This document shows, one piece after another, positions 1-49,689 of a DNA stretch of 49,689 bases (position 1 is the first letter of the stretch; every line of letters begins with the position of its first letter). The translations under genes were made by a program, and so were the position numbers. The stretch spans positions 33,083 through 82,771 of the forward strand of contig JADBLP010000075.1 of the NCBI GenBank assembly GCA_014894375.1, given 5' to 3'. The notes under the pieces were generated by a model. The model saw only the letters and a program-made list of their open reading frames with translations. It was not told the DNA's origin and made no database searches. Source of the stretch: Actinomycetota bacterium (GTDB taxonomy: Bacteria; Actinomycetota; Humimicrobiia; Humimicrobiales; Humimicrobiaceae).

Positions 1-793
1 CATCTGTTGGGATTCCATCACCTGCATCAATTGGTCCCATTGGAGTATGATTCCCAAAACTCCAATATCCATATCCTAAGCAAGATTTACACTTGACCCT
101 ATTTACTTTGCGTTTATGTATTTTCCCAAAGTGACAAGTTTCACAATAAGTGATTCCATTATTTATATCCCATAATTCATCACACTCTATAGCATCTTCT
201 ATTGTTTCTATATGATATTTTTTAATAAGATTTGAAAGAAATAAAACATGATGAACTTGCAATTTATTTATATCTGATTCTCCACATAATCCACAAACAT
301 ATCCATCTCTTTTCATTATTGCATATCTCCAATCCCAATATTTTTGAGTATTTCTGATATGTTCATAAATTGGTGATATACCACCTTTCCATCTATGAGA
401 ATTACAACCAGACATCTTTTCTCTTTCTAATGGATTCATCCATCTCATTATAAGTGCTTGACTACAATTTCTAGTTTTATTATATTTTGTTAACCACCTA
501 CTAACAGTTGTTTTAGGTATATTTAATTCTTTGGAAACAAATTCTAAAGATTTCCCTGATTCATATAATGATATCATATTCAAAATATCATCATTAGTTA
601 CTTTTGTTTTTGCTTGTGCAACCTTTTTTCTAAATTCTTTATTGTCCATCGGATTCTTTGATTTCATTTCAATGGACTTCTGTTTTCTTTTCTCTTCAGT
701 CCATGCTTTAGAAAGATTCTGTTTATGAATTTCGGAAAACACTAATTTATTTTCTTTATGCAAAACCTTTTTCTTCTGGATTTTCTTTTTCAT
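1..793 (-). CDS. HNH endonuclease, truncated by the left window edge
   Basis: Not in the ORF track because there is no stop inside the window. Hand translation from ATG at 793 gives MKKKIQKKKVLHKEN... It has an HTH-like IPKTTVSRWL and an HNH core CGLCG..LQVHHV..NGITYCETCH. Same architecture as 42074..42796. Confidence 0.75.
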   Translation of the reverse strand, partial: MKKKIQKKKVLHKENKLVFSEIHKQNLSKAWTEEKRKQKSIEMKSKNPMDNKEFRKKVAQAKTKVTNDDILNMISLYESGKSLEFVSKELNIPKTTVSRWLTKYNKTRNCSQALIMRWMNPLEREKMSGCNSHRWKGGISPIYEHIRNTQKYWDWRYAIMKRDGYVCGLCGESDINKLQVHHVLFLSNLIKKYHIETIEDAIECDELWDINNGITYCETCHFGKIHKRKVNRVKCKSCLGYGYWSFGNHTPMGPIDAGDGIPTD

Positions 794-1076
794 ACATCAC
801 CTTTTCTTCTTTAATCTTCAACTTTTCTTTAATCTTCCACAAGTCATGTTGCATATCCCAGATTTCTTCAAGAATATGCTCAAGAACTTCTCTATCCGTA
901 TCAACATCTGCATAACCGTTGCCTTTATCTCTTTTTATGAATCTTACCCATATGTAATGCCAGAAACAAAGATAATACCAGCAAGATTTCTTTTCCTCAT
1001 CTTCATAAAATACTTCAATATGTGGTCGTCTTTCACAGTTACCGTAATTACAACTGAAAATTCCCATTATTCCCAT
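756..1076 (-). CDS. hypothetical protein
   Basis: 106 aa ORF rich in Cys/His/Trp, co-oriented and tightly packed. Its 3' end overlaps the HNH start. Confidence 0.4.
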   Translation of the reverse strand: MGIMGIFSCNYGNCERRPHIEVFYEDEEKKSCWYYLCFWHYIWVRFIKRDKGNGYADVDTDREVLEHILEEIWDMQHDLWKIKEKLKIKEEKVMYEKENPEEKGFA

Positions 1077-1447
1077 TCTCCTTTTATTGATTTAATTCCA
1101 AGGAATCCATCAATCTCCATAAGTAAATCTTTTGTTTCTCTCAATGCCCATACTATATCTTTTTCTGTTACTTCATTTAATCCAAGTGAATTACGAAATG
1201 TAAGAACCTTCGTTTGAAAATCTTGCAGTCTTTTCTGCAATTTCTTAGGAAATGATTTTGGTATCTCCAATCCATATAAATGGTCTCCAGCACCATTAAA
1301 CCATAATCCATAATCAAAACATGACCCACCTGATTTTATCTTATTTCTATATTCAAAGAATCTTTCTTGATGTGCTAAAAATAAAGCAAGATTGTAAGTT
1401 AATCCTTTACCAAATTCAGATGTTTCTTTTTCTTTTACTTTCTTCAT
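1067..1447 (-). CDS. hypothetical protein
   Basis: 126 aa ORF with non-repetitive composition. 10-nt overlap with the downstream ORF. Confidence 0.5.
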   Translation of the reverse strand: MKKVKEKETSEFGKGLTYNLALFLAHQERFFEYRNKIKSGGSCFDYGLWFNGAGDHLYGLEIPKSFPKKLQKRLQDFQTKVLTFRNSLGLNEVTEKDIVWALRETKDLLMEIDGFLGIKSIKGEWE

Positions 1448-1459
1448 TTCTTTTTCTCC

Positions 1460-1618
1460 TTATTTATATTTATTCCAATGTTCATCTTCTGGATTATCCC
1501 ATAATCTATGTAAAGAATCATTCTCAACATGCATATCGAATTCTTGAAACCATTTGCATGCATTTGCTGTCATTCTGCAAACTGACTTATGTTTACATTT
1601 CAAACATTTCTCGTTCAT
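1460..1618 (-). CDS. small Cys-rich protein (52 aa)
   Basis: Hand-found ORF MNEKCLKCKHKSVCRMTANACKWF... ATGA stop/start overlap with 1615..1884. Confidence 0.35.
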   Translation of the reverse strand: MNEKCLKCKHKSVCRMTANACKWFQEFDMHVENDSLHRLWDNPEDEHWNKYK

Positions 1619-1884
1619 ATCAACCATACCAATGCTTCATTCTCTGTAAGAAGTTTATATTCATCCATTTTTGTCAAATTATAATCTTTTAATTCTGTCG
1701 CACTTTCCAAACGAAACCCTGTAGTTTGATTCACTTTCCAACTATTAGTTGCTTCTTTTATTATTCTTATCACTTTATAATTTAGTTGATATTCCGTTAT
1801 TTCTACTATTTTTGCTAAATAGATACCATCATCAAATGCATATCTCAATATATATGGTGTTTTATTTAAATCAATATTTTTCAT
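1615..1884 (-). CDS. EALAWLI-tail small protein, paralog T1
   Basis: 89 aa. C-terminus is LLTENEALVWLI-stop. Confidence 0.65.
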   Translation of the reverse strand: MKNIDLNKTPYILRYAFDDGIYLAKIVEITEYQLNYKVIRIIKEATNSWKVNQTTGFRLESATELKDYNLTKMDEYKLLTENEALVWLI

Positions 1885-2159
1885 ATCAGATACACCAGTG
1901 CCTCATCTTCTGTAAGAAATTTGTAATTAACTCCTTCTTTACCTTCCGATTTATTGAACCAAACTTCTTCACCAACATGCCAAACTTTATCATCACACCT
2001 CAATACTCTAAGTATTTTATACCAGATTTTATCAGTTTCAATATATTCTCCTATATATAAAATTTCACCTACAATATAAGTATTAGTGTTGTCTTTTATA
2101 TGTCTCCAAATGTATTTCTTATCAGTATCGTTTTCCATGTAATCTTGGTCTTGTTTCAT
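1881..2159 (-). CDS. EALAWLI-tail small protein, paralog T2
   Basis: 92 aa. C-terminus is FLTEDEALVYLI-stop. ATGA overlap with T1. Confidence 0.65.
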   Translation of the reverse strand: MKQDQDYMENDTDKKYIWRHIKDNTNTYIVGEILYIGEYIETDKIWYKILRVLRCDDKVWHVGEEVWFNKSEGKEGVNYKFLTEDEALVYLI

Positions 2160-2409
2160 TTATTTTCATCTTTCTCACAATCTCCTTATCTAAATCAATC
2201 CCTAAATACTCTGCCAAATCCGCTATCCTAATCATTGCATCTCCAAGTTCCTCTCCGATTTTAGAAGAACCAATCCGGTCATCTTCCATTGCCTCTCCAA
2301 GTTCACTGACCACCAACATGAGTTTAGATGGAACACACTTATCTCCATCCCAGAAACCATGTGCCTTTGATATCCTGTGAGATTCCTTACAAAGTTCTGA
2401 TATCTGCAT
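2122..2409 (-). CDS. MazG-like nucleoside triphosphate pyrophosphohydrolase
   Basis: Track ORF 2122..2421 trimmed to the ATG at 2409 (MQISELCKESH). Carries the paired acidic helices SELGEAMED and EELGDAMIRIADLA, and a C-terminal KMKINETRPRLHGKRY typical of phage MazG-type NTP-PPases. Confidence 0.7.
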   Translation of the reverse strand: MQISELCKESHRISKAHGFWDGDKCVPSKLMLVVSELGEAMEDDRIGSSKIGEELGDAMIRIADLAEYLGIDLDKEIVRKMKINETRPRLHGKRY

Positions 2410-2657
2410 TAAATACACCAAGCAAGTGCTTCTTTTTCAGATATCCTTTCACAACCTTTAATTGCACCTTTCATCATCCTATCGCTTGCTGTATATGGAT
2501 GCTCAAGAATCCAATAAATATCAGAATTAAATTGTACATCATCAATATTACAACTTTTGAGGATGTCATAACCATATCCCACACCATCAAACTTATCAAT
2601 TATCTTTAATACAACTTTATTCGTGTATCTATAAATATCACCAATTTCAATTTTCAT
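2409..2657 (-). CDS. EALAWLI-tail small protein, paralog T3
   Basis: 82 aa. Starts MKIEIGDIY, ends ISEKEALAWCI-stop. TAATG junction with the MazG gene. Confidence 0.7.
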   Translation of the reverse strand: MKIEIGDIYRYTNKVVLKIIDKFDGVGYGYDILKSCNIDDVQFNSDIYWILEHPYTASDRMMKGAIKGCERISEKEALAWCI

Positions 2658-2720
2658 GCGTTTTCTCCTGTTGGATGCCTATTTTAGTAAATTCCTCGTG
2701 ATTTAATGCCTTGCGTCTAT

Positions 2721-3098
2721 TCATGTGCCTCTATGTATGCATTTTTGCTTGGAATCTGCATTATTCTTTCTACTTTTTTTCTTAGGTACACTTTTACCAA
2801 TTACCATATCAAACCACTCATCAGAATCCAATGGTTTTTCTCTCAAATCATCTTCCACACCAAGTTTCTTGGCAAGAATCTTCACCATCTTCCAAGTATA
2901 CTTCTCATCTTTAGTTTCATGATAGATAATTCTGCCAATTAATTCAATCAATGACTTATCATCTTTATATGTTTCACCATAATCTTCCATGTAATCTTCA
3001 TTTCCTTCTCCGCAATGAAGAAAAACATAATATGCAGATTTACCTGTTTTAAAGTATTCTAAAGGATAACCCCAACGCATGTAAGAAATATTTATCAC
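2721..3098 (-). CDS. hypothetical protein
   Basis: 125 aa ORF with mixed charged composition. The plus-strand ORFs it overlaps are low-complexity. Confidence 0.5.
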   Translation of the reverse strand: MINISYMRWGYPLEYFKTGKSAYYVFLHCGEGNEDYMEDYGETYKDDKSLIELIGRIIYHETKDEKYTWKMVKILAKKLGVEDDLREKPLDSDEWFDMVIGKSVPKKKSRKNNADSKQKCIHRGT

Positions 3099-3189
3099 CT
3101 GCCTCTAAGACCATCACACTTTTCACTATGTTTCCGCTTTGCTTTAATTCCATCTATATAATTACTGCATTTCTTACAATAAACCATCT

Positions 3190-3483
3190 TCAAGTTTCTC
3201 CCAATTGATTCTTTTCATCCTCATAAACCTTGCCCATCTGATAACTGGTTTCTTCCCAATCATATCTGTAATCTTTTTCAGTTGTTTTGCCAAAGAATTC
3301 CAACATGCATTCCTTGCAACAGAACCACCAACTAAAAGATTTACTTCCCTTGTAAGAATATGCATTGCATTTAGAGCATTTATTTGCTTTACCTATAACT
3401 TCTGCTTTTACTGTATATGTATATTTTAATTTACCTTTCGCAACTGAACCATTACAATTCCTACAAGTTACTAAGATACACAT
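3190..3483 (-). CDS. zinc-ribbon protein
   Basis: 97 aa with CRNC..CSKC and CCKEC cysteine pairs. Confidence 0.5.
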   Translation of the reverse strand: MCILVTCRNCNGSVAKGKLKYTYTVKAEVIGKANKCSKCNAYSYKGSKSFSWWFCCKECMLEFFGKTTEKDYRYDWEETSYQMGKVYEDEKNQLGET

Positions 3484-3653
3484 AATTCTTCCATTAAACC
3501 CATCTTCTTATGATAATGCCCAAAAAATCCTAGAGAATTCATACATCTATTGGAACACCATCCAGCAGTTACCTGTTTTCCTTTTTCATCCAAAACATGT
3601 CCTGACCATCTCTTTGCAGGTTTAAAACATTTAACACAATTTTTAGTTTGCAT
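3471..3653 (-). CDS. small Cys-rich (zinc-binding) protein
   Basis: 60 aa with CVKC...CSNRC. 13-nt overlap with the downstream ORF. Confidence 0.45.
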   Translation of the reverse strand: MQTKNCVKCFKPAKRWSGHVLDEKGKQVTAGWCSNRCMNSLGFFGHYHKKMGLMEELCVS

Positions 3654-3655
3654 AA

Positions 3656-3829
3656 TTATGTTACTTCCACCACTTTATAAAAATCTCTCTTAACTCGCCA
3701 CTTTGCAGTAGCAATCGCTTTTGCTTCATCATATGTGTACACTTCCACGATTACTTCATCTGGTTTTATGAAGACCCAATCGAATCTAAATAATGGTCCC
3801 CCATTATAACAAGATACTTTATACTTCAT
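3656..3829 (-). CDS. small hypothetical protein (57 aa)
   Basis: Hand-found ORF MKYKVSCYNGGPLFRFDWVFIKPDEV... It fills the gap between 3653 and 3846. Confidence 0.35.
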   Translation of the reverse strand: MKYKVSCYNGGPLFRFDWVFIKPDEVIVEVYTYDEAKAIATAKWRVKRDFYKVVEVT

Positions 3830-3845
3830 TCTGCCAACTCTTTTA

Positions 3846-4514
3846 CTAAATTGAACGATTATCTTCCTTAGTAAATCCTTTTAAGCGTTCATATACTTGC
3901 TGAAGAATAATGCAATCCCATTTATTATGTTCAAGAATTTCTTCTAACGCCTTCTTATTACCACCTTTTGCTAATCTCCAAGTGGCTGGATTTTGGTGAG
4001 TTTTTCCTTTAATTCCGAGCAAATCACAAACTACTTCCAAACGATTACTATGGAGTTTCAATTTATACCGAGCTATGTAATAAATATCTTTATGAGTTAA
4101 CGCCCCATACATAGGAAACTCTATCCCTAATTCCAATGCACGAGTTCTTAGAAAAGGAATGTCAAATTTTGTACTATAAAATCCATAAACTCTATCAAAT
4201 TTCATAAGATTATCTATGCATTCTTGAACTATTCGCTTATCAAAAGTCCCATCATCAATTTCCTTTTTAGTAATTGTTCCACAAATAATCTCATCACTAT
4301 CTTCTGGCTTAATAGAATATGTAATCATATAGTCCCAATTTCCAGAAAGTCCCGTTGTTTCAATATCGAAAAAACATCTTTTCAAATCTTTACCATGTTC
4401 TCTTAGATAGCATTGTGGATGCTCTAATCCACTATGATGGTGAGATTCACATTTCCACAAATTCATCTTTATAATTTCATCTTTCTTATAGTTTGCTAGA
4501 TTTATCGTCATCAA
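3846..4514 (-). CDS. DEDD-type 3'-5' exonuclease (RNase H-like, PolB-exo/YprB-like)
   Basis: ExoI FFDIETTGL, ExoII GFYSTKFDIPFL, ExoIII HNKWDCIILQQVY. Confidence 0.65.
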   Translation of the reverse strand: MMTINLANYKKDEIIKMNLWKCESHHHSGLEHPQCYLREHGKDLKRCFFDIETTGLSGNWDYMITYSIKPEDSDEIICGTITKKEIDDGTFDKRIVQECIDNLMKFDRVYGFYSTKFDIPFLRTRALELGIEFPMYGALTHKDIYYIARYKLKLHSNRLEVVCDLLGIKGKTHQNPATWRLAKGGNKKALEEILEHNKWDCIILQQVYERLKGFTKEDNRSI

Positions 4515-4791
4515 CTACTTCCTTAAAAAGTTTACTCCACATATAACATTTCATGTTGCAAACATTACACTTTACTTTCTTTCCTTCTTCTGTATCTAAT
4601 ATTCCTTTCCCACCGCAATTGAGGCACACTATACGTACATATTCTGGACTTGCCTCATAAACTTTCTCCGCAAGTTCCATGAGTTCCTTGGTTGCCTTGT
4701 CCACATCAAGAATCAGTTGATACCGCTTTCTTGTAAGTGCATTAAATTCATCTTGGAGTTCTTCGGGTGTTTTCTTCTTTAAATTAACCAT
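4486..4791 (-). CDS. coiled-coil plus zinc-ribbon protein
   Basis: 101 aa with CLNCGGKG..CNVCN. Its start MVNLK lies inside the Trp codon of the upstream tail (13-nt overlap). Confidence 0.5.
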   Translation of the reverse strand: MVNLKKKTPEELQDEFNALTRKRYQLILDVDKATKELMELAEKVYEASPEYVRIVCLNCGGKGILDTEEGKKVKCNVCNMKCYMWSKLFKEVVDDDKSSKL

Positions 4792-5036
4792 GCCAATGCC
4801 TCTTTATCATTTAATCCTTCCAATTCGTACTTGTTATATATAGTTGCCCAAGCATGTTTCATAAGCCATTTATGTTTACTATCTAAAATATTAACTTGAT
4901 ATGGATAACTATTATAAGAATCATCATTTCCGCTTCTAATATTTGTTATTATACCAATTACATTTTGAACATCTAATATCTTACAACTACCTGTCACTTT
5001 AACTATATCTCCCACTTTAAACTTCATATCATCCAT
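4779..5036 (-). CDS. EALAWLI-tail small protein, paralog T4
   Basis: 85 aa. Starts MDDMKFKVGDIVKV, ends LNDKEALAWLI-stop. Confidence 0.8.
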   Translation of the reverse strand: MDDMKFKVGDIVKVTGSCKILDVQNVIGIITNIRSGNDDSYNSYPYQVNILDSKHKWLMKHAWATIYNKYELEGLNDKEALAWLI

Positions 5037-5269
5037 GCCAATGCCTCCTTTTCAGAAATTATCCTTGAATCATTGTACATTCCAGAACCGTCTCCAAATC
5101 CACTATTTCCACCAAAATACCATTTATAACGACTATACAACTCATCATAGAAAAATACAATTTCTGCACTATAACGATTATCTGGTAGTATGTCATTTAT
5201 TTTCCCAATAACCAATCCTTTCTCACCTTTCCAACAGAAACAATCCCCAGTCTTAAATTTCCACTTCAT
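5024..5269 (-). CDS. EALAWLI-tail small protein, paralog T5
   Basis: 81 aa. Starts MKWKFKTGD, ends ISEKEALAWMI-stop. 13-nt overlap with T4. Confidence 0.8.
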   Translation of the reverse strand: MKWKFKTGDCFCWKGEKGLVIGKINDILPDNRYSAEIVFFYDELYSRYKWYFGGNSGFGDGSGMYNDSRIISEKEALAWMI

Positions 5270-5754
5270 ACTTCCCTTCCAGTAAACTTAAACTCGTGTT
5301 CTTCACTCACAAATTCTTTGTAATCTGTAACATCCACTCGCCAATAACAAGTCCCTTTGATTGAACTGCTATTTCTCATATAACTAACTTTCATAGGATA
5401 ACTTCCATTTCCACCTTCAAAGTTGCCGATTCCTTTCCAAGGAGCAGAAGCACTTTCTCTAATCCAAAACTGAATGTTCATCCTATCCCCATCTTTATCT
5501 TCAACTCCAACTACAATTGTTATATCCCCTTTCACACTACTAAGATTAGTTTCATATGCATATTTAATCTCTGGTGCATAATTTGTTGGCAATACTTCCT
5601 TTTCTGGATTCACATGTATTTTTCCTGTTGCAAATCCAAGTACCGCCATAATCAGAATTATCACTACAATTACAAATCCCCATGTTGATTTCTTTTTCAA
5701 TCCTTTTTCTACTACTTTTGGCTTTTCTTCTTCACTCATATCATTCTCACCCAT
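5266..5754 (-). CDS. membrane-anchored protein (N-terminal TM helix)
   Basis: 162 aa. Hydrophobic stretch WGFVIVVIILIMAVLGFATG is followed by a soluble, beta-rich-looking domain. Confidence 0.5.
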   Translation of the reverse strand: MGENDMSEEEKPKVVEKGLKKKSTWGFVIVVIILIMAVLGFATGKIHVNPEKEVLPTNYAPEIKYAYETNLSSVKGDITIVVGVEDKDGDRMNIQFWIRESASAPWKGIGNFEGGNGSYPMKVSYMRNSSSIKGTCYWRVDVTDYKEFVSEEHEFKFTGREV

Positions 5755-5984
5755 AACTCATCTAAAGTTTTTCCAAATTTACATAAAGCACATTGCCCAC
5801 TCTTTTCATAAAAAAACATTTGATTTTCGTCCTCTTTAGTCCCCCAAATTCTTGAATATGAATATCTTTTATTTTCACTAAAACTACTTTTTCTTATTTC
5901 AGTTATCTTTCCTACGAGTTTACCAATACTACCATCATAGTAAAATAAATCTCCAACCTCAATCTTGCTTTTCATATTCCCCAC
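5736..5984 (-). CDS. EALAWLI-tail small protein, divergent paralog T6
   Basis: 82 aa. Contains KIEVGDLFYY, ends TLDELWVRMI-stop. Confidence 0.55.
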   Translation of the reverse strand: MGNMKSKIEVGDLFYYDGSIGKLVGKITEIRKSSFSENKRYSYSRIWGTKEDENQMFFYEKSGQCALCKFGKTLDELWVRMI

Positions 5985-6609
5985 ACAACGTACTTATTAT
6001 ATCACTTGCAGTTTTATCACCAATATCTGGAATCTCCATGAGTTCTTCCTTGGTCGATTCACAAATTGCTTTAATACTTCCTTTAGAATTTAATAATTTC
6101 TTTGCAGTTTTTACTGAAATTCCTTTCACACCAGTTAAACAGTTCTCTTTAAACTCATTTGGATGTTTTGCTCTACGAATAAGTATTTTAGGACGTTCAC
6201 TCTTTCCATCATCATGAACTTTCTTATCTAATGACACAATAAAATCAATATAATCTTCCATACAAGTAAATTGAAATAACTTAATCTTTGGATAGCTTAT
6301 AGCAAGTGTTGTAAGAAATCCCCTATATGAAGAATGTATCCAAGAACTATGGCAAAAATAGAAGTCTCTCCATAAATTCTCATTCACTATGCAGAGAATC
6401 GGAATATCATAATCCACAATCGCATTTAGTTGTTCCCATATCCTTTTAGAAGTCAAAGACGATATCAAATCATGTCCTTTTCTTTCAATTGCTATCCCAC
6501 CATCAAGAAGCACATCAGCAATTTCAATCCTTTGGATTTCTGGATTTAATCCTTTTTTAATTAATCCATTATATGTAATACCTTCCTTTCTATCATCAAC
6601 TATAATCAT
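5959..6609 (-). CDS. ERCC4-domain structure-specific nuclease (XPF/Hef/Mus81-like) with C-terminal (HhH)2
   Basis: N-terminal IVDDRK, the ERK motif GIAIERKGHDLISSL, and C-terminal HhH repeats GVKGISVKTAKKLL and IPDIGDKTASDI. Confidence 0.75.
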   Translation of the reverse strand: MIIVDDRKEGITYNGLIKKGLNPEIQRIEIADVLLDGGIAIERKGHDLISSLTSKRIWEQLNAIVDYDIPILCIVNENLWRDFYFCHSSWIHSSYRGFLTTLAISYPKIKLFQFTCMEDYIDFIVSLDKKVHDDGKSERPKILIRRAKHPNEFKENCLTGVKGISVKTAKKLLNSKGSIKAICESTKEELMEIPDIGDKTASDIISTLCGEYEKQD

Positions 6610-6881
6610 GAACCTGTTTGTACAACTCCTTCTTGCTGAACCCCTTCTACAAATGGTTTTACTTCTGGTTCTGGTGAAACTGGTTTTCTTAATCGCATTT
6701 CTCTTCCATCTATTCCTTTCACGATAATCTTATCTTCCATTCGTGGTTGCGACTTCATTTCCAAGAAAATCCCAAGAACAAACTGCTTTTCTTGTTTCGT
6801 GTTGCAACGTATCATTATATCCTTTTCACTTCTCACTTTTACTTTTATCATTCTTTTACCTCTTAAATCATCAATAACCAT
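6606..6881 (-). CDS. hypothetical protein
   Basis: 91 aa ORF. ATGA overlap with the ERCC4 gene. Confidence 0.45.
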   Translation of the reverse strand: MVIDDLRGKRMIKVKVRSEKDIMIRCNTKQEKQFVLGIFLEMKSQPRMEDKIIVKGIDGREMRLRKPVSPEPEVKPFVEGVQQEGVVQTGS

Positions 6882-7120
6882 GCATCATTTTCTGATGGCA
6901 CTCTATGATGTACACTAAATAAAATTGGATTACAATGTTTATGGAACCAATCATGTTTATGCCAATTTTCTGCATCATCAGATAATCTTGTAAACCATAT
7001 CATATCTCCATCAATCTTATCAATTCTCAATATACTCTTCTTATCTATACCAAGACCACTACCTCTCCAAAAATTATCAATAAGAATGCATTCACCAACT
7101 TTAAACTCTTTCATATTCAA
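6863..7120 (-). CDS. EALAWLI-tail small protein, divergent paralog T7
   Basis: 85 aa. Starts MNMKEFKVGECILI, ends SENDAWLLMI-stop. Confidence 0.55.
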   Translation of the reverse strand: MNMKEFKVGECILIDNFWRGSGLGIDKKSILRIDKIDGDMIWFTRLSDDAENWHKHDWFHKHCNPILFSVHHRVPSENDAWLLMI

Positions 7121-7383
7121 ATCCTCATTGCCAGAAGTTTCTTTTCATATTCATCTTTAGATTCACAACCTGTTGGTGAAATCTTATAGTGTTTTAACCA
7201 ATTCCTTAAAGTCTCAACAGATATATCTGTCGAAGTATTATCTGGAAATTCCATTTTTAATGGGTTCACAAAATTATACTTTTCTTTTAGATACGTCAAA
7301 AGTATATCAATCTGATAATCTTTTAGAGTTTCAATATGTTCATAAAGAATCTGTTTTGCCATATCATCTATTAATCTATTCAT
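7117..7383 (-). CDS. hypothetical protein
   Basis: 88 aa ORF with ATGA overlaps on both sides. Confidence 0.45.
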   Translation of the reverse strand: MNRLIDDMAKQILYEHIETLKDYQIDILLTYLKEKYNFVNPLKMEFPDNTSTDISVETLRNWLKHYKISPTGCESKDEYEKKLLAMRI

Positions 7384-8093
7384 CTGTGTTCATCAATCCT
7401 TTTTATAATCTGCATTGCTTTATTATACTTTCTATCTAGATAAACTGATGTATCTTTATAAAGTAAATTTAGTAGTTTATAAACATTATGGTTCCCACTG
7501 ATTCTTATAACATATAATATATCTGAATAATTTCTTTTATGCACATCCGCTTTTGTATTCATTCCATGATTAATTACAAAGTCTTTAAACTGTTTGCAAA
7601 TATCATAACTCCCATATAACTCTACACAATTGTTTGCATAAGTTTTTCCATATATTATACAACCATCACCATCAACATACCCCCTAAAATAATCTCTTTC
7701 ATATATCTTATTAATATTAATAAGTTTCTCTTTACCGCTCTTCTGAGGGATTATTCCGCAATGAATTAATCTTTTTGCAATTTTATCGGATGTAATTCTT
7801 AACATATATCCATCATATTGTTTATTATACCCCTTAATTCCACAATTATGCCTTGTTGAATATATCACTTTATCTGTTTCTAAAAATTTTTTATATTTGT
7901 ATATATGATTTAAATCTCTACTTTGTAACTGTAATGTGATTGCTTGCGATTCCCCAAATTTTGGTTTAGAAATATTTCCATCTGCCATTAAAAACCCTAT
8001 CCAATATGCCTTATCTGCATTCATTCTTCCTGAAAATACATTATGATTAACATAATATTTTCTATGGCCATTACTTCTTTTTTCATTTACCAT
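7380..8093 (-). CDS. free-standing LAGLIDADG homing endonuclease
   Basis: Two LAGLIDADG motifs: YWIGFLMADGNI and FRGYVDGDGCI. Confidence 0.75.
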   Translation of the reverse strand: MVNEKRSNGHRKYYVNHNVFSGRMNADKAYWIGFLMADGNISKPKFGESQAITLQLQSRDLNHIYKYKKFLETDKVIYSTRHNCGIKGYNKQYDGYMLRITSDKIAKRLIHCGIIPQKSGKEKLININKIYERDYFRGYVDGDGCIIYGKTYANNCVELYGSYDICKQFKDFVINHGMNTKADVHKRNYSDILYVIRISGNHNVYKLLNLLYKDTSVYLDRKYNKAMQIIKRIDEHR

Positions 8094-8118
8094 TTTATTT
8101 ACTTTATATTATATTACA

Positions 8119-9201
8119 TCAAAAATCGACAAATCCTTTATCCTTTTGTAATCTGATTGGTATCTTAATTCCAGTGGATTGTTCATCCGGTCTTCTTATC
8201 AGTTGAATACGCCTTGCTTCAATTTTCCATTCTTCATTATCATTCTCCGCACATTTAATTTCTTTTTCTGCCTTAGTTCCATTATGAATCTGTAAGATAT
8301 ATTTGGAGTTATAATAGATTGGATTCCCACCATAAGCGTGCCCTGCATCCTTATAACCAACTGTCATCGGGTTGACACTTGCATGATGAAGAACAATTAC
8401 TGCTATATTATAAAGTTCTGCAACTTGATAGAGTTTACCAAATAGTCTTTCAATAATCTGTGCTCTTGCAGGAAGATTACTTGTTTCACTTCCAACAGAA
8501 TCTTTCACTGGCTTTGTGAGTGAATCTATTATTATTAATGATATGTTCTTTAGTTCCTTATCTGTAAGTGTTTCCTCACAGTGATTAAAGATTACTTTAT
8601 ACTTTCCTCCACCTTTCTCTGATAACTCCAATTTAGGAAGATAACCAAACATCATCATAAGTTTCTGGATAGATTGAATCTGTTTATCATCATAAGTTTT
8701 AATCATTCTAAATTTAGATTCTAATTCTTTTTCACTTATCTCAAATCTCTTACTAAGTTTTCCAAGAATACTTTTTAAATCAACTGGTGTAATTCCCTCT
8801 GTATCTATCAAGAGAGTTTCTTTTCCTGTTAATTTTATGTTATTTACCCCAATTTGATAGCACAACCAAGATTTACCTGTCATCGGTTCACCAAAAAGTG
8901 CAGTAACCAATTTGAATGGAACTCCACCACCAAGAAGGTCATCCACGATTTTACTTCCAGTTGGAATCCTTACCATTTCATCTTTCTTATTCACCATTTT
9001 ACTCCTATCTAACTTATTAACTAAAAAATTTATATGTTTACAAGGAATCTGTTGTTTGAAAACATTCGCTTCACATGAACACCATGCTTGTTCATTATCC
9101 TTCTCCAAATCAATGTTTGTGCAATACTCAATCCCTTTATCTCCTTCTATGATTGCTCGACAAATACCCCAATTATCATATTCAATACTAATTAACCTCA
9201 T
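8119..9201 (-). CDS. SWIM zinc finger fused to a RecA-superfamily (RadA paralog/KaiC-like) ATPase
   Basis: SWIM CxCxnCxH motif WCSCEANVFKQQIPCKH. Walker A GEPMTGKS, Walker B LIIIDSLT, and VIVLHH. Confidence 0.75.
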   Translation of the reverse strand: MRLISIEYDNWGICRAIIEGDKGIEYCTNIDLEKDNEQAWCSCEANVFKQQIPCKHINFLVNKLDRSKMVNKKDEMVRIPTGSKIVDDLLGGGVPFKLVTALFGEPMTGKSWLCYQIGVNNIKLTGKETLLIDTEGITPVDLKSILGKLSKRFEISEKELESKFRMIKTYDDKQIQSIQKLMMMFGYLPKLELSEKGGGKYKVIFNHCEETLTDKELKNISLIIIDSLTKPVKDSVGSETSNLPARAQIIERLFGKLYQVAELYNIAVIVLHHASVNPMTVGYKDAGHAYGGNPIYYNSKYILQIHNGTKAEKEIKCAENDNEEWKIEARRIQLIRRPDEQSTGIKIPIRLQKDKGFVDF

Positions 9202-9428
9202 ATCAAATAAGCAAGTGCCTCTTTGTCGTTTAATTCCTCTATCCTATAAACTCCACCAAATGAATTAAAAATAATATTTTTAGGATAGATATTTCCTCTT
9301 TCAAATGGCCAATTATCACCTTCTTTTCTAAATATGATTTTCCCCTTTTCTTCATTAATCATTTGGACAATATAATATTCACCTGTTTTAATTCTTATAT
9401 CTTTAAAACATTTTCCTTTATATATCAT
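9198..9428 (-). CDS. EALAWLI-tail small protein, paralog T8
   Basis: 76 aa. Ends LNDKEALAYLI-stop. ATGA overlap with the SWIM-RecA gene. Confidence 0.75.
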   Translation of the reverse strand: MIYKGKCFKDIRIKTGEYYIVQMINEEKGKIIFRKEGDNWPFERGNIYPKNIIFNSFGGVYRIEELNDKEALAYLI

Positions 9429-9678
9429 GTATCCACCAATTCTTTATTTGTTCCTCTGTCATTTCTTCTATAATATGGATACCCCCTACATCTGCTAAAG
9501 CTTGGTCTAAAGGATGAATTGTACCCACTCCCCAAATTGGTTTACTATTATTAGAAGTATCTTTAATAAATTCTCCATGTGAATGAATCACTTCAGTAGT
9601 ATTTTCATTAATTGTTTTAACTATGAAATAACTCTCTTTATCCCTTGCAAGTGTATCTTTAAAATATTTCACTTTCAT
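9418..9678 (-). CDS. small protein, possible divergent paralog T9
   Basis: 86 aa. Ends TEEQIKNWWIHDI-stop. 11-nt overlap with T8. Confidence 0.5.
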   Translation of the reverse strand: MKVKYFKDTLARDKESYFIVKTINENTTEVIHSHGEFIKDTSNNSKPIWGVGTIHPLDQALADVGGIHIIEEMTEEQIKNWWIHDI

Positions 9679-9684
9679 ATGCCA

Positions 9685-10626
9685 TCAACCAAGTAACTTT
9701 GTTAAATCCTCTAAGAATCTTTCTGAATTGACCCCTTTTAATTGAAAACCCATAAATCCTGGGTGTCCATTAGCAACCACATATTCCAATGGTTTCAATT
9801 TACCTTGCCAATAAAGTGAAAGTTCTCCACGTAAACTTCCGTGACCATCCTTTTTGTTGATTGCGATTGTAGTTGTCTTTTTAGAATCCTTTTCAAGAAC
9901 TACAGTTGAAACATAACCTGACATGCGATAATTGGACTGGTAAATGATTACATTAAGATTTTCAAACTGATAAGACTTGCAGGTTTTCATTATGTTCCTG
10001 AAATCCTTTTTCACTTCATCCTTTGCTTTTGCTGCTTCTTCATCATAAATGATATCTTCTGGAGTTTCTGCTTCTGAAATAAGTTTTATGGCCTTATCAT
10101 ATGCTTTAACTCTCAGAAGTGCATTAATCGGTGAAGAAACGAGTTTGTATGCTATCCAATGATTAAGTGTATATTCAAAAGTCTTGTCATTCCAAAATGC
10201 ACTTGTTTTGATTCTGTTGAGAAGTTGTGGACATGCTTGAAAGATTTCATAAGGAATTAATTCTGGTTGTCCATCTCCCATAACCCCAACTGCAACTTTC
10301 CACCATTGAGATTTCGGTATGTCCTCATGAAATAATCGCCATGCAATTAGACTTGCAGGTACAGTATCCGAAAATAAGTTATACTTTCGTTTGATTGGAT
10401 AAGTTTCTATCGCATGGTGGTCTAAAATATTAAGTCCTTCTGGAACTTCTTGCCCTTCAATTGGGTGCATATCACACATCCAATCTCCTGTCTTTAATCC
10501 AGTTGTATCTCCAAATTCTCCACTCCACACTTCTAATTTAGGATTCTCAACATGATACGATGTAAGAAAAATGGATGTGATTCCATCAGCATCAAAATGC
10601 CCCCTCAGAATTGTTTCTTTATTCAT
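9685..10626 (-). CDS. DHH-family phosphoesterase (RecJ/Cdc45-GAN-like)
   Basis: Motif I HFDADGITS and motif III NILDHHA. Confidence 0.7.
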   Translation of the reverse strand: MNKETILRGHFDADGITSIFLTSYHVENPKLEVWSGEFGDTTGLKTGDWMCDMHPIEGQEVPEGLNILDHHAIETYPIKRKYNLFSDTVPASLIAWRLFHEDIPKSQWWKVAVGVMGDGQPELIPYEIFQACPQLLNRIKTSAFWNDKTFEYTLNHWIAYKLVSSPINALLRVKAYDKAIKLISEAETPEDIIYDEEAAKAKDEVKKDFRNIMKTCKSYQFENLNVIIYQSNYRMSGYVSTVVLEKDSKKTTTIAINKKDGHGSLRGELSLYWQGKLKPLEYVVANGHPGFMGFQLKGVNSERFLEDLTKLLG

Positions 10627-10632
10627 TTTTTA

Positions 10633-11652
10633 TTAAACCCCTCCTTTACTATTAATTTCTGCTATTTTATCTTCAAGTTCATTAAGTTTATTCTCTAATT
10701 TATTAATTTCAACAAATTTATCAATTTCATCTACGATAGGATATATTACCTTAGTGATTTTGCCAATTTTATTCTTATATTTAATTATCTCACCAATACC
10801 AATCATTTTCTTGTATACAATTTTACCCGTTGTAGCATCATACTTATGTAAAATACTGTTAATATATTTTGCGTATGGTTCATAATTTGTACAATATATT
10901 AAATAATAGTACGGTAAAACTGGTCTTGTAAATATATGACTCCAATCTTTTTCTAACATAAGATGAATATAACATTCAACAATTTCTTCACTATTCATTT
11001 TCTCATCACTATTATATAAGTATTCAACTGCCTTCAATAAAGATTCTGGTAACGAAACATTCAAACTTTTTGTCTCATATCCTAATTTTTTCTTAAGCCC
11101 TAAACTTCTACGTATTCCTTCTAATTGAAATGTTATTATTATATCCAAATTTTCTTGTTTTCTTAAGTATTCTATTGTACTTAATGGTAATTGATTATCA
11201 CTCCATCCACAAGGGTCTAAAATAATTGTTTTTATTTTCTTTGAGATAATTTCTTTACCTATATCTGAAGAAGCATCTGTCATCAATTCATTACAATCAC
11301 CATGATATGTACAAACTTTAGTTGTGAATTCTCTTCCTAATTTATTTCTTAATTTTTCTATATTTCTATTTAAACAATCAAATACTTCTTTATCTTTCTC
11401 TATAAAATATATTGGTGTCTTATTCCATGGTTGTAATAATAATTTAATAGTTGGATTATAATACTCATTTCCCTCTATGTCAGAATTAATCCCTGGTCCT
11501 GCATTTGCATCTATAATTACACCTTTATTTTTAACTATGAAACTTGTTTTTTGTAACAAATCATAAGTTATTATTTCTTTAGTAAAAGAATGTGATTTAA
11601 TTCTAAATCCAATTAATTCACCATCCTTATATATTTTTGTATTACCACTCAT
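10633..11652 (-). CDS. methyltransferase-fold-like protein, possibly TcmP-like partner protein
   Basis: Motif-I-like VIIDANAGPG, then IYFIEKD, HGDCNE and IILDPCGW. This order is as I recall for the three-Cys-motif partner (TcmP) family. Family assignment is from memory only. ATGA overlap with the upstream ParB-rSAM gene. Confidence 0.4.
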   Translation of the reverse strand: MSGNTKIYKDGELIGFRIKSHSFTKEIITYDLLQKTSFIVKNKGVIIDANAGPGINSDIEGNEYYNPTIKLLLQPWNKTPIYFIEKDKEVFDCLNRNIEKLRNKLGREFTTKVCTYHGDCNELMTDASSDIGKEIISKKIKTIILDPCGWSDNQLPLSTIEYLRKQENLDIIITFQLEGIRRSLGLKKKLGYETKSLNVSLPESLLKAVEYLYNSDEKMNSEEIVECYIHLMLEKDWSHIFTRPVLPYYYLIYCTNYEPYAKYINSILHKYDATTGKIVYKKMIGIGEIIKYKNKIGKITKVIYPIVDEIDKFVEINKLENKLNELEDKIAEINSKGGV

Positions 11653-12974
11653 TCTATAATCTCCTGTTCTGGTAAATTTAATAATCTTTTATAACTTTCT
11701 TTCCATCTAATCTTTGGAGTGTCTTTATAAATACTATATAACCATTGAACAAATTCCAACTTTATAGTTTGGAGAATCATATGAAATTCTGGAGTATTAT
11801 GATTTGATTTATCTACTCTTGATTCTATCTCATTCATTTTCCCTAACCAAATAGTTTGTGTAACAAATGGAGAACACTTATAAACTACAATTGGAATTGT
11901 CCCATCTAAAATTGGTTCGCAACTAACAGAAGTTTCAAATCCTTGTTTAAATGCATATTCTAAACTTTCTAATCTCTCTTCAAATGATGGTGTGTTAGGT
12001 TCCCAGAATTTAAGAACTTTATTACTATAACTTCCAATTGTAAATCGGAACATTATTTGTTTCTTATAATCTTTTAATTCTTTGCAAATCTTTTTAACAC
12101 AATCTAAATGTGGTTTAGATGTTATAAGTATCTCATTTCCTACTTTCAATTGTTTCTTTAAATAAGATATGCAATCATCCACATTTTCTGGAGTAATATC
12201 ATGTGTAGTAGGAAACATCCCCCTACCTTCTTCTTTCTTTACTTTATCCAGAAATCCTTTCAATCTTTTTGGTTTAATCCATTCTGCTTCATTCTTTACT
12301 GAATGATATTTATTAATAGCATCATATTTTGCATAGCAATATTTACAATCGTGTCTGCATCCACTATCTATATTAATAGAATAATCTGACCATTCTCTTG
12401 TTCCAGATTTAGGAATTTCTCTCTCAGAAGTTGGTATAGATTTTGATTCATCAAATGATTTCTGTTTAACTTTTCTATATACTTCATCAATAGACATTCC
12501 TTTATTCATCTTATCTATTAATTCTCTATCACCTGATTCAACTACTTGTTTTGCCTTTGAGAGTGAATCTGTTGAGTATCCTGTGATTTTAGAAGCTCTG
12601 GCAATTTTACGTGGACTTCGTTCAGAATCTGAACCAAGTTCTAAATCAGTTCTTTCTCCCTGATAACTCTCTTCATCTTGCCAAACTTTAACTGCTTCTT
12701 CTGGTGTGAATGGTTCTCTCTTTATATTCTCATGCCTTTCATCTGCTTTTATATCATCTGTATCTTTAACTATATAATGAATGCCTTCTGTTAATTCTTT
12801 AATCCCTAATTTTTTAAGTGCTTCTAATCTCCTTTCACCATATTTTAACTGTTTATCTTTGGTTATACCAATCGGATGAAGTAATCCTCTATCTTTAATA
12901 CTTTCTGCAAGAGAATCTATATCACCCAAATCTTTTCTGTATCGTTTTCCAACTTTAATTTCATCTATTTTCAT
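11649..12974 (-). CDS. ParB-like N-terminal domain fused to a radical SAM domain
   Basis: ParB/Srx-like region LAESIKDRGLLHPIGIT..YGERRLEALKKLG. Canonical CX3CX2C cluster SGCRHDCKYCYA, resembling the SplB/COG1533 context. Confidence 0.7.
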   Translation of the reverse strand: MKIDEIKVGKRYRKDLGDIDSLAESIKDRGLLHPIGITKDKQLKYGERRLEALKKLGIKELTEGIHYIVKDTDDIKADERHENIKREPFTPEEAVKVWQDEESYQGERTDLELGSDSERSPRKIARASKITGYSTDSLSKAKQVVESGDRELIDKMNKGMSIDEVYRKVKQKSFDESKSIPTSEREIPKSGTREWSDYSINIDSGCRHDCKYCYAKYDAINKYHSVKNEAEWIKPKRLKGFLDKVKKEEGRGMFPTTHDITPENVDDCISYLKKQLKVGNEILITSKPHLDCVKKICKELKDYKKQIMFRFTIGSYSNKVLKFWEPNTPSFEERLESLEYAFKQGFETSVSCEPILDGTIPIVVYKCSPFVTQTIWLGKMNEIESRVDKSNHNTPEFHMILQTIKLEFVQWLYSIYKDTPKIRWKESYKRLLNLPEQEIIE

Positions 12975-12986
12975 TCAAATTACTCC

Positions 12987-13286
12987 TTAATAACCATCCA
13001 ATTTCCATTGATTAATATCTTTTTCTAATTTCTTTTTTACTCTATCTGAATTTCTATTATAATATATTCTATAAGAATTTTCACTCAAAATGCTATTGCA
13101 ATTATTAGATTCTTTAACTCCATCTATTATATCATTTATTTTATCATCACTTATATTTCTATCTTCTACAGTTTTTATAAAATCTTCGTAATCTGTTCCA
13201 TCAAAATGACTTGTACTTCCATCAAATTCAATTACTTTTTCAATAAACTCATCATAGGTATATTCATCATAGAAATATCTTGTCAT
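12987..13286 (-). CDS. acidic hypothetical protein
   Basis: 99 aa ORF rich in Asp/Glu/Tyr. Confidence 0.45.
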   Translation of the reverse strand: MTRYFYDEYTYDEFIEKVIEFDGSTSHFDGTDYEDFIKTVEDRNISDDKINDIIDGVKESNNCNSILSENSYRIYYNRNSDRVKKKLEKDINQWKLDGY

Positions 13287-13387
13287 AATTTAATCCTTCT
13301 CCACACAAATCTTCCTATCTCAAACGGATAACTTAACAACCAACCAAATGCCACGTAGCCAAAGATATACGCCAAAACTCCTAAGAT

Positions 13388-13537
13388 TTAACCACCTTTT
13401 CTATAAACTGTATCTGCTCTCCTGTCAATCTCTTTAATCAATTCATCACGCAAATTCTCGTTGCCTTCCTTATAACCATCATTTATCTTTATCTCAGCTA
13501 TGATTAATCTGTCTATCAAAATGCCAATTGTTTCCAT
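13388..13537 (-). CDS. small hypothetical protein (49 aa)
   Basis: Hand-found ORF METIGILIDRLIIAEIKINDGYKEG... It abuts the stop of 13538..13792. Confidence 0.3.
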   Translation of the reverse strand: METIGILIDRLIIAEIKINDGYKEGNENLRDELIKEIDRRADTVYRKGG

Positions 13538-13792
13538 TTATTTCTTCTTCTCCTTTAACTTCTCTTGTAAATGCCATAAAATTTCTTCTGCAACTGCAAT
13601 CTTACCAGAAACTACACTAATATAATTTATCCACAAAGAAGGACAAATCTTCTCCAATTCTTCATACGCCTTATTTGAGATTTCATAATTCTCAAACACT
13701 TGACTTGTTTCTTCATCAATTTCTTCACTAATCGTATGTGTATCGTTAAGCAACTTCTGAATCCTTTTGATTTCCTTCTCTATAGATTTCAT
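13538..13792 (-). CDS. coiled-coil protein
   Basis: 84 aa with heptad-like charged composition. Confidence 0.45.
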   Translation of the reverse strand: MKSIEKEIKRIQKLLNDTHTISEEIDEETSQVFENYEISNKAYEELEKICPSLWINYISVVSGKIAVAEEILWHLQEKLKEKKK

Positions 13793-13998
13793 AATTCACT
13801 TCCTTTTACCACATGCCTAAAAAAGTCGATAGATAAATGCAGATTTCAAGCAAAACTGCTAATCTATGCACATGCAACTCAACTTTGGAGTAAATACCTT
13901 ATCCTTTACTTTTCTCCTTATAGATTTTATTTACTATACTTCACTTTACTTTGCTTCACACCACTACACTTCACTGCACAAAACCAAACTTCATAAAT

Positions 13999-14730
13999 CT
14001 AAATGAAAAATATTTTATTGCCCTCTTCTTTGATAATCCCTGCTTCAAGAATTTCCTTCCAAATGGATAAAATTCGTTTCTCGCCAATTTCTGCGAAAAA
14101 ATCAACTGAATTGATAAATTCATTCTTGTCAATCCCTGCCAACATCCGATTCAACGGTGCATTTTCTTTTACTTTAATAACACCTTGCATAATCTTATCC
14201 TTGATTGGAACTTCATCTACCTTTTTGCCATTTGTTTTCTTTGCTTCTTTTGGCAATTCTACTTTTCCAAGATAAGCAACATCCCATTTAAAATTTCCAA
14301 GAAACTTTAATTTCCATTTAGTCCCTGGCAAATCTATACTTTTCAAATTGTTTTTTGTCATTTCCATAAGAACACCACGTAAACTTCCACTGTTATTGCC
14401 ACCAAGACCATAGACAACTTCTTTTCCTTTTACAAGTGCTTTCACTTCAAACTTATCCCATGCTTTTCTTGGTTGCCCTGCTTTAGTTAAATATGGATTC
14501 CCATCTTTATCTTTCAGTGGTGGATTCCAAATCTTTCCAAGAATATCTTCTTCTCCTGGTTCTACTTGTACGATTCCAGAAGTGAAAGTTGTAATCACAC
14601 TTCCATCTTCTTCATACAGTTGTTTCTCTTCTTCACGTGCTTTTCCTTTTTCTTTTTGATAGAAGTAAGCTGAACCAGCTAATTCTTCTAACACCTGCTT
14701 TAACATTTGGTCATCAAGTATACGTGCCAT
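13999..14730 (-). CDS. hypothetical protein (stand-alone transcription unit)
   Basis: 243 aa, Lys/Gly/Glu-rich. Followed by a 200-nt non-coding gap. No motif recognised. Confidence 0.55.
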   Translation of the reverse strand: MARILDDQMLKQVLEELAGSAYFYQKEKGKAREEEKQLYEEDGSVITTFTSGIVQVEPGEEDILGKIWNPPLKDKDGNPYLTKAGQPRKAWDKFEVKALVKGKEVVYGLGGNNSGSLRGVLMEMTKNNLKSIDLPGTKWKLKFLGNFKWDVAYLGKVELPKEAKKTNGKKVDEVPIKDKIMQGVIKVKENAPLNRMLAGIDKNEFINSVDFFAEIGEKRILSIWKEILEAGIIKEEGNKIFFI

Positions 14731-14742
14731 TTTTCTTTTCTC

Positions 14743-14961
14743 CTATTTTCCTCTTTTTTTCATAATTTCATATGCATCAGTTAATATAGATATATCCGTT
14801 CTTAATTCACGAATCTTACTCATATTTTTTTCATACTTTATATCTTGCTTTCTTTTTCCAATAAGAATTGTAATTTCATCTGGTGTAATCGTTTCACAAA
14901 ATTTCCATAATGCCCATGTATTTTTATTCTCTTTTGCTGATTTTGGTATATCCTCTTTCAT
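14743..14961 (-). CDS. hypothetical protein
   Basis: 72 aa ORF. ATGA overlap with the upstream ORF. Confidence 0.4.
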   Translation of the reverse strand: MKEDIPKSAKENKNTWALWKFCETITPDEITILIGKRKQDIKYEKNMSKIRELRTDISILTDAYEIMKKRGK

Positions 14962-15455
14962 TCATCCTCTACAATCAATTTCACATAATCCCATTTAGCA
15001 TACTTCTCTTTTTTATCAGTCGGTTCATACATTTCATAATCAGTTTCATCATCTTCACCCCTACATTCAGAACTTGCCCTTGCATTGAGATTTACATAAG
15101 TTATATCATCTTCATCTTCTGTATATGCAATCGAATACTTCTCCTTACCATCTTTATCATAAACAACCCCATTTTCAGAATTAAACCATTCTTCCTCTGA
15201 AATTGGTTCTGAACTTCTCCTGACTTCATATTCCTCATCAAGCATTTTCTTTCTTTGTAATAAATTCTTGTATTGCAATTGATAGTCATAATTATCCAAA
15301 TCAAAATGATTACGGAAATCTTGAATCTCTTTAGTATATTTATGTTTTAAGAACCTCAAACTAGAGATATCTAAATCTGAAATGGTTTCATCAAATCTTA
15401 TTTGATTCTTCCATCCATCTGTTCTTGGTATATTTGCCTTAAACTTTGTTTTCAT
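14958..15455 (-). CDS. acidic hypothetical protein
   Basis: 165 aa, strongly Asp/Glu/Tyr-rich. Confidence 0.5.
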   Translation of the reverse strand: MKTKFKANIPRTDGWKNQIRFDETISDLDISSLRFLKHKYTKEIQDFRNHFDLDNYDYQLQYKNLLQRKKMLDEEYEVRRSSEPISEEEWFNSENGVVYDKDGKEKYSIAYTEDEDDITYVNLNARASSECRGEDDETDYEMYEPTDKKEKYAKWDYVKLIVEDE

Positions 15456-15698
15456 AAATCCTCTCTTATTTATCCTCTATATAATTAGATAACAGGATAT
15501 TTTTCTTTATATCCTTTTCTATCATCGTTAATTCTTTCACTTTTTCTCCAAAATATGCTAACTTCTGCATGTGTGCTTGTAAAAATCCACTACTTCCTTG
15601 CTTTTTTCTTACTTCCAATGTGTTTTACCCCACTTGAAATAGATATGCCTTTCTATTATCACTTTTACCCTAAATATATGCGTGTAGATTGCATGTTT

Positions 15699-15959
15699 CT
15701 AAATCATGTACGCAAATGCTTCTTTCTCTGAAGAAATTTCATCATGCCAACTAACATTTTCAATTTGAGTAAGAAATCCAGAAATCATTCCCACTCGATA
15801 TGTACCCTTACTAATAACTGTACCGTCAAATGCTCTTCCACTATTATTCTTACCAAATCCATATGGTTCTTTATCAACTATAATAAAATCTGGTTTTGAT
15901 TCCTTCCAACTCCTTTTTATGATATTACCTTTCTTATAGATATTCTCATTAAGTTTCAT
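15699..15959 (-). CDS. EALAWLI-tail small protein, paralog T10
   Basis: 86 aa. Ends SSEKEAFAYMI-stop. Confidence 0.7.
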   Translation of the reverse strand: MKLNENIYKKGNIIKRSWKESKPDFIIVDKEPYGFGKNNSGRAFDGTVISKGTYRVGMISGFLTQIENVSWHDEISSEKEAFAYMI

Positions 15960-16187
15960 CTAAATCATTCTCACAAATGCCTCATCTTTGGATATAATCT
16001 TGAAATATGGTGGTTCTATACCATCCCAGAAATAAGTATTCAATCCTTTCTCAAATCCATTTAACCAAAATATCCATATTTTTCTACCTTCTTCAATCTT
16101 ATTAACCTTACCAATATCGCCCTTTCCATTATCTGTTATTAAATCAATAACATAATCACCAATCTTAACTTTCTTCATATCATCCAT
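15960..16187 (-). CDS. EALAWLI-tail small protein, paralog T11
   Basis: 75 aa. Starts MDDMKKVKIGDYV, ends ISKDEAFVRMI-stop. TAGATG junction with T10. Confidence 0.7.
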   Translation of the reverse strand: MDDMKKVKIGDYVIDLITDNGKGDIGKVNKIEEGRKIWIFWLNGFEKGLNTYFWDGIEPPYFKIISKDEAFVRMI

Positions 16188-16417
16188 GCCAACATCTCTT
16201 TTTCAGTTAAGAATTTATGAATTGTGGTTTTAGAATGTCCGAGCCCAAAACTTGTTTCCTCTCCAATATATCCTTCCCTACCAGAATTTGTCTTTAAGAT
16301 TCTATAATACACATCATTTCCTTTTATCTTAATAATTTTACCACAATTCATCCATTTATCATTAGGATTTCTATCTTTCCTCAAAACATATGGTTTATCA
16401 GTTATTGATTTCTTCAT
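16175..16417 (-). CDS. EALAWLI-tail small protein, paralog T12
   Basis: 80 aa. Ends LTEKEMLAWMI-stop. 13-nt overlap with T11. Confidence 0.75.
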   Translation of the reverse strand: MKKSITDKPYVLRKDRNPNDKWMNCGKIIKIKGNDVYYRILKTNSGREGYIGEETSFGLGHSKTTIHKFLTEKEMLAWMI

Positions 16418-16926
16418 CGTTTCATCCTCATTAACTTGTTATAATATTTCAGAATTGAATCAATAGAAACTGGTCTAAAATCCCATACGTCTGTTCCAAC
16501 ATTAATCACTGGAACATCTTGCAAAAAGATATACTTCCATTTGTTATGGATATGACCACAGAGGACTGCATCAAAATTCTCAATATATGTATTTGCATCT
16601 GGTGGTCTGTGTTGCACTAGAAACTTCTTATTTCCAAATTCCATAACTGCTGATTGAATAAGCGTTTTAACTCCAGAATTGTAATCGTGATTCCCTGCGA
16701 TATGAACAATCCTTCCATGAAGTTTCTTTTCCCATTCAAGTGCCTTATCTTGCCCTTTAAACGAGAAATCCCCCACATGATAGACTAAATCATCTGGTTC
16801 AACTTTTTTATTCCATCGTTTGACGATTTCATCATTCATTTCATCTATATCTTTGAATGGTCTATTTGCATAGATGATTATGTTACTATGTGAAAAGTGG
16901 CAATCACTTGAAAAATAAATCCTCAT
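16414..16926 (-). CDS. calcineurin-like metallophosphoesterase
   Basis: Motifs SDCHFSH, VGDFSF, GNHD and GHIH, in canonical order. Confidence 0.75.
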   Translation of the reverse strand: MRIYFSSDCHFSHSNIIIYANRPFKDIDEMNDEIVKRWNKKVEPDDLVYHVGDFSFKGQDKALEWEKKLHGRIVHIAGNHDYNSGVKTLIQSAVMEFGNKKFLVQHRPPDANTYIENFDAVLCGHIHNKWKYIFLQDVPVINVGTDVWDFRPVSIDSILKYYNKLMRMKR

Positions 16927-16937
16927 ATTAACCTCAC

Positions 16938-17174
16938 CTAAATCATTGATAAAAATGCCTCATCTTCAGTTACTACCTCAATTTCTCTTTCTGCAAATGG
17001 AAGATTATTAAATCCCTTGCGAACTGGAATAAAAATATTCACATCATATGGATAAGTTTGTGCGTATGAACTAACTCCTATAATCTTACCAACCTTATTT
17101 CTGTATCTCTCCATATTTTTATCTGGATTTAAAATCCTCACATAATCTCCTGATTTATACTTTAAATTAGCCAT
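16938..17174 (-). CDS. EALAWLI-tail small protein, paralog T13
   Basis: 78 aa. Starts MANLKYKSGDYVRIL, ends VTEDEAFLSMI-stop. Confidence 0.7.
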   Translation of the reverse strand: MANLKYKSGDYVRILNPDKNMERYRNKVGKIIGVSSYAQTYPYDVNIFIPVRKGFNNLPFAEREIEVVTEDEAFLSMI

Positions 17175-17428
17175 GCAAGAATCTCTCCATCTGTTGCCAA
17201 AATAATCTCATCATCTTTACAAATCCCATATGGTCTTTCTGTCCAATCTAATCCTTCCATCCTCTTATCTAAACATTCTATACGGTAAGGAAAACTGCAA
17301 AATTCAGGTTCATCAATTGAAAATATCTTATAGATTTTACCTATGCTTGCCTTATCCTTCTTGCTCTCACCATCACATGATTTAATTACCTTGACGTAAT
17401 CTCCCACCTTGAATTTCATATGAGCCAC
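17162..17428 (-). CDS. EALAWLI-tail small protein, paralog T14
   Basis: 88 aa. Starts MAHMKFKVGDYVKV, ends TDGEILAWLI-stop. 13-nt overlap with T13. Confidence 0.75.
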   Translation of the reverse strand: MAHMKFKVGDYVKVIKSCDGESKKDKASIGKIYKIFSIDEPEFCSFPYRIECLDKRMEGLDWTERPYGICKDDEIILATDGEILAWLI

Positions 17429-17679
17429 GCTAAAACTTCCCTTTCTGGGATTTCTCTGATTATGTTTGGTTTCTTAATATATACACAATAACCATGTCTT
17501 CCTATATTTCTAGTATTGTTTCCCCCACTATGAGTTGTTCCTAGAGGTCTTAATGCTTCAAATGTATACCAAGGTTCAATTTCGTTATCTTCCCCAAGAT
17601 ATCTCACTATTTCTCCATCATGTTTTAGATAACCACCACCAGATACGATATAATAATGATTCAGTTTTAAATCAACCAT
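17416..17679 (-). CDS. EALAWLI-tail small protein, paralog T15
   Basis: Track ORF 17416..17718 trimmed to the ATG (MVDLKLNHYY) that sits in the Trp codon of the T16 tail. Ends PEREVLAWLI-stop. Confidence 0.7.
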   Translation of the reverse strand: MVDLKLNHYYIVSGGGYLKHDGEIVRYLGEDNEIEPWYTFEALRPLGTTHSGGNNTRNIGRHGYCVYIKKPNIIREIPEREVLAWLI

Positions 17680-17903
17680 GCTAATGCTTCCTTTTCTGAT
17701 AGTTTTTTTAATTTGCAATGAGCAATATATAATCTACAAATTTTAGGAAATTGTAATGATTCAACTTCAACTGAACCACCAACATAAAACTTTGTTATTC
17801 TACAAACTTTATAATCTTTTAAATAATCACCATTATAATGAGCAGACTGTGGTAAAACTGTAAGTTTCACTATATCTCTAACTTTAAATTTTAGATTAAC
17901 CAT
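17667..17903 (-). CDS. EALAWLI-tail small protein, paralog T16
   Basis: 78 aa. Starts MVNLKFKVRDIV, ends LSEKEALAWLI-stop. Confidence 0.8.
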   Translation of the reverse strand: MVNLKFKVRDIVKLTVLPQSAHYNGDYLKDYKVCRITKFYVGGSVEVESLQFPKICRLYIAHCKLKKLSEKEALAWLI

Positions 17904-18142
17904 GCTAATGCTTCTCTTTCAGATAATTTTTCCATCTCATGTTTAGCATATATTACTCCACAATTTTCATTAGTTCCTTTAACTTTTCTGAAGAATTTAA
18001 CTACATATGGATATTTCTGTTCTAAAAAACCTATCTGTTTAATCTGTGCAACTTCTCCTTCTACATTTCTCCAATTTGGATAAGTCTTATCAACATTGAC
18101 TAATCTTACTACATCACCTATCTTAAACTTTAGATTAACCAT
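17891..18142 (-). CDS. EALAWLI-tail small protein, paralog T17
   Basis: 83 aa. Starts MVNLKFKIGDVV, ends LSEREALAWLI-stop. Confidence 0.8.
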   Translation of the reverse strand: MVNLKFKIGDVVRLVNVDKTYPNWRNVEGEVAQIKQIGFLEQKYPYVVKFFRKVKGTNENCGVIYAKHEMEKLSEREALAWLI

Positions 18143-18372
18143 GCGAGTGCTTCCTTGTCATTTAATATCGACAAATATGGAATACATCCTTCTTGATACC
18201 CATCCTCAGTATAACTTCCCTCAATCAATGTATTATAAAGTAATCTTACCCTAATAACATTTGCTTTTACAGATATTACCTGTCCTATCTCAATCCCATG
18301 CCCGATTTCACCACTAACATATTTCAATACCATACCAAGTTTGACTTGTTTAAATGATTTAAGTTTCTTCAT
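18130..18372 (-). CDS. EALAWLI-tail small protein, paralog T18
   Basis: 80 aa. Ends LNDKEALAWLI-stop. ATGA overlap with the VWA gene. Confidence 0.8.
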   Translation of the reverse strand: MKKLKSFKQVKLGMVLKYVSGEIGHGIEIGQVISVKANVIRVRLLYNTLIEGSYTEDGYQEGCIPYLSILNDKEALAWLI

Positions 18373-20966
18373 TTCACCACAACCACCTTGCCAAATGGAA
18401 ACTTATCATTCTCAAGTTTGTTTTCCCCTGCAACAATCCATAAAACATCAAGTCTTGCGTCTGATTTCTTCGGAAATTCTGTGTAACCATCAGTAAAACA
18501 TATAATAAATTTGGCATTTGGTCTTTCTTTTTTAAGCCACTTGAATACTGGGAGATGACTAGTCCCCCCTCCACCTTTCAATTTCACCTTGTTTCGTATA
18601 TCCCCAACGGTTGCTTGTTTGAATGTATGAACCCCATGAATTGCACAATCACAATCAATAATCGTCAAGTCCACATTCTTGAAACTGCGTGTGATTCCTA
18701 CTAATTCACCTAAGAACATTTTTAACTCCACATCTGAAATACTATTATGAACTAATATTCCATTAGCAAAATAATTATGATTATCTTTAACTTCTAAATC
18801 ATATACATCTATCTCTTCTGACAATTCAATTATTTTAGAACTTTTAACCTTCTCTAATACTATATAATCATTATAATCAATATAAATAGAGTTTTTTATA
18901 TTTTTAGTTTTTCTTAAATATTTCTCTATCTTGATTTTTTTGTCATTCCTTGTTACACCAACCATTTCATAGAATTTCTTAATGTTTTCTCTACCAGTTA
19001 CTTTTAACTTATAAATCAGTGTTTCTTTGATTATATTATCTCCTATTTTCCTTTCGGGTGTAATAGAACTTTCAATATAGCAATATATTCCTAATCTATT
19101 TAATAACATTTGCAATTGATATATTAGCTTTTTACTTGTGTTACTAAATGTTAAATCATGTTCTCCAATATGTCCTTCTGCATCAAAAAATCCTCTTATA
19201 AAACCACAAATAACATCATCATCTGCAACCGTTATTAAATTTGGAATATTCCTATACCTACTTCTTACTACAATATCTTCAAAATTTGTTTTTAGATAAT
19301 TAACAAATTCCTTTGAATAAATTGATAACCGTTGTCTTCTACAATGATTAGTTATCTTTGAATTAATATTTAATTTTCTAATTAATATTTGATAATACTG
19401 TAGATTTTCAATATTTTTGTCTGTTATTTGAGCGTAAAAAGAATTTTTACAAATACTCAGATTCCCATCACCACAAATCATTCCTAATACTTCTGCAAAA
19501 TCTCTATTGATATATGATGGTATAACTGGATGTCCTATTTTTGGCTTAATTCCTTTTAGAATCCTATAAACCTTCATACTACCTATTCCAGTGAGTTTAT
19601 GTATCTCATAACCACTATGTTTCCCAGATAATTCTATAACTTTTGAAACTTCATTTGGTGTTGCTAAATATTTATTATTATAACGTATCTCTGGCAATAT
19701 TACTTTATTCTGTGAAAAATCTATCTTTTTTGTGGTTATTAACCAATCATTTTTTCTTATTTCATCTGCTCTTTTTTCAATAATTTTTCCTTTCTTTAAC
19801 CAACTATTTTTTCTATCCCCCCATTCTCTGGCAAAGTTATTTACATATATAAATATCTTATGATTTGGTGTTACTTTTATCTCTTTTCCACTTTTTGTCT
19901 TTATTGTGATTATCTTCTTTGCTTTATATACAAATTTCTTATTAACCATATCCAATTTATTAACAGAAAAATCAGAATTTATCAAAGAAATTGGATTTAT
20001 TATATCTCTTATTTCTTTTATTCCTTCATCCGTGTATATTAATGTATCCCCAACAAAGCACCCACTTGTATCTATCGAAGCAATTATCTCAATAGATTCC
20101 TTTTCTGTAGAAGGAAGATAAATTCCAGTTGAAATGGTCCTTTTAGATGGTCTACTCCAAGTATAATCCATTGGAACCATAGATGAGATATATTTGAAAA
20201 GATATGTTCTCCAATTCACTTTAGGAGCAATCAAATCACCGATTATTCTTTCCATCCCTACTGGTACACTCCCACGATTCTTTGCATGGGCACAAGCATC
20301 AAGTAGAACCTTTCTCCAATGATTCTTTAAATCATTTTCATCTCGAAATGGAGATTTACCTTCACCTTCTTTACCATCTCCATCTTTGCCTTCCCCCTCA
20401 CCTTCTTTTGGATGGATATGTTCATCAAATCTCCCTTTTTCTCCATTTGCAATTGCCTGTTGAGTTGCTTCTTTTCCTTTCTTGGAGAAATACTTGTGAA
20501 GTTCATCATAGATTTCTCCTGAAGATTTAGTATCTATCTTTTCAATCTCATAACCTTGGAAGTTAAACTTATTATCCTTTGGAACCAATGCCCCTTGCTT
20601 ATCAGGAAGTTTCATGTTATCCTTAATTAAGATGTTATTCACTACAATATCACTTGCGATGTTTGCTAATTCTGGATACTGTTTCAACTCCTGTGCAAGT
20701 GTCATATGTTCCAAAACAACGTGCATAATTTCGTGACAAAGAACTCCATAAATTTCATCATCTGTAAGTGATTCAATAAACTTAGGATTCCAATAGCAAT
20801 CTCCATATGCAGAAACACCCATTGTCGGACACTCCTTTCTTTCTTGAAATTTCAAGTGTGAAACAAGAAAAGAAAAGAATGGTCTGCCTTCTGGTGGGTC
20901 TGCTCCAATCCGAATCTTTGCCTTGATAATCCTTTCTTCTGGTGTTAGTTTCAATTCATCTGTCAT
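18369..20966 (-). CDS. putative metallopeptidase (HExxH) / VWA-like protein (DUF2201/COG3864-like), interrupted by an intein
   Basis: N-terminal region has HEIMHVVLEH. The extein junction restores the MIDAS motif IDTSG|SISD. The C-terminal part has IIDCDC..GGGGTSHLPVF..ICFTDGY, typical of the MoxR-partner VWA family. Confidence 0.8.
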   Translation of the reverse strand: MTDELKLTPEERIIKAKIRIGADPPEGRPFFSFLVSHLKFQERKECPTMGVSAYGDCYWNPKFIESLTDDEIYGVLCHEIMHVVLEHMTLAQELKQYPELANIASDIVVNNILIKDNMKLPDKQGALVPKDNKFNFQGYEIEKIDTKSSGEIYDELHKYFSKKGKEATQQAIANGEKGRFDEHIHPKEGEGEGKDGDGKEGEGKSPFRDENDLKNHWRKVLLDACAHAKNRGSVPVGMERIIGDLIAPKVNWRTYLFKYISSMVPMDYTWSRPSKRTISTGIYLPSTEKESIEIIASIDTSGCFVGDTLIYTDEGIKEIRDIINPISLINSDFSVNKLDMVNKKFVYKAKKIITIKTKSGKEIKVTPNHKIFIYVNNFAREWGDRKNSWLKKGKIIEKRADEIRKNDWLITTKKIDFSQNKVILPEIRYNNKYLATPNEVSKVIELSGKHSGYEIHKLTGIGSMKVYRILKGIKPKIGHPVIPSYINRDFAEVLGMICGDGNLSICKNSFYAQITDKNIENLQYYQILIRKLNINSKITNHCRRQRLSIYSKEFVNYLKTNFEDIVVRSRYRNIPNLITVADDDVICGFIRGFFDAEGHIGEHDLTFSNTSKKLIYQLQMLLNRLGIYCYIESSITPERKIGDNIIKETLIYKLKVTGRENIKKFYEMVGVTRNDKKIKIEKYLRKTKNIKNSIYIDYNDYIVLEKVKSSKIIELSEEIDVYDLEVKDNHNYFANGILVHNSISDVELKMFLGELVGITRSFKNVDLTIIDCDCAIHGVHTFKQATVGDIRNKVKLKGGGGTSHLPVFKWLKKERPNAKFIICFTDGYTEFPKKSDARLDVLWIVAGENKLENDKFPFGKVVVVK
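18744..20060 (-). mobile_element. intein (439 aa) with LAGLIDADG homing endonuclease, inserted in the VWA MIDAS motif
   Basis: Starts with Cys (CFVGDTLIY; TGC at 20060..20058). Ends ..GILVHN, followed by Ser (AAT at 18746..18744). Internal LAGLIDADG motifs LGMICGDGNL and IRGFFDAEGHI. Confidence 0.8.
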
Positions 20967-20982
20967 AAATCTTCCATCTCCT

Positions 20983-21264
20983 TTAAATCAGATATGCTAA
21001 TGCTTCTTTTTCTGATAATTTCCTTATTACATTCTTCCTATCTTTATATTTACAACAATCATATTTACCATATCTACCAAATGACAATTTAAAACTACTT
21101 CCGTCACCATCAAAATCTCCGCTTTTAGTAAAAACTTCAAAGAGATAATCTATTAAATCTCCAGTATTATCTTTTCCTATAAATCTTGCCACTATCTCTT
21201 TTCCATATTCTTTAATCAGAAAATACTGTTCCAAATCACTTTCATCTAAATTCATGTGTTTCAC
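20983..21264 (-). CDS. EALAWLI-tail small protein, paralog T19
   Basis: 93 aa. Ends LSEKEALAYLI-stop. The downstream gene has its own AGGAG SD. Confidence 0.75.
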   Translation of the reverse strand: MKHMNLDESDLEQYFLIKEYGKEIVARFIGKDNTGDLIDYLFEVFTKSGDFDGDGSSFKLSFGRYGKYDCCKYKDRKNVIRKLSEKEALAYLI

Positions 21265-21507
21265 CTAAATCATGTAAAGAAAAGCTCTCTCCATTCCATT
21301 TGTAGTATCATCTATTATTTCTAAATTATTATATAACTGCATATATTCTCTCCCTTTAAAACACCCATTTATCCAATTTACATCTACTGCATCACTACCT
21401 TTATATTTTACATTAACTTTTGTAACTACTCCTATTGCCCCTTTATCTGCCATACCAACATCTTTCACTATATTCCCAACTTTAATCTTCCTTTTCACTT
21501 TTCCCAC
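21265..21507 (-). CDS. EALAWLI-tail small protein, divergent paralog T20
   Basis: 80 aa. Contains KIKVGNIVKDV, ends GMERAFLYMI-stop. The start overlaps the MoxR 3' end. Confidence 0.6.
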   Translation of the reverse strand: MGKVKRKIKVGNIVKDVGMADKGAIGVVTKVNVKYKGSDAVDVNWINGCFKGREYMQLYNNLEIIDDTTNGMERAFLYMI

Positions 21508-23758
21508 AATCCGTTATGTTAAAGAAGTATTTCTTATATTTCTTGCTGAAGTTGTCAAAGTGCTTACTTGCCAGAACATCTTTAATAAACCCATCTTGAT
21601 TTCTTCCTCTAATAATCCGTAACATGCAGATTGAAAAGTCTGGTGTAAGATTATCAGCAATCTCCAAAACCTTATCCATAGGAACTTCTGGTTTAGCATT
21701 CTTTCTAGTTTTCACTGGTTCTCTTTCAGAAAAGTACCACTCTGCTACAAGAGTTATAAGTGAATACTTCAAATCAATTTCAACAATTTCCTTTGCTTTT
21801 GTAGGGTCTGAAAGAATATCTGTTAGATTCACTTTACGTTTCAATCTCAAGAAACTAGCAAACTCCTTTGCAGGATATTCCCCAACTGCTGAAGCGGTAT
21901 ATCTTTCGATAGATTGAATATCTTCTTTTCCTTTAATAAGAGGACTACAGAGTTTTCCCCAAGAACGTGGAGTTGGAAATGCCATTTCATCTGTTTCTAC
22001 ATTTTCTTTTGGATTCAAATGAGTTGGATGTTGCATGAGAAAAGTTACGATTCTAAAGTCAATCCCATTTGCGAGTGCCCATTCACCCCAATCATTTTCA
22101 CATTTATCTGTTATCCCAGGTGCTTCAAGTGTAACATGTGTAAAACGATTCCTAAGAGGTCTGGAAAGTTCATAGACATTTGCTCTATCTTCTAAACGAT
22201 TCCCTGCTGCAACGCACATAACACCATCTGCAAGTGAAACTTCCCCACATGCCCTATCATTAATCACTTGATAAGAAGATGATTGTACACTTTGCGGTGC
22301 AAGATTTATTTCATCAAAGAAAATAATGCCTTCTGCTCCTTTTAAAGAGGCTAATTGTACCCAAATTGGAACCATCCATTCAACTACTTTTACATCTCCA
22401 ACTTTGTCTCCACCATTCACTTTTCTCAAGTCTGGAATTCCTTTTATATCGGATGGGTCACACATAGAAAGGCGTTCATCTTTCAGGAAGAAATACCTCT
22501 GTGGACTTTTCAGAACATCTTGTTTTTCATCCATAGAAAGTTTAGACCATTCTACATATATTTTCCCACGCTTTTGTGCAATATCTTTCGCTTTCTTTCT
22601 AACCGTATCGCTATTGTGAGTAACTGTAAAATCACCTAATAAAAATAAACCATCTTTATCTAGAGTAAACCCAAAGTATTCACCTATCCCTTTCTCTTTG
22701 ACATTGACCCCTGTTACTAGTACATCCTTTTTTTGTTTTCTTTTGTGAGCTTTTCTTCTTGTAATTTTTGTTGGTATTCTTATAATATCCCCAGAAATTG
22801 TAATGTCAAAAACTTCAGTTTCGTAATTTCTAGATTTTAATCTTGCAATTCCTGTTTTCTTATATGCTGCAAATCCAAGTGAACGTGCTAAAAATAAAAC
22901 ATCATCTGCTAACTTTTCATTAACAGATGTATAAATAAAACAATTGCATTGTAAATGCCCATCAGTATCAATTAATCCAGCTAGTAATTGTAATCTCACC
23001 TCTTGTGAATTAATTTTATATTCTTGTGGAATATGTTTATTTAAAATTAAATTCAAACTTCTCAATTTTTCTAGGACTGTATTTAGCGGTCTATTAGTTT
23101 TCTTTCCCATTACACCAGTTGTAATTCTGTATGAATTAGTTTTAGAATCTGTTTTATTGACATCAACATGAACTTTAAGATTTTCACTTTCAGCGAATTG
23201 TGTTAAAAATTCAACTATCTCTTTATCTTGTGTTGTAATACTAGGTGTTCGTGAATTACCGTCTCCTAACCATATCCCCAAAAAGTATGGGTCTAATATA
23301 ACTTTCTGGAATGGAAAATCTACACCTACACGATAAAGTTTGTGTTGGTGTTTAAAATGATTACTCTTCTTAATATAATCTTTAACTGAAATATTAAGAA
23401 TTTCTCCCCCTTTCTTTATGCTATGATATCTATTCCAATGATAACTCCTTTTCAATGACAAAATATGATGTTCGTTAGTTGAAAATGATTCGCCTTTTAC
23501 CGGCATAACTTCATATAACTTATCTTTACCAGAAGTTATAGTTAAGACCTTACGTGGAGTTGAATCTACCCCCATTAATTCATCCCCTACATTAATATCT
23601 TCAACTAATTTTATGATTCCATTATACATTAACACTGTCGTCCCTTTTTCAAGGCACTTCCCGATTCCTGGTGCTCCCCAGATATACATCGGAATTTTCC
23701 CATTATTGTAATGCTCTTCAATCATTTCCTCAAGTTCTTTGTGTCGTACAGATAACAT
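21482..23758 (-). CDS. MoxR-like AAA+ ATPase (AAA_5), interrupted by an intein
   Basis: Walker A is split as GAPGIGK|[intein]|SDT. Walker B IIFFDEINLA, sensor AAGN, and LRNRF. Confidence 0.8.
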   Translation of the reverse strand: MLSVRHKELEEMIEEHYNNGKIPMYIWGAPGIGKCLEKGTTVLMYNGIIKLVEDINVGDELMGVDSTPRKVLTITSGKDKLYEVMPVKGESFSTNEHHILSLKRSYHWNRYHSIKKGGEILNISVKDYIKKSNHFKHQHKLYRVGVDFPFQKVILDPYFLGIWLGDGNSRTPSITTQDKEIVEFLTQFAESENLKVHVDVNKTDSKTNSYRITTGVMGKKTNRPLNTVLEKLRSLNLILNKHIPQEYKINSQEVRLQLLAGLIDTDGHLQCNCFIYTSVNEKLADDVLFLARSLGFAAYKKTGIARLKSRNYETEVFDITISGDIIRIPTKITRRKAHKRKQKKDVLVTGVNVKEKGIGEYFGFTLDKDGLFLLGDFTVTHNSDTVRKKAKDIAQKRGKIYVEWSKLSMDEKQDVLKSPQRYFFLKDERLSMCDPSDIKGIPDLRKVNGGDKVGDVKVVEWMVPIWVQLASLKGAEGIIFFDEINLAPQSVQSSSYQVINDRACGEVSLADGVMCVAAGNRLEDRANVYELSRPLRNRFTHVTLEAPGITDKCENDWGEWALANGIDFRIVTFLMQHPTHLNPKENVETDEMAFPTPRSWGKLCSPLIKGKEDIQSIERYTASAVGEYPAKEFASFLRLKRKVNLTDILSDPTKAKEIVEIDLKYSLITLVAEWYFSEREPVKTRKNAKPEVPMDKVLEIADNLTPDFSICMLRIIRGRNQDGFIKDVLASKHFDNFSKKYKKYFFNITDCGKSEKED
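22613..23656 (-). mobile_element. intein (348 aa) with LAGLIDADG homing endonuclease, inserted in the MoxR P-loop
   Basis: Starts CLEKGTTVLMYNG (TGC at 23656..23654). Ends ..FTVTHN, followed by Ser (AAT at 22615..22613). LAGLIDADG motifs LGIWLGDGNS and LLAGLIDTDGHL. Confidence 0.8.
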
Positions 23759-23785
23759 TTTTCATCTCACTCCTATTTTCTATAT

Positions 23786-23896
23786 TCATTGTGCTACAAA
23801 TCCACAAACATTACATTGATATCCATAATGATTTAATATTGTACACAAAGAAAGCGTGCCTTTTTTACAATGTGGACAAATCTCATCTACTTCCAT
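23786..23896 (-). CDS. mini zinc-ribbon protein (36 aa)
   Basis: Hand-found ORF MEVDEICPHCKKGT..YQCNVCGF. Confidence 0.3.
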   Translation of the reverse strand: MEVDEICPHCKKGTLSLCTILNHYGYQCNVCGFVAQ

Positions 23897-23897
23897 C

Positions 23898-24041
23898 TTA
23901 AAAATCATCTCCTTCAATCAAAACAAAGTTTCTTCCCTTTCGTTCTGCAATGATTCCGATTCTCCCATCGGTAAGTTCAAACATTCCTCTTACAGTTCCA
24001 TTTCCTTTATCGGTGCTTATTTCTTCTCCAATCTTTACCAT
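23898..24041 (-). CDS. small protein (47 aa), KOW/SH3-like start without the family tail
   Basis: Hand-found ORF MVKIGEEISTDKGNGTVRGMFEL... Confidence 0.3.
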   Translation of the reverse strand: MVKIGEEISTDKGNGTVRGMFELTDGRIGIIAERKGRNFVLIEGDDF

Positions 24042-24057
24042 CTTTTTCAACTCCTTT

Positions 24058-24363
24058 TCAAATTTCATACAACCAAATCCTGTCTGCTAGTTTTTTATCC
24101 TTACCATAAACGTCTGCTTTTCTTAAAACTGTTTCTGAATTTTTATACCAACACCGTTTTCCATTACTATGACCTTTTATCATTTTACCATTTCCAACAA
24201 ATTCAAAAAGTAAAACAGAATCATTTGTAATATCTAAACATTTGGCAATCCATTGCTTTTTATCCTTAATTCCTGATGGAAAAGTAAAATATGTATTTTC
24301 TATTGCTTCAACCTTATTTGTAACTATGTAATATCCCCCAACTCGAATGTGCTTTATATCCAT
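24058..24363 (-). CDS. EALAWLI-tail small protein, divergent paralog T21
   Basis: 101 aa. Contains IRVGGYYIV, ends LADRIWLYEI-stop. Confidence 0.55.
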   Translation of the reverse strand: MDIKHIRVGGYYIVTNKVEAIENTYFTFPSGIKDKKQWIAKCLDITNDSVLLFEFVGNGKMIKGHSNGKRCWYKNSETVLRKADVYGKDKKLADRIWLYEI

Positions 24364-24365
24364 AG

Positions 24366-24617
24366 TTATATCAACTCTGCCAACATTTCCTTTTCAGATA
24401 AGATTTTTACTGTATCACCATTACCTTTATATAAATCTTCTTCCCCCACCTTGTAAATTGTTTTCCATTCCACATCATCTATTATCTTTAGTATTTTGAT
24501 ATACTTACTATCTCTAGGTGAAAGTTTATTCTCAAGATAATATCCCAAGTAAACCGTATGTCGATTCGGTTCTCCTCTTGGTCTTATCATTTTTACATAT
24601 GTTACCATAATCACCAT
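24366..24617 (-). CDS. EALAWLI-tail small protein, paralog T22
   Basis: Track ORF trimmed to the ATG at 24617 (TGATG junction). Ends LSEKEMLAELI-stop. Confidence 0.7.
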   Translation of the reverse strand: MVIMVTYVKMIRPRGEPNRHTVYLGYYLENKLSPRDSKYIKILKIIDDVEWKTIYKVGEEDLYKGNGDTVKILSEKEMLAELI

Positions 24618-24898
24618 CAAATTAGATATGCTAACGCTTCTCTTTCATTTATTTTGTAATAATCATCAATTGTAAACCATCCACACAATCTAATCTGGTT
24701 GTCTGCACCATCTGTGAATAAATCCAACATCTTTAATGAAGTGTATCCTCTCACAATAACTGGAATCCTATCTCTGAGTGTCAGTTGTTTATTTACTTTT
24801 GATTCAACAATTATCCTTTCTTTATCTTCTATTATTAAAATTATATCTCCCTTTTTTATGCAATCCCCAATTTTAAGTTTCTGCTTCATTTGTATCAA
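24617..24898 (-). CDS. EALAWLI-tail small protein, paralog T23
   Basis: 93 aa. Contains KLKIGDCIKKGD, ends INEREALAYLI-stop. Confidence 0.75.
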   Translation of the reverse strand: MIQMKQKLKIGDCIKKGDIILIIEDKERIIVESKVNKQLTLRDRIPVIVRGYTSLKMLDLFTDGADNQIRLCGWFTIDDYYKINEREALAYLI

Positions 24899-25215
24899 AT
24901 CATCCGTGCTATTACTTCATTTTCATCAATAAGTTTATCATACATACCTGTTAAATTAAAAGTGTGTGTAGTTATAAACCCAAGTAGTCTTTCATTATTT
25001 GAATATTGTATTGGTGAACAAACAATTTTTGCTTTATTAACATATCTATCATATACAATGTCTGGTTGATTATCCAAATCTTTATATATAGTTATTTTAC
25101 GATAAGAATTTCCTAGAATTAAAAATATAATGTATCTACCAGTATTATACCCAACTTCATCAATAAATGTTCTTTTTACATATTCTCCTTTTCTTGGATA
25201 TTTTCTTTTCTTCAT
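24895..25215 (-). CDS. EALAWLI-tail small protein, paralog T24
   Basis: 106 aa. Ends IDENEVIARMI-stop. ATGA overlaps on both sides. Confidence 0.65.
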   Translation of the reverse strand: MKKRKYPRKGEYVKRTFIDEVGYNTGRYIIFLILGNSYRKITIYKDLDNQPDIVYDRYVNKAKIVCSPIQYSNNERLLGFITTHTFNLTGMYDKLIDENEVIARMI

Positions 25216-25463
25216 CCAAACATCACCTGTGATTCTGCTTTTGTCTTATCTATCATCTGGTTAAACTCCTGGACTGATTTAAATGCATGGTCAGCAATAA
25301 GAACAGAAAGCAACCATTCCTTGCAACCATCATTTTTAATCCTTTCTTCGATTGCCTGAATGATTCCTTTCACACTCTTTATCTCACCATTCACCATCTT
25401 CAGGATAATTAGATTCACTTCATTAAGTGCTTGTTTCATTTCTTCTTCATTTAGTTCTTTCAT
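25212..25463 (-). CDS. helical hypothetical protein
   Basis: 83 aa ORF. Confidence 0.45.
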   Translation of the reverse strand: MKELNEEEMKQALNEVNLIILKMVNGEIKSVKGIIQAIEERIKNDGCKEWLLSVLIADHAFKSVQEFNQMIDKTKAESQVMFG

Positions 25464-25618
25464 AAAATTTCCTCTCTAACTAAAACTTCCATTGGTGGGA
25501 ATGTCAAACAAGCATAAATCAATTTTTCATTTTTCCATGCTATCCCTTCCATTAATCCATTTTTATAGTTTTTAAAGTATATTTCTTTCATTAGAATTTC
25601 TCTCCATTTATTCTCCAT
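25460..25618 (-). CDS. small hypothetical protein (52 aa)
   Basis: Hand-found ORF MENKWREILMKEIYFKNYKNG..., ends VREEIL-stop. ATGA overlap. Confidence 0.3.
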   Translation of the reverse strand: MENKWREILMKEIYFKNYKNGLMEGIAWKNEKLIYACLTFPPMEVLVREEIL

Positions 25619-25761
25619 AAGTTTATTGTATTTATCTCCATTATCCTATACATAAATGCTAAGAAGATATTGTAATTGCCATATCTCCTATCATTATAAA
25701 AATTATATCCTACATTAAAATAAGTTATATGTGTATGTAATTTCATTTTCTCCTCTCCTTT

Positions 25762-26013
25762 TCATATCATATACAACATTGCTTCCCCTTCAGATAAAAG
25801 ATAAAACTTACAATTTCTATAATAAACTGAACCGTAACTTCCAACATGGAACCTATGGGTTATATCTTTCACAATCTTCAATTTGGTTCCACCGATTTCC
25901 ATTTCTCTTCCATCATTTTTTTCACATATTTTTAGAAGTTTTTCTCCATCCGATTCCCATTCTTGGATATAATAATCCCCTATCTTTATCTCACTTGGAT
26001 GGACTTCTTTCAT
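25762..26013 (-). CDS. EALAWLI-tail small protein, paralog T25
   Basis: 83 aa. Contains EIKIGDYYIQ, ends LSEGEAMLYMI-stop. Confidence 0.7.
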   Translation of the reverse strand: MKEVHPSEIKIGDYYIQEWESDGEKLLKICEKNDGREMEIGGTKLKIVKDITHRFHVGSYGSVYYRNCKFYLLSEGEAMLYMI

Positions 26014-26254
26014 TCTTTTCTCCTATCCCAGAAAACCATTTGTTAAGATGTGAATTGAAATGCCACTTATCCATATCAAAATCCAGCATTTGCTCGATAT
26101 TACAAGATGGACAAGCATTGTGCTTACTTATTGCGTGTTTTATCACTAAATCAGCATGTAGATGTGGTATTGGAACTGCCACCTTGATTCTGATAATCCC
26201 ATCTTTTGTTAAGAAAATGGATTGATTTTCCAGTTCAATTATATTCCAATTCAT
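25991..26254 (-). CDS. hypothetical protein
   Basis: 87 aa ORF. ATGA overlap with T26. Confidence 0.4.
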   Translation of the reverse strand: MNWNIIELENQSIFLTKDGIIRIKVAVPIPHLHADLVIKHAISKHNACPSCNIEQMLDFDMDKWHFNSHLNKWFSGIGEKNERSPSK

Positions 26255-26502
26255 ATCAACCTTGCTAGAAGTTCTTTTTCTGAAAGTTTATAGATTTTAT
26301 CTTCATCCAAAATTGAAAATGATTTAAAATGGTTACGTTCACTCCAAAATCTGTCATCTGATAAATCTTTTATTAGTATTAATTTATTCTGCTTATTAGT
26401 TGTAAACATAATTCTATCAGTTGAAGAAGAGGTATCATTAATTAAATAGTAGATTCCTCCTTTCCTTAAAGCATTATTATCTTTTATTTTTCTCATATCC
26501 AC
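26251..26502 (-). CDS. EALAWLI-tail small protein, paralog T26
   Basis: 83 aa (GTG start at 26502, or ATG at 26496). Ends LSEKELLARLI-stop. Confidence 0.7.
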   Translation of the reverse strand: MDMRKIKDNNALRKGGIYYLINDTSSSTDRIMFTTNKQNKLILIKDLSDDRFWSERNHFKSFSILDEDKIYKLSEKELLARLI

Positions 26503-26560
26503 TCGATAATAACTATTTCTTCTGGAATGTGTTTATATTTGCTTAGTTTCATAAATGTCC

Positions 26561-26725
26561 TTACATATCGTGATGAGCATCTGTCGCCTGAAAACCACAC
26601 TTTTCACATATAAGTATAAAGCATGATTTATATTTCTTAGGTAAATTATCTGGATTAGTTTTACAAAATTTACAATCTTGCCTAATTAATTTTCCACCAC
26701 ATTGACTACATTTTTTTATTCTCAT
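26561..26725 (-). CDS. double zinc-ribbon mini protein (54 aa)
   Basis: Hand-found ORF MRIKKCSQCGGKLIRQDCKFCK..CEKCGF. Confidence 0.35.
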   Translation of the reverse strand: MRIKKCSQCGGKLIRQDCKFCKTNPDNLPKKYKSCFILICEKCGFQATDAHHDM

Positions 26726-26859
26726 CTAAATCCACCACATGATACACGTATCCCTCTGGAACTCCTGTTACTTCAATCACGTAACCTCTCCAAGTGATTA
26801 TTTCAATTGATTTATTTATTTCTACCGACCTCTTTCATTTCCATCAAATCCCTTTCTTT

Positions 26860-27258
26860 CTATAACCAATCCCATTTATTTATCTTTACATTGTCATTAT
26901 GAACTTTGGAAAACATTTTCCAATTATATTTATTTGCAGCTTTAGTATCTTCATGCATATAATCTTCAATTATAGTCCATTTCATATTTTTATATTTTTT
27001 TTCCAATTTATATACAAATCTTTTCATTAAAGATAAAAAATCTTTACCAGAAAAAATTTTATGATGTAATCCTATTTCTAATTTATCACAATCTATCCAT
27101 CCTGCTTCTGCCCATGCTAAATCATTTCCTGATTTGTATATGCTTGTATCTTTTAAAGCATATTTAATTTTATTTTCATTAAAATAATGTTCTAGTTCTG
27201 GTTTTATCATATTCCAAATTATGCTCTCATTGTATCTATCACTTTTTTTAATTTTCAT
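26860..27258 (-). CDS. hypothetical protein
   Basis: 132 aa ORF, Trp/Lys-rich, non-repetitive. Confidence 0.5.
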   Translation of the reverse strand: MKIKKSDRYNESIIWNMIKPELEHYFNENKIKYALKDTSIYKSGNDLAWAEAGWIDCDKLEIGLHHKIFSGKDFLSLMKRFVYKLEKKYKNMKWTIIEDYMHEDTKAANKYNWKMFSKVHNDNVKINKWDWL

Positions 27259-27362
27259 TTATATCCACCTCTTTAATTAACTTAAATTTATCTTTCATTT
27301 CTAAAATCCTTTTGTGCTTGTACTTTTAAGCCACTTAACAACCAAATAAGCCATTGAAACAT

Positions 27363-27743
27363 CTAATCATCTCTTTTAAACATTATCTTTTCTAATTCAT
27401 TCATTTTAGGGCAATTCTTTTCACAACACTTATAAAAGTATAATGGATTTTCTTTATGATTTCTTATTAAACAGATACAACCAAAACAAGTTCCTTTGAT
27501 TCCATCTATATCTACTTCTATATCAAATTGTTGTGCATACTTGCATCTGCTTGGTGGTATTAACCAATACTCGTCTTTCTCGTGTTGTTTCTTCTTTGAG
27601 AAATGTTTATTAACATTCTTAGCTGTCCTTGTCATTTCTTCCTCATGCGTCATAGTTAAGACTTCTCTTTCTATTTCCTTATCTATCCGCTTGTTGTTCT
27701 TTTCTATGCGTTTAAGTGTTTCTTTATCTATCATTCTTTTCAC
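27363..27743 (-). CDS. Cys-rich hypothetical protein
   Basis: 126 aa. Basic coiled N-terminus, then CKYAQQ..CFGCIC..CCEKNC. Confidence 0.5.
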   Translation of the reverse strand: MKRMIDKETLKRIEKNNKRIDKEIEREVLTMTHEEEMTRTAKNVNKHFSKKKQHEKDEYWLIPPSRCKYAQQFDIEVDIDGIKGTCFGCICLIRNHKENPLYFYKCCEKNCPKMNELEKIMFKRDD

Positions 27744-27747
27744 TTCC

Positions 27748-27981
27748 TTAAATAAGATATGCTAATGCTATTTCTTCAGTTATTTCCTCAAATCTATCCA
27801 ATTCATCCCAATTACGATAAACTCTATCTCCCTTTTGTAATGAACTATCTTTTGCGTAAAATAAAACACATTCATATCCCAAAATATCTTGGTACGCTTC
27901 TTTAATAACTTTAAAAACCAATGTGCTAACAGTTCCATATGGATTTATGTGTTTGTATATCCTTCCAATGTATTTATCCAT
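27748..27981 (-). CDS. EALAWLI-tail small protein, paralog T27
   Basis: 77 aa. Ends ITEEIALAYLI-stop. Confidence 0.7.
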   Translation of the reverse strand: MDKYIGRIYKHINPYGTVSTLVFKVIKEAYQDILGYECVLFYAKDSSLQKGDRVYRNWDELDRFEEITEEIALAYLI

Positions 27982-27994
27982 TTAAATCACTAGT

Positions 27995-28279
27995 TTAAAT
28001 TAATCTTGCCAATACTTCTTTATCTGTAAGTTTTTTAGCTTTAAGTTCTGTTGCATATATAATATACTCATCTGTTTTTATATCCCCAAGAAGTGCAACA
28101 TGTATTTTATCATCTAATCTACCACCAAATTCATAAGATTCTATTCTTAAAACTTTGTATGCCTTGCCAATAATTTTCTCTTTGTTGAATGTTATTGTTT
28201 CACCATTTGAAAATGTAAGACATTCTGACACATCACAAACTTTTATGAAGTCTCCTTTTTTGATTAATCTTTTATCCAT
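27995..28279 (-). CDS. EALAWLI-tail small protein, paralog T28
   Basis: 94 aa. Contains IKKGDFIKV, ends LTDKEVLARLI-stop. Confidence 0.7.
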   Translation of the reverse strand: MDKRLIKKGDFIKVCDVSECLTFSNGETITFNKEKIIGKAYKVLRIESYEFGGRLDDKIHVALLGDIKTDEYIIYATELKAKKLTDKEVLARLI

Positions 28280-28294
28280 TCACAACCAACTCTT

Positions 28295-28531
28295 TTAAAT
28301 AAGATATGCCAATAAATCATGCTCATTTATCTTTTCTAATTCTTCTTCAGAATATGCCAATTCTGTACAATTTTCAAATGATTTAATAAACCTGACTTGA
28401 ATTGGATATCTTGCACTCTTTTCTTCTGAAATTCCAAATACTTTTCCTGCTTTTCCTATACTCTTTTTAGCATTTATTGTTTCATCACCAATAAGTCTTT
28501 TTATAATCACATAATCTCCAACTTTTAGCAT
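28295..28531 (-). CDS. EALAWLI-tail small protein, paralog T29
   Basis: 78 aa. Starts MLKVGDYVIIK, ends NEHDLLAYLI-stop. Confidence 0.7.
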   Translation of the reverse strand: MLKVGDYVIIKRLIGDETINAKKSIGKAGKVFGISEEKSARYPIQVRFIKSFENCTELAYSEEELEKINEHDLLAYLI

Positions 28532-28544
28532 ACAATCAACCTTT

Positions 28545-28880
28545 TTAATATCCAGAAATTAATAATCTTTTATCTAAATAATCCCAATCCGCATTTAATT
28601 CTCCAATGTCACCTAATGCTTTATGAATTATCTCGTGTGTTAATATCCATCTAATCTTATCATCTCTTTTTCTACATTTACGCAATTTACACCCAGAAGT
28701 TAAATAATTCTTTGAGTATTTTGTAAAGGAAATAATATAATCTTCTGAAGACGGTTTTGTACTATCCCAAGTTATAAATGCTAATGTAGTTTTTGGTAAG
28801 TATGTTCTTATTTTTATAGTATCTAATTCTCTGAATATTTCCAGATATCCCTTTCTTTCCTTTACTTTAAGATAAATCAT
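28545..28880 (-). CDS. small HExxH protein (possible zinc metallopeptidase)
   Basis: Track ORF 28545..28928 trimmed to MIYLKV, because the upstream 54-aa ORF occupies 28889..29053. Has an HEIIH motif in WILTHEIIHKALGD. Confidence 0.4.
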   Translation of the reverse strand: MIYLKVKERKGYLEIFRELDTIKIRTYLPKTTLAFITWDSTKPSSEDYIISFTKYSKNYLTSGCKLRKCRKRDDKIRWILTHEIIHKALGDIGELNADWDYLDKRLLISGY

Positions 28881-28888
28881 TAAAACAC

Positions 28889-29053
28889 TTATTCCTCTTC
28901 GTAATTGGTTGGGTTCGCTTGGTCGCATAAGTTACAAAGAACGTGCTTTTTACTTTTTCTGTGGATACAATCCTTGCATTGTTTGTATTTAACTATGTCT
29001 TCATCTTTTGACCAATAATCATATTTTTCTTCTGTATCATACATTCCACACAT
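28889..29053 (-). CDS. small Cys-rich protein (54 aa)
   Basis: Hand-found ORF MCGMYDTEEKYDYWSKDEDIVKYKQCKDCIH..CNLCD. Confidence 0.35.
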   Translation of the reverse strand: MCGMYDTEEKYDYWSKDEDIVKYKQCKDCIHRKSKKHVLCNLCDQANPTNYEEE

Positions 29054-29066
29054 CTTAATCCGTCTC

Positions 29067-29273
29067 TTATATAATTAATTCATCATTCAATTCATTTTTA
29101 AGATGATTCACTTTTAATATAAAATTATCTATTTTCTCTTTTGGGTTATTGTTTATTTCTAACGTATTAGAAGTAACTTCTTCTATTATTAAAGATAATT
29201 CGCCTAATATCCTTTCGGTGTTGGTTAATGCTATTTCTCTTGTATTTTTAGATATTTCTTTATCTATTCCCAT
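29067..29273 (-). CDS. coiled-coil hypothetical protein
   Basis: 68 aa ORF. Confidence 0.4.
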   Translation of the reverse strand: MGIDKEISKNTREIALTNTERILGELSLIIEEVTSNTLEINNNPKEKIDNFILKVNHLKNELNDELII

Positions 29274-29285
29274 ATTTTCAATTCC

Positions 29286-29471
29286 TTACCTATAACTTAT
29301 GCTTCCTGCCAGAATCTTGATAAGATATTTCACTTCATACGTTTCAAGTTCATCATATGGCTTTTGAAACAACCTTATTGCTTCTGCATCTGCTAGGTCG
29401 TACCAGTTTACGTGATGTTTTCCTCTAAACTGGTTTTCCCCATTCATAAAATCCTTGAATGTTCCACTCAT
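29286..29471 (-). CDS. hypothetical protein
   Basis: 61 aa ORF. Confidence 0.4.
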   Translation of the reverse strand: MSGTFKDFMNGENQFRGKHHVNWYDLADAEAIRLFQKPYDELETYEVKYLIKILAGSISYR

Positions 29472-29475
29472 GTTT

Positions 29476-29649
29476 TTATGCCATCCTTAATTTGTTTGCT
29501 TCTATTTTTGTTAATATTTTCTTTTCTTCTAGTTTATTTATAATATAATCTTGTTTTACTTGCATTACTCCTATTTTCATCTTGCATTGTACTAAATCAT
29601 TAAATAATTCTTGTTCCGTTGCAAAATGATTCTCTTTTTTTCTAAACAT
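29476..29649 (-). CDS. small hypothetical protein (57 aa)
   Basis: Hand-found ORF MFRKKENHFATEQELFNDLVQCKMKIG... It explains this stretch better than track ORF 29592..29777. Confidence 0.35.
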   Translation of the reverse strand: MFRKKENHFATEQELFNDLVQCKMKIGVMQVKQDYIINKLEEKKILTKIEANKLRMA

Positions 29650-29653
29650 TTTC

Positions 29654-29785
29654 TCATTTCTCCTTTCTTATAGTTACACTCCCACCATAAGCTAAAGTGT
29701 ATTCTCCCTGCAAATATCTTGCTTCTTCGATATCGCTTATTTCTTCCTCTATCTTTTCCCCTTTCCAGATTAAACAATAAGTCAT
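29654..29785 (-). CDS. small hypothetical protein (43 aa)
   Basis: Hand-found ORF MTYCLIWKGEKIEEEISDIEEARYLQGEY... TAAATG junction with 29786..29992. Confidence 0.35.
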   Translation of the reverse strand: MTYCLIWKGEKIEEEISDIEEARYLQGEYTLAYGGSVTIRKEK

Positions 29786-29992
29786 TTAAACCACCTGATA
29801 AAATGCTCTCATAACTGCAATAGTTCTTTTAACGTATGCCTTGCCTGTGGATGGGTCTTTAAGCAACTGCCCGAATGAATCTTTATTTCCTGCCATAATC
29901 TTATAGGAATGTGGAAGTTCCATCTTTCTTACGTGTTTGCCTTGATTTCTTGCATCTTTAAGTGCCTTCCTTAAATTCTTGTAGACTTGCAT
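29786..29992 (-). CDS. basic hypothetical protein
   Basis: 68 aa ORF, Lys/Arg-rich. Confidence 0.4.
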   Translation of the reverse strand: MQVYKNLRKALKDARNQGKHVRKMELPHSYKIMAGNKDSFGQLLKDPSTGKAYVKRTIAVMRAFYQVV

Positions 29993-30006
29993 TTCAATCT
30001 ACCTCT

Positions 30007-30327
30007 TTATATTAAATAAAGAAGAATTTCATCATTTGTTACCCATCTTTCAGTATATTTTCCTTCTTCTATCCATTTCCTTCTATAATAATCTAATTCA
30101 TAAATCGCTTCACCCAAAACTCTTAATGGTTCATCTTTAAGAATACATGTGTTCTCCTTTTCTAATTTTTTCTTTATTTCTATTGCATCCTTTAAATAAA
30201 CTAGTGCTGATTTTCCATCGTTATCTGTTGCTGTTATAAATTCTATTTGATTAATAGATTTTTTATATATTGCATAATGCTTTAAATTACCATCTTTTAA
30301 TTCCTTTATTAAGATTTCTTCTGACAT
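30007..30327 (-). CDS. EALAWLI-tail small protein, paralog T30
   Basis: 106 aa. Ends VTNDEILLYLI-stop. Confidence 0.6.
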   Translation of the reverse strand: MSEEILIKELKDGNLKHYAIYKKSINQIEFITATDNDGKSALVYLKDAIEIKKKLEKENTCILKDEPLRVLGEAIYELDYYRRKWIEEGKYTERWVTNDEILLYLI

Positions 30328-30468
30328 TCACTCCACTCCATTAAGTATGTGCAATAATGGTTTTAAACAATCCCTGCAAAACACATCATTATTGCTTTGT
30401 TTGTTTTCACCACCACAACGTAAGCGTGGTGTTACCCCTGCCTTCACTTCTTGCTTTTGGTGTTTCAT
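30328..30468 (-). CDS. small Cys-containing protein (46 aa)
   Basis: Track ORF 30328..30525 (TTG start) trimmed to the ATG, giving MKHQKQEVKAG.. ATGA overlap with the upstream mini-ORF. Confidence 0.3.
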   Translation of the reverse strand: MKHQKQEVKAGVTPRLRCGGENKQSNNDVFCRDCLKPLLHILNGVE

Positions 30469-30581
30469 TTCATACACTTCCTTAGTTTTCTTAATTCCAG
30501 AATAACTGGTAAAGTTTTCATACAAAATAAAATACCAAATGATACAATAGATATTATAATCACTTCAATTGGCATTACCAT
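30465..30581 (-). CDS. mini membrane protein (38 aa)
   Basis: Hand-found ORF MVMPIEVIIISIVSFGILFCMKTLPVIL.. with one hydrophobic helix. Confidence 0.25.
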   Translation of the reverse strand: MVMPIEVIIISIVSFGILFCMKTLPVILELRKLRKCMK

Positions 30582-30748
30582 GTTTTCACTTCCTTACATA
30601 TCCATTTTCCTTTAAATCCGATTAGCATTAAAAGTCTATTTGGAAATTTAAATCTTGCATGGCACACTCCATTATAAATCTCACAAATAGTAGTAGTTCC
30701 TACTTTCATGGAATTGATACATTGAAAAGAATATAAATTATTAAACAT
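30575..30748 (-). CDS. small hypothetical protein (57 aa)
   Basis: Hand-found ORF MFNNLYSFQCINSMKVGTTTICEIYNGVCH... Confidence 0.3.
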   Translation of the reverse strand: MFNNLYSFQCINSMKVGTTTICEIYNGVCHARFKFPNRLLMLIGFKGKWICKEVKTW

Positions 30749-30813
30749 GCTCTTACTTCCTTAACCCAATAACCCTTTAAGCTATTGGTCGATTAAAGAA
30801 TAAAAACATCTAA

Positions 30814-31197
30814 TTAACTATTTTTCTTCAAATATTTCTTTATAAATTCCATATCCCCATGTGCTTTAGATTCTTCTGATTGGTTAAAATCACATACTCC
30901 CGTTCCCTCTGTAAATGTTACTACTCGATACATTCCATCTTTCGATTTTATAAGTAGAACACCATCATACCCCTCATCTCCTGGTGTAATATCATTTGAT
31001 TTATAAAAATCTTCTGTTTCTTGTTTTGTTGAATCAAATAATACTTTTGCTTCATCATATGACATTTTCTTACTAATTGAAGTATCTGGAGAAGCATGTA
31101 GTGGTAATGGATTATCCTCTGAATCTTTATCTGCCCATTCCACTTTCTCAATCAACATATATGGTTTTAATATTCTATTAATTTCTTTCTCATTCAT
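30814..31197 (-). CDS. hypothetical protein (first sizeable gene of the leftward arm)
   Basis: 127 aa acidic ORF. It has ~480 nt of non-coding DNA upstream. Confidence 0.5.
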   Translation of the reverse strand: MNEKEINRILKPYMLIEKVEWADKDSEDNPLPLHASPDTSISKKMSYDEAKVLFDSTKQETEDFYKSNDITPGDEGYDGVLLIKSKDGMYRVVTFTEGTGVCDFNQSEESKAHGDMEFIKKYLKKNS

Positions 31198-31375
31198 AAT
31201 TTCACTTCCTATTCATCTTAGCGAGATAACAATTTCTCATTACCTCTTAACTAAAGAATAAAAACATTTGACGGATGATAAAACTCACTCCACCTATTCA
31301 TGTTTCTACATTTCACTATCACATGAATTTCCCCTACCATCCTGAGAACTAGCCCACTCACGTTAATGTCCTAAT

Positions 31376-31463
31376 CAATTTACTCTTTCAATCGTCAATA
31401 AGAATTGCATGGAGATATTATCACGTACACTCTATAACCGATTTACTCTCTCAATTGATAGCA
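31376..31463. repeat. direct repeat pair ATTTACTCT[TC]TCAAT[CT]G
   Basis: The two copies, caatttactctttcaatcg at 31376 and cgatttactctctcaattg at 31439, are 63 nt apart. They lie upstream of the leftward arm. Confidence 0.5.
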
Positions 31464-31679
31464 CATTAAGGAAATACACATCACCGTATTCGGGCAACAA
31501 CCTCTTTCTTTTCAACGTCAATCCTCAAGTTATCGTGGGGCAACGGTTGAGAAAACCCCAATCAGTTCCCTTGTGGATTCCATACTGAGTTTTATTCTGT
31601 TATTCTATTACGCTGAACTTCTTTATATTACTTTTGGTGAAATGTATATTTTTATATATACTTTTCTATGTGTGTTTTT

Positions 31680-31961
31680 CTATAAATGCCTGAAAACATG
31701 ATTTACTCCTGTTGGAATGCTCTTTTCTTCATTTTCCGTGTATATTATCACCAAAGTTGGTACGACCCCATTGTTATTACGAGTTTTGCCTGAAATGTAC
31801 CATTCATATGATGATATTTTTTGACCTAGTACAGTTTCCCCAATTTCGTGTAAGAACCCTCCAATTTTAAGCCTTTTACAGTTTTTCAACTGCATACATG
31901 AATTTTGCCCATGTATTGCATAATTTCCTTCAAACCAAAACCTGCCTATGATATTGTACAC
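31680..31961 (-). CDS. hypothetical protein (uncertain)
   Basis: 93 aa ORF with a GTG start. Composition is protein-like, but it is isolated inside the control region. Confidence 0.25.
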   Translation of the reverse strand: MYNIIGRFWFEGNYAIHGQNSCMQLKNCKRLKIGGFLHEIGETVLGQKISSYEWYISGKTRNNNGVVPTLVIIYTENEEKSIPTGVNHVFRHL

Positions 31962-31988
31962 GGTATCATTTCTATTATGATACTTCTT

Positions 31989-32199
31989 TGTACATTTGGT
32001 GTTGGTGTTATAGATTATAAGGATTTAAGAGTTAATGATATTATTAATAGGTTCCATTCCATTTAGGAGTTAATGTACATGTTGGTGTTATTGTTGAAAT
32101 TAATGTACATCTGCACCTGTATGTATATAATTTATTAAGAATTGTATATTATGATTTCATTATTATGTACAGTTTATTAAATATGTACTGTACAGTACT
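31989..32199. repeat. cluster of TGTACA palindromes and GTTGGTGTTA repeats
   Basis: TGTACA at 31989, 32074, 32104, 32166 and 32189. AGTACT at 32194. TTAATGTACAT is exact at 32070 and 32100. GTTGGTGTTA at 32001 and 32081. Confidence 0.6.
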
Positions 32200-32303
32200 G
32201 TTATATATATAGTAATAATATATCTTTATCTATCCTTCCTAATAAGGTTTCCTTCCTTTTTGGAGAGGGTGTTATACTGTTTGGTATGATTTTTGAATTT
32301 TGC

Positions 32304-32420
32304 ATTTAAAGGCACTTTTCAGGCATTTAGAAGCATTATCTTCTGTTAAGGTAGTTTACTATGGTGAAGGGGGAGTTCATCGTTCTTTGATTTAAGGCAC
32401 TTTCTAGGCAGTTTAAGAGG
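32304..32420. repeat. pair of ~30-nt direct repeats TTTAA(A)GGCACTTT(T)C(T)AGGCA(G)TTTA(A)GA(A)G
   Basis: Copy 1 is atttaaaggcacttttcaggcatttagaag (32304..32333). Copy 2 is gatttaaggcactttctaggcagtttaagagg (32389..32420). Confidence 0.55.
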
Positions 32421-32499
32421 AAATGGATTTTTGGTTTGGAGGGATACATCTGGAAGTTTGAACACTTTAATTCTTTTTTAAATGATTCAGAGATAATAA

Positions 32500-32970
32500 A
32501 CAATTGTTAATATAAAGTTTGGCAGATAAATATACTTTTTTATTTCCAAGTTTGAATAGAAGTTTTGTTTTTTATATGAAGATTGAAATTTAAATGGAAA
32601 GTTTGGTTTTTATAGATTCTTTTTTATAAAAGTGAAAGTTTGGTTGAAAAATTTGATTTTTATATGGGATTTTTGATATAAGAGAAAATTTTTGAAGGGA
32701 TTTTTGAACAGGGAAGGTTTTTTTGATAGGGAAATTTAACAAAAGCAATTTTTTTTCAACTACTTTTTATGTGATAGGAAAATTTTTATAAAACTATTTA
32801 TGAGGTAGATTTTTTTCAGGAGTAAGTTTTAAGTGGTTGAATTTTTTTTGAACAGAAAAACTTAACTACGAAAAATTTTATACGAGTATTTGAATATTGG
32901 CACTTTTTTTTATAAAACTTTGGATGAGATACACTTTTTTCTGGAATACTTTTTAAGAGGATTTTTGAAG
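32500..32970. repeat. strand-asymmetric oligo-T tract / AAGTTTGR iteron-like array (candidate origin or bent DNA)
   Basis: About 19 T5-T8 tracts, all on the plus strand, every 12-39 nt. They are interspersed with AAAGTTTGG (32514, 32598, 32634) and variants CAAGTTTGA and AAACTTTGG. No credible ORF here. Confidence 0.5.
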
Positions 32971-33331
32971 GTTGTAACGCAACAACTTTTACAGTATAAC
33001 ATAGATATATAAATCTAGTTGAATAATAATAAAATGATAATGATATATTAAAAAATATAAAACTTACCAGATAAAAAGAAAAGGGATTGAAAACAGGGAT
33101 TATTATAAAGAGAAATAGATAAAACCAGATTAGATTAAAGGTTAAAATTCTTAAAGAAAAAAGAGGATATTTCTTTATGTAAAAAACAAGGTTAATTAAT
33201 AAATGTATTATTGTTATTACCATTCCATATTATATTGTACATATTAACTATTTAAGGTTTATGCTTTAATTCTTACTTGGAAAGGTTTATAAGTAAATTG
33301 ATTATTCTTATCTACAAGGAGTAATGAAAAA

Positions 33332-33421
33332 ATGAAGACAAAAAAACAGTATCAAGCAGATTATGAATACTTAACTGGAATTAAAACTGTAATGGTTGAA
33401 GTGTTGCCATTAAAAGAATAA
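33332..33421 (+). CDS. mini ORF (29 aa)
   Basis: AAGGAG SD 8 nt upstream. Translates MKTKKQYQADYEYLTGIK.. and is followed by the GC hairpin at 33443. Confidence 0.25.
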   Translation: MKTKKQYQADYEYLTGIKTVMVEVLPLKE

Positions 33422-33442
33422 TCCTATAAGGTTAAAGCCTCT

Positions 33443-33461
33443 CTGGGGTGCAATTCCCCAG
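33443..33461 (+). terminator. GC-rich hairpin CTGGGG-tgcaatt-CCCCAG
   Basis: Perfect 6-bp stem in an AT-rich context, just after a mini ORF. No oligo-T follows directly, so its role is uncertain. Confidence 0.3.
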
Positions 33462-33653
33462 TAGGATATGAAATCGGAGTAATAGGTAAGGAGTAGAAAA
33501 CTATTATTTCGTCAGTAGATACTTGAAGATTAACTCTTCTAAATAACTCCAGGCTAGACCGCTATTAGGGGATACAAATAATAATAATATATTCATATAC
33601 GGTGTATTGTTAATTGTATCATTAATAGAGTAGATAAAAGAAGGTAGAAAGAT

Positions 33654-33815
33654 ATGTTTAGCAAACAACACTATAAAACCATTGGGTACATACTCGGGAA
33701 AAATCAAGCAGACGAAACACTGATAAACGATTTCATACACTTATTCAAGGAAGATAACTCTCTCTTTGATACTGATAAATTTAATCAATTCTTACAGAAG
33801 GTAAGAAGGGAGTAA
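33654..33815 (+). CDS. small hypothetical protein (53 aa)
   Basis: Hand-found ORF MFSKQHYKTIGYILGKNQADETLINDF.. It overrides the antisense track ORF 33504..33740. Confidence 0.35.
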   Translation: MFSKQHYKTIGYILGKNQADETLINDFIHLFKEDNSLFDTDKFNQFLQKVRRE

Positions 33816-33818
33816 AAC

Positions 33819-33932
33819 ATGGAAAACACAAAAACAGAAACGAATAAAGCAGATATCTACAATATAGCGACAATAACCTACGAAAGATATGTTACCTTTA
33901 ATTGTCGAGTGACATTACCAGGAGGGTACTAG
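33819..33932 (+). CDS. small hypothetical protein (37 aa)
   Basis: Hand-found ORF MENTKTETNKADIYNIATITYERYV.. Tightly packed between its neighbours. Confidence 0.3.
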   Translation: MENTKTETNKADIYNIATITYERYVTFNCRVTLPGGY

Positions 33933-33935
33933 ATT

Positions 33936-35066
33936 ATGGTATCACATGCAACAGTAATTAAAAACTACTTTAATGCTTATGACAGGAAACACTACAACAA
34001 GGGAAGTAATGTATTCTTTGAAGGGAATACTTTATACTCTTACGGACACCACTTTATACTTTGTCAGAAAGTTAAGAACGGTTATATAATCAACGGGGAC
34101 AAATACAGCAATTCAACAGCAAAACATCAGAGTTATACTATAGGGAATTCTCCAGAAGGTACTCCTCAAATACCATTTAGTGCAATAAATCAGATACTCA
34201 AAACTACTTATGACTTTGTTAAACAATTACAGCAAATAGAAATAATCGACAAAACAGACGATACATACACAGAAAAAACACGAATTGACGAAAAGACAGG
34301 AGAAACAATCACATATCAAGAACATCATTTAGGAGCTAGTCTAATCAGATACAAAAACAAATACTTCTTAAGTTCTATCGACCCAGGAAGTAAAAATTAT
34401 TCTTATTTTCTTGTAGAACTTAAACACAGTGTCAATTCAGTTAAAGAAGCATTTAGAAGTTTAGCTGATAAGTTAAACGATACCGAGTATCAACAATACG
34501 AACAGGGACAGATAAAAAGACAAGGAGAATACTTCTTAATTCCTACAGAGATAAAAACAAGTGATATGCAACTTAAACAAATACAGCAACAAGGATTTAT
34601 CAACAGAAGCATTAATACAATTCATCCGATGACAGAAGAATTAAGACAGAAATTAAAAACTATTGAAACAGAGTACGATACCCAAAAAGACACCTTAGAA
34701 GATTGGGATAAAAGACACCATCTACATAATAGAATTCAGATAATAAAATACCAGAATAAAGAGTATATTATCGAATTCAACGGAGAAATACAGCAATTAC
34801 CTAAAAACTACAGAATTAAGACAGTAAAAGGGGAATTAAAGATATTTAATTATTCTGATAAGATAATAAAGTCTTATGACTTATCAGAAGGTATCGGGAA
34901 TTCCCACACAGCAACAGAAACGATTAAGGATAAACAGGGAAATACGTTTATCAGAGGCACTTTAAGACACTTGCAGCATAAAATGATAAGTCTAGGTAAG
35001 ATTTGGCACAGAGTAGTTAAGAACACAGCTAAACGGTCATTTACAGCGACAGGAAGAGTTGATTAG
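33936..35066 (+). CDS. hypothetical protein (376 aa)
   Basis: Long non-repetitive ORF with AGGAGG upstream. No motif recognised. Confidence 0.6.
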   Translation: MVSHATVIKNYFNAYDRKHYNKGSNVFFEGNTLYSYGHHFILCQKVKNGYIINGDKYSNSTAKHQSYTIGNSPEGTPQIPFSAINQILKTTYDFVKQLQQIEIIDKTDDTYTEKTRIDEKTGETITYQEHHLGASLIRYKNKYFLSSIDPGSKNYSYFLVELKHSVNSVKEAFRSLADKLNDTEYQQYEQGQIKRQGEYFLIPTEIKTSDMQLKQIQQQGFINRSINTIHPMTEELRQKLKTIETEYDTQKDTLEDWDKRHHLHNRIQIIKYQNKEYIIEFNGEIQQLPKNYRIKTVKGELKIFNYSDKIIKSYDLSEGIGNSHTATETIKDKQGNTFIRGTLRHLQHKMISLGKIWHRVVKNTAKRSFTATGRVD

Positions 35067-35150
35067 ATGAACAAAAAAGAACTTATCCTGTTACTTGAAG
35101 AGGAGAAAAGAACCAATGAATACTTATGGGACTTGATAAACAGGGAGTAA
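35067..35150 (+). CDS. mini ORF (27 aa)
   Basis: TAGATG junction. Translates MNKKELILLLEEEKRTNEYLWDLINRE. Confidence 0.25.
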   Translation: MNKKELILLLEEEKRTNEYLWDLINRE

Positions 35151-35153
35151 CTT

Positions 35154-35339
35154 ATGAATCTAGAATTAACAGAGATAAACTATAAGCTCGGGTACGTTTC
35201 AGTTAAAGACAAGGATACAGGGAAGGCTTATTTCACACAAGGAGAAGAGGCTCAAAACGATATCGATATTATCGAGGAGCACGGAGAAACAGTGTTTCTT
35301 AATTACTTAATCGGCAGCGGGTACTTTGACAGGGAGTAA
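35154..35339 (+). CDS. hypothetical protein
   Basis: 61 aa ORF. Confidence 0.45.
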   Translation: MNLELTEINYKLGYVSVKDKDTGKAYFTQGEEAQNDIDIIEEHGETVFLNYLIGSGYFDRE

Positions 35340-35342
35340 CAC

Positions 35343-35564
35343 ATGAAAAAACTAGGATTAATGGGAATAGACCAATATGGACAACACTATAAGCTAAAAA
35401 CAGACCATCCAAGAAAAGAACTACAAGAGATACTAGGAAGGAAGCATACAGATAAAATGTATGTAGATACAAAAACAGGAGATACCAAACATATAGGTTA
35501 TATCATAAATGGTTTATGGATAACACTATACGAGATTCACGAATGGAGTAAAAAAGAAGGGTAA
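35343..35564 (+). CDS. hypothetical protein
   Basis: 73 aa ORF. Its stop is embedded in the hairpin GAAGGG-taaaatt-CCCTTC (35556..35574). Confidence 0.45.
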   Translation: MKKLGLMGIDQYGQHYKLKTDHPRKELQEILGRKHTDKMYVDTKTGDTKHIGYIINGLWITLYEIHEWSKKEG

Positions 35565-35574
35565 AATTCCCTTC

Positions 35575-35632
35575 ATATTCTTTAATGGGTAAAATAGGTT
35601 AAAATCCTAAATTACCAGGAGATAAAGAGAAT
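35575..35632 (+). promoter_or_regulatory. promoter/5'-leader cassette, copy A
   Basis: Sequence TTAATGGGTAAAATAGGTTAAAATCCTAAATTACCAGGAGATAAAGAGAAT-ATG. TATA-like GTTAAAAT plus CAGGAG SD. About 75 percent identical to copy B. Confidence 0.45.
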
Positions 35633-35701
35633 ATGTTTAGATGTGTACTTTGTGGTGCATATATCAATAAAAGACCGTGTTCGATATGTAAAGAGAGGTA
35701 A
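35633..35701 (+). CDS. mini zinc-ribbon ORF (22 aa)
   Basis: Translates MFRCVLCGAYINKRPCSICKER. Flanked by its own promoter-like copy A and a terminator hairpin. Confidence 0.3.
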   Translation: MFRCVLCGAYINKRPCSICKER

Positions 35702-35730
35702 GGAGGTAAAACTTCTTACCTTTATTTTTT
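35697..35730 (+). terminator. hairpin plus oligo-T terminator
   Basis: Stem GGTAAGGA/TTCTTACC (one G-U pair), followed by TTTATTTTTT. Confidence 0.55.
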
Positions 35731-35784
35731 AATCTTATGGTCAAAAGGAGTTAAATTCTCTGATTGACAGGAGATAAGAAAAAT
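35731..35784 (+). promoter_or_regulatory. promoter/5'-leader cassette, copy B
   Basis: Sequence AATCTTATGGTCAAAAGGAGTTAAATTCTCTGATTGACAGGAGATAAGAAAAAT-ATG. Confidence 0.45.
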
Positions 35785-35988
35785 ATGGAAGATAATGTAA
35801 TAGAATGTAGTACCTTAACTCTTATGAATGGAACCTTTAAGGTAAAACCAATAAAGAAAATAGGGAGTAAATATGTATATGAATTGTCCTTCCCTTATGC
35901 GAAAAATAAAACTTATGAAGGGAAATGGACAATTGATAATATACAAGAAGGTTTTACTACATTCAAGAAGTATCTTAAAGAAGAGTAG
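35785..35988 (+). CDS. hypothetical protein (67 aa)
   Basis: Track ORF 35764..35988 (TTG start) trimmed to the ATG preceded by the CAGGAG SD. Confidence 0.45.
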   Translation: MEDNVIECSTLTLMNGTFKVKPIKKIGSKYVYELSFPYAKNKTYEGKWTIDNIQEGFTTFKKYLKEE

Positions 35989-36015
35989 ACCTAAAAAATC
36001 TACTCTTTATTTTTT
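35983..36015 (+). terminator. hairpin plus oligo-T terminator
   Basis: GAGTAGA-cctaaaaaa-TCTACTC followed by TTTATTTTTT. It overlaps the stop codon. Confidence 0.6.
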
Positions 36016-37794
36016 CGATTATTATTATCTAAAAACTAATATATAGAAGCAACATATTAATCTACGTCAATTCTGGAGGGTTCTAATTGTTTGCCATATA
36101 ACAATAAGGGATAAGGTTAAAATGCTTCTGGGTTGATTAAAACCTTGTTTAAATTGAAAGGGGAGTTAATAGATAGGATACTAAAAACAGGGTATTATTT
36201 GATAACGTTAATCTATTCGTTAAAGAGGGAGGGATTATTATATTGAATCGCTTTAAAAATGCCTTCTGCTCATGTGGGGGGGCAATAGATAGGGTGCATA
36301 TTACTATAAGGAGCAAAAGATAACGCTTTAAATCGGCACATCCGAGGCTTTAAACGTTAAAAGAAGGGGAGGGATAAGGGGAGTTAAAACGTGCTAACAG
36401 ATAAGGGGAGTATAACAATTACTGTATTATGTATGTAAAAGAACTATAGATGTATGAATAAGAATTAAGTTACTTATACATTTATTTCAATCTTTATCTT
36501 ATCTAATATACTCTGTATCCTATAACTCGATTAATCTCTTGGAGCAATTCATCTAAGTCTTTAATGGTCTTTATCTTCATCTAATCACTTCCAAAGGGTC
36601 AATACATACACTGTTCTTAAGTCTTGTTTGCATCTGCTTATCCTGTTGCCATATCAGATACTCAATTACTAGGGGCTGAAAACTAGAAAGTGCATTAGCA
36701 CGGTCTTATCTGTTGGAGTATCACTTATTGAAGTGCTAACAAATATCATGTCTCTCGTGTTGGGCTTCGGGGACCGAAGCGTGCTAAATTAATCGAATAA
36801 GTCAACAGGAGGGAATTAAAAAGGGATATTGGATAGTTGTTATGATTAAGGGATTAAGTGTTAGGGTCTAGGAATATGCTTATCTATTGCATGATTCAAG
36901 GGGAAAGTGCCCTTCTATTACGTGTTGACTTGACTTAAGTGTAATATGCTTATGCTGCTGCTGTTGTGAATAGATAAGGGATTGATTATTAGATATATGG
37001 GCTGCTGAAGATTAAAAGGTATGAAGATAGGGATTAAAGACTTATGATTATTATATGAACTAGGAGATAGAACTGCCTGCATTTATATCTATTGGCAGAG
37101 ATATTAAGGGAAGGGTAACATAAAGGACTATTAAACATGATTGATATAACCATGCTTATGCTTAGTTACTCGGTATTATTTTAACGGAGAGAGAATAGAT
37201 GATTCTTCCGCCAATCCAAGAATCCTTTAAATAGTCTTCTTATCTAAGTGGAATACGTAGCAATAAGCCCACATATATAAACCTTACCTACCTATGCTTC
37301 TGGCAAGTTTTGAAAAGTCTTCATCTCCAAATGCAGATTCGTGTTCAGCAGCAAATTAACGGAATCAATGCAAGTTACCTTCTTTGGTTACTACTACATG
37401 GTAATATTTGGTTAGAAACTATTTAAAGAATTCAACAAATTTATGCCGTTTTCAATGCCAGAATTAGAGAAGGATATATAAAGATTTCTTTGATTTTGGC
37501 ATCATCTGTAACAAGTGATATTCAATAGTCATTATATTTAAAGGTATCTATTGGTCCATATGGAGTAAATGGCATTGATAAAGATTAACATGTTCCCACC
37601 ATATATATATAATTGAAGAGGAATATTTATTTAAGTCTTTCTGAAATGGGATTTATTTATTTAGATTTAACGATTGTTAGACATAGGAGCCTTAATTGCT
37701 TTAAGGGGTATAAGGGTGGGTGACTTTAAACTATATGCTATATATTAAAGAGGTGAAATAAATTAGTAAAGTTAGTAAGCTTGAACAGTTTGGT
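36016..37794. other. ~1.8 kb ORF-free region with recurrent short motifs (possible ncRNA, pac or regulatory region)
   Basis: No ORF of 60 aa or more in any frame. ATAAGGG at 36104, 36374, 36401, 36974 and 37710. GCTTTAAA at 36250, 36325 and 36347. GTGCTAA at 36391, 36733 and 36781. GC hairpin GCTTCGG-gga-CCGAAGC at 36764..36780. Confidence 0.5.
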
Positions 37795-38346
37795 TTGTTA
37801 GATGAGGCCAAGGAACTGCAGAAGACAGGAATGGGTCTTCATGAGATAGCAAACCATATCATGCAGAAGCATCCAGAAGTAGAATTGTCTTTCATGGCAG
37901 TTCAGCGTGGACTTGCAATTGCAGGTCAGAAAAAGATAGATGAACAGATTCAGGAAGGACTGAATCCAATAGATGAATTGGATGAAGTATTCAAAAAGAA
38001 AATTGAGGATGCTGAGAAGAAACTCCTTAAATTAGAGGAACGAGCAAACAAGGCATTAGATAGAGCAGAAGATGGAGACAACATTGGAGATATAACAAAA
38101 GCATTAAAAGAAGTCAGAGAGACTAATTCACAGATAATAAAGAATCTAATTTCATTGAAACAATTTTACAGTATACAAAGACAAGGGGTTGATAGGAAGG
38201 CATTTGAACAAAAGGCACAAGTTAATAATTTACTGATGATATGGATAAATACTATAACGGAAGGGGTATGTTCAAGATGTAAAGAAACACTGATTCCTAA
38301 ATTAATTAAATTGGTGGAATCAGAAAGTAAAGTGGAGGAAAGTTAA
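37795..38346 (+). CDS. putative terminase small subunit
   Basis: Lies upstream of TerL. HTH-like N-terminus GMGLHEIANHIMQK..MAVQRGL, then a long coiled coil. TTG start in the track, so the start is uncertain. GAGGTGA lies upstream. Confidence 0.4.
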   Translation: MLDEAKELQKTGMGLHEIANHIMQKHPEVELSFMAVQRGLAIAGQKKIDEQIQEGLNPIDELDEVFKKKIEDAEKKLLKLEERANKALDRAEDGDNIGDITKALKEVRETNSQIIKNLISLKQFYSIQRQGVDRKAFEQKAQVNNLLMIWINTITEGVCSRCKETLIPKLIKLVESESKVEES

Positions 38347-38347
38347 T

Positions 38348-38578
38348 ATGGCAGACGAAACCATTCCAGCATACGATATAAAGATAACTATAAAGAAATG
38401 GGCAACTGAATTAGGTATCCTATTGGGTATCACTGGATTAACATATCTTGTAGATACAGTTATACCTGATTTGCAGATTGGATATCCAGAATATGCTGGA
38501 ATAATTGTAGTATTCACACCATTGGTAGTTGGATTAATTAACTACTTAAAACACAAAAACGATACAAAAATAGTATAA
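38348..38578 (+). CDS. small membrane protein (2 predicted TM helices)
   Basis: Hydrophobic stretches LGILLGITGLTYLV and YAGIIVVFTPLVVGLI. Confidence 0.5.
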   Translation: MADETIPAYDIKITIKKWATELGILLGITGLTYLVDTVIPDLQIGYPEYAGIIVVFTPLVVGLINYLKHKNDTKIV

Positions 38579-38787
38579 ATTGCTTAAATTGAGATTTCAG
38601 TGACTTACAGTGATATTTGGGGTTTGTATATAACATGACACATGCAAGACAAATACATAATTAGTACACCCCAACCTATGGGTAACACAAAACTAAAAGA
38701 CACAACGTAGGTATGTTAACTGTAGTAAGATGATTTGCAATAAGTCTTGCTGTGGTATATGTTATATAGAAACCGAGAGAAAAGAAT

Positions 38788-38913
38788 ATGGCAACATTAA
38801 AAGAAGAATTGAATGACTTAAGCTGGGGATGGAAACTTATCATCCTAGTTGGAGGCATTCTATTAATTCAAGCCCTATTTGAATTAACCTTTGACATTGG
38901 AATTACTTTATAA
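38788..38913 (+). CDS. mini membrane protein (41 aa)
   Basis: Hand-found ORF MATLKEELNDLSWGWKLIILVGGILLIQALF.. Confidence 0.3.
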   Translation: MATLKEELNDLSWGWKLIILVGGILLIQALFELTFDIGITL

Positions 38914-38986
38914 AGTAATTTGATTGTCAGGCAAAAGATGGGATAGTATGTTTTATGTTTATCATTCTTTAGTTCGTTAAGTCTTT

Positions 38987-40477
38987 ATGGTTAGAACATT
39001 AGATAGTAATCAGGCAAATAAAATATTATATCAGTTGGATTGTGTGAGGTTCATAGAGGATATAATTTCTCCTTCATGTACTCCACCAATGCAACTAAAA
39101 GAATTCCACAAAGAGTGGATTGACTTAATTAATAACAATAGGTTTGTTTCATTACTTGCTCCTCGTTCACATGGGAAGACAACTTTACTTGGGGCATATA
39201 TAATTTGGAAGATAGTAACTAATCCAAAGATTAGAATTCTAGTAGTTACTATTAATCAGGAAATGGCAGATAGAATCATGTCATTCATTCAAAGGCATAT
39301 AGAAGGCAATACTGACCTTATAAATATATTTGGTGTACCATCTAGTACTGGTAATCTAAGTTTACGTGGTTATAGTGATTGGACAAGGAGTAAATTACGG
39401 GTATTGGGTGCTGGTAATCAGAAAGACCCAACATTGAGTGTCATTGGTATCACTGCTTCAATGGTTGGGGGGCATTATGATATGATTATATTAGATGATA
39501 TTATGGATGCGGGTAATTCTAGAACAGAACATGGAAGGAATGAAGTATTTAGTTTATATAATAGTACAATGATGCCAATGCTAGAACCTCCAAATGGAAA
39601 ACTTGTTAGTATTGCAACTAAATGGCATGATAATGATATAAGTTGGTATTTACAAAGGAAACCAGATTTTGCTTCAAAGATATATAGAGCAATTATAAAA
39701 TATCCAGAGAAGAATAATGGTGTTGCAGAAGTACTTTGGGAAGATAAATTTCCATATGAAGAACTAATAAAGATAAAGGAAAGAGATGGTAGTCTTTCAT
39801 TTGAGATGCAATATCAGAATAATATAGTTTCATTAGCAGATTCACCAATTAAAGGAGATTGGGTAGATATGGCAATTGCAGATTATAAAGTTCCAGAACC
39901 AGAATATGAAGTTTATATGGGAGTTGATTTTGCATCTAAAGGTGAGGAATCAGATTATTTCGTAATAGTTATAGTTGCAGTTAAAGATGCTAAAGTATAT
40001 GTTATTGATGCATTAAGAACAAAAGCATCTTTATTCAGGCAATTTGAACTTATTAGGTCTTATGATACCAAGTGGCAACCAATACGAATAGGAATTGAAC
40101 AAGCAGCACAACAAAAGATTATTGTTGACCAATTGATTGAATCAACGACTCTTCCAATTATTCCAATTAAATCTTCGATTGTTAATGATAGGATGTCGAG
40201 AATCCAAAGACTCTCAGTTTTATTTGAGACAGGAAGAATATTTATGAATTCAGAAAATGAAGCAGTAAGGATATTATCAGATGAAGCAAAAATATTTCCA
40301 CATGGTGCTAATGACGACCTTTTGGACGGGTTATCATTTGCTATTCAAGCATCACAATATATGGAAGAAGATACACATATTGATTGGAATTTGATTCCAG
40401 ATATGATTTCAACACGAAAGAATGAAGAAACTGTTAATTCTGTAAAAAGAAACAATTATGAATTCTATAAGATATAG
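38987..40477 (+). CDS. terL: terminase large subunit
   Basis: Walker A LLAPRSHGKTT and Walker B MIILDDIMD. The C-terminal RNase H-like nuclease region has GVDFASKG..DYFVIVIV and ANDDLLDG. Confidence 0.85.
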   Translation: MVRTLDSNQANKILYQLDCVRFIEDIISPSCTPPMQLKEFHKEWIDLINNNRFVSLLAPRSHGKTTLLGAYIIWKIVTNPKIRILVVTINQEMADRIMSFIQRHIEGNTDLINIFGVPSSTGNLSLRGYSDWTRSKLRVLGAGNQKDPTLSVIGITASMVGGHYDMIILDDIMDAGNSRTEHGRNEVFSLYNSTMMPMLEPPNGKLVSIATKWHDNDISWYLQRKPDFASKIYRAIIKYPEKNNGVAEVLWEDKFPYEELIKIKERDGSLSFEMQYQNNIVSLADSPIKGDWVDMAIADYKVPEPEYEVYMGVDFASKGEESDYFVIVIVAVKDAKVYVIDALRTKASLFRQFELIRSYDTKWQPIRIGIEQAAQQKIIVDQLIESTTLPIIPIKSSIVNDRMSRIQRLSVLFETGRIFMNSENEAVRILSDEAKIFPHGANDDLLDGLSFAIQASQYMEEDTHIDWNLIPDMISTRKNEETVNSVKRNNYEFYKI

Positions 40478-40501
40478 AACAAATAGGAAAGGAGGTGTAA
40501 C

Positions 40502-40792
40502 ATGACAAGTAATGAAATTTCTGAAAATATCTACATCGGAACCAAAGACATCAGCCGATATATTTCTGCTGCTCTCTTTGGATTTGGTAAAGGAGATAGT
40601 ATAAAGTTAATTGCTCGTGGAAAGAATGTAAAGAAGGCAATAGATATACTCGCTATTCTAATACGAGATTATGTTGAAGATGCAGAATATAATATAGTTG
40701 TTGCAAGCGAAACATTTGAAAATAGAAAAATTAGTACGATTGAGATAGCATTATCTGGCAAGAAAAAAGAAAGGAAAATTATTAAAGAGTGA
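40502..40792 (+). CDS. alba: Alba-family DNA/RNA-binding protein
   Basis: NIYIGTKDISRYISAALFGF..IKLIARGKNVKKAIDILAILIRDYV..ISTIEIAL aligns by eye with Sso10b ([50 protein letters not shown]). Confidence 0.75.
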   Translation: MTSNEISENIYIGTKDISRYISAALFGFGKGDSIKLIARGKNVKKAIDILAILIRDYVEDAEYNIVVASETFENRKISTIEIALSGKKKERKIIKE

Positions 40793-40796
40793 TTAA

Positions 40797-42077
40797 ATGG
40801 CTTTACAAGATAGAATTGCAAAGAAAAGAGAATTAGATAGTATTCGTTCTAAGGATTTGGGGATATACTTCAATGCAGATGGAACACCCAAAACAGTTAT
40901 ATCTACTGGTAAGTCTGCAATTGCTAAGTTTGGAAGTACAGAAAGAACTGAAAAGCAATTAAAAGATTTCTGGAAGTATTATGAACTTGATAACATGGTA
41001 TTCGCTTCCATAAATACAATTGCTTATAATACCATTATGTGTGGTTATCAACTTGTTTCTGAGAATCCAAAGGCAAAGCAATTAGTACAAATGATGTTTG
41101 ATAGAATGGATGTTGATGGTGCATTACTTGATAATGTTATCTACGGATTAGTATGTGGGGATTCATTCATAGAGAAAGTAAAGGGCAAATTGGATGAATC
41201 AACATTAAAGAAAGCAAAGACTGGAAAGTTTACAGTATCTCTTAAAACTGCTTCTCCATTTACTATGCAGATAAATCAAGATAATTATGGTAGAGAGATT
41301 GATTATCAGCAGAAGATTGGTGGGCAATTATTACCAACAAAACTAACTAAAGAAGATATTATCCATTTAAGATTCTTCCCAAAGCCAGATTCACCATATG
41401 GTATTTCATTACTTGGGCCATCTAAAGATTCAATAGATAAGATGAGAGATGTTGATGAATCTATTTTTAATGCTATTCAGAGACATACCCCAAAATATGT
41501 TGTTACCGTTGGAACACAGGAAGAAATACCACCAAAAGCAGTTTTTGATAGGATTAAAACAGATTTAGAAGATATTTCATCTAAGAATGAATTTATAGTT
41601 CCAGGTGTTATAACTATGACCACAATTGATGAGAGTGGAGTTCCAAGTGTTGAAGCATATACTGGGACATTCCAATCAAAAACATTAGTTGGATTAATGT
41701 GCCCACAGGAAGCATTTAGTTTAGGAGCAGGAGGAAGCGAGGCGACAGCTAATGTACGTGCATTAATGTTTGAGAGATTTATAAAATCTATTCAACATAA
41801 ACTTGAAACACAATTGAGGGTAGAGTTAATTAATCAAATACTTGTAGAACATGGATATGATGTGAATATAGTGAATATGAGATTTAATTCAGTTACAGAT
41901 GCAGATGAAGAAAGGAAGGCAAAGTGGATAGGTAATCTATTCAGGGGATTCCCCGAAGGAAAGAAGCCTCTAACTCGGAATGAGGTACGTAGTTTATTTT
42001 CATATATGCCGGTGAAAGGTGGAGATGATGACTTCATGGAATCTGCAAAAGGACCAGCAATACAGCCGGCTGATTGA
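40797..42077 (+). CDS. portal protein
   Basis: 426 aa ORF immediately after the TerL/Alba genes. Size and position fit a caudoviral portal. No motif-level confirmation is possible by eye. Confidence 0.65.
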   Translation: MALQDRIAKKRELDSIRSKDLGIYFNADGTPKTVISTGKSAIAKFGSTERTEKQLKDFWKYYELDNMVFASINTIAYNTIMCGYQLVSENPKAKQLVQMMFDRMDVDGALLDNVIYGLVCGDSFIEKVKGKLDESTLKKAKTGKFTVSLKTASPFTMQINQDNYGREIDYQQKIGGQLLPTKLTKEDIIHLRFFPKPDSPYGISLLGPSKDSIDKMRDVDESIFNAIQRHTPKYVVTVGTQEEIPPKAVFDRIKTDLEDISSKNEFIVPGVITMTTIDESGVPSVEAYTGTFQSKTLVGLMCPQEAFSLGAGGSEATANVRALMFERFIKSIQHKLETQLRVELINQILVEHGYDVNIVNMRFNSVTDADEERKAKWIGNLFRGFPEGKKPLTRNEVRSLFSYMPVKGGDDDFMESAKGPAIQPAD

Positions 42078-42796
42078 TTATGGTTGATTTAATTTGCCCC
42101 ATTTGTGGAGTTACATTTAAAAGAAAACCGAATTACGTCAGAAGAATTAAAAATAAAGATAGCAAGTTAACATGTTCTATAAATTGTAGTAGATTATATC
42201 ATATTGGTGATAAAGGAAGTCATTGGAAAGGTTCTACTATTAGTATAAATTGCAAGTATTGTAATAAATCATTTGTTGGTGATATAGGTAGAAAATATTG
42301 TTCTCCAGAATGTGGTCACTTGGATAGGATAGGTAAAGAAGGAAAAAAACAAGGAGAAAGATTAAAAATAATTTGTATTTGGTGTAACAAGGAATTTGAA
42401 AGATTAAAATGTAATATAAAGGCTAAACATAAATTTTGCTCTTCGGATTGTTTGCACAAATGGATGGAAGGTAGATATAGTGGTGAGAATAATGGAAGAT
42501 GGAGAAAAGATAGGAATACAATAAGTGATATTAATGTTCTTAGAAACTTGCGGGAAATGACTGATTGGAAATTAGCAGTATACAAAAGAGATGAGTTTAC
42601 ATGTCAATTGTGTGGTGGAACTAAATCTGGTTCTTTTAATGCACACCACATAAAGATGTTAGCAAAATATAAAGATTTGGCTTTTAATGTTTCTAATGGG
42701 ATTACACTCTGTGTTGATTGTCACAAGAAGGTTACTTGGAAGGAAGAGCAGTTTGAGAATCTATTTGATTGTATGGTAAATGGGATGGAGTGTTAG
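42074..42796 (+). CDS. HNH endonuclease with N-terminal repeated Cys motifs
   Basis: HNH core CQLCG..NAHHIK..NGITLCVDCHKKV. Three CSxxC..G..W repeats. Paralog of 1..793. Confidence 0.8.
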   Translation: MIMVDLICPICGVTFKRKPNYVRRIKNKDSKLTCSINCSRLYHIGDKGSHWKGSTISINCKYCNKSFVGDIGRKYCSPECGHLDRIGKEGKKQGERLKIICIWCNKEFERLKCNIKAKHKFCSSDCLHKWMEGRYSGENNGRWRKDRNTISDINVLRNLREMTDWKLAVYKRDEFTCQLCGGTKSGSFNAHHIKMLAKYKDLAFNVSNGITLCVDCHKKVTWKEEQFENLFDCMVNGMEC

Positions 42797-42832
42797 CATG
42801 TTATATTGTAATTTATTAAAAGAAAGAAACTT

Positions 42833-43330
42833 ATGGCAATTGATGTAAGGAATACAATTCACAAGCACATATTGAACTTGAGTTATGATAATGTAAGTTT
42901 GAGTCAATATGAAGACTTCAGGATATATAAGAATGCAACTATCTTAACTCCTGGTGAATGGACAGATTCTATAACAAGAGAACCAGTTGTTTATACCGTA
43001 GGAGAATTAGAAAAGTCTGCAACAAATTGGAAAGAGAATTACTTGGATTTAGACCATTCATTCGCAGTTAACGATAGAATTGGTTATGTTATGAATCCAC
43101 ATGCAGATAAAGGAAATGTTAAAGCAGACTTATATATCCATAAGAGAATCCAATCAGGTAAGGATACCATTGAAAGGATTGATTGTGGATTAGTAAATGG
43201 AGTATCAGCAGAGTTAACAACTACAGATAGATATAACTTTAGTGATAATAAATATTATGCAGAAAACATAGTTTTTCTTGGTTCGGCTATAGTTTTATTC
43301 CCAGCTTCGAATGGAGCAAAGGTTCGTTGA
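42833..43330 (+). CDS. head-morphogenesis protein, possibly prohead protease (weak)
   Basis: 165 aa ORF after the portal. LDLDHSF could carry a catalytic His. Assignment is by position only. Confidence 0.3.
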   Translation: MAIDVRNTIHKHILNLSYDNVSLSQYEDFRIYKNATILTPGEWTDSITREPVVYTVGELEKSATNWKENYLDLDHSFAVNDRIGYVMNPHADKGNVKADLYIHKRIQSGKDTIERIDCGLVNGVSAELTTTDRYNFSDNKYYAENIVFLGSAIVLFPASNGAKVR

Positions 43331-43521
43331 GTAGATTTAATAAAGTAAATATAAATTGCACATTTCTAAATAAATGTGATAATTATAACAAGATGTGCAA
43401 GAAGTGCAAGTGGAACAGTATAAACAACTTTGGGAATCATCTAGTATTGAAAGATTCTAATGGTAAACAAATAAAATATTTAGAAAAGGGTATGGATGGA
43501 AGCGAAATTAAGAATCTGTGA
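43327..43521 (+). CDS. small Cys-rich protein
   Basis: 64 aa, TTG start, contains CDNYNKMCKKCK. Confidence 0.35.
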   Translation: MSRFNKVNINCTFLNKCDNYNKMCKKCKWNSINNFGNHLVLKDSNGKQIKYLEKGMDGSEIKNL

Positions 43522-43804
43522 TTGTCCATATTGCTTATTGTTTAAGGAATTACCAGAAGGAACCATTCTGCATTATCCAAAAGATAAAGTAGATATAGAT
43601 AAGGTTGAGTTTATTATAATTGATTGTAAGGATTGCAAACTACCTATGGTGGTTTATGGCGAGCATGTTACTGAGATAACAAGAGAAGCATATGGAAGAA
43701 TCTTGTTTAGATGTAAATTGTTGTTTGGAGCAGATGCTATGTTGAAAGATAAACATCGTGTCGTGCAAGACCACTTTTCAATACATAAAATAGGGAAATT
43801 TTGA
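43496..43804 (+). CDS. Cys-rich hypothetical protein
   Basis: 102 aa with CDCPYC and CKDCKLP. Confidence 0.45.
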   Translation: MEAKLRICDCPYCLLFKELPEGTILHYPKDKVDIDKVEFIIIDCKDCKLPMVVYGEHVTEITREAYGRILFRCKLLFGADAMLKDKHRVVQDHFSIHKIGKF

Positions 43805-43827
43805 TATGAAAGAAAATAAAGAATTAA

Positions 43828-44463
43828 AAATTAGGGGGGATTAACATTCCAGTACCAAAAGATGGAGAATCTCAAAAAGATTTTGTTAGTAGATGTATAC
43901 CTTATTTAATTCATGAAGGGAAACATCCGAATACATCAAAAGGAAGAAAAGCTGCAGCTGGTGAATGTTATGGTATATACAGAGGTAAAAATAAATCAGA
44001 AGATGAAGTTGTAAAGTGTATTAAGTGTGGATTAAAAGATGCAACTGGATATTTCTGTAGATATGATAAAAATGGGAAGAAATTCTATTATGATATTAAT
44101 GATGCAGATTCAAAGCAATTAGCAAAATTTAAAGCAGAAGAATTTGGGATTAATTTAAAATCAGAAGAATTACTTGAAATTATAGATAAACAAGAAGAAC
44201 CAGTTGATGGAAATACAGATACAACTGTACCACAGGATAGACCTTCGGATGGTGGGAATAGAGAAGAGTTTATTAAAGAATGCATAGCTAAGAAAGTTGG
44301 TCAAGGGGAATCAGAATCCACTGCAAGAGAACAATGCATACAAGAATGGGATTCAAAACATAAATCATATATAGTTCCTAAATCAAAAGATGAGATTGGT
44401 CAAGGAACAGTTATTAGTTACAAAGGCAAGATTGGCACAGTTGTAAAAGTAATTAATACATAA
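43828..44463 (+). CDS. 211-codon open frame lacking any ATG/GTG/TTG (frameshift, homopolymer error or non-canonical start)
   Basis: Stop-to-stop frame read by hand: ..IPVPKDGESQKDFVSRCIPYLIHEG...GTVVKVINT-stop. It contains two copies of an [DE]F[VI]xxCI...C motif. A 12-codon ATG leader (43806..43844) ends just after a G6 run at 43834..43839. Confidence 0.5.
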   Translation, partial: KLGGINIPVPKDGESQKDFVSRCIPYLIHEGKHPNTSKGRKAAAGECYGIYRGKNKSEDEVVKCIKCGLKDATGYFCRYDKNGKKFYYDINDADSKQLAKFKAEEFGINLKSEELLEIIDKQEEPVDGNTDTTVPQDRPSDGGNREEFIKECIAKKVGQGESESTAREQCIQEWDSKHKSYIVPKSKDEIGQGTVISYKGKIGTVVKVINT

Positions 44464-44481
44464 TCTATTTATTGGATTCAA

Positions 44482-44736
44482 ATGTCTGTTATTCTAAATA
44501 GATTATATTCAGAAGTGGGTAAGACTCCATATACAACTTTACTATCATATAACAGTCATAATGATATTGAATATGTTGGATTTGCATCTCCAAGTTCATC
44601 TACAAGTGATTCCACTTGGAGAATTATGAAACTTTCATACTCACCAACTTATGATGTATCTAGTGTTAGATATGCTCAAGGTGTAACTACGTTTACAAAC
44701 TCATGGGTAAGTAGGGTTTCGTATTACTATGCCTAA
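44482..44736 (+). CDS. hypothetical virion-module protein
   Basis: 84 aa, Ser/Thr/Tyr-rich like the downstream fibres. Confidence 0.5.
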   Translation: MSVILNRLYSEVGKTPYTTLLSYNSHNDIEYVGFASPSSSTSDSTWRIMKLSYSPTYDVSSVRYAQGVTTFTNSWVSRVSYYYA

Positions 44737-44974
44737 ATTAAGTTATAATGCAGTTGAGGGAATTCTAGATTACATTAGTAAGAATTCTGATTTTGCAATT
44801 TCAGGTTTAAAAGATATTAGTTATATTTATCCAACAGATGGTGATGTATTGACATGGAACAGTTCTTTAGGTAAATGGTCATCTCAAGCAGTTACATCTA
44901 GTCCAAATTTAGATGGGGGACTTTCAAATTCTAATTATTCTGGCACAACAACAATAGATGGAGGAACATCTTAA
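44729..44974 (+). CDS. hypothetical virion-module protein
   Basis: 81 aa. ATGG/TAATG-type coupling to the fibre gene. Confidence 0.5.
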   Translation: MPKLSYNAVEGILDYISKNSDFAISGLKDISYIYPTDGDVLTWNSSLGKWSSQAVTSSPNLDGGLSNSNYSGTTTIDGGTS

Positions 44975-47097
44975 TGGTTGTCAAGGTACAATTAAGGCGA
45001 GACCTTGCAGTAAATTGGACTGCAAATGACCCAATACTCTTACATGGAGAAGTTGGATTAGAAACAGACACAAACAAATTAAAGATGGGTGATGGGGCAA
45101 ATGTTTGGAGTGCTCTTGCTTATCTAACTGCTGCTGCAGGTGCTGGTGGTGGGACGCAATATGTACAATACAATAATGCAGGGGCAATAGCAGGGGATTC
45201 TCAATTCACTTATAATTTTACAACAAACACTTTAAGAATTTCTGGGGCAATATCTGGTGCAGCAATATCTGGTGGTTCAATAAGAGGAAATTGGATAGGT
45301 AGTCCATTAACTTCTTCTTATATTACTGGATATATGGCGAGTAATAATGCCACTGGAAGATTTTATCCCTCTTCTTTAGGAAAAGGATATATTCCATTTT
45401 CATCAAATTCTAGAATGATGTTTTATCCTTCATCTCTAGGAAAATCACTTTATGATTGGTCTTCTAATGCACTAAAACTCTATGGTGCATCTTCACATAT
45501 TCATGATAGTAGATATTATACAGAAACTGAAATAGATAATAACTTTTACACTAAAACTTGGATTAATACACTTTCTGGCAGTATAGATGGTAGAATTGAT
45601 GCTATAGAGGCAGATACATTTGACCACGAACTTTATATTGCTAGTTCTGCGGGTATTTCAAGATTTGCAGATTCCTCAAATTATGCATATCATTCTTCTA
45701 ATAGAGATATTCATTATCCATCTTCACAATTATTAGGGTGGCTCAATGCTTTATATCAAGAGAGTGGAACCTCCGCTACAAGTGATGTTGCATGGTCTGG
45801 TGCTTATCAATTTTATTCAGTATCATCTCTTGCAAAAAGAGCATATGAATCTGGGCAAAGAGTTAAAGATTTATTTGACCACACCCTATATGCTGCATCT
45901 GGTATTGGTGGTACGGATGCAGCATGGTCTGGTGCTTTAGGATTTTATATAGTATCTTCTTTAGCATTAAAATCTGGAGTTGCAGAAATTAATACGCTTT
46001 CTGATGTTGATACTAAATCTACATCACCTACAAGAGACCAAGTTCTAAAATGGAATGGAACTAATTGGGTTCCTGCAGCATATGGTGCAACATTTGTATA
46101 TACGATAGCATCATTTAGTGATGGCGAAACAACTACACAATTAATAGGCACAGGAACTTGGAAAGCTCAAAGTGCTATGTCTTATACAGCAACATATAAT
46201 AATGGTCCTCCTACTACAACTTGGGTGAGTATTGGATATAATAGCACTAATTATTCTAAATCTGGAACAGTTGGAGAAATGACTGGTCCTTCTTATACTG
46301 CTGGTACAAATGATGTAAAAGCAATTAGTTATCCTGCTGTGAAAGACCAATATTTACGGTTTATATTAAGTTCACAAGCTGGAACTGATACTGATACCGA
46401 AACAGAATCTTCTATATACTTTAGGAATTATATATATTATGGTAAATTAACTAAAAATAAATCTATCACAGAATCAGATATAGAAACTTTAACAGGAACA
46501 CTGACTAACACTGGAGCAGGAACTTTCTCTATTAATGCTAGTGCAGGAGAATATCTTGTATTATCATATCCAGCAACTTATACAAATATACCAAGTGGTA
46601 GTGTTTATGAGACTGATGGAGGAACTGGATTTTTATTTAATAGTATTTCTTGTGCATTTTCAGGCCATGCTTATATTTCTGTAACCAATTCTGCTGGATA
46701 TACTGAAAACTATAAAGTTTATGCATCAAATCTTCCGAATTTAGGTAATCATTCATTAGTTACCACAACTTCAGTTGCAAGTACTAACTATATATATTAT
46801 GGTGTAACTGAAACTTTAAGTGGTTATAGTGAAGCAGATATTGAGGCATTAGGAACAAGTGTTACTTCTAACACTAAAGGGAGGACAATAACTCCAACAG
46901 TTGGTGCAACTGAATATGTTCTTTATTGCTTACCAGTGAGATTAGGAACTGTTACATTCACAGTTAATGGATTTACTGGAGGATTCCAGAATCCAGAAAC
47001 TGTTGCTGTTACGAATGCTAACGGTTGGCTTGAGAATTATTATGTTTATAGAAGTACAAACAAAAATCTTGGAAGTCCGACAATAGTGGTGGTCTAA
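44974..47097 (+). CDS. tail fibre / receptor-binding protein
   Basis: The N-terminus VQLRRDLAVNWTANDPILLHGEVGLETDTNKLKMGDGANVW resembles the conserved phage fibre (HylP/Mtd_N-type) N-domain. Also has internal peptide repeats and a tandem C-terminal domain duplication (46429..46788 and 46789..47094). Confidence 0.7.
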   Translation: MVVKVQLRRDLAVNWTANDPILLHGEVGLETDTNKLKMGDGANVWSALAYLTAAAGAGGGTQYVQYNNAGAIAGDSQFTYNFTTNTLRISGAISGAAISGGSIRGNWIGSPLTSSYITGYMASNNATGRFYPSSLGKGYIPFSSNSRMMFYPSSLGKSLYDWSSNALKLYGASSHIHDSRYYTETEIDNNFYTKTWINTLSGSIDGRIDAIEADTFDHELYIASSAGISRFADSSNYAYHSSNRDIHYPSSQLLGWLNALYQESGTSATSDVAWSGAYQFYSVSSLAKRAYESGQRVKDLFDHTLYAASGIGGTDAAWSGALGFYIVSSLALKSGVAEINTLSDVDTKSTSPTRDQVLKWNGTNWVPAAYGATFVYTIASFSDGETTTQLIGTGTWKAQSAMSYTATYNNGPPTTTWVSIGYNSTNYSKSGTVGEMTGPSYTAGTNDVKAISYPAVKDQYLRFILSSQAGTDTDTETESSIYFRNYIYYGKLTKNKSITESDIETLTGTLTNTGAGTFSINASAGEYLVLSYPATYTNIPSGSVYETDGGTGFLFNSISCAFSGHAYISVTNSAGYTENYKVYASNLPNLGNHSLVTTTSVASTNYIYYGVTETLSGYSEADIEALGTSVTSNTKGRTITPTVGATEYVLYCLPVRLGTVTFTVNGFTGGFQNPETVAVTNANGWLENYYVYRSTNKNLGSPTIVVV

Positions 47098-47098
47098 A

Positions 47099-47554
47099 AT
47101 GGGTGATGGTGACATTAATTTAATAGCTAAAATAGCACCATTCAATGATGGCTTTGTCGGAATGGTGGATGCGAGTCAAGTCATAGGAACAAGTGGTGGT
47201 GCTTTAACTTCTTATTTACCATCATCTGCAATTTCTTCAAATAGTATTACTGAAAATTATTTAAAAATATCAAATTCTCCAACTGATGGTTACTATTTAC
47301 AATATAAAGATGATACAGATAGATTAACGTGGGAAGAAGTTATTGCATCGAATGTTAGCACAGGATTTTCAACTATATCAAATGGTTATGGTGCAATAGG
47401 GCATTCTCTTGGAGCAATTCCAAAATATGTAAATATAACTCCAAGTGGTAGTTTATACAATTTTGGTGCATCTTGTAAAGTTGATGCAACTAATATATAT
47501 GTATATTTAACTGCAATGGGAAGCAGAAGTGTATATTGGTATGCATCAACTTAG
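47099..47554 (+). CDS. fibre-associated protein with shared C-terminal domain
   Basis: 151 aa. The C-terminus HSLGAIPKYVNITPSGSLYNFGASCKVDATNIYVYLTAMGSRSVYWYAST is shared with the next two ORFs. Confidence 0.6.
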   Translation: MGDGDINLIAKIAPFNDGFVGMVDASQVIGTSGGALTSYLPSSAISSNSITENYLKISNSPTDGYYLQYKDDTDRLTWEEVIASNVSTGFSTISNGYGAIGHSLGAIPKYVNITPSGSLYNFGASCKVDATNIYVYLTAMGSRSVYWYAST

Positions 47555-47585
47555 TGCATACTATATGTAATAAGAGAGGAAATGA

Positions 47586-48428
47586 ATGGCAACAATACCC
47601 TTTATCGCATATGAAATATCTGGGGTAAAAGAACCGATATATAATTCAGGTGCAGCTAATAAGAGATACGTAGATATAGTATCTGGAAATTTATTAGCTC
47701 AAATACAAGAAGCTGCGGCTGGTGGGACATTATCTACTGCTTTCCAACCATTTACTGCAAGTACTGGAGTAACTACATTTGGTAGTAATTACAAAATTAG
47801 TGGTAGCACTCCATTAGCAATATCCATATTGGGATATTCCACGATATCAGGTAATGCAAAGAAAGCACAAGCATCAGCACAAACTGCTCTATTAGATGCA
47901 GATTTTGGTTCTGCGGGTCTAATGACAAGGGGAGCAATTGCTGGAGTTTATACTATTACTACTGATAACACATCACAATGGAACAATGTATTAGCATCGG
48001 GAAATGAATATTCTGCAGCATATTCATGGTTTACTCAATCTGGTGTAAAGTTATCTCATTTGACTTCATCTGGTGTTAAATATACTACTGCTTATAAGTA
48101 TATTAATACTTCAGGAGCATTACTAGCAAATCTATTAGCATCTGGCAACGAATATACAAGTGCTTATAAATCTGGACAAAAGAGTAAAACTCATGCATAT
48201 CATGCAAAAATATCTAGTACATATCTAGCAGTGAATTACGGTTGGGCAACAACAACCGATGGTGTAGCAACAATTGCTCATGGATTGTTATCTCTACCGA
48301 AATCTCATTGGGTTGTTCCAAGTGGATTAATAGCATTTGGAATAGTCACAAAGATAGACACTACAAATATAACTGCTCAGATAACTGCTGCTGGTAGTAG
48401 AATTTTGCAATGGTGGGCTTCTGTTTAA
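47586..48428 (+). CDS. fibre paralog
   Basis: 280 aa. N-terminus IAYEISGVKEPIYNSGAANKRYVD. ASGNEY[ST][AS]AY internal repeats. Shared C-terminal domain ..PSGLIAFGIVTKIDTTNITAQITAAGSRILQWWASV. Confidence 0.6.
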   Translation: MATIPFIAYEISGVKEPIYNSGAANKRYVDIVSGNLLAQIQEAAAGGTLSTAFQPFTASTGVTTFGSNYKISGSTPLAISILGYSTISGNAKKAQASAQTALLDADFGSAGLMTRGAIAGVYTITTDNTSQWNNVLASGNEYSAAYSWFTQSGVKLSHLTSSGVKYTTAYKYINTSGALLANLLASGNEYTSAYKSGQKSKTHAYHAKISSTYLAVNYGWATTTDGVATIAHGLLSLPKSHWVVPSGLIAFGIVTKIDTTNITAQITAAGSRILQWWASV

Positions 48429-48488
48429 GGATTAATATTTATTTTCTTTTTAAATGGATATTAATTCTTATTTCAATTAAAAGGTGAT

Positions 48489-49689
48489 ATGAGTACAATC
48501 ATATTTACTACTACAGAAATATCAGGATTAACCAATCCGACATATCCATCTGCTGCAGCCAGAAAGAAATATGTAGATGATATCTCCAGTAATTGTATAA
48601 ATAAATATGCTCCATCTTCATTAACATCACAACGATACACGGAATATATTGGACATTCTAGTAATACTTTAATTCATTATACTAAAGAAAGTATCAGTTT
48701 AAGTGATTTAAGTGATGTTACTATTAGTGTACCAGTTTCTGGTGAATCGTTAGTATGGGATGGGACTTTATGGAGAGCAACATTAGTATCTGGTCAGGGT
48801 GGAGTTGGTGTTGGTGGAACTTCAAATTATACTTCTGGTTGGGCATACATTTCTTCTGAGTCTAAAATAACTCATGGTTTTGGTGCAGTACCAACAATTG
48901 TTGGTTTGTTCCCAAGTGGAGATGCATCATTTGGTTGTTCAGCAAAAGTTGATGGTACATTTATCACTGCATATCTTTCAATCAGTGGTTTACATTGTGT
49001 AAATTGGTTTGCTGGTGGACCAACATTAAGTGAAACTGCATTAACTGCATTATTAGATGATAATTATACTGGGAGTTCTAATGTAAATCGAGCATTGATT
49101 GATACAATTTCTGGTAATCTAGATTCTAGAATAGATGCATTGGGTGGATTTGACCCAATTGATTATATTATAAGTACAACAGCGATAACAAGATTCGCAG
49201 ATTCTTCCAATTATTCGTCTCATAAAGGTAATACAATAATACACTTCACTAAAACAAGTATAGATGATGATTACCAAGGAAGTTCTCAGGCAATAATAAA
49301 GTTTGCAGGAAGTTCTCAAATAAACCGAGGATTACTTAATTTAATTTCTTCTAATTTAGATTTAAAGATAGATTCTTTATTTAACTGGTCATCTAATAAA
49401 GGGATATATGCTCCATCTTCATTAATAAAAGGATATTATTATCCAAGTTCATTGGGTAAATCTCTAATGAACTTTTCTTCAAATAAATCGTTATATCCAG
49501 CAAGTTCACTTGTTAATAGGGCATTGATAAATACAATTTCATCTAACATCGATACCAGATTGGATTCGATATTTAATTATTCATCTAATGCAAGAAATCT
49601 TTATGCTGATTCTGGAAATGTGAAATACAGATTTGTTGCTTCTTCAATTTCATTATCACGATATAATCAATATGTGGGACATAGCGGTA
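48489..49689 (+). CDS. fibre paralog, truncated by the right window edge
   Basis: Not in the track because there is no stop in the window. Hand translation MSTIIFTTTEISGLTNPTYPSAAARKKYVD... stays open to 49689. It contains the shared domain internally plus YPSSLGKSL..SSN repeats. Confidence 0.65.
   Translation, partial: MSTIIFTTTEISGLTNPTYPSAAARKKYVDDISSNCINKYAPSSLTSQRYTEYIGHSSNTLIHYTKESISLSDLSDVTISVPVSGESLVWDGTLWRATLVSGQGGVGVGGTSNYTSGWAYISSESKITHGFGAVPTIVGLFPSGDASFGCSAKVDGTFITAYLSISGLHCVNWFAGGPTLSETALTALLDDNYTGSSNVNRALIDTISGNLDSRIDALGGFDPIDYIISTTAITRFADSSNYSSHKGNTIIHFTKTSIDDDYQGSSQAIIKFAGSSQINRGLLNLISSNLDLKIDSLFNWSSNKGIYAPSSLIKGYYYPSSLGKSLMNFSSNKSLYPASSLVNRALINTISSNIDTRLDSIFNYSSNARNLYADSGNVKYRFVASSISLSRYNQYVGHSG

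Follow-up and report, generated by a model that had tools for sequence, protein, structure and literature searches.

Phages encode many uncharacterised SH3-barrel proteins of 60-95 residues, called 'PsaE-like', which to our knowledge occur neither as 30-copy families nor with the terminal peptide described here. In viral multigene families such as the poxvirus ankyrin/PRANC proteins, a variable head is joined to a constant C-terminal adaptor that would plug into one machine. SH3/chromo-like barrels, for their part, often have a capping helix at their C-terminus (bioRxiv 10.1101/217323).

The DNA analysed here (the window, 49,689 nucleotides) comes from an uncultivated tailed virus that is probably archaeal, and its relatives hint at an Asgard archaeon as the host. 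An earlier note on this DNA had described about 30 paralogous small ORFs with a common C-terminal peptide and had proposed that this constant tail is read by one common partner.

A large family of small genes with one terminal peptide

With a family HMM, 29 minus-strand ORFs of 75-106 residues were recovered between positions 1615 and 30327, and two more ORFs (9418-9678 and 7117-7383) are borderline (Table 1). The canonical ending, [ST][ED]xEALA[WY][LM]I, abuts the stop codon. The endings quoted in the earlier note were all found again at their positions: LNDKEALAWLI (4779 and 18130), LSEKEALAWLI (17667), LSEREALAWLI (17891), ISEKEALAWMI (5024), LNDKEALAYLI (9198), LSEKEALAYLI (20983), INEREALAYLI (24617), LTEKEMLAWMI (16175), LSEKELLARLI (26251) and LTDKEVLARLI (27995), together with the divergent endings VRMI (5736, 15960), LLMI (6863), LYMI (21265, 25762) and LYEI (24058). 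The family takes up 7,439 of the 28,713 bases of this region (25.9%), in line with the earlier estimate of roughly a quarter. Its genes lie on the early/replication arm, on the strand opposite to the terminase-portal-protease-tail module; about 30 mini-proteins thus use some quarter of the early-gene arm. Tandem arrays are present, for example six members in succession at 16938-18372.

The seven-residue pattern [ED][AVILMY][LFMWI][AVLS][WYRLSEMH][LMCERS]I occurs 26 times in the six frames, with a stop codon immediately after it in 26/26 cases, so that the motif is indeed always flush with the stop; in 200 composition-preserving shuffles its mean count was 0.005 (maximum 1). On a PSSM of the tail, 28 members scored at least 10.9 bits, against a mean of -20.6 and a maximum of 8.6 for 207 other ORFs. 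This top non-family score belongs to the borderline ORF 7117-7383 (runner-up, -4.4), which was missed by the family HMM and has no homologue in the related loci examined. The last residue is Ile in 29/29 window members, as had been claimed, and in 85 of 87 when all distinct members are counted. These searches show a real and specific family, and judged by ortholog dN/dS (0.19-0.44, see below) its members are real genes. The claim that most of them begin with K-[FLV]-K-[VI]-G-D is true for a loose motif only, since [KRE]xG[DENGM]hh is found in 21/29 and the strict form in about 10/29.

The family had not been recognised in the first reading. When 43 members were profile-searched, a check that the earlier note had proposed, no Pfam family reached the threshold, and PHROGs gave just two marginal partial matches (E about 0.005-0.008). 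The tail motif was not found in the published literature. The family is an undescribed, virus-lineage-specific and heavily expanded one of about 80-residue proteins.

Table 1. Family members and borderline ORFs in the window (members unless stated; E, family HMM E-value; SD, Shine-Dalgarno)
Position	Strand	Tail	E	Remarks
1615..1884	-	TENEALVWLI	1.2e-16	next gene starts at ATG within GTA TGG, 13-nt overlap
1881..2159	-	TEDEALVYLI	2.8e-17	ATGA overlap with 1615-1884
2409..2657	-	SEKEALAWCI	1.2e-13	
4779..5036	-	NDKEALAWLI	2.1e-20	canonical KFKVGD head; A-W ATG is sole start of following gene
5024..5269	-	SEKEALAWMI	4.5e-20	AAG GAG GCA TTG GCA TGG can be read as SD and ATG of 4779-5036
5736..5984	-	TLDELWVRMI	1.7e-12	divergent tail; head-only HMM E=3.9e-10
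6863..7120	-	SENDAWLLMI	1.3e-9	divergent tail; head bridges canonical/non-canonical groups
7117..7383	-	EKKLLAMRI		borderline, tail-like end; head looks unrelated; tail PSSM 8.6 bits
9198..9428	-	NDKEALAYLI	3e-11	ATA TGA supplies ATG of RadA-like gene
9418..9678	-	NWWIHDI		borderline, degenerate tail, Ile end kept; head paralogous to 9198-9428 (z=10.8)
15699..15959	-	SEKEAFAYMI	7.5e-10	
15960..16187	-	SKDEAFVRMI	3.3e-15	head-only HMM E=5.7e-12
16175..16417	-	TEKEMLAWMI	1.9e-19	non-canonical head
16938..17174	-	TEDEAFLSMI	5.5e-17	
17162..17428	-	TDGEILAWLI	1.6e-19	
17416..17679	-	PEREVLAWLI	1.5e-11	start placed at ATG within preceding tail; public protein P0006 (87 aa) starts identically
17667..17903	-	SEKEALAWLI	1.4e-11	
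17891..18142	-	SEREALAWLI	4e-18	
18130..18372	-	NDKEALAWLI	6e-15	
20983..21264	-	SEKEALAYLI	9.7e-12	between AAA+ and VWA-like genes; next gene has own AGGAG and ATG, 17 nt downstream
21265..21507	-	GMERAFLYMI	6.2e-9	divergent tail; immediately after AAA+ gene; head-only HMM E=2.9e-9; counterpart at same position in L003 (member at 3300-3527)
24058..24363	-	LADRIWLYEI	5.6e-7	most divergent tail; tail PSSM only 3.5 bits
24366..24620	-	SEKEMLAELI	2.4e-14	
24617..24898	-	NEREALAYLI	5.6e-16	
24895..25215	-	DENEVIARMI	1.6e-12	
25762..26013	-	SEGEAMLYMI	4.8e-17	
26251..26502	-	SEKELLARLI	3.3e-14	
27748..27981	-	TEEIALAYLI	3.6e-13	
27995..28279	-	TDKEVLARLI	3.4e-11	
28295..28531	-	NEHDLLAYLI	5.3e-17	
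30007..30327	-	TNDEILLYLI	2.9e-7	weakest member, 106 aa; tail PSSM 17.8 bits; head resemblance to other members below significance (z=2.9)

Predicted fold and helix signature

AF2 models of two members, one with a canonical head (4779-5036, pLDDT 83.9, helix 77-84) and one with a non-canonical head (16175-16417, pLDDT 83.6, helix 72-79), both gave an SH3-like five-strand barrel with a terminal helix (pLDDT 84 overall, about 90 in the tail). The helix begins two residues after the last strand. With Foldseek, the best matches were YorP (2HEQ; E=7e-3, TM 0.58, 84 columns), PsaE and chromo/Tudor barrels, including the MSL3 chromo-barrel, SGF29 Tudor, MBT and Agenet domains; the fold also matches KOW barrels. 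In BFVD, a PsaE-like protein of Bacillus phage Kirov (E=2.8e-4) and Pseudomonas phage proteins were matched. The SH3/KOW-like barrel and terminal helix expected in the earlier note were thus found in both members modelled, and each member is predicted to be a small SH3-like five-strand beta-barrel closed by one short alpha-helix. A head-only HMM recognised only 9/29 members.

The tail helix consists of a hydrophobic staple and capping box (h-[STND]-x-x-E), followed by A-L-A-[WYR]-[LM]-I-COOH. Among 87 members, the N-cap is S/T/N/D in 78, N3 is Glu in 76 and N' is hydrophobic in 70; intrinsic helix capping fully explains positions -11, -10, -7 and -6, which is half of the motif. As all seven positions from -7 to -1 carry 2.6-3.5 bits, conservation extends beyond a single helix face. 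At position -3, 77/87 members have W, Y or R.

Tail flavours in related viruses

Only about 35 relatives were found among 1.84 billion representative proteins, all of them small and all ending in the tail. Related viruses have flavours of their own (for example EDExLARLI, AMVELL and YLMEVL): [ST]EDExLA[RWY]LI in L003/L004, [DE]Ex[IL]MxxL in L017 (8 genes or more), and M[VI]xxL both in L024, where at least 17 of about 55 genes carry it, and in L023 (at least 9 genes). In L023/L024 the carriers include heads with Zn-ribbon/SWIM-like motifs, tails on putative other folds being seen mainly in relatives, and nearly all window carriers may be barrels. Gene copy number varies between relatives at syntenic positions. 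Sequence comparison thus indicates that the tail phenomenon spans a whole clade of related viruses, a spread that the first reading had overlooked.

For 19 canonical heads from four viruses, a sample of partial genomes, tail identity was higher within than between genomes (3.53 vs 2.58 of 7, p=0.001), whereas head similarity was not (45.3 vs 44.0, p=0.30).

A proposed common reader of the tail and the alternatives

Most likely, in our opinion, a single partner recognises the constant tail whatever head it is attached to: the family would consist of adaptors, or of effectors under a common address, with a genome-specific tail. We give this reading about even odds. The helix face made of A-6, L-5, L/M-2 and I-1 would pack on the member's own barrel, as pLDDT and topology suggest, and E-7, A-4, W/Y/R-3 and the free C-terminus would form a constant recognition surface. 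This surface would be read by one common putative partner, specific to each virus-host pair; candidates are a hub protein of the host, a protease/unfoldase, a protein of the virus and the other family members. The divergent barrels would bind different targets, and the proteins would be made at an early stage of infection to take over the host or counter its defences.

Since SH3/chromo-like barrels are often helix-capped at the C-terminus (bioRxiv 10.1101/217323), the tail may instead have a purely structural role, being conserved for its capping box and for core packing with no common partner. The capping residues counted above, the helix placed close behind the last strand with high pLDDT in single-chain models, and the alignment with YorP over 84/85 columns all agree with this. 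However, conservation is far stronger in the tail than in the barrel core on which it would pack, and it covers all helix faces. Canonical heads of L017/L024 resemble the window heads as much as these resemble each other, yet bear different tails; conversely, canonical and non-canonical heads share one tail within a genome, and L023/L024 place similar endings on heads with Zn-binding motifs. Tails that track the genome, heads that do not, and the relatives' own flavours, partly on other heads, favour a shared reader over a purely structural cap, which we consider rather unlikely. To this extent the idea of a common partner, proposed in the earlier note, gains indirect support, and it is kept here as the favoured reading.

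A C-terminal degron or timing tag, by which a host or viral protease/unfoldase would remove the early proteins together, would likewise involve a common reader, though one that destroys the protein instead of using it. The flush position of the motif, the hydrophobic last three residues with their free carboxylate, the genome-specific flavour and the early-arm gene positions would suit such a tag. But known tags are unmatched: the LAA end is absent, and the aromatic residue is antepenultimate, against the penultimate Tyr of HbYX. Degrons are usually disordered and accessible, whereas the models predict an ordered and probably packed helix here. No protease is linked to the family, and we regard this explanation as improbable.

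Still less probable is a virion-targeting signal comparable to the capsid-targeting sequence of T4 internal proteins, by which these proteins would enter the capsid and be co-injected. Both designs put one short, constant peptide on a wide range of small proteins, and a genome-specific flavour would be in keeping with a tail that co-evolves with a scaffold or portal. Against this reading, the genes lie on the early arm, on the strand opposite to the virion module, no protease site is evident, and the T4 signal is N-terminal and cleaved.

Codon evidence and overlapping genes

The tail uses codons in the same proportions as the genome, and Leu at -5 and -2 is encoded by six different codons. For Leu, same-codon pairs at identical residues amount to 0.22 and 0.17 where 0.30 is expected; for Ile, they amount to 0.43 where 0.41 is expected. 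The synonymous Leu and Ala differences quoted in the earlier note are exact, and its argument for selection on the peptide rather than the DNA is upheld by this codon usage and by synonymous changes within conserved tails of ortholog pairs, whose heads have dN/dS values of 0.19-0.44. The ortholog of 17162-17428 on L019 is 82% identical (head dN/dS 0.19; tail, 2 synonymous and 0 non-synonymous changes), that of 24366-24620 on L020 retains the unusual AELI ending (head 0.27), and that of 28295-28531 on L021 has a head value of 0.31 and 5 synonymous and 3 non-synonymous tail changes. Many window paralogues have their nearest relatives in other metagenomes and not elsewhere in the window, so that each copy is maintained separately. 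These comparisons indicate that the genes are old paralogues under purifying selection and that the tail is conserved as a peptide.

The A-W (GCA TGG) and I-stop (ATA TGA) codons furnish the start codon of the next gene, a double use that the first reading had also overlooked. After 9 window members, the next gene begins at the ATG or GTG of the [Ala/Val]-Trp codons with a 13-nt overlap, with no other start nearby in 5; ATA TGA endings yield ATGA overlaps. The E-K-E codons (GAA AAG GAG) resemble a Shine-Dalgarno sequence 7-8 nt upstream of the start, and the Glu at -7 is GAG in 9/24 codons against about 20% genome-wide. Because the tail codons give the next gene's start, the arrays are tightly translationally coupled. 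That the tail is kept as ribosome-binding site and start codon is nevertheless largely refuted as the cause of conservation, and is scarcely credible: synonymous sites vary freely, Ile is ATT or ATC in 18/29 members, so that no ATG arises, conservation is just as strong in Y-/R-type tails whose next gene has its own Shine-Dalgarno and ATG 10-17 nt downstream, and relatives with the same gene packing have a different tail. Dual coding is thus a secondary use.

A DNA-level repeat, with the tail as a recombination or gene-conversion hotspot or a mark of recent duplications, would fit the tandem arrays and the copy-number differences but is refuted by the synonymous-site data, the lack of systematic same-codon excess, the inheritance of idiosyncratic tails by orthologs and the age of the paralogues, and can practically be dismissed.

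Comparison with known systems

The T4-type internal proteins, too, are small viral proteins that differ widely but share one short, constant peptide; theirs is N-terminal, cleaved by the prohead protease and found on proteins tied to head assembly, whereas here it is C-terminal and encoded on the early arm. The MIM1 helix of ESCRT-III, (D/E)xxLxxRLxxL(K/R), read by the Vps4 MIT domain, is also a C-terminal amphipathic helix. By inspection, R-type tails (E-K-E-L-L-A-R-L-I, TEDELLARLI) fit its first eight positions, but its last four are absent and the majority W/Y-type tails fail to fit. An Asgard host would have ESCRT/Vps4. The poxvirus ankyrin/PRANC (F-box-like) proteins share the many paralogues per genome, the divergent heads and the constant C-terminal element, but are unrelated to the present family in fold, size, host domain and motif, and the likeness is no more than an analogy.

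YorP of the SPbeta prophage is, like the present proteins, a virus-encoded stand-alone SH3-like barrel of about 70-85 residues, although none of the 43 members searched against Pfam belongs by sequence with YorP or the PsaE-like phage barrels. Chromo-like and Sul7d/Cren7-type barrels share the predicted architecture of a barrel with a C-terminal capping helix, with no sequence match and no evidence here for an aromatic cage or DNA binding. Unlike in those barrels, the helix of the present family is much more conserved than the barrel that carries it, and is genome-specific.

A family of small proteins with a common C-terminus

Every tail quoted in the earlier note, which had described about thirty small genes with divergent heads and a constant C-terminal end, was found again in its place when the minus-strand ORFs ending in Ile were listed. 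A profile built from the copies retrieved 29 ORFs of 75-106 aa between positions 1615 and 30327, with E-values of 2e-20 to 6e-7, and the family genes make up 25.9% of this interval. Two further ORFs are borderline cases: 9418-9678 combines a decayed tail with a head clearly paralogous to that of 9198-9428 (z=10.8), and 7117-7383 has a tail-like end alone. For the latter ORF, and for 30007-30327, no homologue was found in the loci that were fetched.

When the tail was searched in six frames as a degenerate seven-residue pattern, 26 occurrences were observed, every one immediately before a stop codon; after block shuffling, the mean was 0.005 ORFs with this pattern. Furthermore, when the 236 ORFs of 40 aa or more were scored with a PSSM of the last 10 residues, two groups separated: 28 members reached at least 10.9 bits, and the remaining ORFs averaged -20.6 bits (SD 6.4). 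The KFKVGD-type start, which had been attributed to most members, holds for most of them in the loose form [KRE]xG[DENGM]hh (21 of the 29); about 10 members have the strict form. Scans of the window against Rfam and for tandem repeats gave no match.

Predicted fold

AlphaFold2 (AF2) was run on a member with a canonical head (4779-5036) and on one devoid of the KFKVGD start (16175-16417). In both models (pLDDT 83.9 and 83.6), a two-residue link separates five strands from a terminal helix, and the pLDDT of the tail is about 90. The five-strand topology and the Foldseek comparisons place the head, at the superfamily level, among the SH3-like small beta-barrels. In the PDB, the best Foldseek match was YorP (2HEQ), a protein of the SPbeta prophage, followed by PsaE, the variable chain of ferredoxin-thioredoxin reductase and chromo/Tudor barrels; Hfq, KapB and NusG KOW were also matched, and the second model resembles other small barrels. 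The probabilities of these matches reached 1.0, yet their E-values were weak (7e-3 or worse). In a viral structure library, dozens of uncharacterised phage proteins of 60-95 aa were matched. Judging from the models, the head is an ordinary SH3-like barrel.

A profile search against the PDB sequences gave weak matches to PsaE, uL24-KOW and HERC2, which covered profile positions 1-67 and never the tail. When 43 members were compared with Pfam, none reached the gathering threshold of KOW (PF00467), PsaE (PF02427) or SH3_15 (PF18346); at most 4 of the 43 matched any one of these families, with sub-threshold best E-values of 0.0033-0.04. The YorP family (PF09629) was not matched by any of the 43 at E up to 0.1, and the structural match to 2HEQ is the only link to YorP. 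Of 10 members searched against PHROGs, 8 had no match and 2 had marginal partial matches (E=0.005-0.008) to PHROGs of unknown function, so that none could be assigned to a PHROG. A literature search on the motif strings, YorP, PsaE-like phage proteins and S17e in archaeal viruses returned nothing relevant. The SH3/KOW-like barrel with a terminal helix proposed in the earlier note is thus supported by the two models and by Foldseek, and the note's failure to recognise the family agrees with the Pfam and PHROG results. The family and its tail are undescribed: the fold is known, whereas the family is new, and its C-terminal signature is unusual, specific to each genome and present throughout the clade.

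Anatomy of the tail

Residue counts in the tail over 87 distinct members, position -1 being the last residue before the stop codon
Position	Residue	Members
-11	hydrophobic (L/I/V)	70/87
-10	S/T/N/D	78/87
-7	E	76/87
-6	A (else V/I/L/M)	56/87
-5	L	64/87
-4	A	65/87
-3	W/Y/R	77/87
-2	L/M	76/87
-1	I	85/87

At helix N-termini, the pattern h-[STND]-x-x-E constitutes a hydrophobic staple together with a capping box, and the helix of the AF2 model of 4779-5036 begins exactly there. The [ST]EKE half of the motif can thus be explained as intrinsic helix chemistry. The ALA[WYR][LM]I half is conserved over seven consecutive positions, at 2.6-3.5 bits each, which indicates that more than one face of the helix is conserved.

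The tail was compared with several known motifs. The PIP box of PCNA-interacting proteins, Qxx[ILM]xx[FYW][FYWL], is often C-terminal; inspection of the tail logo showed no Gln at the required position and a Leu/Trp spacing that fits neither register. The HbYX motif of proteasome activators consists of a hydrophobic residue, Tyr and any residue as the last three, and the tail ends in [WYR][LM]I, with its aromatic residue at -3, not at -2. The MIM1 of ESCRT-III, (D/E)xxLxxRLxxL(K/R), is a C-terminal helix that binds the MIT domain; its first 8 positions are matched by the R-type tails alone (12/87), and these lack the terminal xxL(K/R). The capsid-targeting sequence of T4 is N-terminal, is cleaved by the prohead protease and is found on proteins expressed with the head genes; here, the motif is C-terminal and its genes lie on the arm opposite the terminase, portal and protease. 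Finally, the tail fails at the defining positions of an ssrA-like tag, its flanks are acidic and not basic as for a membrane-targeting amphipathic helix, and its predicted helical state does not suit a PDZ class II ligand.

Distribution among related viruses

When 1.84 billion representative proteins were searched exhaustively with the profile, 56 matches were obtained at E<1e-3, about 35 of which lie outside the window and nearly all of which are carried by contigs of less than 4 kb. Apart from one protein of 274 aa, which has three barrel repeats in tandem, they are 70-97 aa long, and the tail terminates nearly all of them. No family member was detected in IMG/VR, either with a profile-derived pattern or with DNA patterns for the W-type and Y-type tails and their stop codon. 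Among 185,579 species genomes, the canonical tail was not found save for one [ST][ED]xEALAW[LM]I-stop match in a Planctomycetota contig, which has 59% GC and no family ORF and is attributed to chance. The scan of metagenomes confirmed one extra locus (L002), confirmation having relied on a single divergent query. The relatives reached in IMG/VR through the terminase (L011-L016) comprise the structural arm only and contain no members, and the RNase H-like exonuclease had no relatives in IMG/VR.

Two loci from JGI 3300009034 (L003 and L004) are syntenic with the window, with an AAA+ gene, a member, a DUF2201 gene, further members and a metallophosphatase gene. They contain at least 14 distinct members with tails of the type [ST]EDExLA[RWYM][LRM]I, Asp being present at -8 in 13 of 14 versus 6 of the 29 window members. 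More distant relatives were reached via the RadA-like gene. The 137-kb contig L017 has at least 8 genes ending in [DE]Ex[IL]MxxL, and M[VI]xxL endings occur in at least 17 of the about 55 genes of L024 (135 kb) and in at least 9 genes of L023 (83 kb). In these two contigs, endings such as LSKEEAMVELL are borne by KFKKGDYVKIV heads, which the HMM of the window detects (E=2.7e-16). The longer ending TYEEFxDxxMVEEL is found on heads of other kinds, some of which contain Zn-ribbon or SWIM-like motifs. The phenomenon is therefore wider than the earlier note, which was confined to the window, had described: related 80-155 kb viruses of sediments and permafrost likewise have their own tail flavours.

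Small proteins of a second set, which have different heads and end in [ST][KY]EE[FY]x[DE]xxM[VI]xEL, were observed at L024 8816-14872, including eight consecutive genes at 10893-12794, and at L023 9724-18400. This ending starts and finishes as the barrel-type SKEEAMVELL does and is four residues longer.

Genome context and host

The contig, of about 31% GC, belongs to a tailed-virus genome of 82.8 kb, and its terminase has at most 26% identity with that of any GenBank phage. It was deposited in the MAG GCA_014894515.1 ('Actinobacteria bacterium'), whose reads come from Siberian permafrost (PMC10979853), and is a misbinned viral contig. Shorter duplicate assemblies of parts of it (L006, L008 and L009, 99.99% identity) are present in the same MAG.

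Location of features in the window and in related contigs (L001, L023 and L024)
Feature	Location	Arm
Cys-rich Zn-ribbon-like ORFs	window 1460-1627, 4486-4791; L001 911-1213	
Free-standing LAGLIDADG ORF, adjoining the RadA-like gene	window 7380-8093	
RadA/Sak4-like recombinase with N-terminal SWIM zinc finger	window 8119-9201	family arm
Hef/XPF-like ERCC4-HhH nuclease		family arm
DHH/RecJ-like protein		family arm
ParB_N + radical-SAM (spore-photoproduct-lyase-like) fusion, then TcmP-like 'three-Cys-motif partner' protein	window 10633-12974	
DUF2201 VWA-like protein, split by an intein with LAGLIDADG homing endonuclease	window 18369-20966	
AAA_5 (MoxR-like) ATPase, split by an intein with LAGLIDADG homing endonuclease	window 21482-23758	
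Terminase, portal, protease, Mtd_N fibre (see next row)		opposite the family
Tail-fibre-like protein with N-terminal Mtd_N (major tropism determinant) domain	window 44974-47097	
Ribosomal protein S17e homologue	L023 11420-11689; L024 12955-13176	

The RadA/Sak4-like gene is a good marker for related virus contigs of 20-155 kb, and the ParB_N/radical-SAM fusion and its TcmP-like neighbour may form a DNA modification or repair module. This fusion, the AAA_5 ATPase and the DUF2201 protein are also encoded on the arm of the family. The Cys-rich ORFs repeatedly follow a family member immediately downstream, their starts lying within its tail. Proteins targeted by diversity-generating retroelements have such an Mtd_N domain; the window showed no reverse transcriptase. 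At 32450-32970, iterated AAAGTTTGG...TTTTTTATA elements with a spacing of about 40-125 nt occupy the strand-switch region, where the GC skew changes sign, and they may represent an origin or a promoter cluster. In this otherwise densely packed genome, about 1.7 kb (36050-37790) are free of ORFs longer than 55 aa on either strand, and neither an Rfam family nor a tRNA was found there.

The related contigs L023 and L024 encode PolB, a PriS/L-like primase and the S17e homologue, whose best named cellular relative belongs to Promethearchaeota (Asgard; 53% identity over 62% of the query). From these genes, an archaeal, possibly Asgard, host can reasonably be inferred for the clade; the window virus itself may share it.

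What maintains the tail

Heads and tails were compared over 19 canonical heads from four viruses by means of a head-only HMM; in this small set from partial genomes, head similarity was 45.3 within and 44.0 between genomes (permutation p=0.30), and identity over the last seven residues was 3.53 versus 2.58 of 7 (p=0.001). The tail thus follows the genome and not the head, gene conversion being ruled out by the synonymous-site data. Furthermore, non-canonical heads carry the same tail as canonical ones. Together with the conservation of all helix faces and the W/Y/R at -3, these observations favour a putative reader common to all members within a given virus-host pair. In the model to which we give about an even chance, on the strength of the tail-genome tracking and the accompanying features of the tail, the helix would belong to the fold and, its C-terminus being free, would also offer a constant surface for recognition, and different targets would be bound by the divergent barrels. 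The genome-specific tails, the heads that are not genome-specific and the all-face conservation are indirect evidence for such a class of variable-head, constant-tail adaptors. The earlier idea of a constant tail meant for a common partner gains from the same contrast; as to the partner, none was found.

A purely structural role, in which the helix would only cap the barrel core, is unlikely, since a capping helix should follow its head whereas the tail follows the genome. It is improbable that the tail serves as a degron, by which the members would be marked for degradation, and still harder to credit that it directs them to the virion.

The tail codons also double as the start of the next gene, a feature absent from the earlier note. 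The ATG or GTG of the next gene lies within the Ala/Val and Trp codons (GCA TGG) of nine window members, giving 13-nt overlaps (e.g. 4779-4791, 17162-17174, 17667-17679, 17891-17903 and 18130-18142), and this start is the sole one nearby in five of the nine (W-L-I-TAA). The same arrangement was observed in the related loci L001, L002, L003 and L019. Other members overlap the next gene through ATA TGA (ATGA overlaps), and E-K-E (GAA AAG GAG), suitably spaced from the start, can be read as a Shine-Dalgarno sequence. The upstream tail sets the first four residues of the protein encoded downstream (MVNL, MANL, MDDM), which explains these extensions ahead of KFKVGD, and the start codons inside tails imply translational coupling along the arrays. 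However, the conservation is not accounted for by dual coding: tails whose next gene has a Shine-Dalgarno sequence and ATG of its own are equally conserved, 18 of the 29 Ile codons are unable to form an ATG, and synonymous sites are free to vary. As the cause of conservation, it has only a very slight probability.

The heads of five ortholog pairs had dN/dS values of 0.19-0.44; contigs from other metagenomes (L019, L020 and L021) were used because L006 and L007, fetched for this purpose, proved to be 99.99% identical re-assemblies of the same virus. In ortholog tails, synonymous changes build up and the residues are retained: 17162-17428 and its L019 counterpart differ by 2 synonymous and 0 non-synonymous changes, and unusual tails, such as AELI, are passed on to the ortholog. 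Over the 29 paralogues, codon usage in the tail is that of the genome, with ATT 16, ATA 11 and ATC 2 for the Ile codons and all six Leu codons at -5 and -2, and no systematic excess of identical codons was seen at identical residues. On these substitution and codon patterns, the tail is selected as a peptide, as had been claimed from the synonymous differences between copies, and the DNA is neither a repeat nor undergoing homogenisation. For many paralogues of the window, the closest relatives come from other metagenomes and not from the window itself, so that the copies are old and each has been maintained separately. A DNA repeat as the cause of tail conservation is accordingly of negligible probability, the synonymous sites showing no codon homogenisation.

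Significance and comparison with known systems

This novel virus devotes a quarter of its early arm to a single undescribed protein family. Should the tail prove to be an address tag shared by all members, a synthetic peptide of 10 residues could serve as bait for a central machine of the host or the virus, a simple experimental hook for an uncultivated and possibly Asgard-infecting virus group. The heads would then be a natural collection of small binders, and their targets would point to the host processes under attack. Even conservatively, the analysis yields a new protein family whose C-terminal signature is diagnostic and can help to recognise the virus clade in metagenomes. It also documents an elegant instance of dual coding, with Ala-Trp and Ile-stop codons providing the start of the next gene, and draws attention to a misbinned viral contig in an Actinobacteria MAG.

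A more far-reaching reading, which we regard as a long shot, supposes an Asgard (Promethearchaeota) host. The tail would mimic a helical motif of this host, e.g. as a truncated MIM1-like helix for the MIT domain of Vps4 or for another eukaryote-like hub, about 30 barrels would bring different host or viral targets to one machine, and each viral lineage would retune the tail to the reader of its own host. If true, viruses of prokaryotes would have a counterpart of the Ank/PRANC strategy known from poxviruses, and the tail would give access to the eukaryote-like machinery of Asgard cells.

By fold, the systems closest to the family are YorP, the PsaE-like phage mini-proteins and the capped barrels of the chromo/Sul7d type. 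By design logic, the closest are the poxvirus Ank/PRANC proteins, with their constant terminal adaptor, and the internal proteins of T4, with their targeting peptide.

Follow-up and report, generated by a model that had tools for sequence, protein, structure and literature searches.

What reaction, and on what substrate, would a radical SAM enzyme catalyze when it is fused to a ParB-like domain and translated together with a methyltransferase-fold protein? The question is raised by two adjacent genes in a 49,689-nt stretch of DNA (the window; contig JADBLP010000075.1 of assembly GCA_014894375.1), where the carrier of the module is an uncultured tailed phage; the terminase encoded in the window is at most ~26% identical to that of any cultured phage, and the RadA-like gene of the window has no phage match. 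ORF calling placed both reading frames, ORF1 and ORF2, on the minus strand exactly where a preliminary description of the sequence had put them (Table 1), and direct reading of the sequence bore out the ATGA coupling from ORF1 to ORF2 that it had claimed. Across the junction, AGGAGATTATAGAATGAGTGG, the TGA stop of ORF1 and the ATG of ORF2 have two bases in common, giving a 4-nt gene overlap, and the AGGAG Shine-Dalgarno sequence lies 8 nt upstream of the ORF2 start. Scans for promoters and terminators returned no more sites than in shuffled sequence.

Table 1. Features of the coupled gene pair, in nucleotide positions of the window.
Feature	Position	Strand	Description and basis
ORF1	11649..12974	-	441 aa; ParB N-domain, HTH and SPL-like radical SAM domain; Pfam, NCBIfam, PHROG, AF2, Foldseek
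ParB/Srx N-terminal domain	12675..12974	-	aa 1-100; phmmer to 4umk, 7bnk, 7bnr; phrog_12047
HTH-type helical DNA-binding region (predicted)	12456..12647	-	aa ~110-173; AF2 helices 119-173
Radical SAM domain	11652..12422	-	aa 185-441; PF04055; member of a large free-standing family
Coupling junction	11649..11665	-	Shine-Dalgarno AGGAG (11661-11665) within the ORF1 3' end; ATGA overlap (11649-11652)
ORF2	10633..11652	-	339 aa; divergent TcmP-family protein, class I SAM-methyltransferase fold; TIGR04474, AF2, Foldseek

Four profile comparisons had been suggested for the pair. Over aa 201-349, ORF1 matched model positions 2-144 of 166 in Radical_SAM (PF04055) at 47.1 bits, where the cutoff is 29.5, and TIGR04474 (TcmP) matched ORF2 at 66.5 bits against 53 (profile positions 27-262 of 263); PF02195, the ParB profile, reached 23.3 bits in ORF1, slightly below its cutoff of 26.3, and PF07505 (DUF5131) gave no match to ORF1 at E <= 0.1. 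The Radical_SAM alignment is near full length, and the other radical SAM motifs are not missing from it. Together with the motifs, the structural model (AF2, pLDDT 85.6 for ORF1) and the relatives described below, the profiles confirm that a ParB domain and a radical SAM domain are fused in one protein.

The N-terminal part of ORF1 resembles the CTP-dependent clamps of the ParB/Spo0J/Noc type: its two nucleotide-binding boxes, GERRxxA and ENxxRE, are intact, and an HTH comes after them. Its translation contains the motifs LAESIKDRGLLHPIGIT (aa 22-38) and GERRLEALKKLG (aa 46-57), and phmmer aligned G46-E-R-R49...A52 (GERR box, aa 46-49, nt 12828-12839) and E82-N-I-K-R86-E (ENIKRE box, aa 82-87) with the same boxes of Spo0J 4umk and ParB 7bnk/7bnr. 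This part matched phrog_12047 at E 3.6e-25 and TIGR00180 at 42.2 bits (E 7e-11), under the TIGR00180 cutoff of 58.45, and both matches reach aa 127-177. Foldseek paired the N-terminal half with CTP-bound ParB 7bnk (E 7.7e-7); the top matches were 7bnk, 7bnr, 7o0n, 6sdk and 1vz0, and the best structural matches among clamps (7bnk, 7bnr, 6sdk) are CDP- or CTPgammaS-bound. The preliminary description had left a choice between DNA clamp and nuclease; with CTP- or CDP-bound ParB proteins as the closest structures, the CTP-binding clamp type is favored and a nuclease is less likely. Unlike these clamps, ORF1 has no ParB C-terminal dimerization domain, for which there is no room because the radical SAM domain begins at about aa 185 and takes its place, and the surroundings of the genes showed no parS-like or other notable repeats.

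In the radical SAM domain, the cluster motif CRHDCKYC (aa 206-213, nt 12336-12359; SGCRHDCKYCYA) carries Cys206, Cys210 and Cys213, all three invariant among 38 homologs, in a CX3CX2C arrangement, and the motifs GTREW, MFPTTHDITP, SKPH, FRFTIGS, TSVSCEP and RWKES characterize the family. AF2 modeled the domain as a partial TIM barrel with a pLDDT above 90 over aa 190-430, which Foldseek matched to SPL (4fhc, E 1.1e-5), SuiB, SkfB, DesII, MoaA and, among the distant matches, viperin. SPL is the best radical SAM match by both sequence and fold, a similarity that is weak but consistent: SplB (TIGR04070, PF20903; 4fhc and others), which acts on DNA directly, is both the nearest solved structure and the nearest named family, and the two have the motifs GCxxxCxYCY, FRF(S/T)I.S...EP......RL and T.DI in common. 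The SPL radical-relay tyrosines Tyr96 and Tyr98 (CxYCY) are kept as CKYCY, with Y212 invariant and Y214 nearly so. In contrast to SplB, the domain is ~100 residues shorter, TcmP-partnered and ParB-fused, and it scores below the SPL cutoffs (28.8 against 400 bits for TIGR04070; 25.2 against 27 for PF20903). The hydrogen-donor Cys140 of the Geobacillus enzyme aligns to Thr256 within the family-invariant PTTHDI, in a pairwise alignment that is weak (E 0.008) but clear in the local TSDI/THDI correspondence. Because this repair cysteine is replaced by threonine and the scores are so far below the cutoffs, we ruled out that ORF1 is a true SPL. Membership in DUF5131 was rejected as well, given the absence of PF07505, PDC-M30B and PDC-M41B matches; hhalign nevertheless shows the radical SAM family to be remotely homologous to DUF5131 across 82 N-terminal columns (87%, E 4e-6). 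The radical SAM defense system Ophion, which consists of radical SAM, PHP and PRTase components, is unrelated.

The fusion is rare: besides the window we found four relatives (P0002-P0005), a metagenome scan with the fusion alignment yielded no further ones, cultured-phage records contained only separate ParB or radical SAM matches and none to full-length ORF1, and, in keeping with the preliminary description, no ParB-radical SAM fusion was found in the literature. Since four independent relatives exist, an assembly or frameshift artefact or a chance arrangement as the origin of the fusion was ruled out. G46 and R49 are invariant across the five fusions, with GHRR or GHNR replacing GERR in the others of the clade, and the HTH region is conserved in all four relatives. 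The fusion and the order of radical SAM gene and then TcmP gene recur on independent contigs, the proteins being 41-67% identical, and a TcmP-like gene lies directly downstream in all three relatives whose downstream DNA is readable. At one locus (L164) it scores 57.8 bits and follows after a gap of 5 nt; at a second (L162) the copy is truncated (39.4 bits, 52% identity) and the junction reads TAAATG; at the third (L165) a radical SAM C-terminal fragment, 88% identical to that of the window, overlaps the TcmP-like gene P0122 by ATGA. The two-gene module that had been proposed is thus a conserved pair, its partner gene being linked to every fusion with readable downstream DNA.

The partner, ORF2, had been described as a TcmP-like methyltransferase fold, and it both passes the TIGR04474 cutoff and is modeled as a class I SAM methyltransferase. 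It contains IIDANAGPG (motif I; aa 46-54, nt 11491-11517), FIEKD (aa 83-87), HGDC and the motif IV-like ILDPCGW (aa 144-150, nt 11203-11223), as well as the TcmP family invariants K25, D48, G52, G54, D146, P147 and R182. The AF2 model is of moderate confidence overall (pLDDT 69.6, core >80). Its 224 PDB matches at E <= 1e-3 are led by SAM methyltransferases, which make up all but three of the 50 matches listed, and Foldseek against PDB and BFVD returned generic methyltransferase folds, none specifically close. A base cannot be taken for granted as the methyl acceptor, since motif IV of TcmP reads DPxG and not the DPPY of amino-methyltransferases. ORF2 is divergent: a word-seeded search gave one relative only, an exhaustive HMMER scan gave 25 weak representatives, and tblastn and phmmer with the TcmP of the window found no matches in 160 loci of the radical SAM family. 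We therefore used HMMs built from the neighboring genes, together with NCBIfam.

That TcmP accompanies three-Cys-motif enzymes, as the preliminary description stated, is correct: canonical TcmP lies directly upstream of DUF5131 (TIGR04474 + PF07505), and this pair corresponds to the PADLOC candidate defense systems PDC-M30/M41, with PDC-M30A/B and PDC-M41A/B matched at 372-383 bits. Like it, the window pair is a tight two-gene cassette with a Rossmann TcmP-family protein beside a Cys-motif protein (~250 aa, with an N-terminal EW..N..GC..C..CYA cluster motif), and both types of cassette are mobile. The Cys-motif families differ, however (CX3CX2C in the window against CX6CX2C), and the window clade has its two genes the other way round, the radical SAM gene coming first. 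Canonical TcmP ends in a wHTH (PF22560), a domain that is common in the family and lies outside the TIGR04474 model, whereas ORF2 has no PF22560 match, its C-terminus being modeled as long, low-confidence helices, and it is the radical SAM protein that has the ParB and HTH fusion. In the window pair, DNA binding would be the task of the radical SAM partner and not of TcmP. The window pair is a rare variant of an uncharacterized two-gene cassette; in the literature we found no published function for the canonical TcmP/DUF5131 pair or any homolog, and no validation of PDC-M30/M41 as defense.

The radical SAM domain belongs to a family of 2,158 homologs, mostly free-standing, with ~45 invariant columns; its carriers are mostly phages and anaerobe MAGs. 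TcmP is the commonest immediate neighbor of the free-standing members (18 of 160 loci, replicated in 10 of 80), being adjacent in ~12% of the 240 homologs. About 85% have no recognizable adjacent TcmP-like gene, so the radical SAM enzyme may work alone and TcmP may be an accessory. A ParB-superfamily gene, with verified assignment, lies within 5 kb in 29 of the 160 loci, in about half of these within 1 kb of the radical SAM gene and mostly upstream. Eight viral loci carry ParB, then a protein of our cluster 20, then the radical SAM enzyme, as separate genes; the cluster-20 profile found no relative among solved structures, but hhalign brought all three TcmP motifs into register (61%, E 8e-5), making the protein probably a mini-TcmP by sequence. 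The type of partner varies with the radical SAM subclade, and further neighbors include Dam, Dcm, N6/N4 DNA methylases and replication genes; no conserved third gene was found around TcmP-radical SAM pairs.

These neighborhoods bear on the substrate. With a ParB N-domain and HTH joined to the Cys-motif enzyme, and with related phages in which ParB, TcmP-like and radical SAM genes are three neighbors, duplex DNA is indicated as the substrate; the DNA target proposed in the preliminary description is plausible on the same grounds, along with the SPL-like scaffold and the repeated proximity of free-standing enzymes to ParB and DNA methyltransferases. In phages and plasmids, DNA methyltransferases occur fused to ParB domains or encoded in an operon with them. 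Those mobile elements, too, combine a DNA-binding or loading module of the ParB type with SAM-dependent modification of DNA, but here ParB is fused to the radical SAM enzyme, and the protein of methyltransferase fold, a non-canonical TcmP, has a gene of its own.

A two-gene cassette of this type probably works on DNA by chemical means. Taking the computed domain identities, conserved motifs, coupling and conservation of both the pair and the ParB/TcmP-like/radical SAM triad as the starting point, we infer a substrate (DNA), CTP gating, a chemistry and a biological purpose. Our preferred reading, quite possible though short of an even chance, is a phage-borne, translationally coupled module in which a DNA-tethered radical SAM enzyme and a SAM-binding partner covalently modify DNA. 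The ParB/HTH part would bind DNA, perhaps under the control of CTP like a ParB clamp, and keep the [4Fe-4S]/SAM domain on the duplex. That domain would cleave SAM reductively, and the resulting 5'-deoxyadenosyl radical would abstract hydrogen from a base or a sugar of the DNA. TcmP could provide a second SAM-dependent step (methyl transfer) or recognize and flip the base. The DNA, most likely that of the phage itself, would end up covalently modified and so evade host nucleases; protection from restriction, as first envisaged, would be its putative purpose.

A role in attack or exclusion competes seriously with this reading because the same cassette type is listed as candidate anti-phage defense, a listing that fits a DNA-damaging effector as well as a modifier. 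The pair would then be a phage-carried cassette for defense, superinfection exclusion or attack on host DNA, a variant of PDC-M30/M41 in which the radical SAM enzyme, tethered by ParB, uses radical chemistry to damage DNA that is foreign or unmarked, and TcmP acts, in restriction-modification fashion, as discriminator or self-marking methyltransferase. We regard this as unlikely. It draws on the canonical pair's matches to the PDC HMMs, on the match of ORF2 to PDC-M41A (E 7e-6), on the remote homology of the radical SAM family to DUF5131, and on cellular MAGs, in which TcmP-radical SAM pairs are two-gene cassettes amid TIR, AAA_15/21, GmrSD, PD-(D/E)XK and prophage genes. The PDC systems, however, are candidates only; ORF2 reaches just 23.9 bits to PDC-M41A and ORF1 matches no PADLOC B component (PDC-M30B/M41B), for which reason membership of the pair in PDC-M30/M41 was rejected; an extra sensor- or toxin-like domain is absent; and the phage copies lie in replication and DNA-metabolism modules by ParB and methylases, the usual setting of self-modification genes. 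A restriction-modification-like system built on radical chemistry, in which TcmP would use SAM to mark DNA and a CTP-switch ParB would slide the SPL-like enzyme along it to leave an irreversible lesion or hypermodification, is distinctly unlikely in our estimate; this reading covers the window pair and, by extension, TcmP/three-Cys cassettes.

It is improbable that the module repairs DNA, with an SPL-like lyase reversing a thymine-dimer-type or other radical-repairable lesion while ParB/HTH scans and TcmP assists. The closeness to SPL in sequence and fold, the conserved relay tyrosines, the RadA/SWIM recombinase and DHH-like (RecJ-type) protein among the window neighbors and the JGI label of the family, 'DNA repair photolyase', all lean that way, but the scores stay well short of the SPL family cutoffs, the hydrogen-donor cysteine is a threonine, SPL repair has no role for a methyltransferase-fold partner or ParB, and the hosts are largely anaerobes of sediments, sludge and guts, where the UV spore photoproduct is irrelevant. 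There is likewise only a slim chance that a free nucleotide or small molecule is made or altered, as a viperin-like chain terminator or by destruction of a signaling nucleotide, with ParB as an NTP-binding or -hydrolyzing module: ParB/Srx domains can be NTPases (PMC10853773), and ORF1 has weak pVip matches and viperin as a distant structural match. Against this, the pVip matches (14-16 bits) are confined to ~30 residues of the CX3CX2C loop, an HTH follows the ParB N-domain and canonical TcmP has its wHTH, and no kinase or nucleotide-salvage partner is conserved beside the radical SAM family. Modification of tRNA or rRNA by a phage retuning translation is very improbable: many pairs of radical SAM and Rossmann methyltransferase enzymes modify RNA, both enzyme types dominate that field, and Hen1, cap MTases and TYW4 are among the Foldseek matches of ORF2, but the ParB N-domain with HTH belongs, like the wHTH, to the DNA-binding modules, the neighborhood consists of DNA methylases, ParB and replication genes, the window contains no tRNA genes, and ORF1 is far below the cutoffs of RNA-modifying radical SAM families.

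TcmP/three-Cys-motif cassettes have a name in NCBI annotation and a place in the candidate defense list, and the phage fusion can serve as their 'Rosetta stone', the window pair being a compact two-gene construct for testing. Should the product be a new DNA modification or a radical-based DNA lesion, new chemistry would enter the phage-host arms race, and a function could be assigned to more than 2,000 uncharacterized radical SAM proteins, which viruses of anaerobic bacteria, and possibly of archaea, commonly carry. The pair would likewise be the first instance of a ParB nucleotide-switch domain that delivers an enzyme and not a factor for partition or nucleoid occlusion. If the restriction-modification-like reading were true, the radical SAM enzyme of the pair would be the first to work processively on duplex DNA while tethered by a clamp, and DNA modification or restriction would gain a new class.

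The neighboring DHH and MazG genes, which had been thought possible parts of the module, do not appear to belong to it. Six neighboring ORFs at 12987-17718, scanned against Pfam (an 84-aa ORF at 13538-13792 left out), gave no MazG match. The DHH assignment of 9685-10626 comes from one weak PHROG match (E 5.7e-4) and visible DHH-type motifs, and the gene is not conserved with the pair: in one relative, an ERCC4 nuclease follows in its place.

The ORF1/ORF2 pair is genuine, and represents a rare though conserved variant of a cassette that has a name but is functionally uncharacterised. Both ORFs, of 441 aa (ORF1) and 339 aa (ORF2), were located on the minus strand exactly where the preliminary description had placed them, and all motifs quoted there were found in the translations. 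The pair sits within a long unbroken array of minus-strand genes and is joined by the sequence AGGAG-ATTATAGA-ATGA, in which the ORF1 stop overlaps the ORF2 start and the Shine-Dalgarno for ORF2 falls inside the 3' end of ORF1. Scans for promoter-like and terminator-like sites gave counts that did not exceed those of shuffled sequence, and no parS-like repeats were found.

For ORF1, we analyzed both halves at the level of sequence and structure. The N-terminal ParB part (aa 1-177) matches phrog_12047, annotated as ParB-like partition nuclease (E 3.6e-25), and TIGR00180 (E 7e-11), and its GERRxxA and ENxxRE boxes align it to the Spo0J and ParB crystal structures. The radical SAM (rSAM) domain spans aa 185-441, with Pfam Radical_SAM covering aa 201-349 and 143 of its 166 model positions (47.1 bits, cutoff 29.5). 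In an AlphaFold model based on 38 homologues (pLDDT 85.6), the best Foldseek match of the N-terminal half was CDP- or CTPgammaS-bound ParB (7bnk, E 7.7e-7), and that of the C-terminal half among rSAM enzymes was spore photoproduct lyase (SPL; 4fhc, E 1.1e-5). The nearest named rSAM families are SPL, PA0069, Rv2578c and "mobile pair protein B", and ORF1 scores far under the cutoff of each. While the CxYCY tyrosines are common to SPL and ORF1 in the alignment, the hydrogen-donor Cys140 of SPL corresponds to a Thr in the family-invariant PTTHDI motif of ORF1; it follows that the domain has an SPL-like scaffold but is not an SPL.

ORF2 is a very divergent TcmP, scoring 66.5 bits on TIGR04474 (cutoff 53), with no Pfam domain found. 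It keeps all of the TcmP invariants (K25, D48-x3-G52-x-G54, D146-P147 and R182), and lacks the C-terminal wHTH (PF22560) found in typical TcmP proteins. Its model (pLDDT 69.6 overall, core above 80) gave 224 PDB matches at E<=1e-3, with class I SAM methyltransferases on top; among the 50 matches listed, all but three were methyltransferases, none of them specifically close, and BFVD again returned generic methyltransferase-type matches. A word-seeded search of 5.8 billion proteins yielded a single relative, the TcmP-like protein P0122 (45% identity), and when 1.8 billion representatives were scanned exhaustively with HMMER, only 25 reached E<=1e-3.

The rSAM domain of ORF1 belongs to a large family of free-standing proteins of about 260 aa, with 2,158 matches at about 50% identity and strongly conserved motifs. 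Matches were confirmed in IMG/VR (98) and in GTDB species representatives (206), the latter mostly anaerobic MAGs of Ignavibacteria, Bacteroidales, Verrucomicrobiota, Planctomycetota, Syntrophales and DPANN archaea. Full-length ParB-rSAM fusions are rare (P0002, at 67% identity, P0003, P0005 and P0004), and the locus scans of viruses, genomes and metagenomes brought up none. In every fusion with readable downstream DNA, a TcmP-like gene lies directly 3': it scores 57.8 bits at locus L164 and, truncated, 39.4 bits at L162, where it is 52% identical to ORF2. At locus L165, the same ATGA overlap recurs between the P0122 gene and a C-terminal rSAM fragment that shares 88% identity with the window's, and the P0004 contig carries a 267-aa gene 3 nt downstream of the fusion. 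Two free-standing homologues have other additions. In P0056, the radical SAM cluster motif is split precisely between CxxxC and xxC by an intein of ~340 aa that carries a LAGLIDADG domain (PF14528, PF14890), and P0111 has a C-terminal extension of ~170 aa, making it another fusion variant in the family.

The commonest immediate neighbour of the free-standing rSAM gene is likewise TcmP, in 18 of 160 loci at gaps of 14-110 nt, an adjacency replicated in 10 of 80 metagenome loci. A ParB-superfamily gene, as checked by hhalign and by PDB profile matches to Noc and Spo0J, lies within 5 kb in 29 of the 160 loci, about half of these within 1 kb and mostly upstream. Eight viral loci (L009, L015, L018, L019, L022, L033, L046 and L052) have a tightly packed order in which a ~210-aa protein, which we call cluster 20, lies immediately upstream of the rSAM gene, always between it and a short ParB-N protein. 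Cluster 20 proteins carry the motifs AKLxLRRY, VLDCCQGxG, VDIDTYGxPW and TVFLT, and had no match in Pfam, PADLOC or PDB. Considering that hhalign (61%, E 8e-5) aligns them with the TcmP profile and that the Lys, D..GxG and D.D.YG motifs fall in register, they are probably minimal TcmP-like proteins. In a neighbour-joining tree, rSAM subclades and partner type correspond, and the ParB-rSAM fusion clade neighbours loci with a separate upstream ParB. Genes for Dam, Dcm and N6/N4 methylases, DnaB and recombinases also recur in the neighbourhood. No conserved third gene was found around the TcmP-rSAM pairs, whose flanks are a mixture of defence-type (TIR, AAA_15/21, GmrSD, PD-(D/E)XK), prophage and housekeeping genes.

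The companionship of TcmP with three-Cys-motif proteins, mentioned in the preliminary description, holds for the canonical cassette: a typical TcmP (~380 aa, with wHTH) is directly upstream of a 243-aa DUF5131 (PF07505) protein. PADLOC-DB lists the two as components A and B of PDC-M30 and PDC-M41, which are candidate defence systems (372 and 383 bits), whereas ORF2 scores no higher than 23.9 bits on PDC-M41A and neither B component is matched by ORF1. DUF5131 is a remote relative of the window's rSAM family (hhalign 87%, E 4e-6, over the N-terminal 82 columns), with a CX6CX2C instead of a CX3CX2C motif, and ORF1 had no match to PF07505. In the literature, we found no report on the function of TcmP, DUF5131 or PDC-M30/M41, and no description of a ParB-rSAM fusion.

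The combination that recurs consists of a DNA-binding module of ParB type, a SAM-binding Rossmann protein of TcmP type and an SPL-like rSAM, either as three genes or as a ParB-rSAM fusion with TcmP. Because these parts recur, and because TcmP lacks its own wHTH next to a ParB-rSAM fusion, the sequence comparisons argue for a DNA-directed two-enzyme reaction. Domain identity and linkage aside, we infer all of the proposed mechanism: ParB/HTH would tether the rSAM to DNA, perhaps under CTP control; the rSAM would remove one hydrogen atom, from either a base or a sugar; and TcmP would contribute a SAM-dependent step or base recognition. The outcome would be covalently modified DNA, with the phage genome as the most likely target. 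The main alternative, an offensive or defensive system that damages DNA, fits the PADLOC candidate-defence listing. Repair, RNA modification and nucleotide chemistry are less likely functions of the cassette. The neighbouring genes that had been drawn into a nucleotide-handling context are not supported as parts of the module: the putative DHH gene has one weak PHROG match and is not conserved beside the pair, an ERCC4/HhH nuclease taking its place at L165, and none of six ORFs in 12987-17718 (leaving out the 84-aa ORF at 13538-13792) matched MazG in Pfam. The value of the pair is that it suggests DNA as the substrate and offers a compact system for experiments.

Coordinates of the ORF1/ORF2 pair and of other features in the window
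Feature	Coordinates	Strand	Remarks
ORF1	11649-12974	minus	
ORF2	10633-11652	minus	
Putative DHH gene	9685-10626		
Calcineurin-like metallophosphatase	16414-16926		Pfam scan
SWIM zinc finger (aa 26-57) fused to RadA/Rad51-type recombinase ATPase	8119-9201	minus	PF08423, E 2.8e-17
758-aa protein	21482-23758	minus	two ATPase-type halves by PHROG
Real terminase	38987-40477		
Homing-type endonuclease genes	7380-8093, 5959-6609, 18369-20966 (N-terminus), 42074-42796		
Small-ORF family	6863-7120, 9198-9428, 9418-9678, 15699-15959, 15960-16187, 16175-16417, 16938-17174	minus (all)	

The window, whose sequence is also carried by NCBI assembly GCA_014894515.1, is part of an uncultured tailed phage (G+C about 30%) with genes for a large terminase, portal, tail fibre, DNA polymerase exonuclease subunit and SWIM-RadA recombinase. 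The last had no match among cultured phage records, and this fusion, together with the ERCC4/XPF-type nuclease beside the L165 pair, may point to a host that is archaeal or unusual in another way. At ~32000, GC skew turns from negative (about -0.3) to positive (+0.2), and coding flips from the minus to the plus strand; this is a divergent junction between the early/replication and structural modules, and possibly an origin or promoter hub. Several HNH and LAGLIDADG endonucleases are also encoded, and homing-type endonucleases are unusually dense (three HNH and one LAGLIDADG), and one of the HNH genes directly follows the portal gene within the structural module. The 758-aa protein matches terminase-large-subunit or DnaC-like ATPase PHROGs in its N-terminal half and a separate ATPase family, phrog_1297, in its C-terminal half, and its gene lies in the replication-side array, distant from the real terminase. 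Finally, a family of at least seven small ORFs (~75-88 aa) is dispersed over the early region, with further copies in L001 (1-1854). All of them terminate in ...EA(F/L)xxMI, as a rule they overlap the start of the following gene, and the copies have a common N-terminal K.G.Y.I motif at 16-27% pairwise identity (alignment A10).

Follow-up and report, generated by a model that had tools for sequence, protein, structure and literature searches.

A recurrent 13-nt stop/start overlap in a viral gene array as a probable by-product of a conserved protein tail

The window, i.e., the whole stretch of 49,689 nt that was analysed, is a partial sequence of an uncultivated tailed virus and contains an expanded family of small proteins whose genes repeatedly share a 13-nt stop/start overlap with the gene that follows. 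At the eight junctions listed by the original prediction, all located on the minus strand and all endowed with the geometry it described, the upstream gene ends in ...GC(A/G) TGG NNN ATH TRA and an ATG read in the -1 frame opens the next ORF, a GTG occupying this place at 17416-17428. This junction is probably a by-product of a conserved tail helix and of codon bias, which became co-opted as a start and was spread by the recombination of cassettes. It is a modest, mostly explainable variant of known overlap and cassette biology.

The early/replication arm of the virus comprises, within the window, 20-28 paralogues of an unannotated protein of 75-106 aa, with a footprint of roughly 7 kb out of 50 kb. 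The virus lineage that carries this family is deep-branching, with a large terminase subunit (TerL) sharing about 25% identity with its closest matches among deposited phage genomes, and the family is confined to that lineage. A profile built from the window gave 27 hits and a profile built from the relatives only gave 20 hits at E <= 1.2e-3; among the 1.84 billion representatives searched, 42 hits to the family were found, about 24 of them from other contigs. Pfam and PHROG searches of the family yielded no match: the best score towards Pfam PSI_PsaE (PF02427) was 15 bits against a gathering cut-off of 27, and only two of the 28 members matched PF02427, KOW (PF00467) or DUF1918 (PF08940) at E <= 0.1, below the cut-offs. 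The AlphaFold2 model (pLDDT 88.8, and 93-95 in the tail) consists of a β-barrel and a helix at residues 69-76, which points to a predicted SH3-like fold of five β-strands capped by a C-terminal helix, ...S-E-K-E-A-L-A-W-L-I-stop. The nearest folds are those of YorP, PsaE, KOW and a phage "PsaE-like" protein, with TMq values of 0.58-0.74 (Spt5-KOW representing the KOW fold) and weak Foldseek E-values against the PDB (at least 0.016). The bodies of the paralogues are at most 41% identical and their tails nearly invariant. A recent tandem duplication array was considered and rejected on account of these divergent bodies and of neighbours that are not closest relatives; adjacent paralogues are barely more similar (0.27) than non-adjacent ones (0.24), so any duplications are old, and Tandem Repeats Finder detected no gene-length tandem repeat.

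As originally described, nine members are packed head to tail in the main array (15699-18372), solely interrupted by a phosphoesterase gene:

18130-18372, minus strand: member 1, 80 aa, tail KEALAWLI, opened by an ATGA that overlaps the upstream DUF2201/VWA gene.
18130-18142, minus strand: 13-nt junction ATGGTTAATCTAA; the next gene (MVNLKFKIGD) has no standard start other than the Trp ATG; orthologous junction in relative L029.
17891-18142, minus strand: member 2, 83 aa, MVNLKFKIGD...REALAWLI.
17891-17903, minus strand: 13-nt junction ATGGTTAATCTAA, sole start; the two-cassette breakpoint of relative L018 lies in the Leu-Ala codons just 5'.
17667-17903, minus strand: member 3, 78 aa, missing in L018.
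17667-17679, minus strand: 13-nt junction ATGGTTGATTTAA, sole standard start (MVDLKLN).
17416-17679, minus strand: member 4, 87 aa, divergent body, tail REVLAWLI, missing in L018; the longest-ORF TTG at 17718 is a less likely start, with a resulting overlap of 52 nt.
17416-17428, minus strand: 13-nt junction GTGGCTCATATGA, GTG at -13 and canonical ATGA start at 17419; the gene call P0008 of a relative (MKFKVGD) uses ATGA.
17162-17428, minus strand: member 5, 88 aa from GTG or 85 aa from the ATG at 17419; 84.5% DNA identity to L018 69-355.
17162-17174, minus strand: 13-nt junction ATGGCTAATTTAA, sole start (MANLKYK); L018 homology stops at the stop codon, a different cassette coming next.
16938-17174, minus strand: member 6, 78 aa, tail EAFLSMI, ending with TAG; a separate Shine-Dalgarno (SD) site, GGTGAGGT, serves the downstream gene.
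16414-16926, minus strand: calcineurin-like metallophosphoesterase gene interrupting the array (PF12850, 2e-11; phrog_547, 1e-40).
16175-16417, minus strand: member 7, 80 aa, tail KEMLAWMI; start by ATGA overlap with the phosphoesterase gene.
16175-16187, minus strand: 13-nt junction ATGGATGATATGA, with ATGs in the same frame at -13 and -4, the latter being the start in the public call P0016.
15960-16187, minus strand: member 8, 75 or 72 aa, tail EAFVRMI; TAG directly followed by ATG.
15699-15959, minus strand: member 9, 86 aa, tail KEAFAYMI, last in the array.

Other members are distributed elsewhere in the window:

4779-5269, minus strand: two members, 5024-5269 and 4779-5036, in a slot orthologous in L016.
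5024-5036, minus strand: junction with two start options; AAGGAGG SD 6-7 nt before the -13 ATG.
4779-4791, minus strand: junction, sole start; feeds the non-family gene 4486-4791 (MVNLKKK).
1615-2657, minus strand: three members, 2409-2657 (tail AWCI, next gene with a TAATG start), 1881-2159 and 1615-1884.
1615-1627, minus strand: junction feeding the non-family gene 1460-1627.
5736-9428, minus strand: scattered members devoid of Trp at -3 (5736-5984, 6863-7120, 9198-9428).
20983-30327, minus strand: eleven members devoid of Trp at -3 (20983-21264, 21265-21507, 24366-24620, 24617-24898, 24895-25215, 25762-26013, 26251-26502, 27748-27981, 27995-28279, 28295-28531, 30007-30327).

The junction at 1615-1627 (GTA TGG TTG ATA TGA, opening MVDMNEKC) is a ninth 13-nt overlap that had escaped the first reading of the sequence. 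The earlier claim that eight of the ten tails with Trp at position -3 carry the downstream start thus stands as a pattern and requires another count, an ATG or GTG being present in nine of the ten. The tenth Trp tail (2409) reads GCT TGG TGT ATT TAATG, with a TTG at the overlap position, and the next gene most likely uses the TAATG start, as in its orthologue in L030. Whenever the base preceding TGG is a T, a canonical overlapped ATG is present (2409 in the window; L020, L023 and L030). Tails deprived of Trp had been said to be followed by an ATGA overlap or a separate SD site, which is broadly right. The window contains 10 matches to the degenerate 13-mer RTGGHTNATHTRA, whereas dinucleotide shuffles give 0.94 on average and never more than 4. 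Nine of the 10 are family tails; the remaining one (42080-42092, plus strand), at the beginning of an HNH gene, was set aside as fortuitous. All nine 13-nt overlaps share the reading phase of the -4/-1 overlaps of co-directional gene pairs, and the canonical ATGA overlap follows the Trp-embedded ATG in the same frame at a distance of exactly three codons, so that 13 = 4 + 9.

Start codons were all deduced from the structure of the ORFs and the alignment of the paralogues. At five window junctions (18142, 17903, 17679, 17174 and 4791) no standard start other than the Trp ATG is available. At the four others (17416-17428, 16175-16187, 5024-5036 and 1615-1627), an in-frame ATGA start with a 4-nt overlap lies 9 nt further on; the 13-nt start is thus not the sole reading there, and ATGA may be the real start at these four of the nine junctions. 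The combination of a GTG at -13 with an ATG in the terminal ATGA, previously noticed at 17416-17428, was recovered. Public gene calls are split in this respect, P0005 starting with MDDMK..., P0016 with MKKVK... and P0008 with MKFKV.... An Ile codon ATA is paired with a TGA stop in 9 of 11 tails, compared with 2 of 17 for ATT/ATC (p = 3.6e-4), and from this association the canonical ATGA overlap appears to be what is selected. In addition, the orthologous genes 4486-4791 (TAA type, MVNLKKK) and L016 911-1213 (ATA TGA type, MVDMKKKK) differ in their type of start, which suggests that both types are usable.

According to the preferred explanation, the helix would be conserved as a protein element, and the coding of Ala-Trp at -4/-3 by GCA TGG would place an ATG 13 nt before the end of the stop codon, three codons upstream of the canonical ATGA (-4) and TAATG (-1) positions and in their phase, within a -1 frame in which no stop codon could arise across the tail. 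Depending on the tail, the downstream gene could start at the canonical ATGA, where the tail ends in ATA TGA, or else at the ATG of the Trp codon, which would be its sole start, in effect co-opted, where the tail ends in ATT/ATC TAA, as it does at five window junctions. Initiation at the Trp ATG is probably aided by the purine-rich E-K/R-E codons located 6-9 nt upstream and/or by ribosomes that terminate 13 nt downstream. With a common tail/junction of approximately 25-35 nt at the end of every cassette, unequal or illegitimate recombination could add, delete or swap cassettes, and, as the same tail occurs on each of them, recombination within tails would recreate a working stop/start junction. 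This cassette recombination would be what spreads and fixes the 13-nt geometry.

The relatives of the window are short environmental contigs of 1-3 kb. Conservation of the overlap geometry among them had been proposed as a check, and 13-nt overlaps are kept in at least six other samples (twice in L016, in L017, twice in L018, and in L019, L020, L021 and L029). In L018, positions 2-87 align with the 3'-terminal part of 17891-18142 and positions 86-355 with the junction 17416-17428 and the next gene, both with about 84% identity; two cassettes (475 nt) of the window are missing, and the joint falls within TTAGC, directly 5' of the Trp codon, with an identity of only about 5 nt in the present-day sequences. 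Past the junction 17162-17174, the homology of L018 ends at the stop codon and is found again from the SD of the phosphoesterase gene onwards, with a different cassette in between. The anticipated role of the junction as a breakpoint of cassette gain or loss consequently finds support in L018, where it coincides with the bounds of both an indel and a replacement. Similarly, the number of cassettes between the orthologues of 7117-7383 and 6606-6881 is one in the window, three in L019 and at least two in L017. Precise recombination at the junction would thus be supported by a single clean event at nucleotide resolution (L018), either an insertion or a deletion, together with differences in copy number.

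A more far-reaching reading, tentative and on the whole doubtful, considers the tail as a universal "plug" of fast-turnover cassettes, which would combine a structural helix, a ribosome-binding region with its start codon, and a recombination patch. If true, cassettes and even unrelated genes could be inserted, deleted and shuffled yet always expressed, and the lineage would maintain a variable repertoire of SH3-like proteins, which might serve host takeover or counter-defence.

The original prediction assumed instead that the junction is a selected dual-coding element, with a mutual constraint between tail and N-terminus, an obligatory coupling, and the SEKE codons as a built-in SD. This seems rather unlikely, even though the geometry is kept in relatives and five junctions offer no other start. 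The mutual constraint is overstated, since the tail motif is equally conserved in 18 of the 28 members without Trp or overlap. GCA accounts for 70% of the Ala codons genome-wide, and codon -4 is GCA in 7 of 9 Ala-Trp tails as compared to 8 of 10 Ala-nonTrp tails (Fisher p = 1), i.e., without any excess before Trp; given this preference and these equal frequencies, the A preceding TGG needs no special selection, and the Trp-embedded ATG shows no sign of it. Synonymous sites vary freely within the tail, the downstream residues 2-4 (V/A/D, N/D/H, L/M) are variable and track the upstream codons, and members with other starts (MKFKVGD, MLKVGD) completely lack this extension. Together with the persistence of the tail outside overlaps, these features make the constraint one-sided: what is preserved is the protein sequence of the tail, which in turn sets the initial four residues of anything located downstream, non-family genes included.

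With respect to ribosome binding, SD-like matches precede the Trp ATG at -2.9 to -10.6 kcal/mol with a spacing of 6-13 nt (6-9 nt in eight of nine cases), and the one at 5036 is a perfect AAGGAGG; conversely, the Trp tail that does not use the ATG (2409) has AAAGAAGC and no SD. However, the proposal that the SEKE codons act as an SD comes down to a non-significant trend: the SD scores are somewhat stronger in tails that use the Trp ATG than at the equivalent site of the other tails (-4.6 vs -2.9 kcal/mol, p = 0.19), and a GGA/GAGG motif occurs in 6 of 9 of the former and 7 of 19 of the latter. No occluding RNA structure is predicted at the starts (mean z = +0.4; unpaired probability 0.50, against 0.55 at ordinary starts), which leaves a classical coupling of the unfolding type without support. 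Moreover, overlaps of -4, -1 and -8 dominate, longer ones are rare, and coupling by termination-reinitiation drops steeply with distance (PMC10666635, PMC6728339, PMC12548453), so that 13 nt is expected to reduce reinitiation relative to -4 (PMC10666635). Some translational coupling across the junction is plausible.

That the Trp ATG is never used, the genes starting at ATGA/TAATG or at non-canonical codons and the overlaps being artefacts of longest-ORF calling, is improbable. It would fit the four junctions with an ATGA alternative and the gene 6606-6881, where the Ala-Trp ATG at 6881 creates a spurious 19-nt overlap: translation really begins at an ATG further downstream, preceded by AAGAGGT, MTIKVK opens the orthologue in L019, and the gene is called with 81 aa in the NCBI record and 91 aa in Logan. 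Likewise, the Trp ATG after P0029 in L019 opens an ORF of merely eight codons. Against this explanation, at 18142, 17903, 17679, 17174 and 4791 the Trp ATG is followed by no ATG, GTG or TTG before the conserved KFKxGD strand (or, in the non-family gene at 4791, before its conserved body), L016a and L029 offer no alternative start either, and the pair formed by 4486-4791 and L016 911-1213 switches between types of start. A programmed -1 ribosomal frameshift or read-through fusing the cassettes into polyproteins would profit from a downstream frame that is -1 to the upstream one and open across the whole tail, and is extremely improbable in view of the lack of an X XXY YYZ slippery heptamer in the 0 frame (TGG TTA ATT TAA) and of any predicted stimulatory structure, the own start codon of every downstream gene, the gaps with SD sites that separate non-Trp members, and long ORFs that are decoded as usual under code 11 with its three stop codons.

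Compared to the ATGA/TAATG stop-start pairs that undergo termination-reinitiation (Huber et al. 2019, PMC6728339; 2023, PMC10666635; review, PMC12548453), the junctions studied here similarly link tightly packed co-directional genes through a start inside the 3' end of the upstream gene in the -4/-1 phase, and the family too makes heavy use of ATGA overlaps, as the ATA-TGA association indicates. They differ by a length of 13 nt, reported as rare in these three papers, by their production from a conserved Ala-Trp dipeptide, and by their repetition across paralogues. The coat/lysis overlap of the RNA phage MS2 (PMC12548453) also has a downstream start preceding the upstream stop and may depend on terminating ribosomes; it is a single regulated pair with a known dependence on structure, unlike the repeated junction, for which no structure is predicted.

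At the protein level, the family model resembles YorP from Bacillus subtilis SPbeta (PDB 2HEQ; Foldseek E 0.016, TMq 0.62) and the "PsaE-like protein" of Bacillus phage Kirov (E 1.2e-4, TMq 0.74), and the sequence profile matches PsaE at 8.6e-4; in contrast to these proteins and to KOW domains, the family ends in the conserved EALAWLI helix and has expanded 20-28-fold, two features peculiar to this lineage. In the mosaic genomes of lambdoid phages, whose evolution is modular, conserved boundary or linker sequences at gene junctions serve as points of recombination. The short conserved boundary on which the L018 breakpoints fall is comparable, but it codes in two frames, belongs to one expanded family and retains only some 5 nt of identity at the joint.

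A conserved protein motif and a codon bias may thus suffice to generate a family-wide, non-canonical 13-nt overlap without dedicated selection. Gene callers disagree on such starts and should treat them with caution. The junction sequence marks the gain and loss of cassettes between related viruses and offers a compact natural case of expression signals that double as recombination points. By itself, the mechanism of overlap opens no new question; the function of the family is worth finding, as the latter is unannotated, restricted to its lineage and so abundant in the window.

In all eight overlaps listed in the original prediction, which occur on the minus strand, the upstream gene ends with ...GC(A/G) TGG (TTA/TTG/CTA/CTC/ATG) AT(T/C/A) T(A/G)A, and the next ORF, in the -1 frame, begins with the A/G-TG spanning the codons for Ala and Trp. 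The nine family genes reported between 15699 and 18372 are indeed organized head to tail, with a phosphoesterase gene as their sole interruption. The degenerate 13-mer RTGGHTNATHTRA corresponding to the junction occurs 10 times in the window vs 0.94 +/- 1.0 times (maximum 4) in dinucleotide shuffles, and 9 of these 10 occurrences consist of family tails. The tenth, at 42080-42092 (plus strand), was discarded as a chance match located where an HNH gene begins, two bases past the stop of the portal gene; this start, ATGGTTGATTTAA, fits the 13-mer by coincidence and has no family tail upstream.

Junctions and associated genes
18130-18142, 17891-17903, 17667-17679, 17162-17174 and 4779-4791, minus strand: Trp-tail junctions ending ATT/ATC TAA (n = 5), Trp ATG only
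17416-17428, 16175-16187, 5024-5036 and 1615-1627, minus strand: Trp-tail junctions ending ATA TGA (n = 4), two in-frame candidate starts
1615-1627, minus strand: ninth 13-nt junction (GTA TGG TTG ATA TGA), feeding a non-family gene
16414-16926, minus strand: calcineurin-like phosphoesterase (PF12850, 2e-11; phrog_547, 1e-40)
42074-42796, plus strand: HNH endonuclease, between the portal and putative head-protease genes; start ATGGTTGATTTAA (MVDL...)

The proportion of Trp tails (Trp at position -3) carrying the downstream start, previously given as 8/10, rises to 9/10 with an ATG or GTG, the junction 1615-1627 having been overlooked. The tenth Trp tail (2409-2657), which reads GCT TGG TGT ATT TAATG, displays a TTG at that place together with a canonical TAATG start, and the orthologue of 2409-2657 on the related contig L030 is called from the TAATG start. 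Another 13-nt overlap, at 3471-3483 (minus strand), occurs under the longest-ORF rule between the non-family genes 3471-3653 (tail MEELCVS) and 3190-3483 (MCILVTC...), and bears no relation to the Trp-tail motif.

The reading that we favour, and consider reasonably probable, is that a conserved C-terminal helix ending with Ala-Trp-Leu-Ile, a strong preference for GCA and the normal phase of gene overlaps together create an ATG, that the downstream genes would adopt this Ala-Trp ATG as their start, and that cassette-level recombination inside the tails would spread the junction. The feature represents a variant of the biology already well known for overlapping genes and mosaic cassettes and involves no new mechanism; the more interesting question concerns the SH3-like family, unannotated and expanded, and how it turns over.

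This family comprises 27 ORFs detected by a profile trained on the window, 20 window ORFs being recovered at E <= 1.2e-3 by a profile built exclusively from the proteins of other contigs, and 28 members once the tail motif is added, all located on the minus strand from 1615 to 30327. No family of Pfam or PHROG matched. A homologue search with the window alignment retrieved this contig's own proteins only, and the relatives were found by exhaustively searching 1.84 billion representative proteins with a profile, which gave 42 matches, about 24 of them on other contigs. The consensus reads xxKFKVGDxVxV...GKIxxI...YPYxVxFL...E-L-x-K-L-S-E-K-E-A-L-A-W-L-I. In the AlphaFold2 model (pLDDT 88.8), a small beta-barrel precedes a C-terminal helix that is predicted with confidence at residues 69-76, so that the tail is best read, on this predicted fold, as contributing to the structure of the protein. 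The nearest structures, namely YorP from the SPbeta prophage, PsaE, the KOW domains of Spt5/NusG and the 'PsaE-like protein' of Bacillus phage Kirov, are all SH3-like barrels like the family model, and their functions are unknown or unrelated. The 88-aa protein encoded at 7117-7383 (minus strand), whose end KKLLAMRI resembles the family tail, is undetected by the family profiles and may be a very divergent member.

The idea of a dual-coding element that co-constrains the tail and the downstream N-terminus holds in one direction. The tail constrains the N-terminus: the downstream residues 2-4 (V/A/D, N/D/H, L/M) mirror the codon changes upstream, and members with other starts open with MKFKVGD or MLKVGD and lack the extension. 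The reverse constraint does not hold: the tail is equally conserved in the 18 members devoid of the Trp or of the overlap, and its synonymous positions vary (Leu as TTA, TTG, CTC or CTT, GAA/GAG, AAA/AAG). The bodies of the paralogues are at most 41% identical, with nearly invariant tails.

In this genome, 70% of the Ala codons are GCA and, because of this preference, Ala-Trp spells ATG by default. A selection for A before TGG was rejected, since GCA occupies codon -4 in 7/9 Ala-Trp tails vs 8/10 Ala-nonTrp tails (Fisher p = 1). Moreover, the -1 frame over the tail (ATG GNN NAT NTR A) admits no stop, and the Trp ATG shares the frame of the canonical ATGA overlap position and precedes it by exactly 9 nt, the 1-, 4- and 13-nt overlaps having one phase; -4 and -1 are by far the commonest overlap arrangements in prokaryotes (PMC10666635). 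The GCA preference, the stop-free -1 frame and the shared phase thus account for the 13-nt geometry without special selection. The ordinary ATGA overlap does look to be under selection, since the stop is TGA in 9/11 tails with Ile encoded by ATA vs 2/17 with ATT/ATC (p = 3.6e-4).

At the five junctions ending ATT/ATC TAA, no other ATG, GTG or TTG occurs ahead of the conserved KFKxGD strand, and the Trp ATG must therefore be the start. At the ATA TGA junctions, public gene calls are split (protein P0005 vs P0016 and P0008). Among the tails of the window and its relatives that have a T before TGG, 4/4 possess a canonical overlapped ATG. The gene 4486-4791 follows a TAA tail (MVNLKKK) and its orthologue on the related contig L016 follows an ATA TGA tail (MVDMKKKK); this switch of tail type suggests, from the sequences compared, that the Trp ATG and ATGA starts are interchangeable and the three extra residues neutral. 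As a control, the tail DAWLLMI of 6863-7120 puts an Ala-Trp ATG at -19 (6863-6881, minus strand). Taken as the start of 6606-6881, this ATG (19-nt overlap) is spurious, the real start being a downstream ATG after AAGAGGT; the orthologue on L019 begins MTIKVK, and gene calls differ between 81 aa (NCBI, near-identical copy L032) and 91 aa (Logan, near-identical copy L031).

The proposed translational coupling across the junctions is plausible. Ordinary genes of this virus possess AGGAG/GGTGA-like sites 4-10 nt upstream of their starts. The Trp ATGs exhibit moderate Shine-Dalgarno matches (-2.9 to -10.6 kcal/mol) at a spacing of 6-13 nt (6-9 nt in 8/9), derived from the E-K/R-E codons, with a mean score of -4.6 vs -2.9 at the equivalent position of non-Trp tails (p = 0.19) and -2.5 at random coding positions. 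Reinitiation drops steeply with distance and long overlaps are rare (PMC10666635, PMC6728339, PMC12548453). The 13-nt back-step lies inside the range tried in synthetic operons; it is likely less efficient than -4. An occluding RNA structure was rejected on folding prediction, none being predicted at the junctions (unpaired probability 0.50 vs 0.55 at ordinary starts, mean z +0.4). A scan of the 13-22 kb region of the window gave no more promoters or terminators than shuffled expectation. A frameshift fusion of cassettes was ruled out by the absence of a slippery site, and an alternative genetic code by the intact long ORFs and the use of all three stop codons.

The role of recombination patch attributed to the junction is supported by one breakpoint and by variable slots; a single event is precisely mapped and the identity at its joint is short. 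The related contig L018, whose DNA is ~82-84% identical to the window, matches the 3' end of 17891-18142 with its bases 2-87 and, from base 86 on, the junction 17416-17428 and the gene 17162-17428. From this jump, it is devoid of the two cassettes 17667-17903 and 17416-17679 (475 nt), the joint being located inside TTAGC, directly 5' of the Trp codon. After the junction 17162-17174, homology ends at the stop codon and returns at the Shine-Dalgarno site of the phosphoesterase gene; the stretch between encodes another family member, of 90 aa, and a 34-aa ORF. The slot flanked by 7117-7383 and 6606-6881 or their orthologues contains one cassette in the window, three in L019 and at least two in L017. 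L016 keeps a slot for two cassettes, bordered by the orthologues of 5266-5754 and 4486-4791 and filled with cassettes non-orthologous to those of the window. Recent tandem duplication as the source of the array was tested and rejected. The slot at 7380-8093 (minus strand), with the RadA-like gene on one side and the 88-aa gene on the other, contains a free-standing LAGLIDADG endonuclease gene in the window and an unrelated 299-323-aa protein with a faint double-zinc-ribbon (DZR) match in relatives (L017 617-1516; L019 1013-1984), which corresponds by sequence comparison to a gene replacement between relatives.

The 13-nt geometry, whose conservation in related genomes had been left as a check, is kept in L016 (twice), L017, L018 (twice), L019, L020, L021 and L029. 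The family is rare, and absent from IMG/VR and the GTDB representatives by tail-pattern search. Two degenerate tail/junction DNA pattern scans of IMG/VR gave 0 and 15 matches, all 15 due to chance and lacking support from the family HMM; none of the 25 matches obtained in GTDB representative genomes with the tail pattern was real, and a metagenome scan gave 7, of which L023 is the only real one. The array had no blastn match among 50,697 phage records. The family was found solely on the short environmental contigs L016-L021, L023, L029 and L030 and the near-identical copies L031 and L032, and look-ups from the window edge returned near-identical copies alone, ending within the window. Samples containing relatives are ERZ27247124, ERZ27248036, ERZ27297509, ERZ27247880, SRR33452760, ERR3772643, JGI 3300062706 and SRR13615824.

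The 82.8-kb contig to which the window belongs was deposited as an 'Actinobacteria bacterium' MAG. This contig is a tailed virus; its plus strand carries large terminase, portal and tail-fibre genes and a weak head-protease match. The identity of the terminase to its best matches (about 24-26%) points to a deep-branching virus. The long minus-strand arm encodes a Rad51/RadA-like ATPase, an ERCC4+HhH nuclease, an RNase H-like exonuclease, a radical-SAM/ParB_N protein and two intein-containing genes.

Other genes of the virus
38987-40477, plus strand: large terminase; best matches in a set of 50,697 deposited phage genomes come from Bacteroides and Bacillus phages, with about 24-26% identity
18369-20966, minus strand: DUF2201 metallopeptidase/VWA-like protein, interrupted by an intein that contains a LAGLIDADG endonuclease (PF13203, PF14890, PF14528, PF09967)
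21482-23758, minus strand: 758-aa protein with Hom_end-associated Hint and homing-endonuclease domains
5959-6609, 8119-9201 and 11649-12974, minus strand: ERCC4-HhH nuclease, Rad51/RadA-like ATPase and ParB_N/radical-SAM fusion

No tRNA was found by a search of the whole window. The regions 30500-33900 and 35600-38900, which adjoin the minus-to-plus strand switch, contain few or only short ORFs. The recombination genes have an archaeal/eukaryotic flavour, the ERCC4 nuclease containing tandem HhH and the Rad51/RadA-like ATPase an N-terminal SWIM zinc finger, and the ParB_N/radical-SAM fusion carried by the virus is spore-photoproduct-lyase-like.

Follow-up and report, generated by a model that had tools for sequence, protein, structure and literature searches.

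Inteins at invariant motifs in both members of a phage pair, a MoxR-class ATPase and a DUF2201 peptidase/VWA protein

Introduction

A pair formed by a MoxR AAA+ ATPase and a vWA-metallopeptidase has been described in phages as a chaperone and its cochaperone (Iyer et al., 2021, Viruses 13:63; PMC7824862). There it was assigned to jumbo phages of group 2.2 and proposed to act in the assembly and processing of virions. The same paper also cites a MoxR-vWA chaperone system in Acidianus two-tailed virus. In NorQ/NorD, a MoxR AAA+ protein is combined with a VWA adaptor, and the two together load nitric oxide reductase with iron (PMC9976466; PMC13036017). The roles of the Walker A lysine and of the MIDAS residues are described in the same two studies, and the MIDAS binds an acidic residue of its ligand (PMC9976466).

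P-loop inteins are common in ATPases, as at site a of RFC-S, site a of MCM, site b of DnaB and PI-SceI in yeast VMA1, according to a survey (Novikova et al., 2016; PMC4760082). A phage MoxR-class ATPase was not found as an intein host in the accessible tables of that survey, nor was it linked with inteins in the accessible part of the literature searched.

The window, a stretch of 49,689 nucleotides from contig JADBLP010000075.1 (assembly GCA_014894375.1), contains the two-gene module of Iyer et al. (PMC7824862), an AAA_5-type ATPase and a protein that joins an HExxH peptidase, at its N-terminus, to a VWA domain. It differs from the jumbo-phage pair in its position in the early/replication arm and in that both genes bear an intein. 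As in Acidianus two-tailed virus, a MoxR and a VWA protein are both encoded by a virus, although that system, as cited there, belongs to an archaeal virus and is without the peptidase domain. The window very probably holds a conserved phage module in which each of the two genes has been independently invaded by a different homing intein, with splicing restoring the motifs.

The gene pair and its phage context

The window is part of an uncultured bacteriophage contig of at least 83 kb, and the pair is located in the early/replication arm of this contig, amid small early genes (Table 1). Searching named phages with the DNA of the 5.4-kb region revealed no related genome; the sole matches, 64-96 bp long, lie inside or at the ends of the two inteins of the window and correspond to other phages' genes for RNR, DNA polymerase and portal. 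An archaeal virus, which archaeal-type inteins and an Alba-like gene had suggested, was rejected since the bin is bacterial (L21p present, S8e absent). Contig C35, which starts within a further ORF with an intein, was considered as a continuation of the window end, but the two ends share no overlap of 21-127 bases.

Table 1. Positions of the two genes, their inteins and motifs, and the small ORFs between them, in the numbering of the window
Feature	Position	Strand	Remark
MoxR-class AAA+ ATPase precursor ORF, 758 aa	21482..23758	-	AAA_5 after splicing; phrog_1297
MoxR N-extein, aa 1-34, ending in the N-part of Walker A, GAPGIGK	23657..23758	-	homolog alignment
MoxR intein, aa 35-382, 348 aa, PI-SceI type	22613..23656	-	Pfam; PDB 1dfa
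MoxR intein block B TNEH, aa 94-97	23468..23479	-	
MoxR intein LAGLIDADG motifs LGIWLGDGN and LAGLIDTDG	23255..23281, 22958..22984	-	acidic residue kept in both
MoxR C-extein, aa 383-758, first residue the +1 Ser of Walker A	21482..22612	-	
Walker B FFDE in MoxR C-extein	22295..22327	-	
Invariant FPTPRSW in MoxR C-extein	21959..21982	-	
Tail ORF, 80 aa	21265..21507	-	
Tail ORF, 93 aa	20983..21264	-	
Both small tail-family ORFs between the partners	20983..21507	-	position conserved in relatives, occupants not
DUF2201 zinc-peptidase/VWA precursor ORF, 865 aa	18369..20966	-	DUF2201_N 4.8e-36, DUF2201 6.1e-19
VWA-gene N-extein, aa 1-302, HExxH domain and N-part of MIDAS	20061..20966	-	
HEIMH, aa 78-82, in VWA-gene N-extein	20721..20735	-	
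MIDAS N-part IDTSG	20061..20075	-	
VWA intein, aa 303-741, 439 aa	18744..20060	-	Pfam and NCBIfam
VWA intein block B TPNH, aa 366-369	19860..19871	-	
VWA intein LAGLIDADG motifs LGMICGDGN and IRGFFDAEG	19461..19487, 19173..19199	-	acidic residue kept in both
VWA-gene C-extein, aa 742-865, VWA domain, beginning with the +1 Ser of DxSxS	18369..18743	-	
MIDAS Thr in GGGGTSH	18555..18575	-	
MIDAS Asp in FTDGY	18483..18500	-	

The larger-numbered gene of the pair encodes a MoxR-class AAA+ ATPase, as its profile, motifs, fold and pairing with a VWA protein all indicate. After splicing in silico, the protein matches AAA_5 marginally (24.8 bits, cut-off 22). The ATPase family phrog_1297 is matched with an E-value of 1.6e-62, and G-x-x-G-x-GKS, DE and R residues are invariant in the family alignment. 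Searching the PDB with the extein sequences yielded nothing useful, so that structure prediction and a fold search were used instead. The top three PDB matches of the model of P0001, an intein-free homolog (pLDDT 89), are NorQ (TM relative to target 0.64-0.67), and the MoxR protein 2R44 is matched as well. In the partner, splicing in silico makes the DUF2201 match contiguous (profile positions 2-122 of 123, 83 bits), and DUF2201_N then scores 127.5 bits. The zinc motif residues H78, E79 and H82 are invariant in alignments, and the N-terminal part is predicted to be a zincin-type metallopeptidase. The C-terminal half matches VWA and integrin I-domain folds in the fold search (probability 1.0), and the five residues of a complete DxSxS-T-D MIDAS (D298, S300, S302, T362 and D386) are invariant in alignment A4. 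The pair resembles NorQ/NorD in the structural match of its ATPase to NorQ, the best one, and in the complete MIDAS of the partner; it differs in that the N-domain of NorD has no HExxH peptidase, and sequence identity is 14-15%.

Paired MoxR and VWA genes occur in the window, in loci L005, L006 and L011-L015 and, by coordinates, in Klebsiella phage P184. Homologs of the pair's proteins are present in 640-776 named phage records, including PA5oct-like jumbo phages and N4-like phages. The preliminary description took the MoxR and VWA genes for a real partner pair, which domain matches, structure comparison and PMC7824862 bear out; the gene pair has already been published, and the phage module is widespread.

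Two unrelated inteins in essential motifs

The preliminary description also located a 348-aa insert in the P-loop of the 758-aa ATPase and a 439-aa insert in the MIDAS of the 865-aa HEIMH/VWA ORF; coordinates and flanks were confirmed, and all residues of the Cys...His-Asn/Ser signature and of the two LAGLIDADG motifs that it assigned to each insert were found. The first insert lies between K34 and S383 of Walker A (GAPGIGK/CLEKG...VTHN/SDT, slashes marking the boundaries) and has C35 as Cys1, TNEH at 94-97, HN at 381-382 and S383 as the +1 residue. The second interrupts the MIDAS (DTSG/S) in IDTSG/CFVGD...LVHN/SISD, with C303 as Cys1, TPNH at 366-369, HN at 740-741 and S742 as the +1 residue. 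Judged by Cys1, block B TxxH, the terminal His-Asn and the +1 Ser, both inserts are class-1 inteins, and each carries a predicted two-motif LAGLIDADG endonuclease that is apparently intact. The gene anatomy described here is far beyond chance.

The MoxR intein matches Pfam Hom_end_hint (9.9e-19, 68.7 bits), Hom_end (1.3e-14) and LAGLIDADG_3 (5.1e-7), and in the PDB it matches PI-SceI (1dfa, E=2.1e-20) over residues 1-52 and 117-348; PI-SceI of yeast VMA1 is a sequence homolog of it. With the P-loop inteins of ATPases in PMC4760082 it shares the insertion in Walker A, class 1 and a LAGLIDADG endonuclease. The VWA intein matches Intein_splicing (1.1e-24, 87.4 bits) and LAGLIDADG_3 (3.6e-20), exceeds the cut-offs of the NCBIfam models intein_Nterm and intein_Cterm (TIGR01445 and TIGR01443), and has archaeal V-ATPase and PI-PfuI inteins as PDB matches. 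The GC content is 30% in the MoxR intein and 25% in the VWA intein, versus 37% in the exteins of both genes. Compared with each other, the two inteins show 22% identity over 65 aa, i.e. they are unrelated, and they were therefore acquired separately.

If the inserts were ordinary domains of the two families rather than mobile inteins, homologs should contain them. The intein-free homologs P0001 (of the ATPase, 90% identity) and P0121 (of the partner, 76%) instead show clean gaps, each exactly at the respective insertion point, so that the alignment proposed in the preliminary description gives exact boundaries, with the inserts absent from close homologs. The MoxR intein is missing from all nine aligned homologs, and 1055 MoxR-type matches of about 350-430 aa are without the insert. 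Most of the 150 best matches in the DUF2201 search break exactly at aa 303 and 742. At the DNA level, relatives that are 86% and 81% identical over the exteins have empty sites without intein DNA. The ordinary-domain reading is refuted.

A reading in which dead inteins sit in two decaying pseudogenes that are still open by chance is very unlikely. Splicing is predicted from the sequence, and the lower GC of the inteins would also suit decay. However, the ORFs are intact across 758 and 865 codons, every splicing residue and both LAGLIDADG acidic residues are kept, as are all invariant extein motifs, and the exteins are under purifying selection with dN/dS of 0.08-0.21. This dN/dS averages a history mostly older than the insertions and is thus no proof that the present precursors are productive. 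The precursors also recur: the MoxR precursor protein is recorded unchanged on two contigs, and a different contig of 11.4 kb encodes a piece of the VWA precursor (P0122) without any difference.

Both insertion points occupy the same beta1-loop-alpha1 position of a Rossmann-like fold, in the loop that follows its first beta-strand, and in both cases the +1 Ser that serves as splicing nucleophile is also indispensable to the host protein for metal binding. Since the roles of Walker A and the MIDAS are known (PMC9976466), each protein is expected to recover its motif only through splicing, in agreement with the earlier proposal that neither can act before splicing.

Recurrent invasion of both families

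Three intein sites were found in metagenomic members of the ATPase family, namely GK/S (P0243, P0246 and P0249), QAS/C (P0242 and P0245) and FPTPR/S (P0244 and P0247). The DUF2201 family has five: the MIDAS (P0251, P0252, P0261 and P0263), three points around HExxH, and DYT[WY]/S. All of these sites fall on invariant or nearly invariant motifs, and both families are recurrent multi-site intein targets in metagenomes. The MIDAS inteins of the four DUF2201 proteins and that of a VWA_CoxE protein (P0255) share the DxSG/S point with the window; these five have Intein_splicing and LAGLIDADG_3 matches and 34-47% identity along the whole precursor, a comparison by the VWA-type protein alone, whereas in the window the ATPase partner is intein-bearing too. 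Locus L014 represents a second, unrelated lineage in which both partners are invaded. A scan of IMG/VR with the VWA precursor yielded two intein-free DUF2201 loci (32% identity), and the rest were mostly short matches to unrelated inteins.

In the favoured explanation of independent invasion, each precursor would splice itself after translation to restore GAPGIGKS and DTSGS, and ATP binding by the ATPase and target binding by the VWA domain would have to wait for this step. The endonucleases would carry the inteins into empty alleles during co-infection, and the inteins would persist because invariant motifs survive precise deletion only. Inteins are present in both partners because both families are frequent intein targets, with no designed regulatory link. 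Selfish elements commonly settle in conserved active sites, and the case is an ordinary one of this kind that opens no new mechanism. It extends the list of intein hosts by two proteins, the MoxR-class ATPase of a phage and the DUF2201 peptidase/VWA protein paired with it, and the hotspots of three and five sites agree with the rule that inteins persist where their imprecise removal would be lethal. The insertion sites constitute a natural map of essential residues in a widespread phage module.

Alternatively, the inteins might form a coordinated switch, in which redox state, temperature, metal ions or similar influences on splicing gate the machine, and both partners mature together at a set time of infection. 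Key motifs are interrupted in both partners here, both partners are invaded again in the unrelated lineage of L014, and some other inteins are documented to splice only under certain conditions. The pair also holds both intein-family matches of the 83-kb contig, and no such match was found in its RNR, PolB, TerL and portal genes. A switch is nevertheless improbable: the module of close relatives is wholly intein-free, the two inteins are unrelated and separately acquired, endonuclease motifs are kept in both, and the family shows widely differing insertion sites, a picture typical of selfish homing and not of a conserved regulatory design. That both matches of the contig fall in this pair is a mild coincidence, explained somewhat less comfortably by pure chance than by a shared property of the pair.

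Neighbouring small genes and annotation of the family

Small ORFs ending in an EALAWLI-type tail flank the pair and separate its genes, as the preliminary description stated and ORF positions confirm. The family numbers 21 members, which are scattered over 25 kb in the early arm (4779..30327), and it characterizes the early region in the window's phage clade; its proteins have no match in Pfam or PHROGs. The preliminary description regarded them as clients or adaptors of the pair, and this part of its interpretation, in contrast to the inteins, the partner pair and the need for splicing, gained no positive support, as the family is spread over 25 kb and pairs elsewhere are without it.

In such a reading, the acidic-hydrophobic C-terminal tail could, for example, dock on the MIDAS or be cut by the peptidase. 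Tail ORFs lie on both sides of the pair and between its genes in the window and in L005, L009, L006 and L011; the amino-acid sequence of the tail is conserved while synonymous variation is free, and the tail consensus is uniform per genome and different between phages. Glu is present in nearly all tails shown, and an acidic residue is what the MIDAS binds in its ligand (PMC9976466). On the other hand, the family extends beyond the pair's neighbourhood, and the two do not always occur together: the more distant loci L012-L015 have adjacent MoxR-DUF2201 pairs with 0-9% tail-like ORFs, and there are none in two named phages chosen for their MoxR genes, the N4-like L007 and the rV5-like L008, while homologs of both proteins extend to the hundreds of named phage records given above. 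The two positions between the genes change their occupants fast, with orthologous ORFs no further than in the closest relative, the tail proteins belong to no known family, and at eight junctions the tail codons double as the ribosome-binding site and ATG of the next gene, a separate constraint. The tail proteins are therefore quite unlikely to be clients or adaptors. Less probable still is a more specific model, in which the clade's MoxR/VWA-peptidase would be a tag-directed protease clearing early proteins. The genome-specific C-terminal tag would consist of an acidic residue followed by a hydrophobic ...L/I-COOH, the MIDAS metal would bind the tail Glu or the terminal carboxylate, the ATPase would feed the HExxH site, and the inteins would delay activation until spliced.

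A window-like layout was considered for Vibrio phage PJN101, which has a MoxR gene, two small ORFs and a gene for a 433-aa protein; by eye this protein resembles the SPFH/band-7 type more than DUF2201, and the candidate was rejected. PHROG 1314 and many GenBank records label intein-free DUF2201 genes as "HNH" or "homing" endonucleases, a misannotation that recurs because of the inteins in the family.

Paired inteins and their empty alleles

The MoxR-class AAA+ ATPase and its DUF2201 zinc-peptidase/VWA partner are encoded in the window as precursors of 758 and 865 residues, exactly as stated in the preliminary description. The inserts reported there are also borne out: GAPGIGK/CLEKG...VTHN/SDT (348 aa) in the ATPase and IDTSG/CFVGD...LVHN/SISD (439 aa) in the partner, where slashes mark the junctions. 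They are identified as inteins by domain matches in Pfam (Hom_end_hint, Hom_end and LAGLIDADG_3 in the ATPase insert; Intein_splicing and LAGLIDADG_3 in the partner insert) and also in NCBIfam (intein_Nterm and intein_Cterm in the partner insert), and by a complete motif set in both, with Cys1, the block-B TxxH, the terminal His-Asn, the +1 Ser, and two LAGLIDADG motifs retaining the acidic residue. By sequence, the ATPase intein is homologous to yeast PI-SceI (E = 2e-20), and the partner intein is nearest to archaeal V-ATPase-A and PI-PfuI-type inteins. Similarity between the two is confined to 65 residues near one LAGLIDADG motif, where identity is 22%, and they were therefore acquired independently. 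Their GC contents are 30% (ATPase) and 25% (partner), as against 37% for the exteins, the host-protein parts.

Alignment with intein-free homologs, proposed earlier as a check, gives clean gaps exactly at GIGK/S and DTSG/S. When the exteins are joined in silico, the AAA_5 score rises from 18.7 to 24.8 bits, passing the Pfam cut-off, and the DUF2201 match becomes contiguous (profile positions 2-122 of 123; 68.8 to 83 bits). The joined exteins match 1055 (ATPase) and 639 (partner) homologs; intein-free representatives are P0001 (411 aa, 90% identity) for the ATPase and P0121 (422 aa, 76%) for the partner. In nucleotide alignments, the joined flanks match the empty alleles over the whole exteins at 86% (ATPase) and 81% (partner) identity, and the intein DNA is absent from the relatives bearing these alleles. 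Compared with three relatives, the exteins have dN/dS values of 0.08-0.21. In an exhaustive HMMER search, most of the best 150 DUF2201 matches fall into two stretches, broken at residues 303 and 742. In the closest intein-free partner allele (locus L010), the last 85 nt of the window gene are matched (92%) about 370 nt farther downstream, past an extra 82-aa ORF, and the 3' end of this allele is therefore rearranged.

Active sites and the need for splicing

Confident AlphaFold models were made for intein-free homologs with alignments of 57-58 sequences each (pLDDT 89 for the ATPase, 85 for the partner). The best PDB match of the ATPase model is NorQ, the MoxR partner of the VWA protein NorD (PMC9976466, PMC13036017), followed by dynein AAA modules and the MoxR protein 2R44. 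The C-terminal half of the partner model matches VWA/integrin I-domains with probability 1.0. Invariant columns comprise G-x-x-G-x-GKS, DE and the arginine of FPTPR in the ATPase, and HExxH and the complete DxSxS...T...D motif of the metal site (MIDAS) in the partner. In both predicted models the insertion point lies in the loop joining the first beta-strand to the first helix of the domain, and the +1 Ser, which acts as the splicing nucleophile, is among the invariant residues of the metal-binding motif. In NorQ/NorD, ATP binding requires the Walker A lysine, and the MIDAS residues, though not needed to bind the ATPase, are indispensable for function on the target (PMC9976466, PMC13036017). 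By analogy, it can soundly be expected that each precursor would be inactive before splicing, as the preliminary description had correctly proposed for both halves.

Recurrent invasion of both families

Both families are intein hotspots. A search restricted to the C-extein found eight further intein-bearing ATPase homologs with three sites: GK/S in Walker A (P0243, P0246, P0249), QAS/C-YQ after Walker B (P0242, P0245) and the invariant FPTPR/SW (P0244, P0247). The intein-bearing share of ATPase homologs is about 1%, a rough, word-index-limited figure. The P-loop is documented as a preferred insertion place of inteins (PMC4760082). Five intein sites were seen in DUF2201 proteins, namely MIDAS (P0251, P0252, P0261, P0263; also the VWA_CoxE protein P0255), F/CHExxH, HEx/CH, HExxH/C and, in locus L014, DYT[WY]/S. 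In L014 both ATPase and partner are intein-bearing at sites unlike those of the window, and double invasion therefore arose independently at least twice. This recurrence and the family-wide map of intein sites are new here.

The DUF2201 gene of L014 consists of two translationally coupled ORFs (ATGA overlap), split inside the intein at DYTY/SKPS. About 95 aa of N-terminal splicing domain close the first ORF. At the start of the second is a Cys-rich segment resembling, by eye, a zinc ribbon or an HNH-type nuclease, and after it comes the C-terminal splicing block. This is a candidate naturally split intein, and the adjoining MoxR gene is intein-bearing too.

A phage module in a hypervariable region

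The window makes up the 3' 49.7 kb of contig C139 (82.8 kb, incomplete on both sides), which belongs to a bacterial bin of 1.6 Mb and 139 contigs, where ribosomal protein L21p was found and S8e was absent. C139 is phage along its whole length. Genes for the RNR large subunit, family-B DNA polymerase, prim-pol and a glycosyltransferase lie upstream of the window, a recombinase and a ParB-like gene on its minus-strand arm, and large terminase, portal and fibre-like genes on its plus-strand arm; a tRNA gene search of the window found none. The GC content of C139 is 31.5% versus 34.8% for the bin. RNR, PolB, TerL and portal of C139 gave no intein-family match, and both such matches on the contig sit in the ATPase/partner pair, a mild coincidence.

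The MoxR/VWA-peptidase module is already known and widespread in phages. In jumbo phages, a MoxR/vWA pair whose vWA protein bears an N-terminal metallopeptidase has been described, with virion assembly and processing as its proposed role (Iyer et al., 2021; PMC7824862). By tblastn against named phage records, ATPase homologs were found in 776 and partner homologs in 640, including N4-like, PA5oct-like and rV5-like phages; the ATPase and partner matches adjoin in Klebsiella phage P184. No functional study of DUF2201 was found in the literature searched. Intein-free DUF2201 peptidase/VWA genes are widely labelled 'HNH endonuclease' or 'homing endonuclease' (PHROG 1314; GenBank records such as NC_071039.1, OR805292.1 and NC_055919.1), a label that may have been passed on from those family members that have inteins or homing endonucleases.

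The pair is embedded in a hypervariable early region with 21 small minus-strand ORFs ending in ...E-[AVIM]-L-A-[WYR]-[LM]-I (the tail family), found nowhere else in the bin and matching no Pfam or PHROG family. Relatives at 43-90% ATPase identity carry their own versions: ...EALARLI and ...EVLAWMI in L005; ...ALARMI, ...EILAYLI and ...EALAWLI in L009 and L010; ...IMVEEL in L006; and, in L011, ...KDEVRVEML, which ends about 38 of 50 small ORFs; here 13 small ORFs lie between the two partner genes. Within one genome the tails follow a single consensus, which differs from genome to genome (EKEALAWLI in the window, xIMVE[ES]L in L006, KDEVRVEML in L011). The tail characterizes this phage clade (the window, L005, L006 and L009-L011); tail-like ORFs amount to 0-9% in the more distant L012-L015, where the pair is adjacent, and likewise in L007 and L008, named phages fetched via their MoxR genes. 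Synonymous positions of the tail codons are free to vary, and the motif is therefore selected at the protein level. At 8 junctions the tail-coding bases double as the ribosome-binding site and ATG of the next gene. In close relatives both slots between the partner genes are always filled by small tail ORFs, and a slot ORF has an ortholog only in the nearest relative, at one slot (76% identity). The earlier suggestion that tail proteins are clients or adaptors of the pair finds no positive support in these data, which place the pair in the clade's hypervariable early region.

Other LAGLIDADG elements

Three free-standing LAGLIDADG_3 ORFs are present on C139, and several LAGLIDADG elements thus accompany the two inteins on this contig. 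A further intein (...SI/CLPPNQMVL...MTHN/CSKP) lies at the start of C35, another low-GC contig (68.6 kb, 30.8% GC). A GFSIG motif, presumably prohead-protease-like, occurs in the N-terminal extein of this 655-aa ORF, whose C-terminal part is charged and coiled-coil-like in appearance. On contig C44, a ribonucleotide reductase, which we take to be class II-like, is interrupted by a LAGLIDADG intein; C44 lacks tail-family ORFs, and inteins therefore occur in the bin outside the phage contig as well.

Coordinates of the intein-bearing genes and associated features
Feature	Location	Strand	Remarks
ATPase precursor	window 21482..23758	-	intein at 22613..23656
Partner precursor	window 18369..20966	-	intein at 18744..20060
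Tail family	window 4779..30327	-	
Free-standing ORF	window 7380..8093	-	LAGLIDADG_3 match, 237 aa
Free-standing ORF	G000:C139:20150-20827	-	LAGLIDADG_3 match, 225 aa
Free-standing ORF	G000:C139:23535-24500	-	LAGLIDADG_3 match, 321 aa
Intein-bearing ORF	G000:C35:40-2007	+	655 aa
Ribonucleotide reductase	G000:C44:2678-6244	-	1188 aa
Split DUF2201 gene	L014:5499-7561		
Rearranged 3' end of the closest intein-free partner allele	L010:1366-1825		
ATPase match	Klebsiella phage P184, 15788-16549		
Partner match	Klebsiella phage P184, 16772-17932
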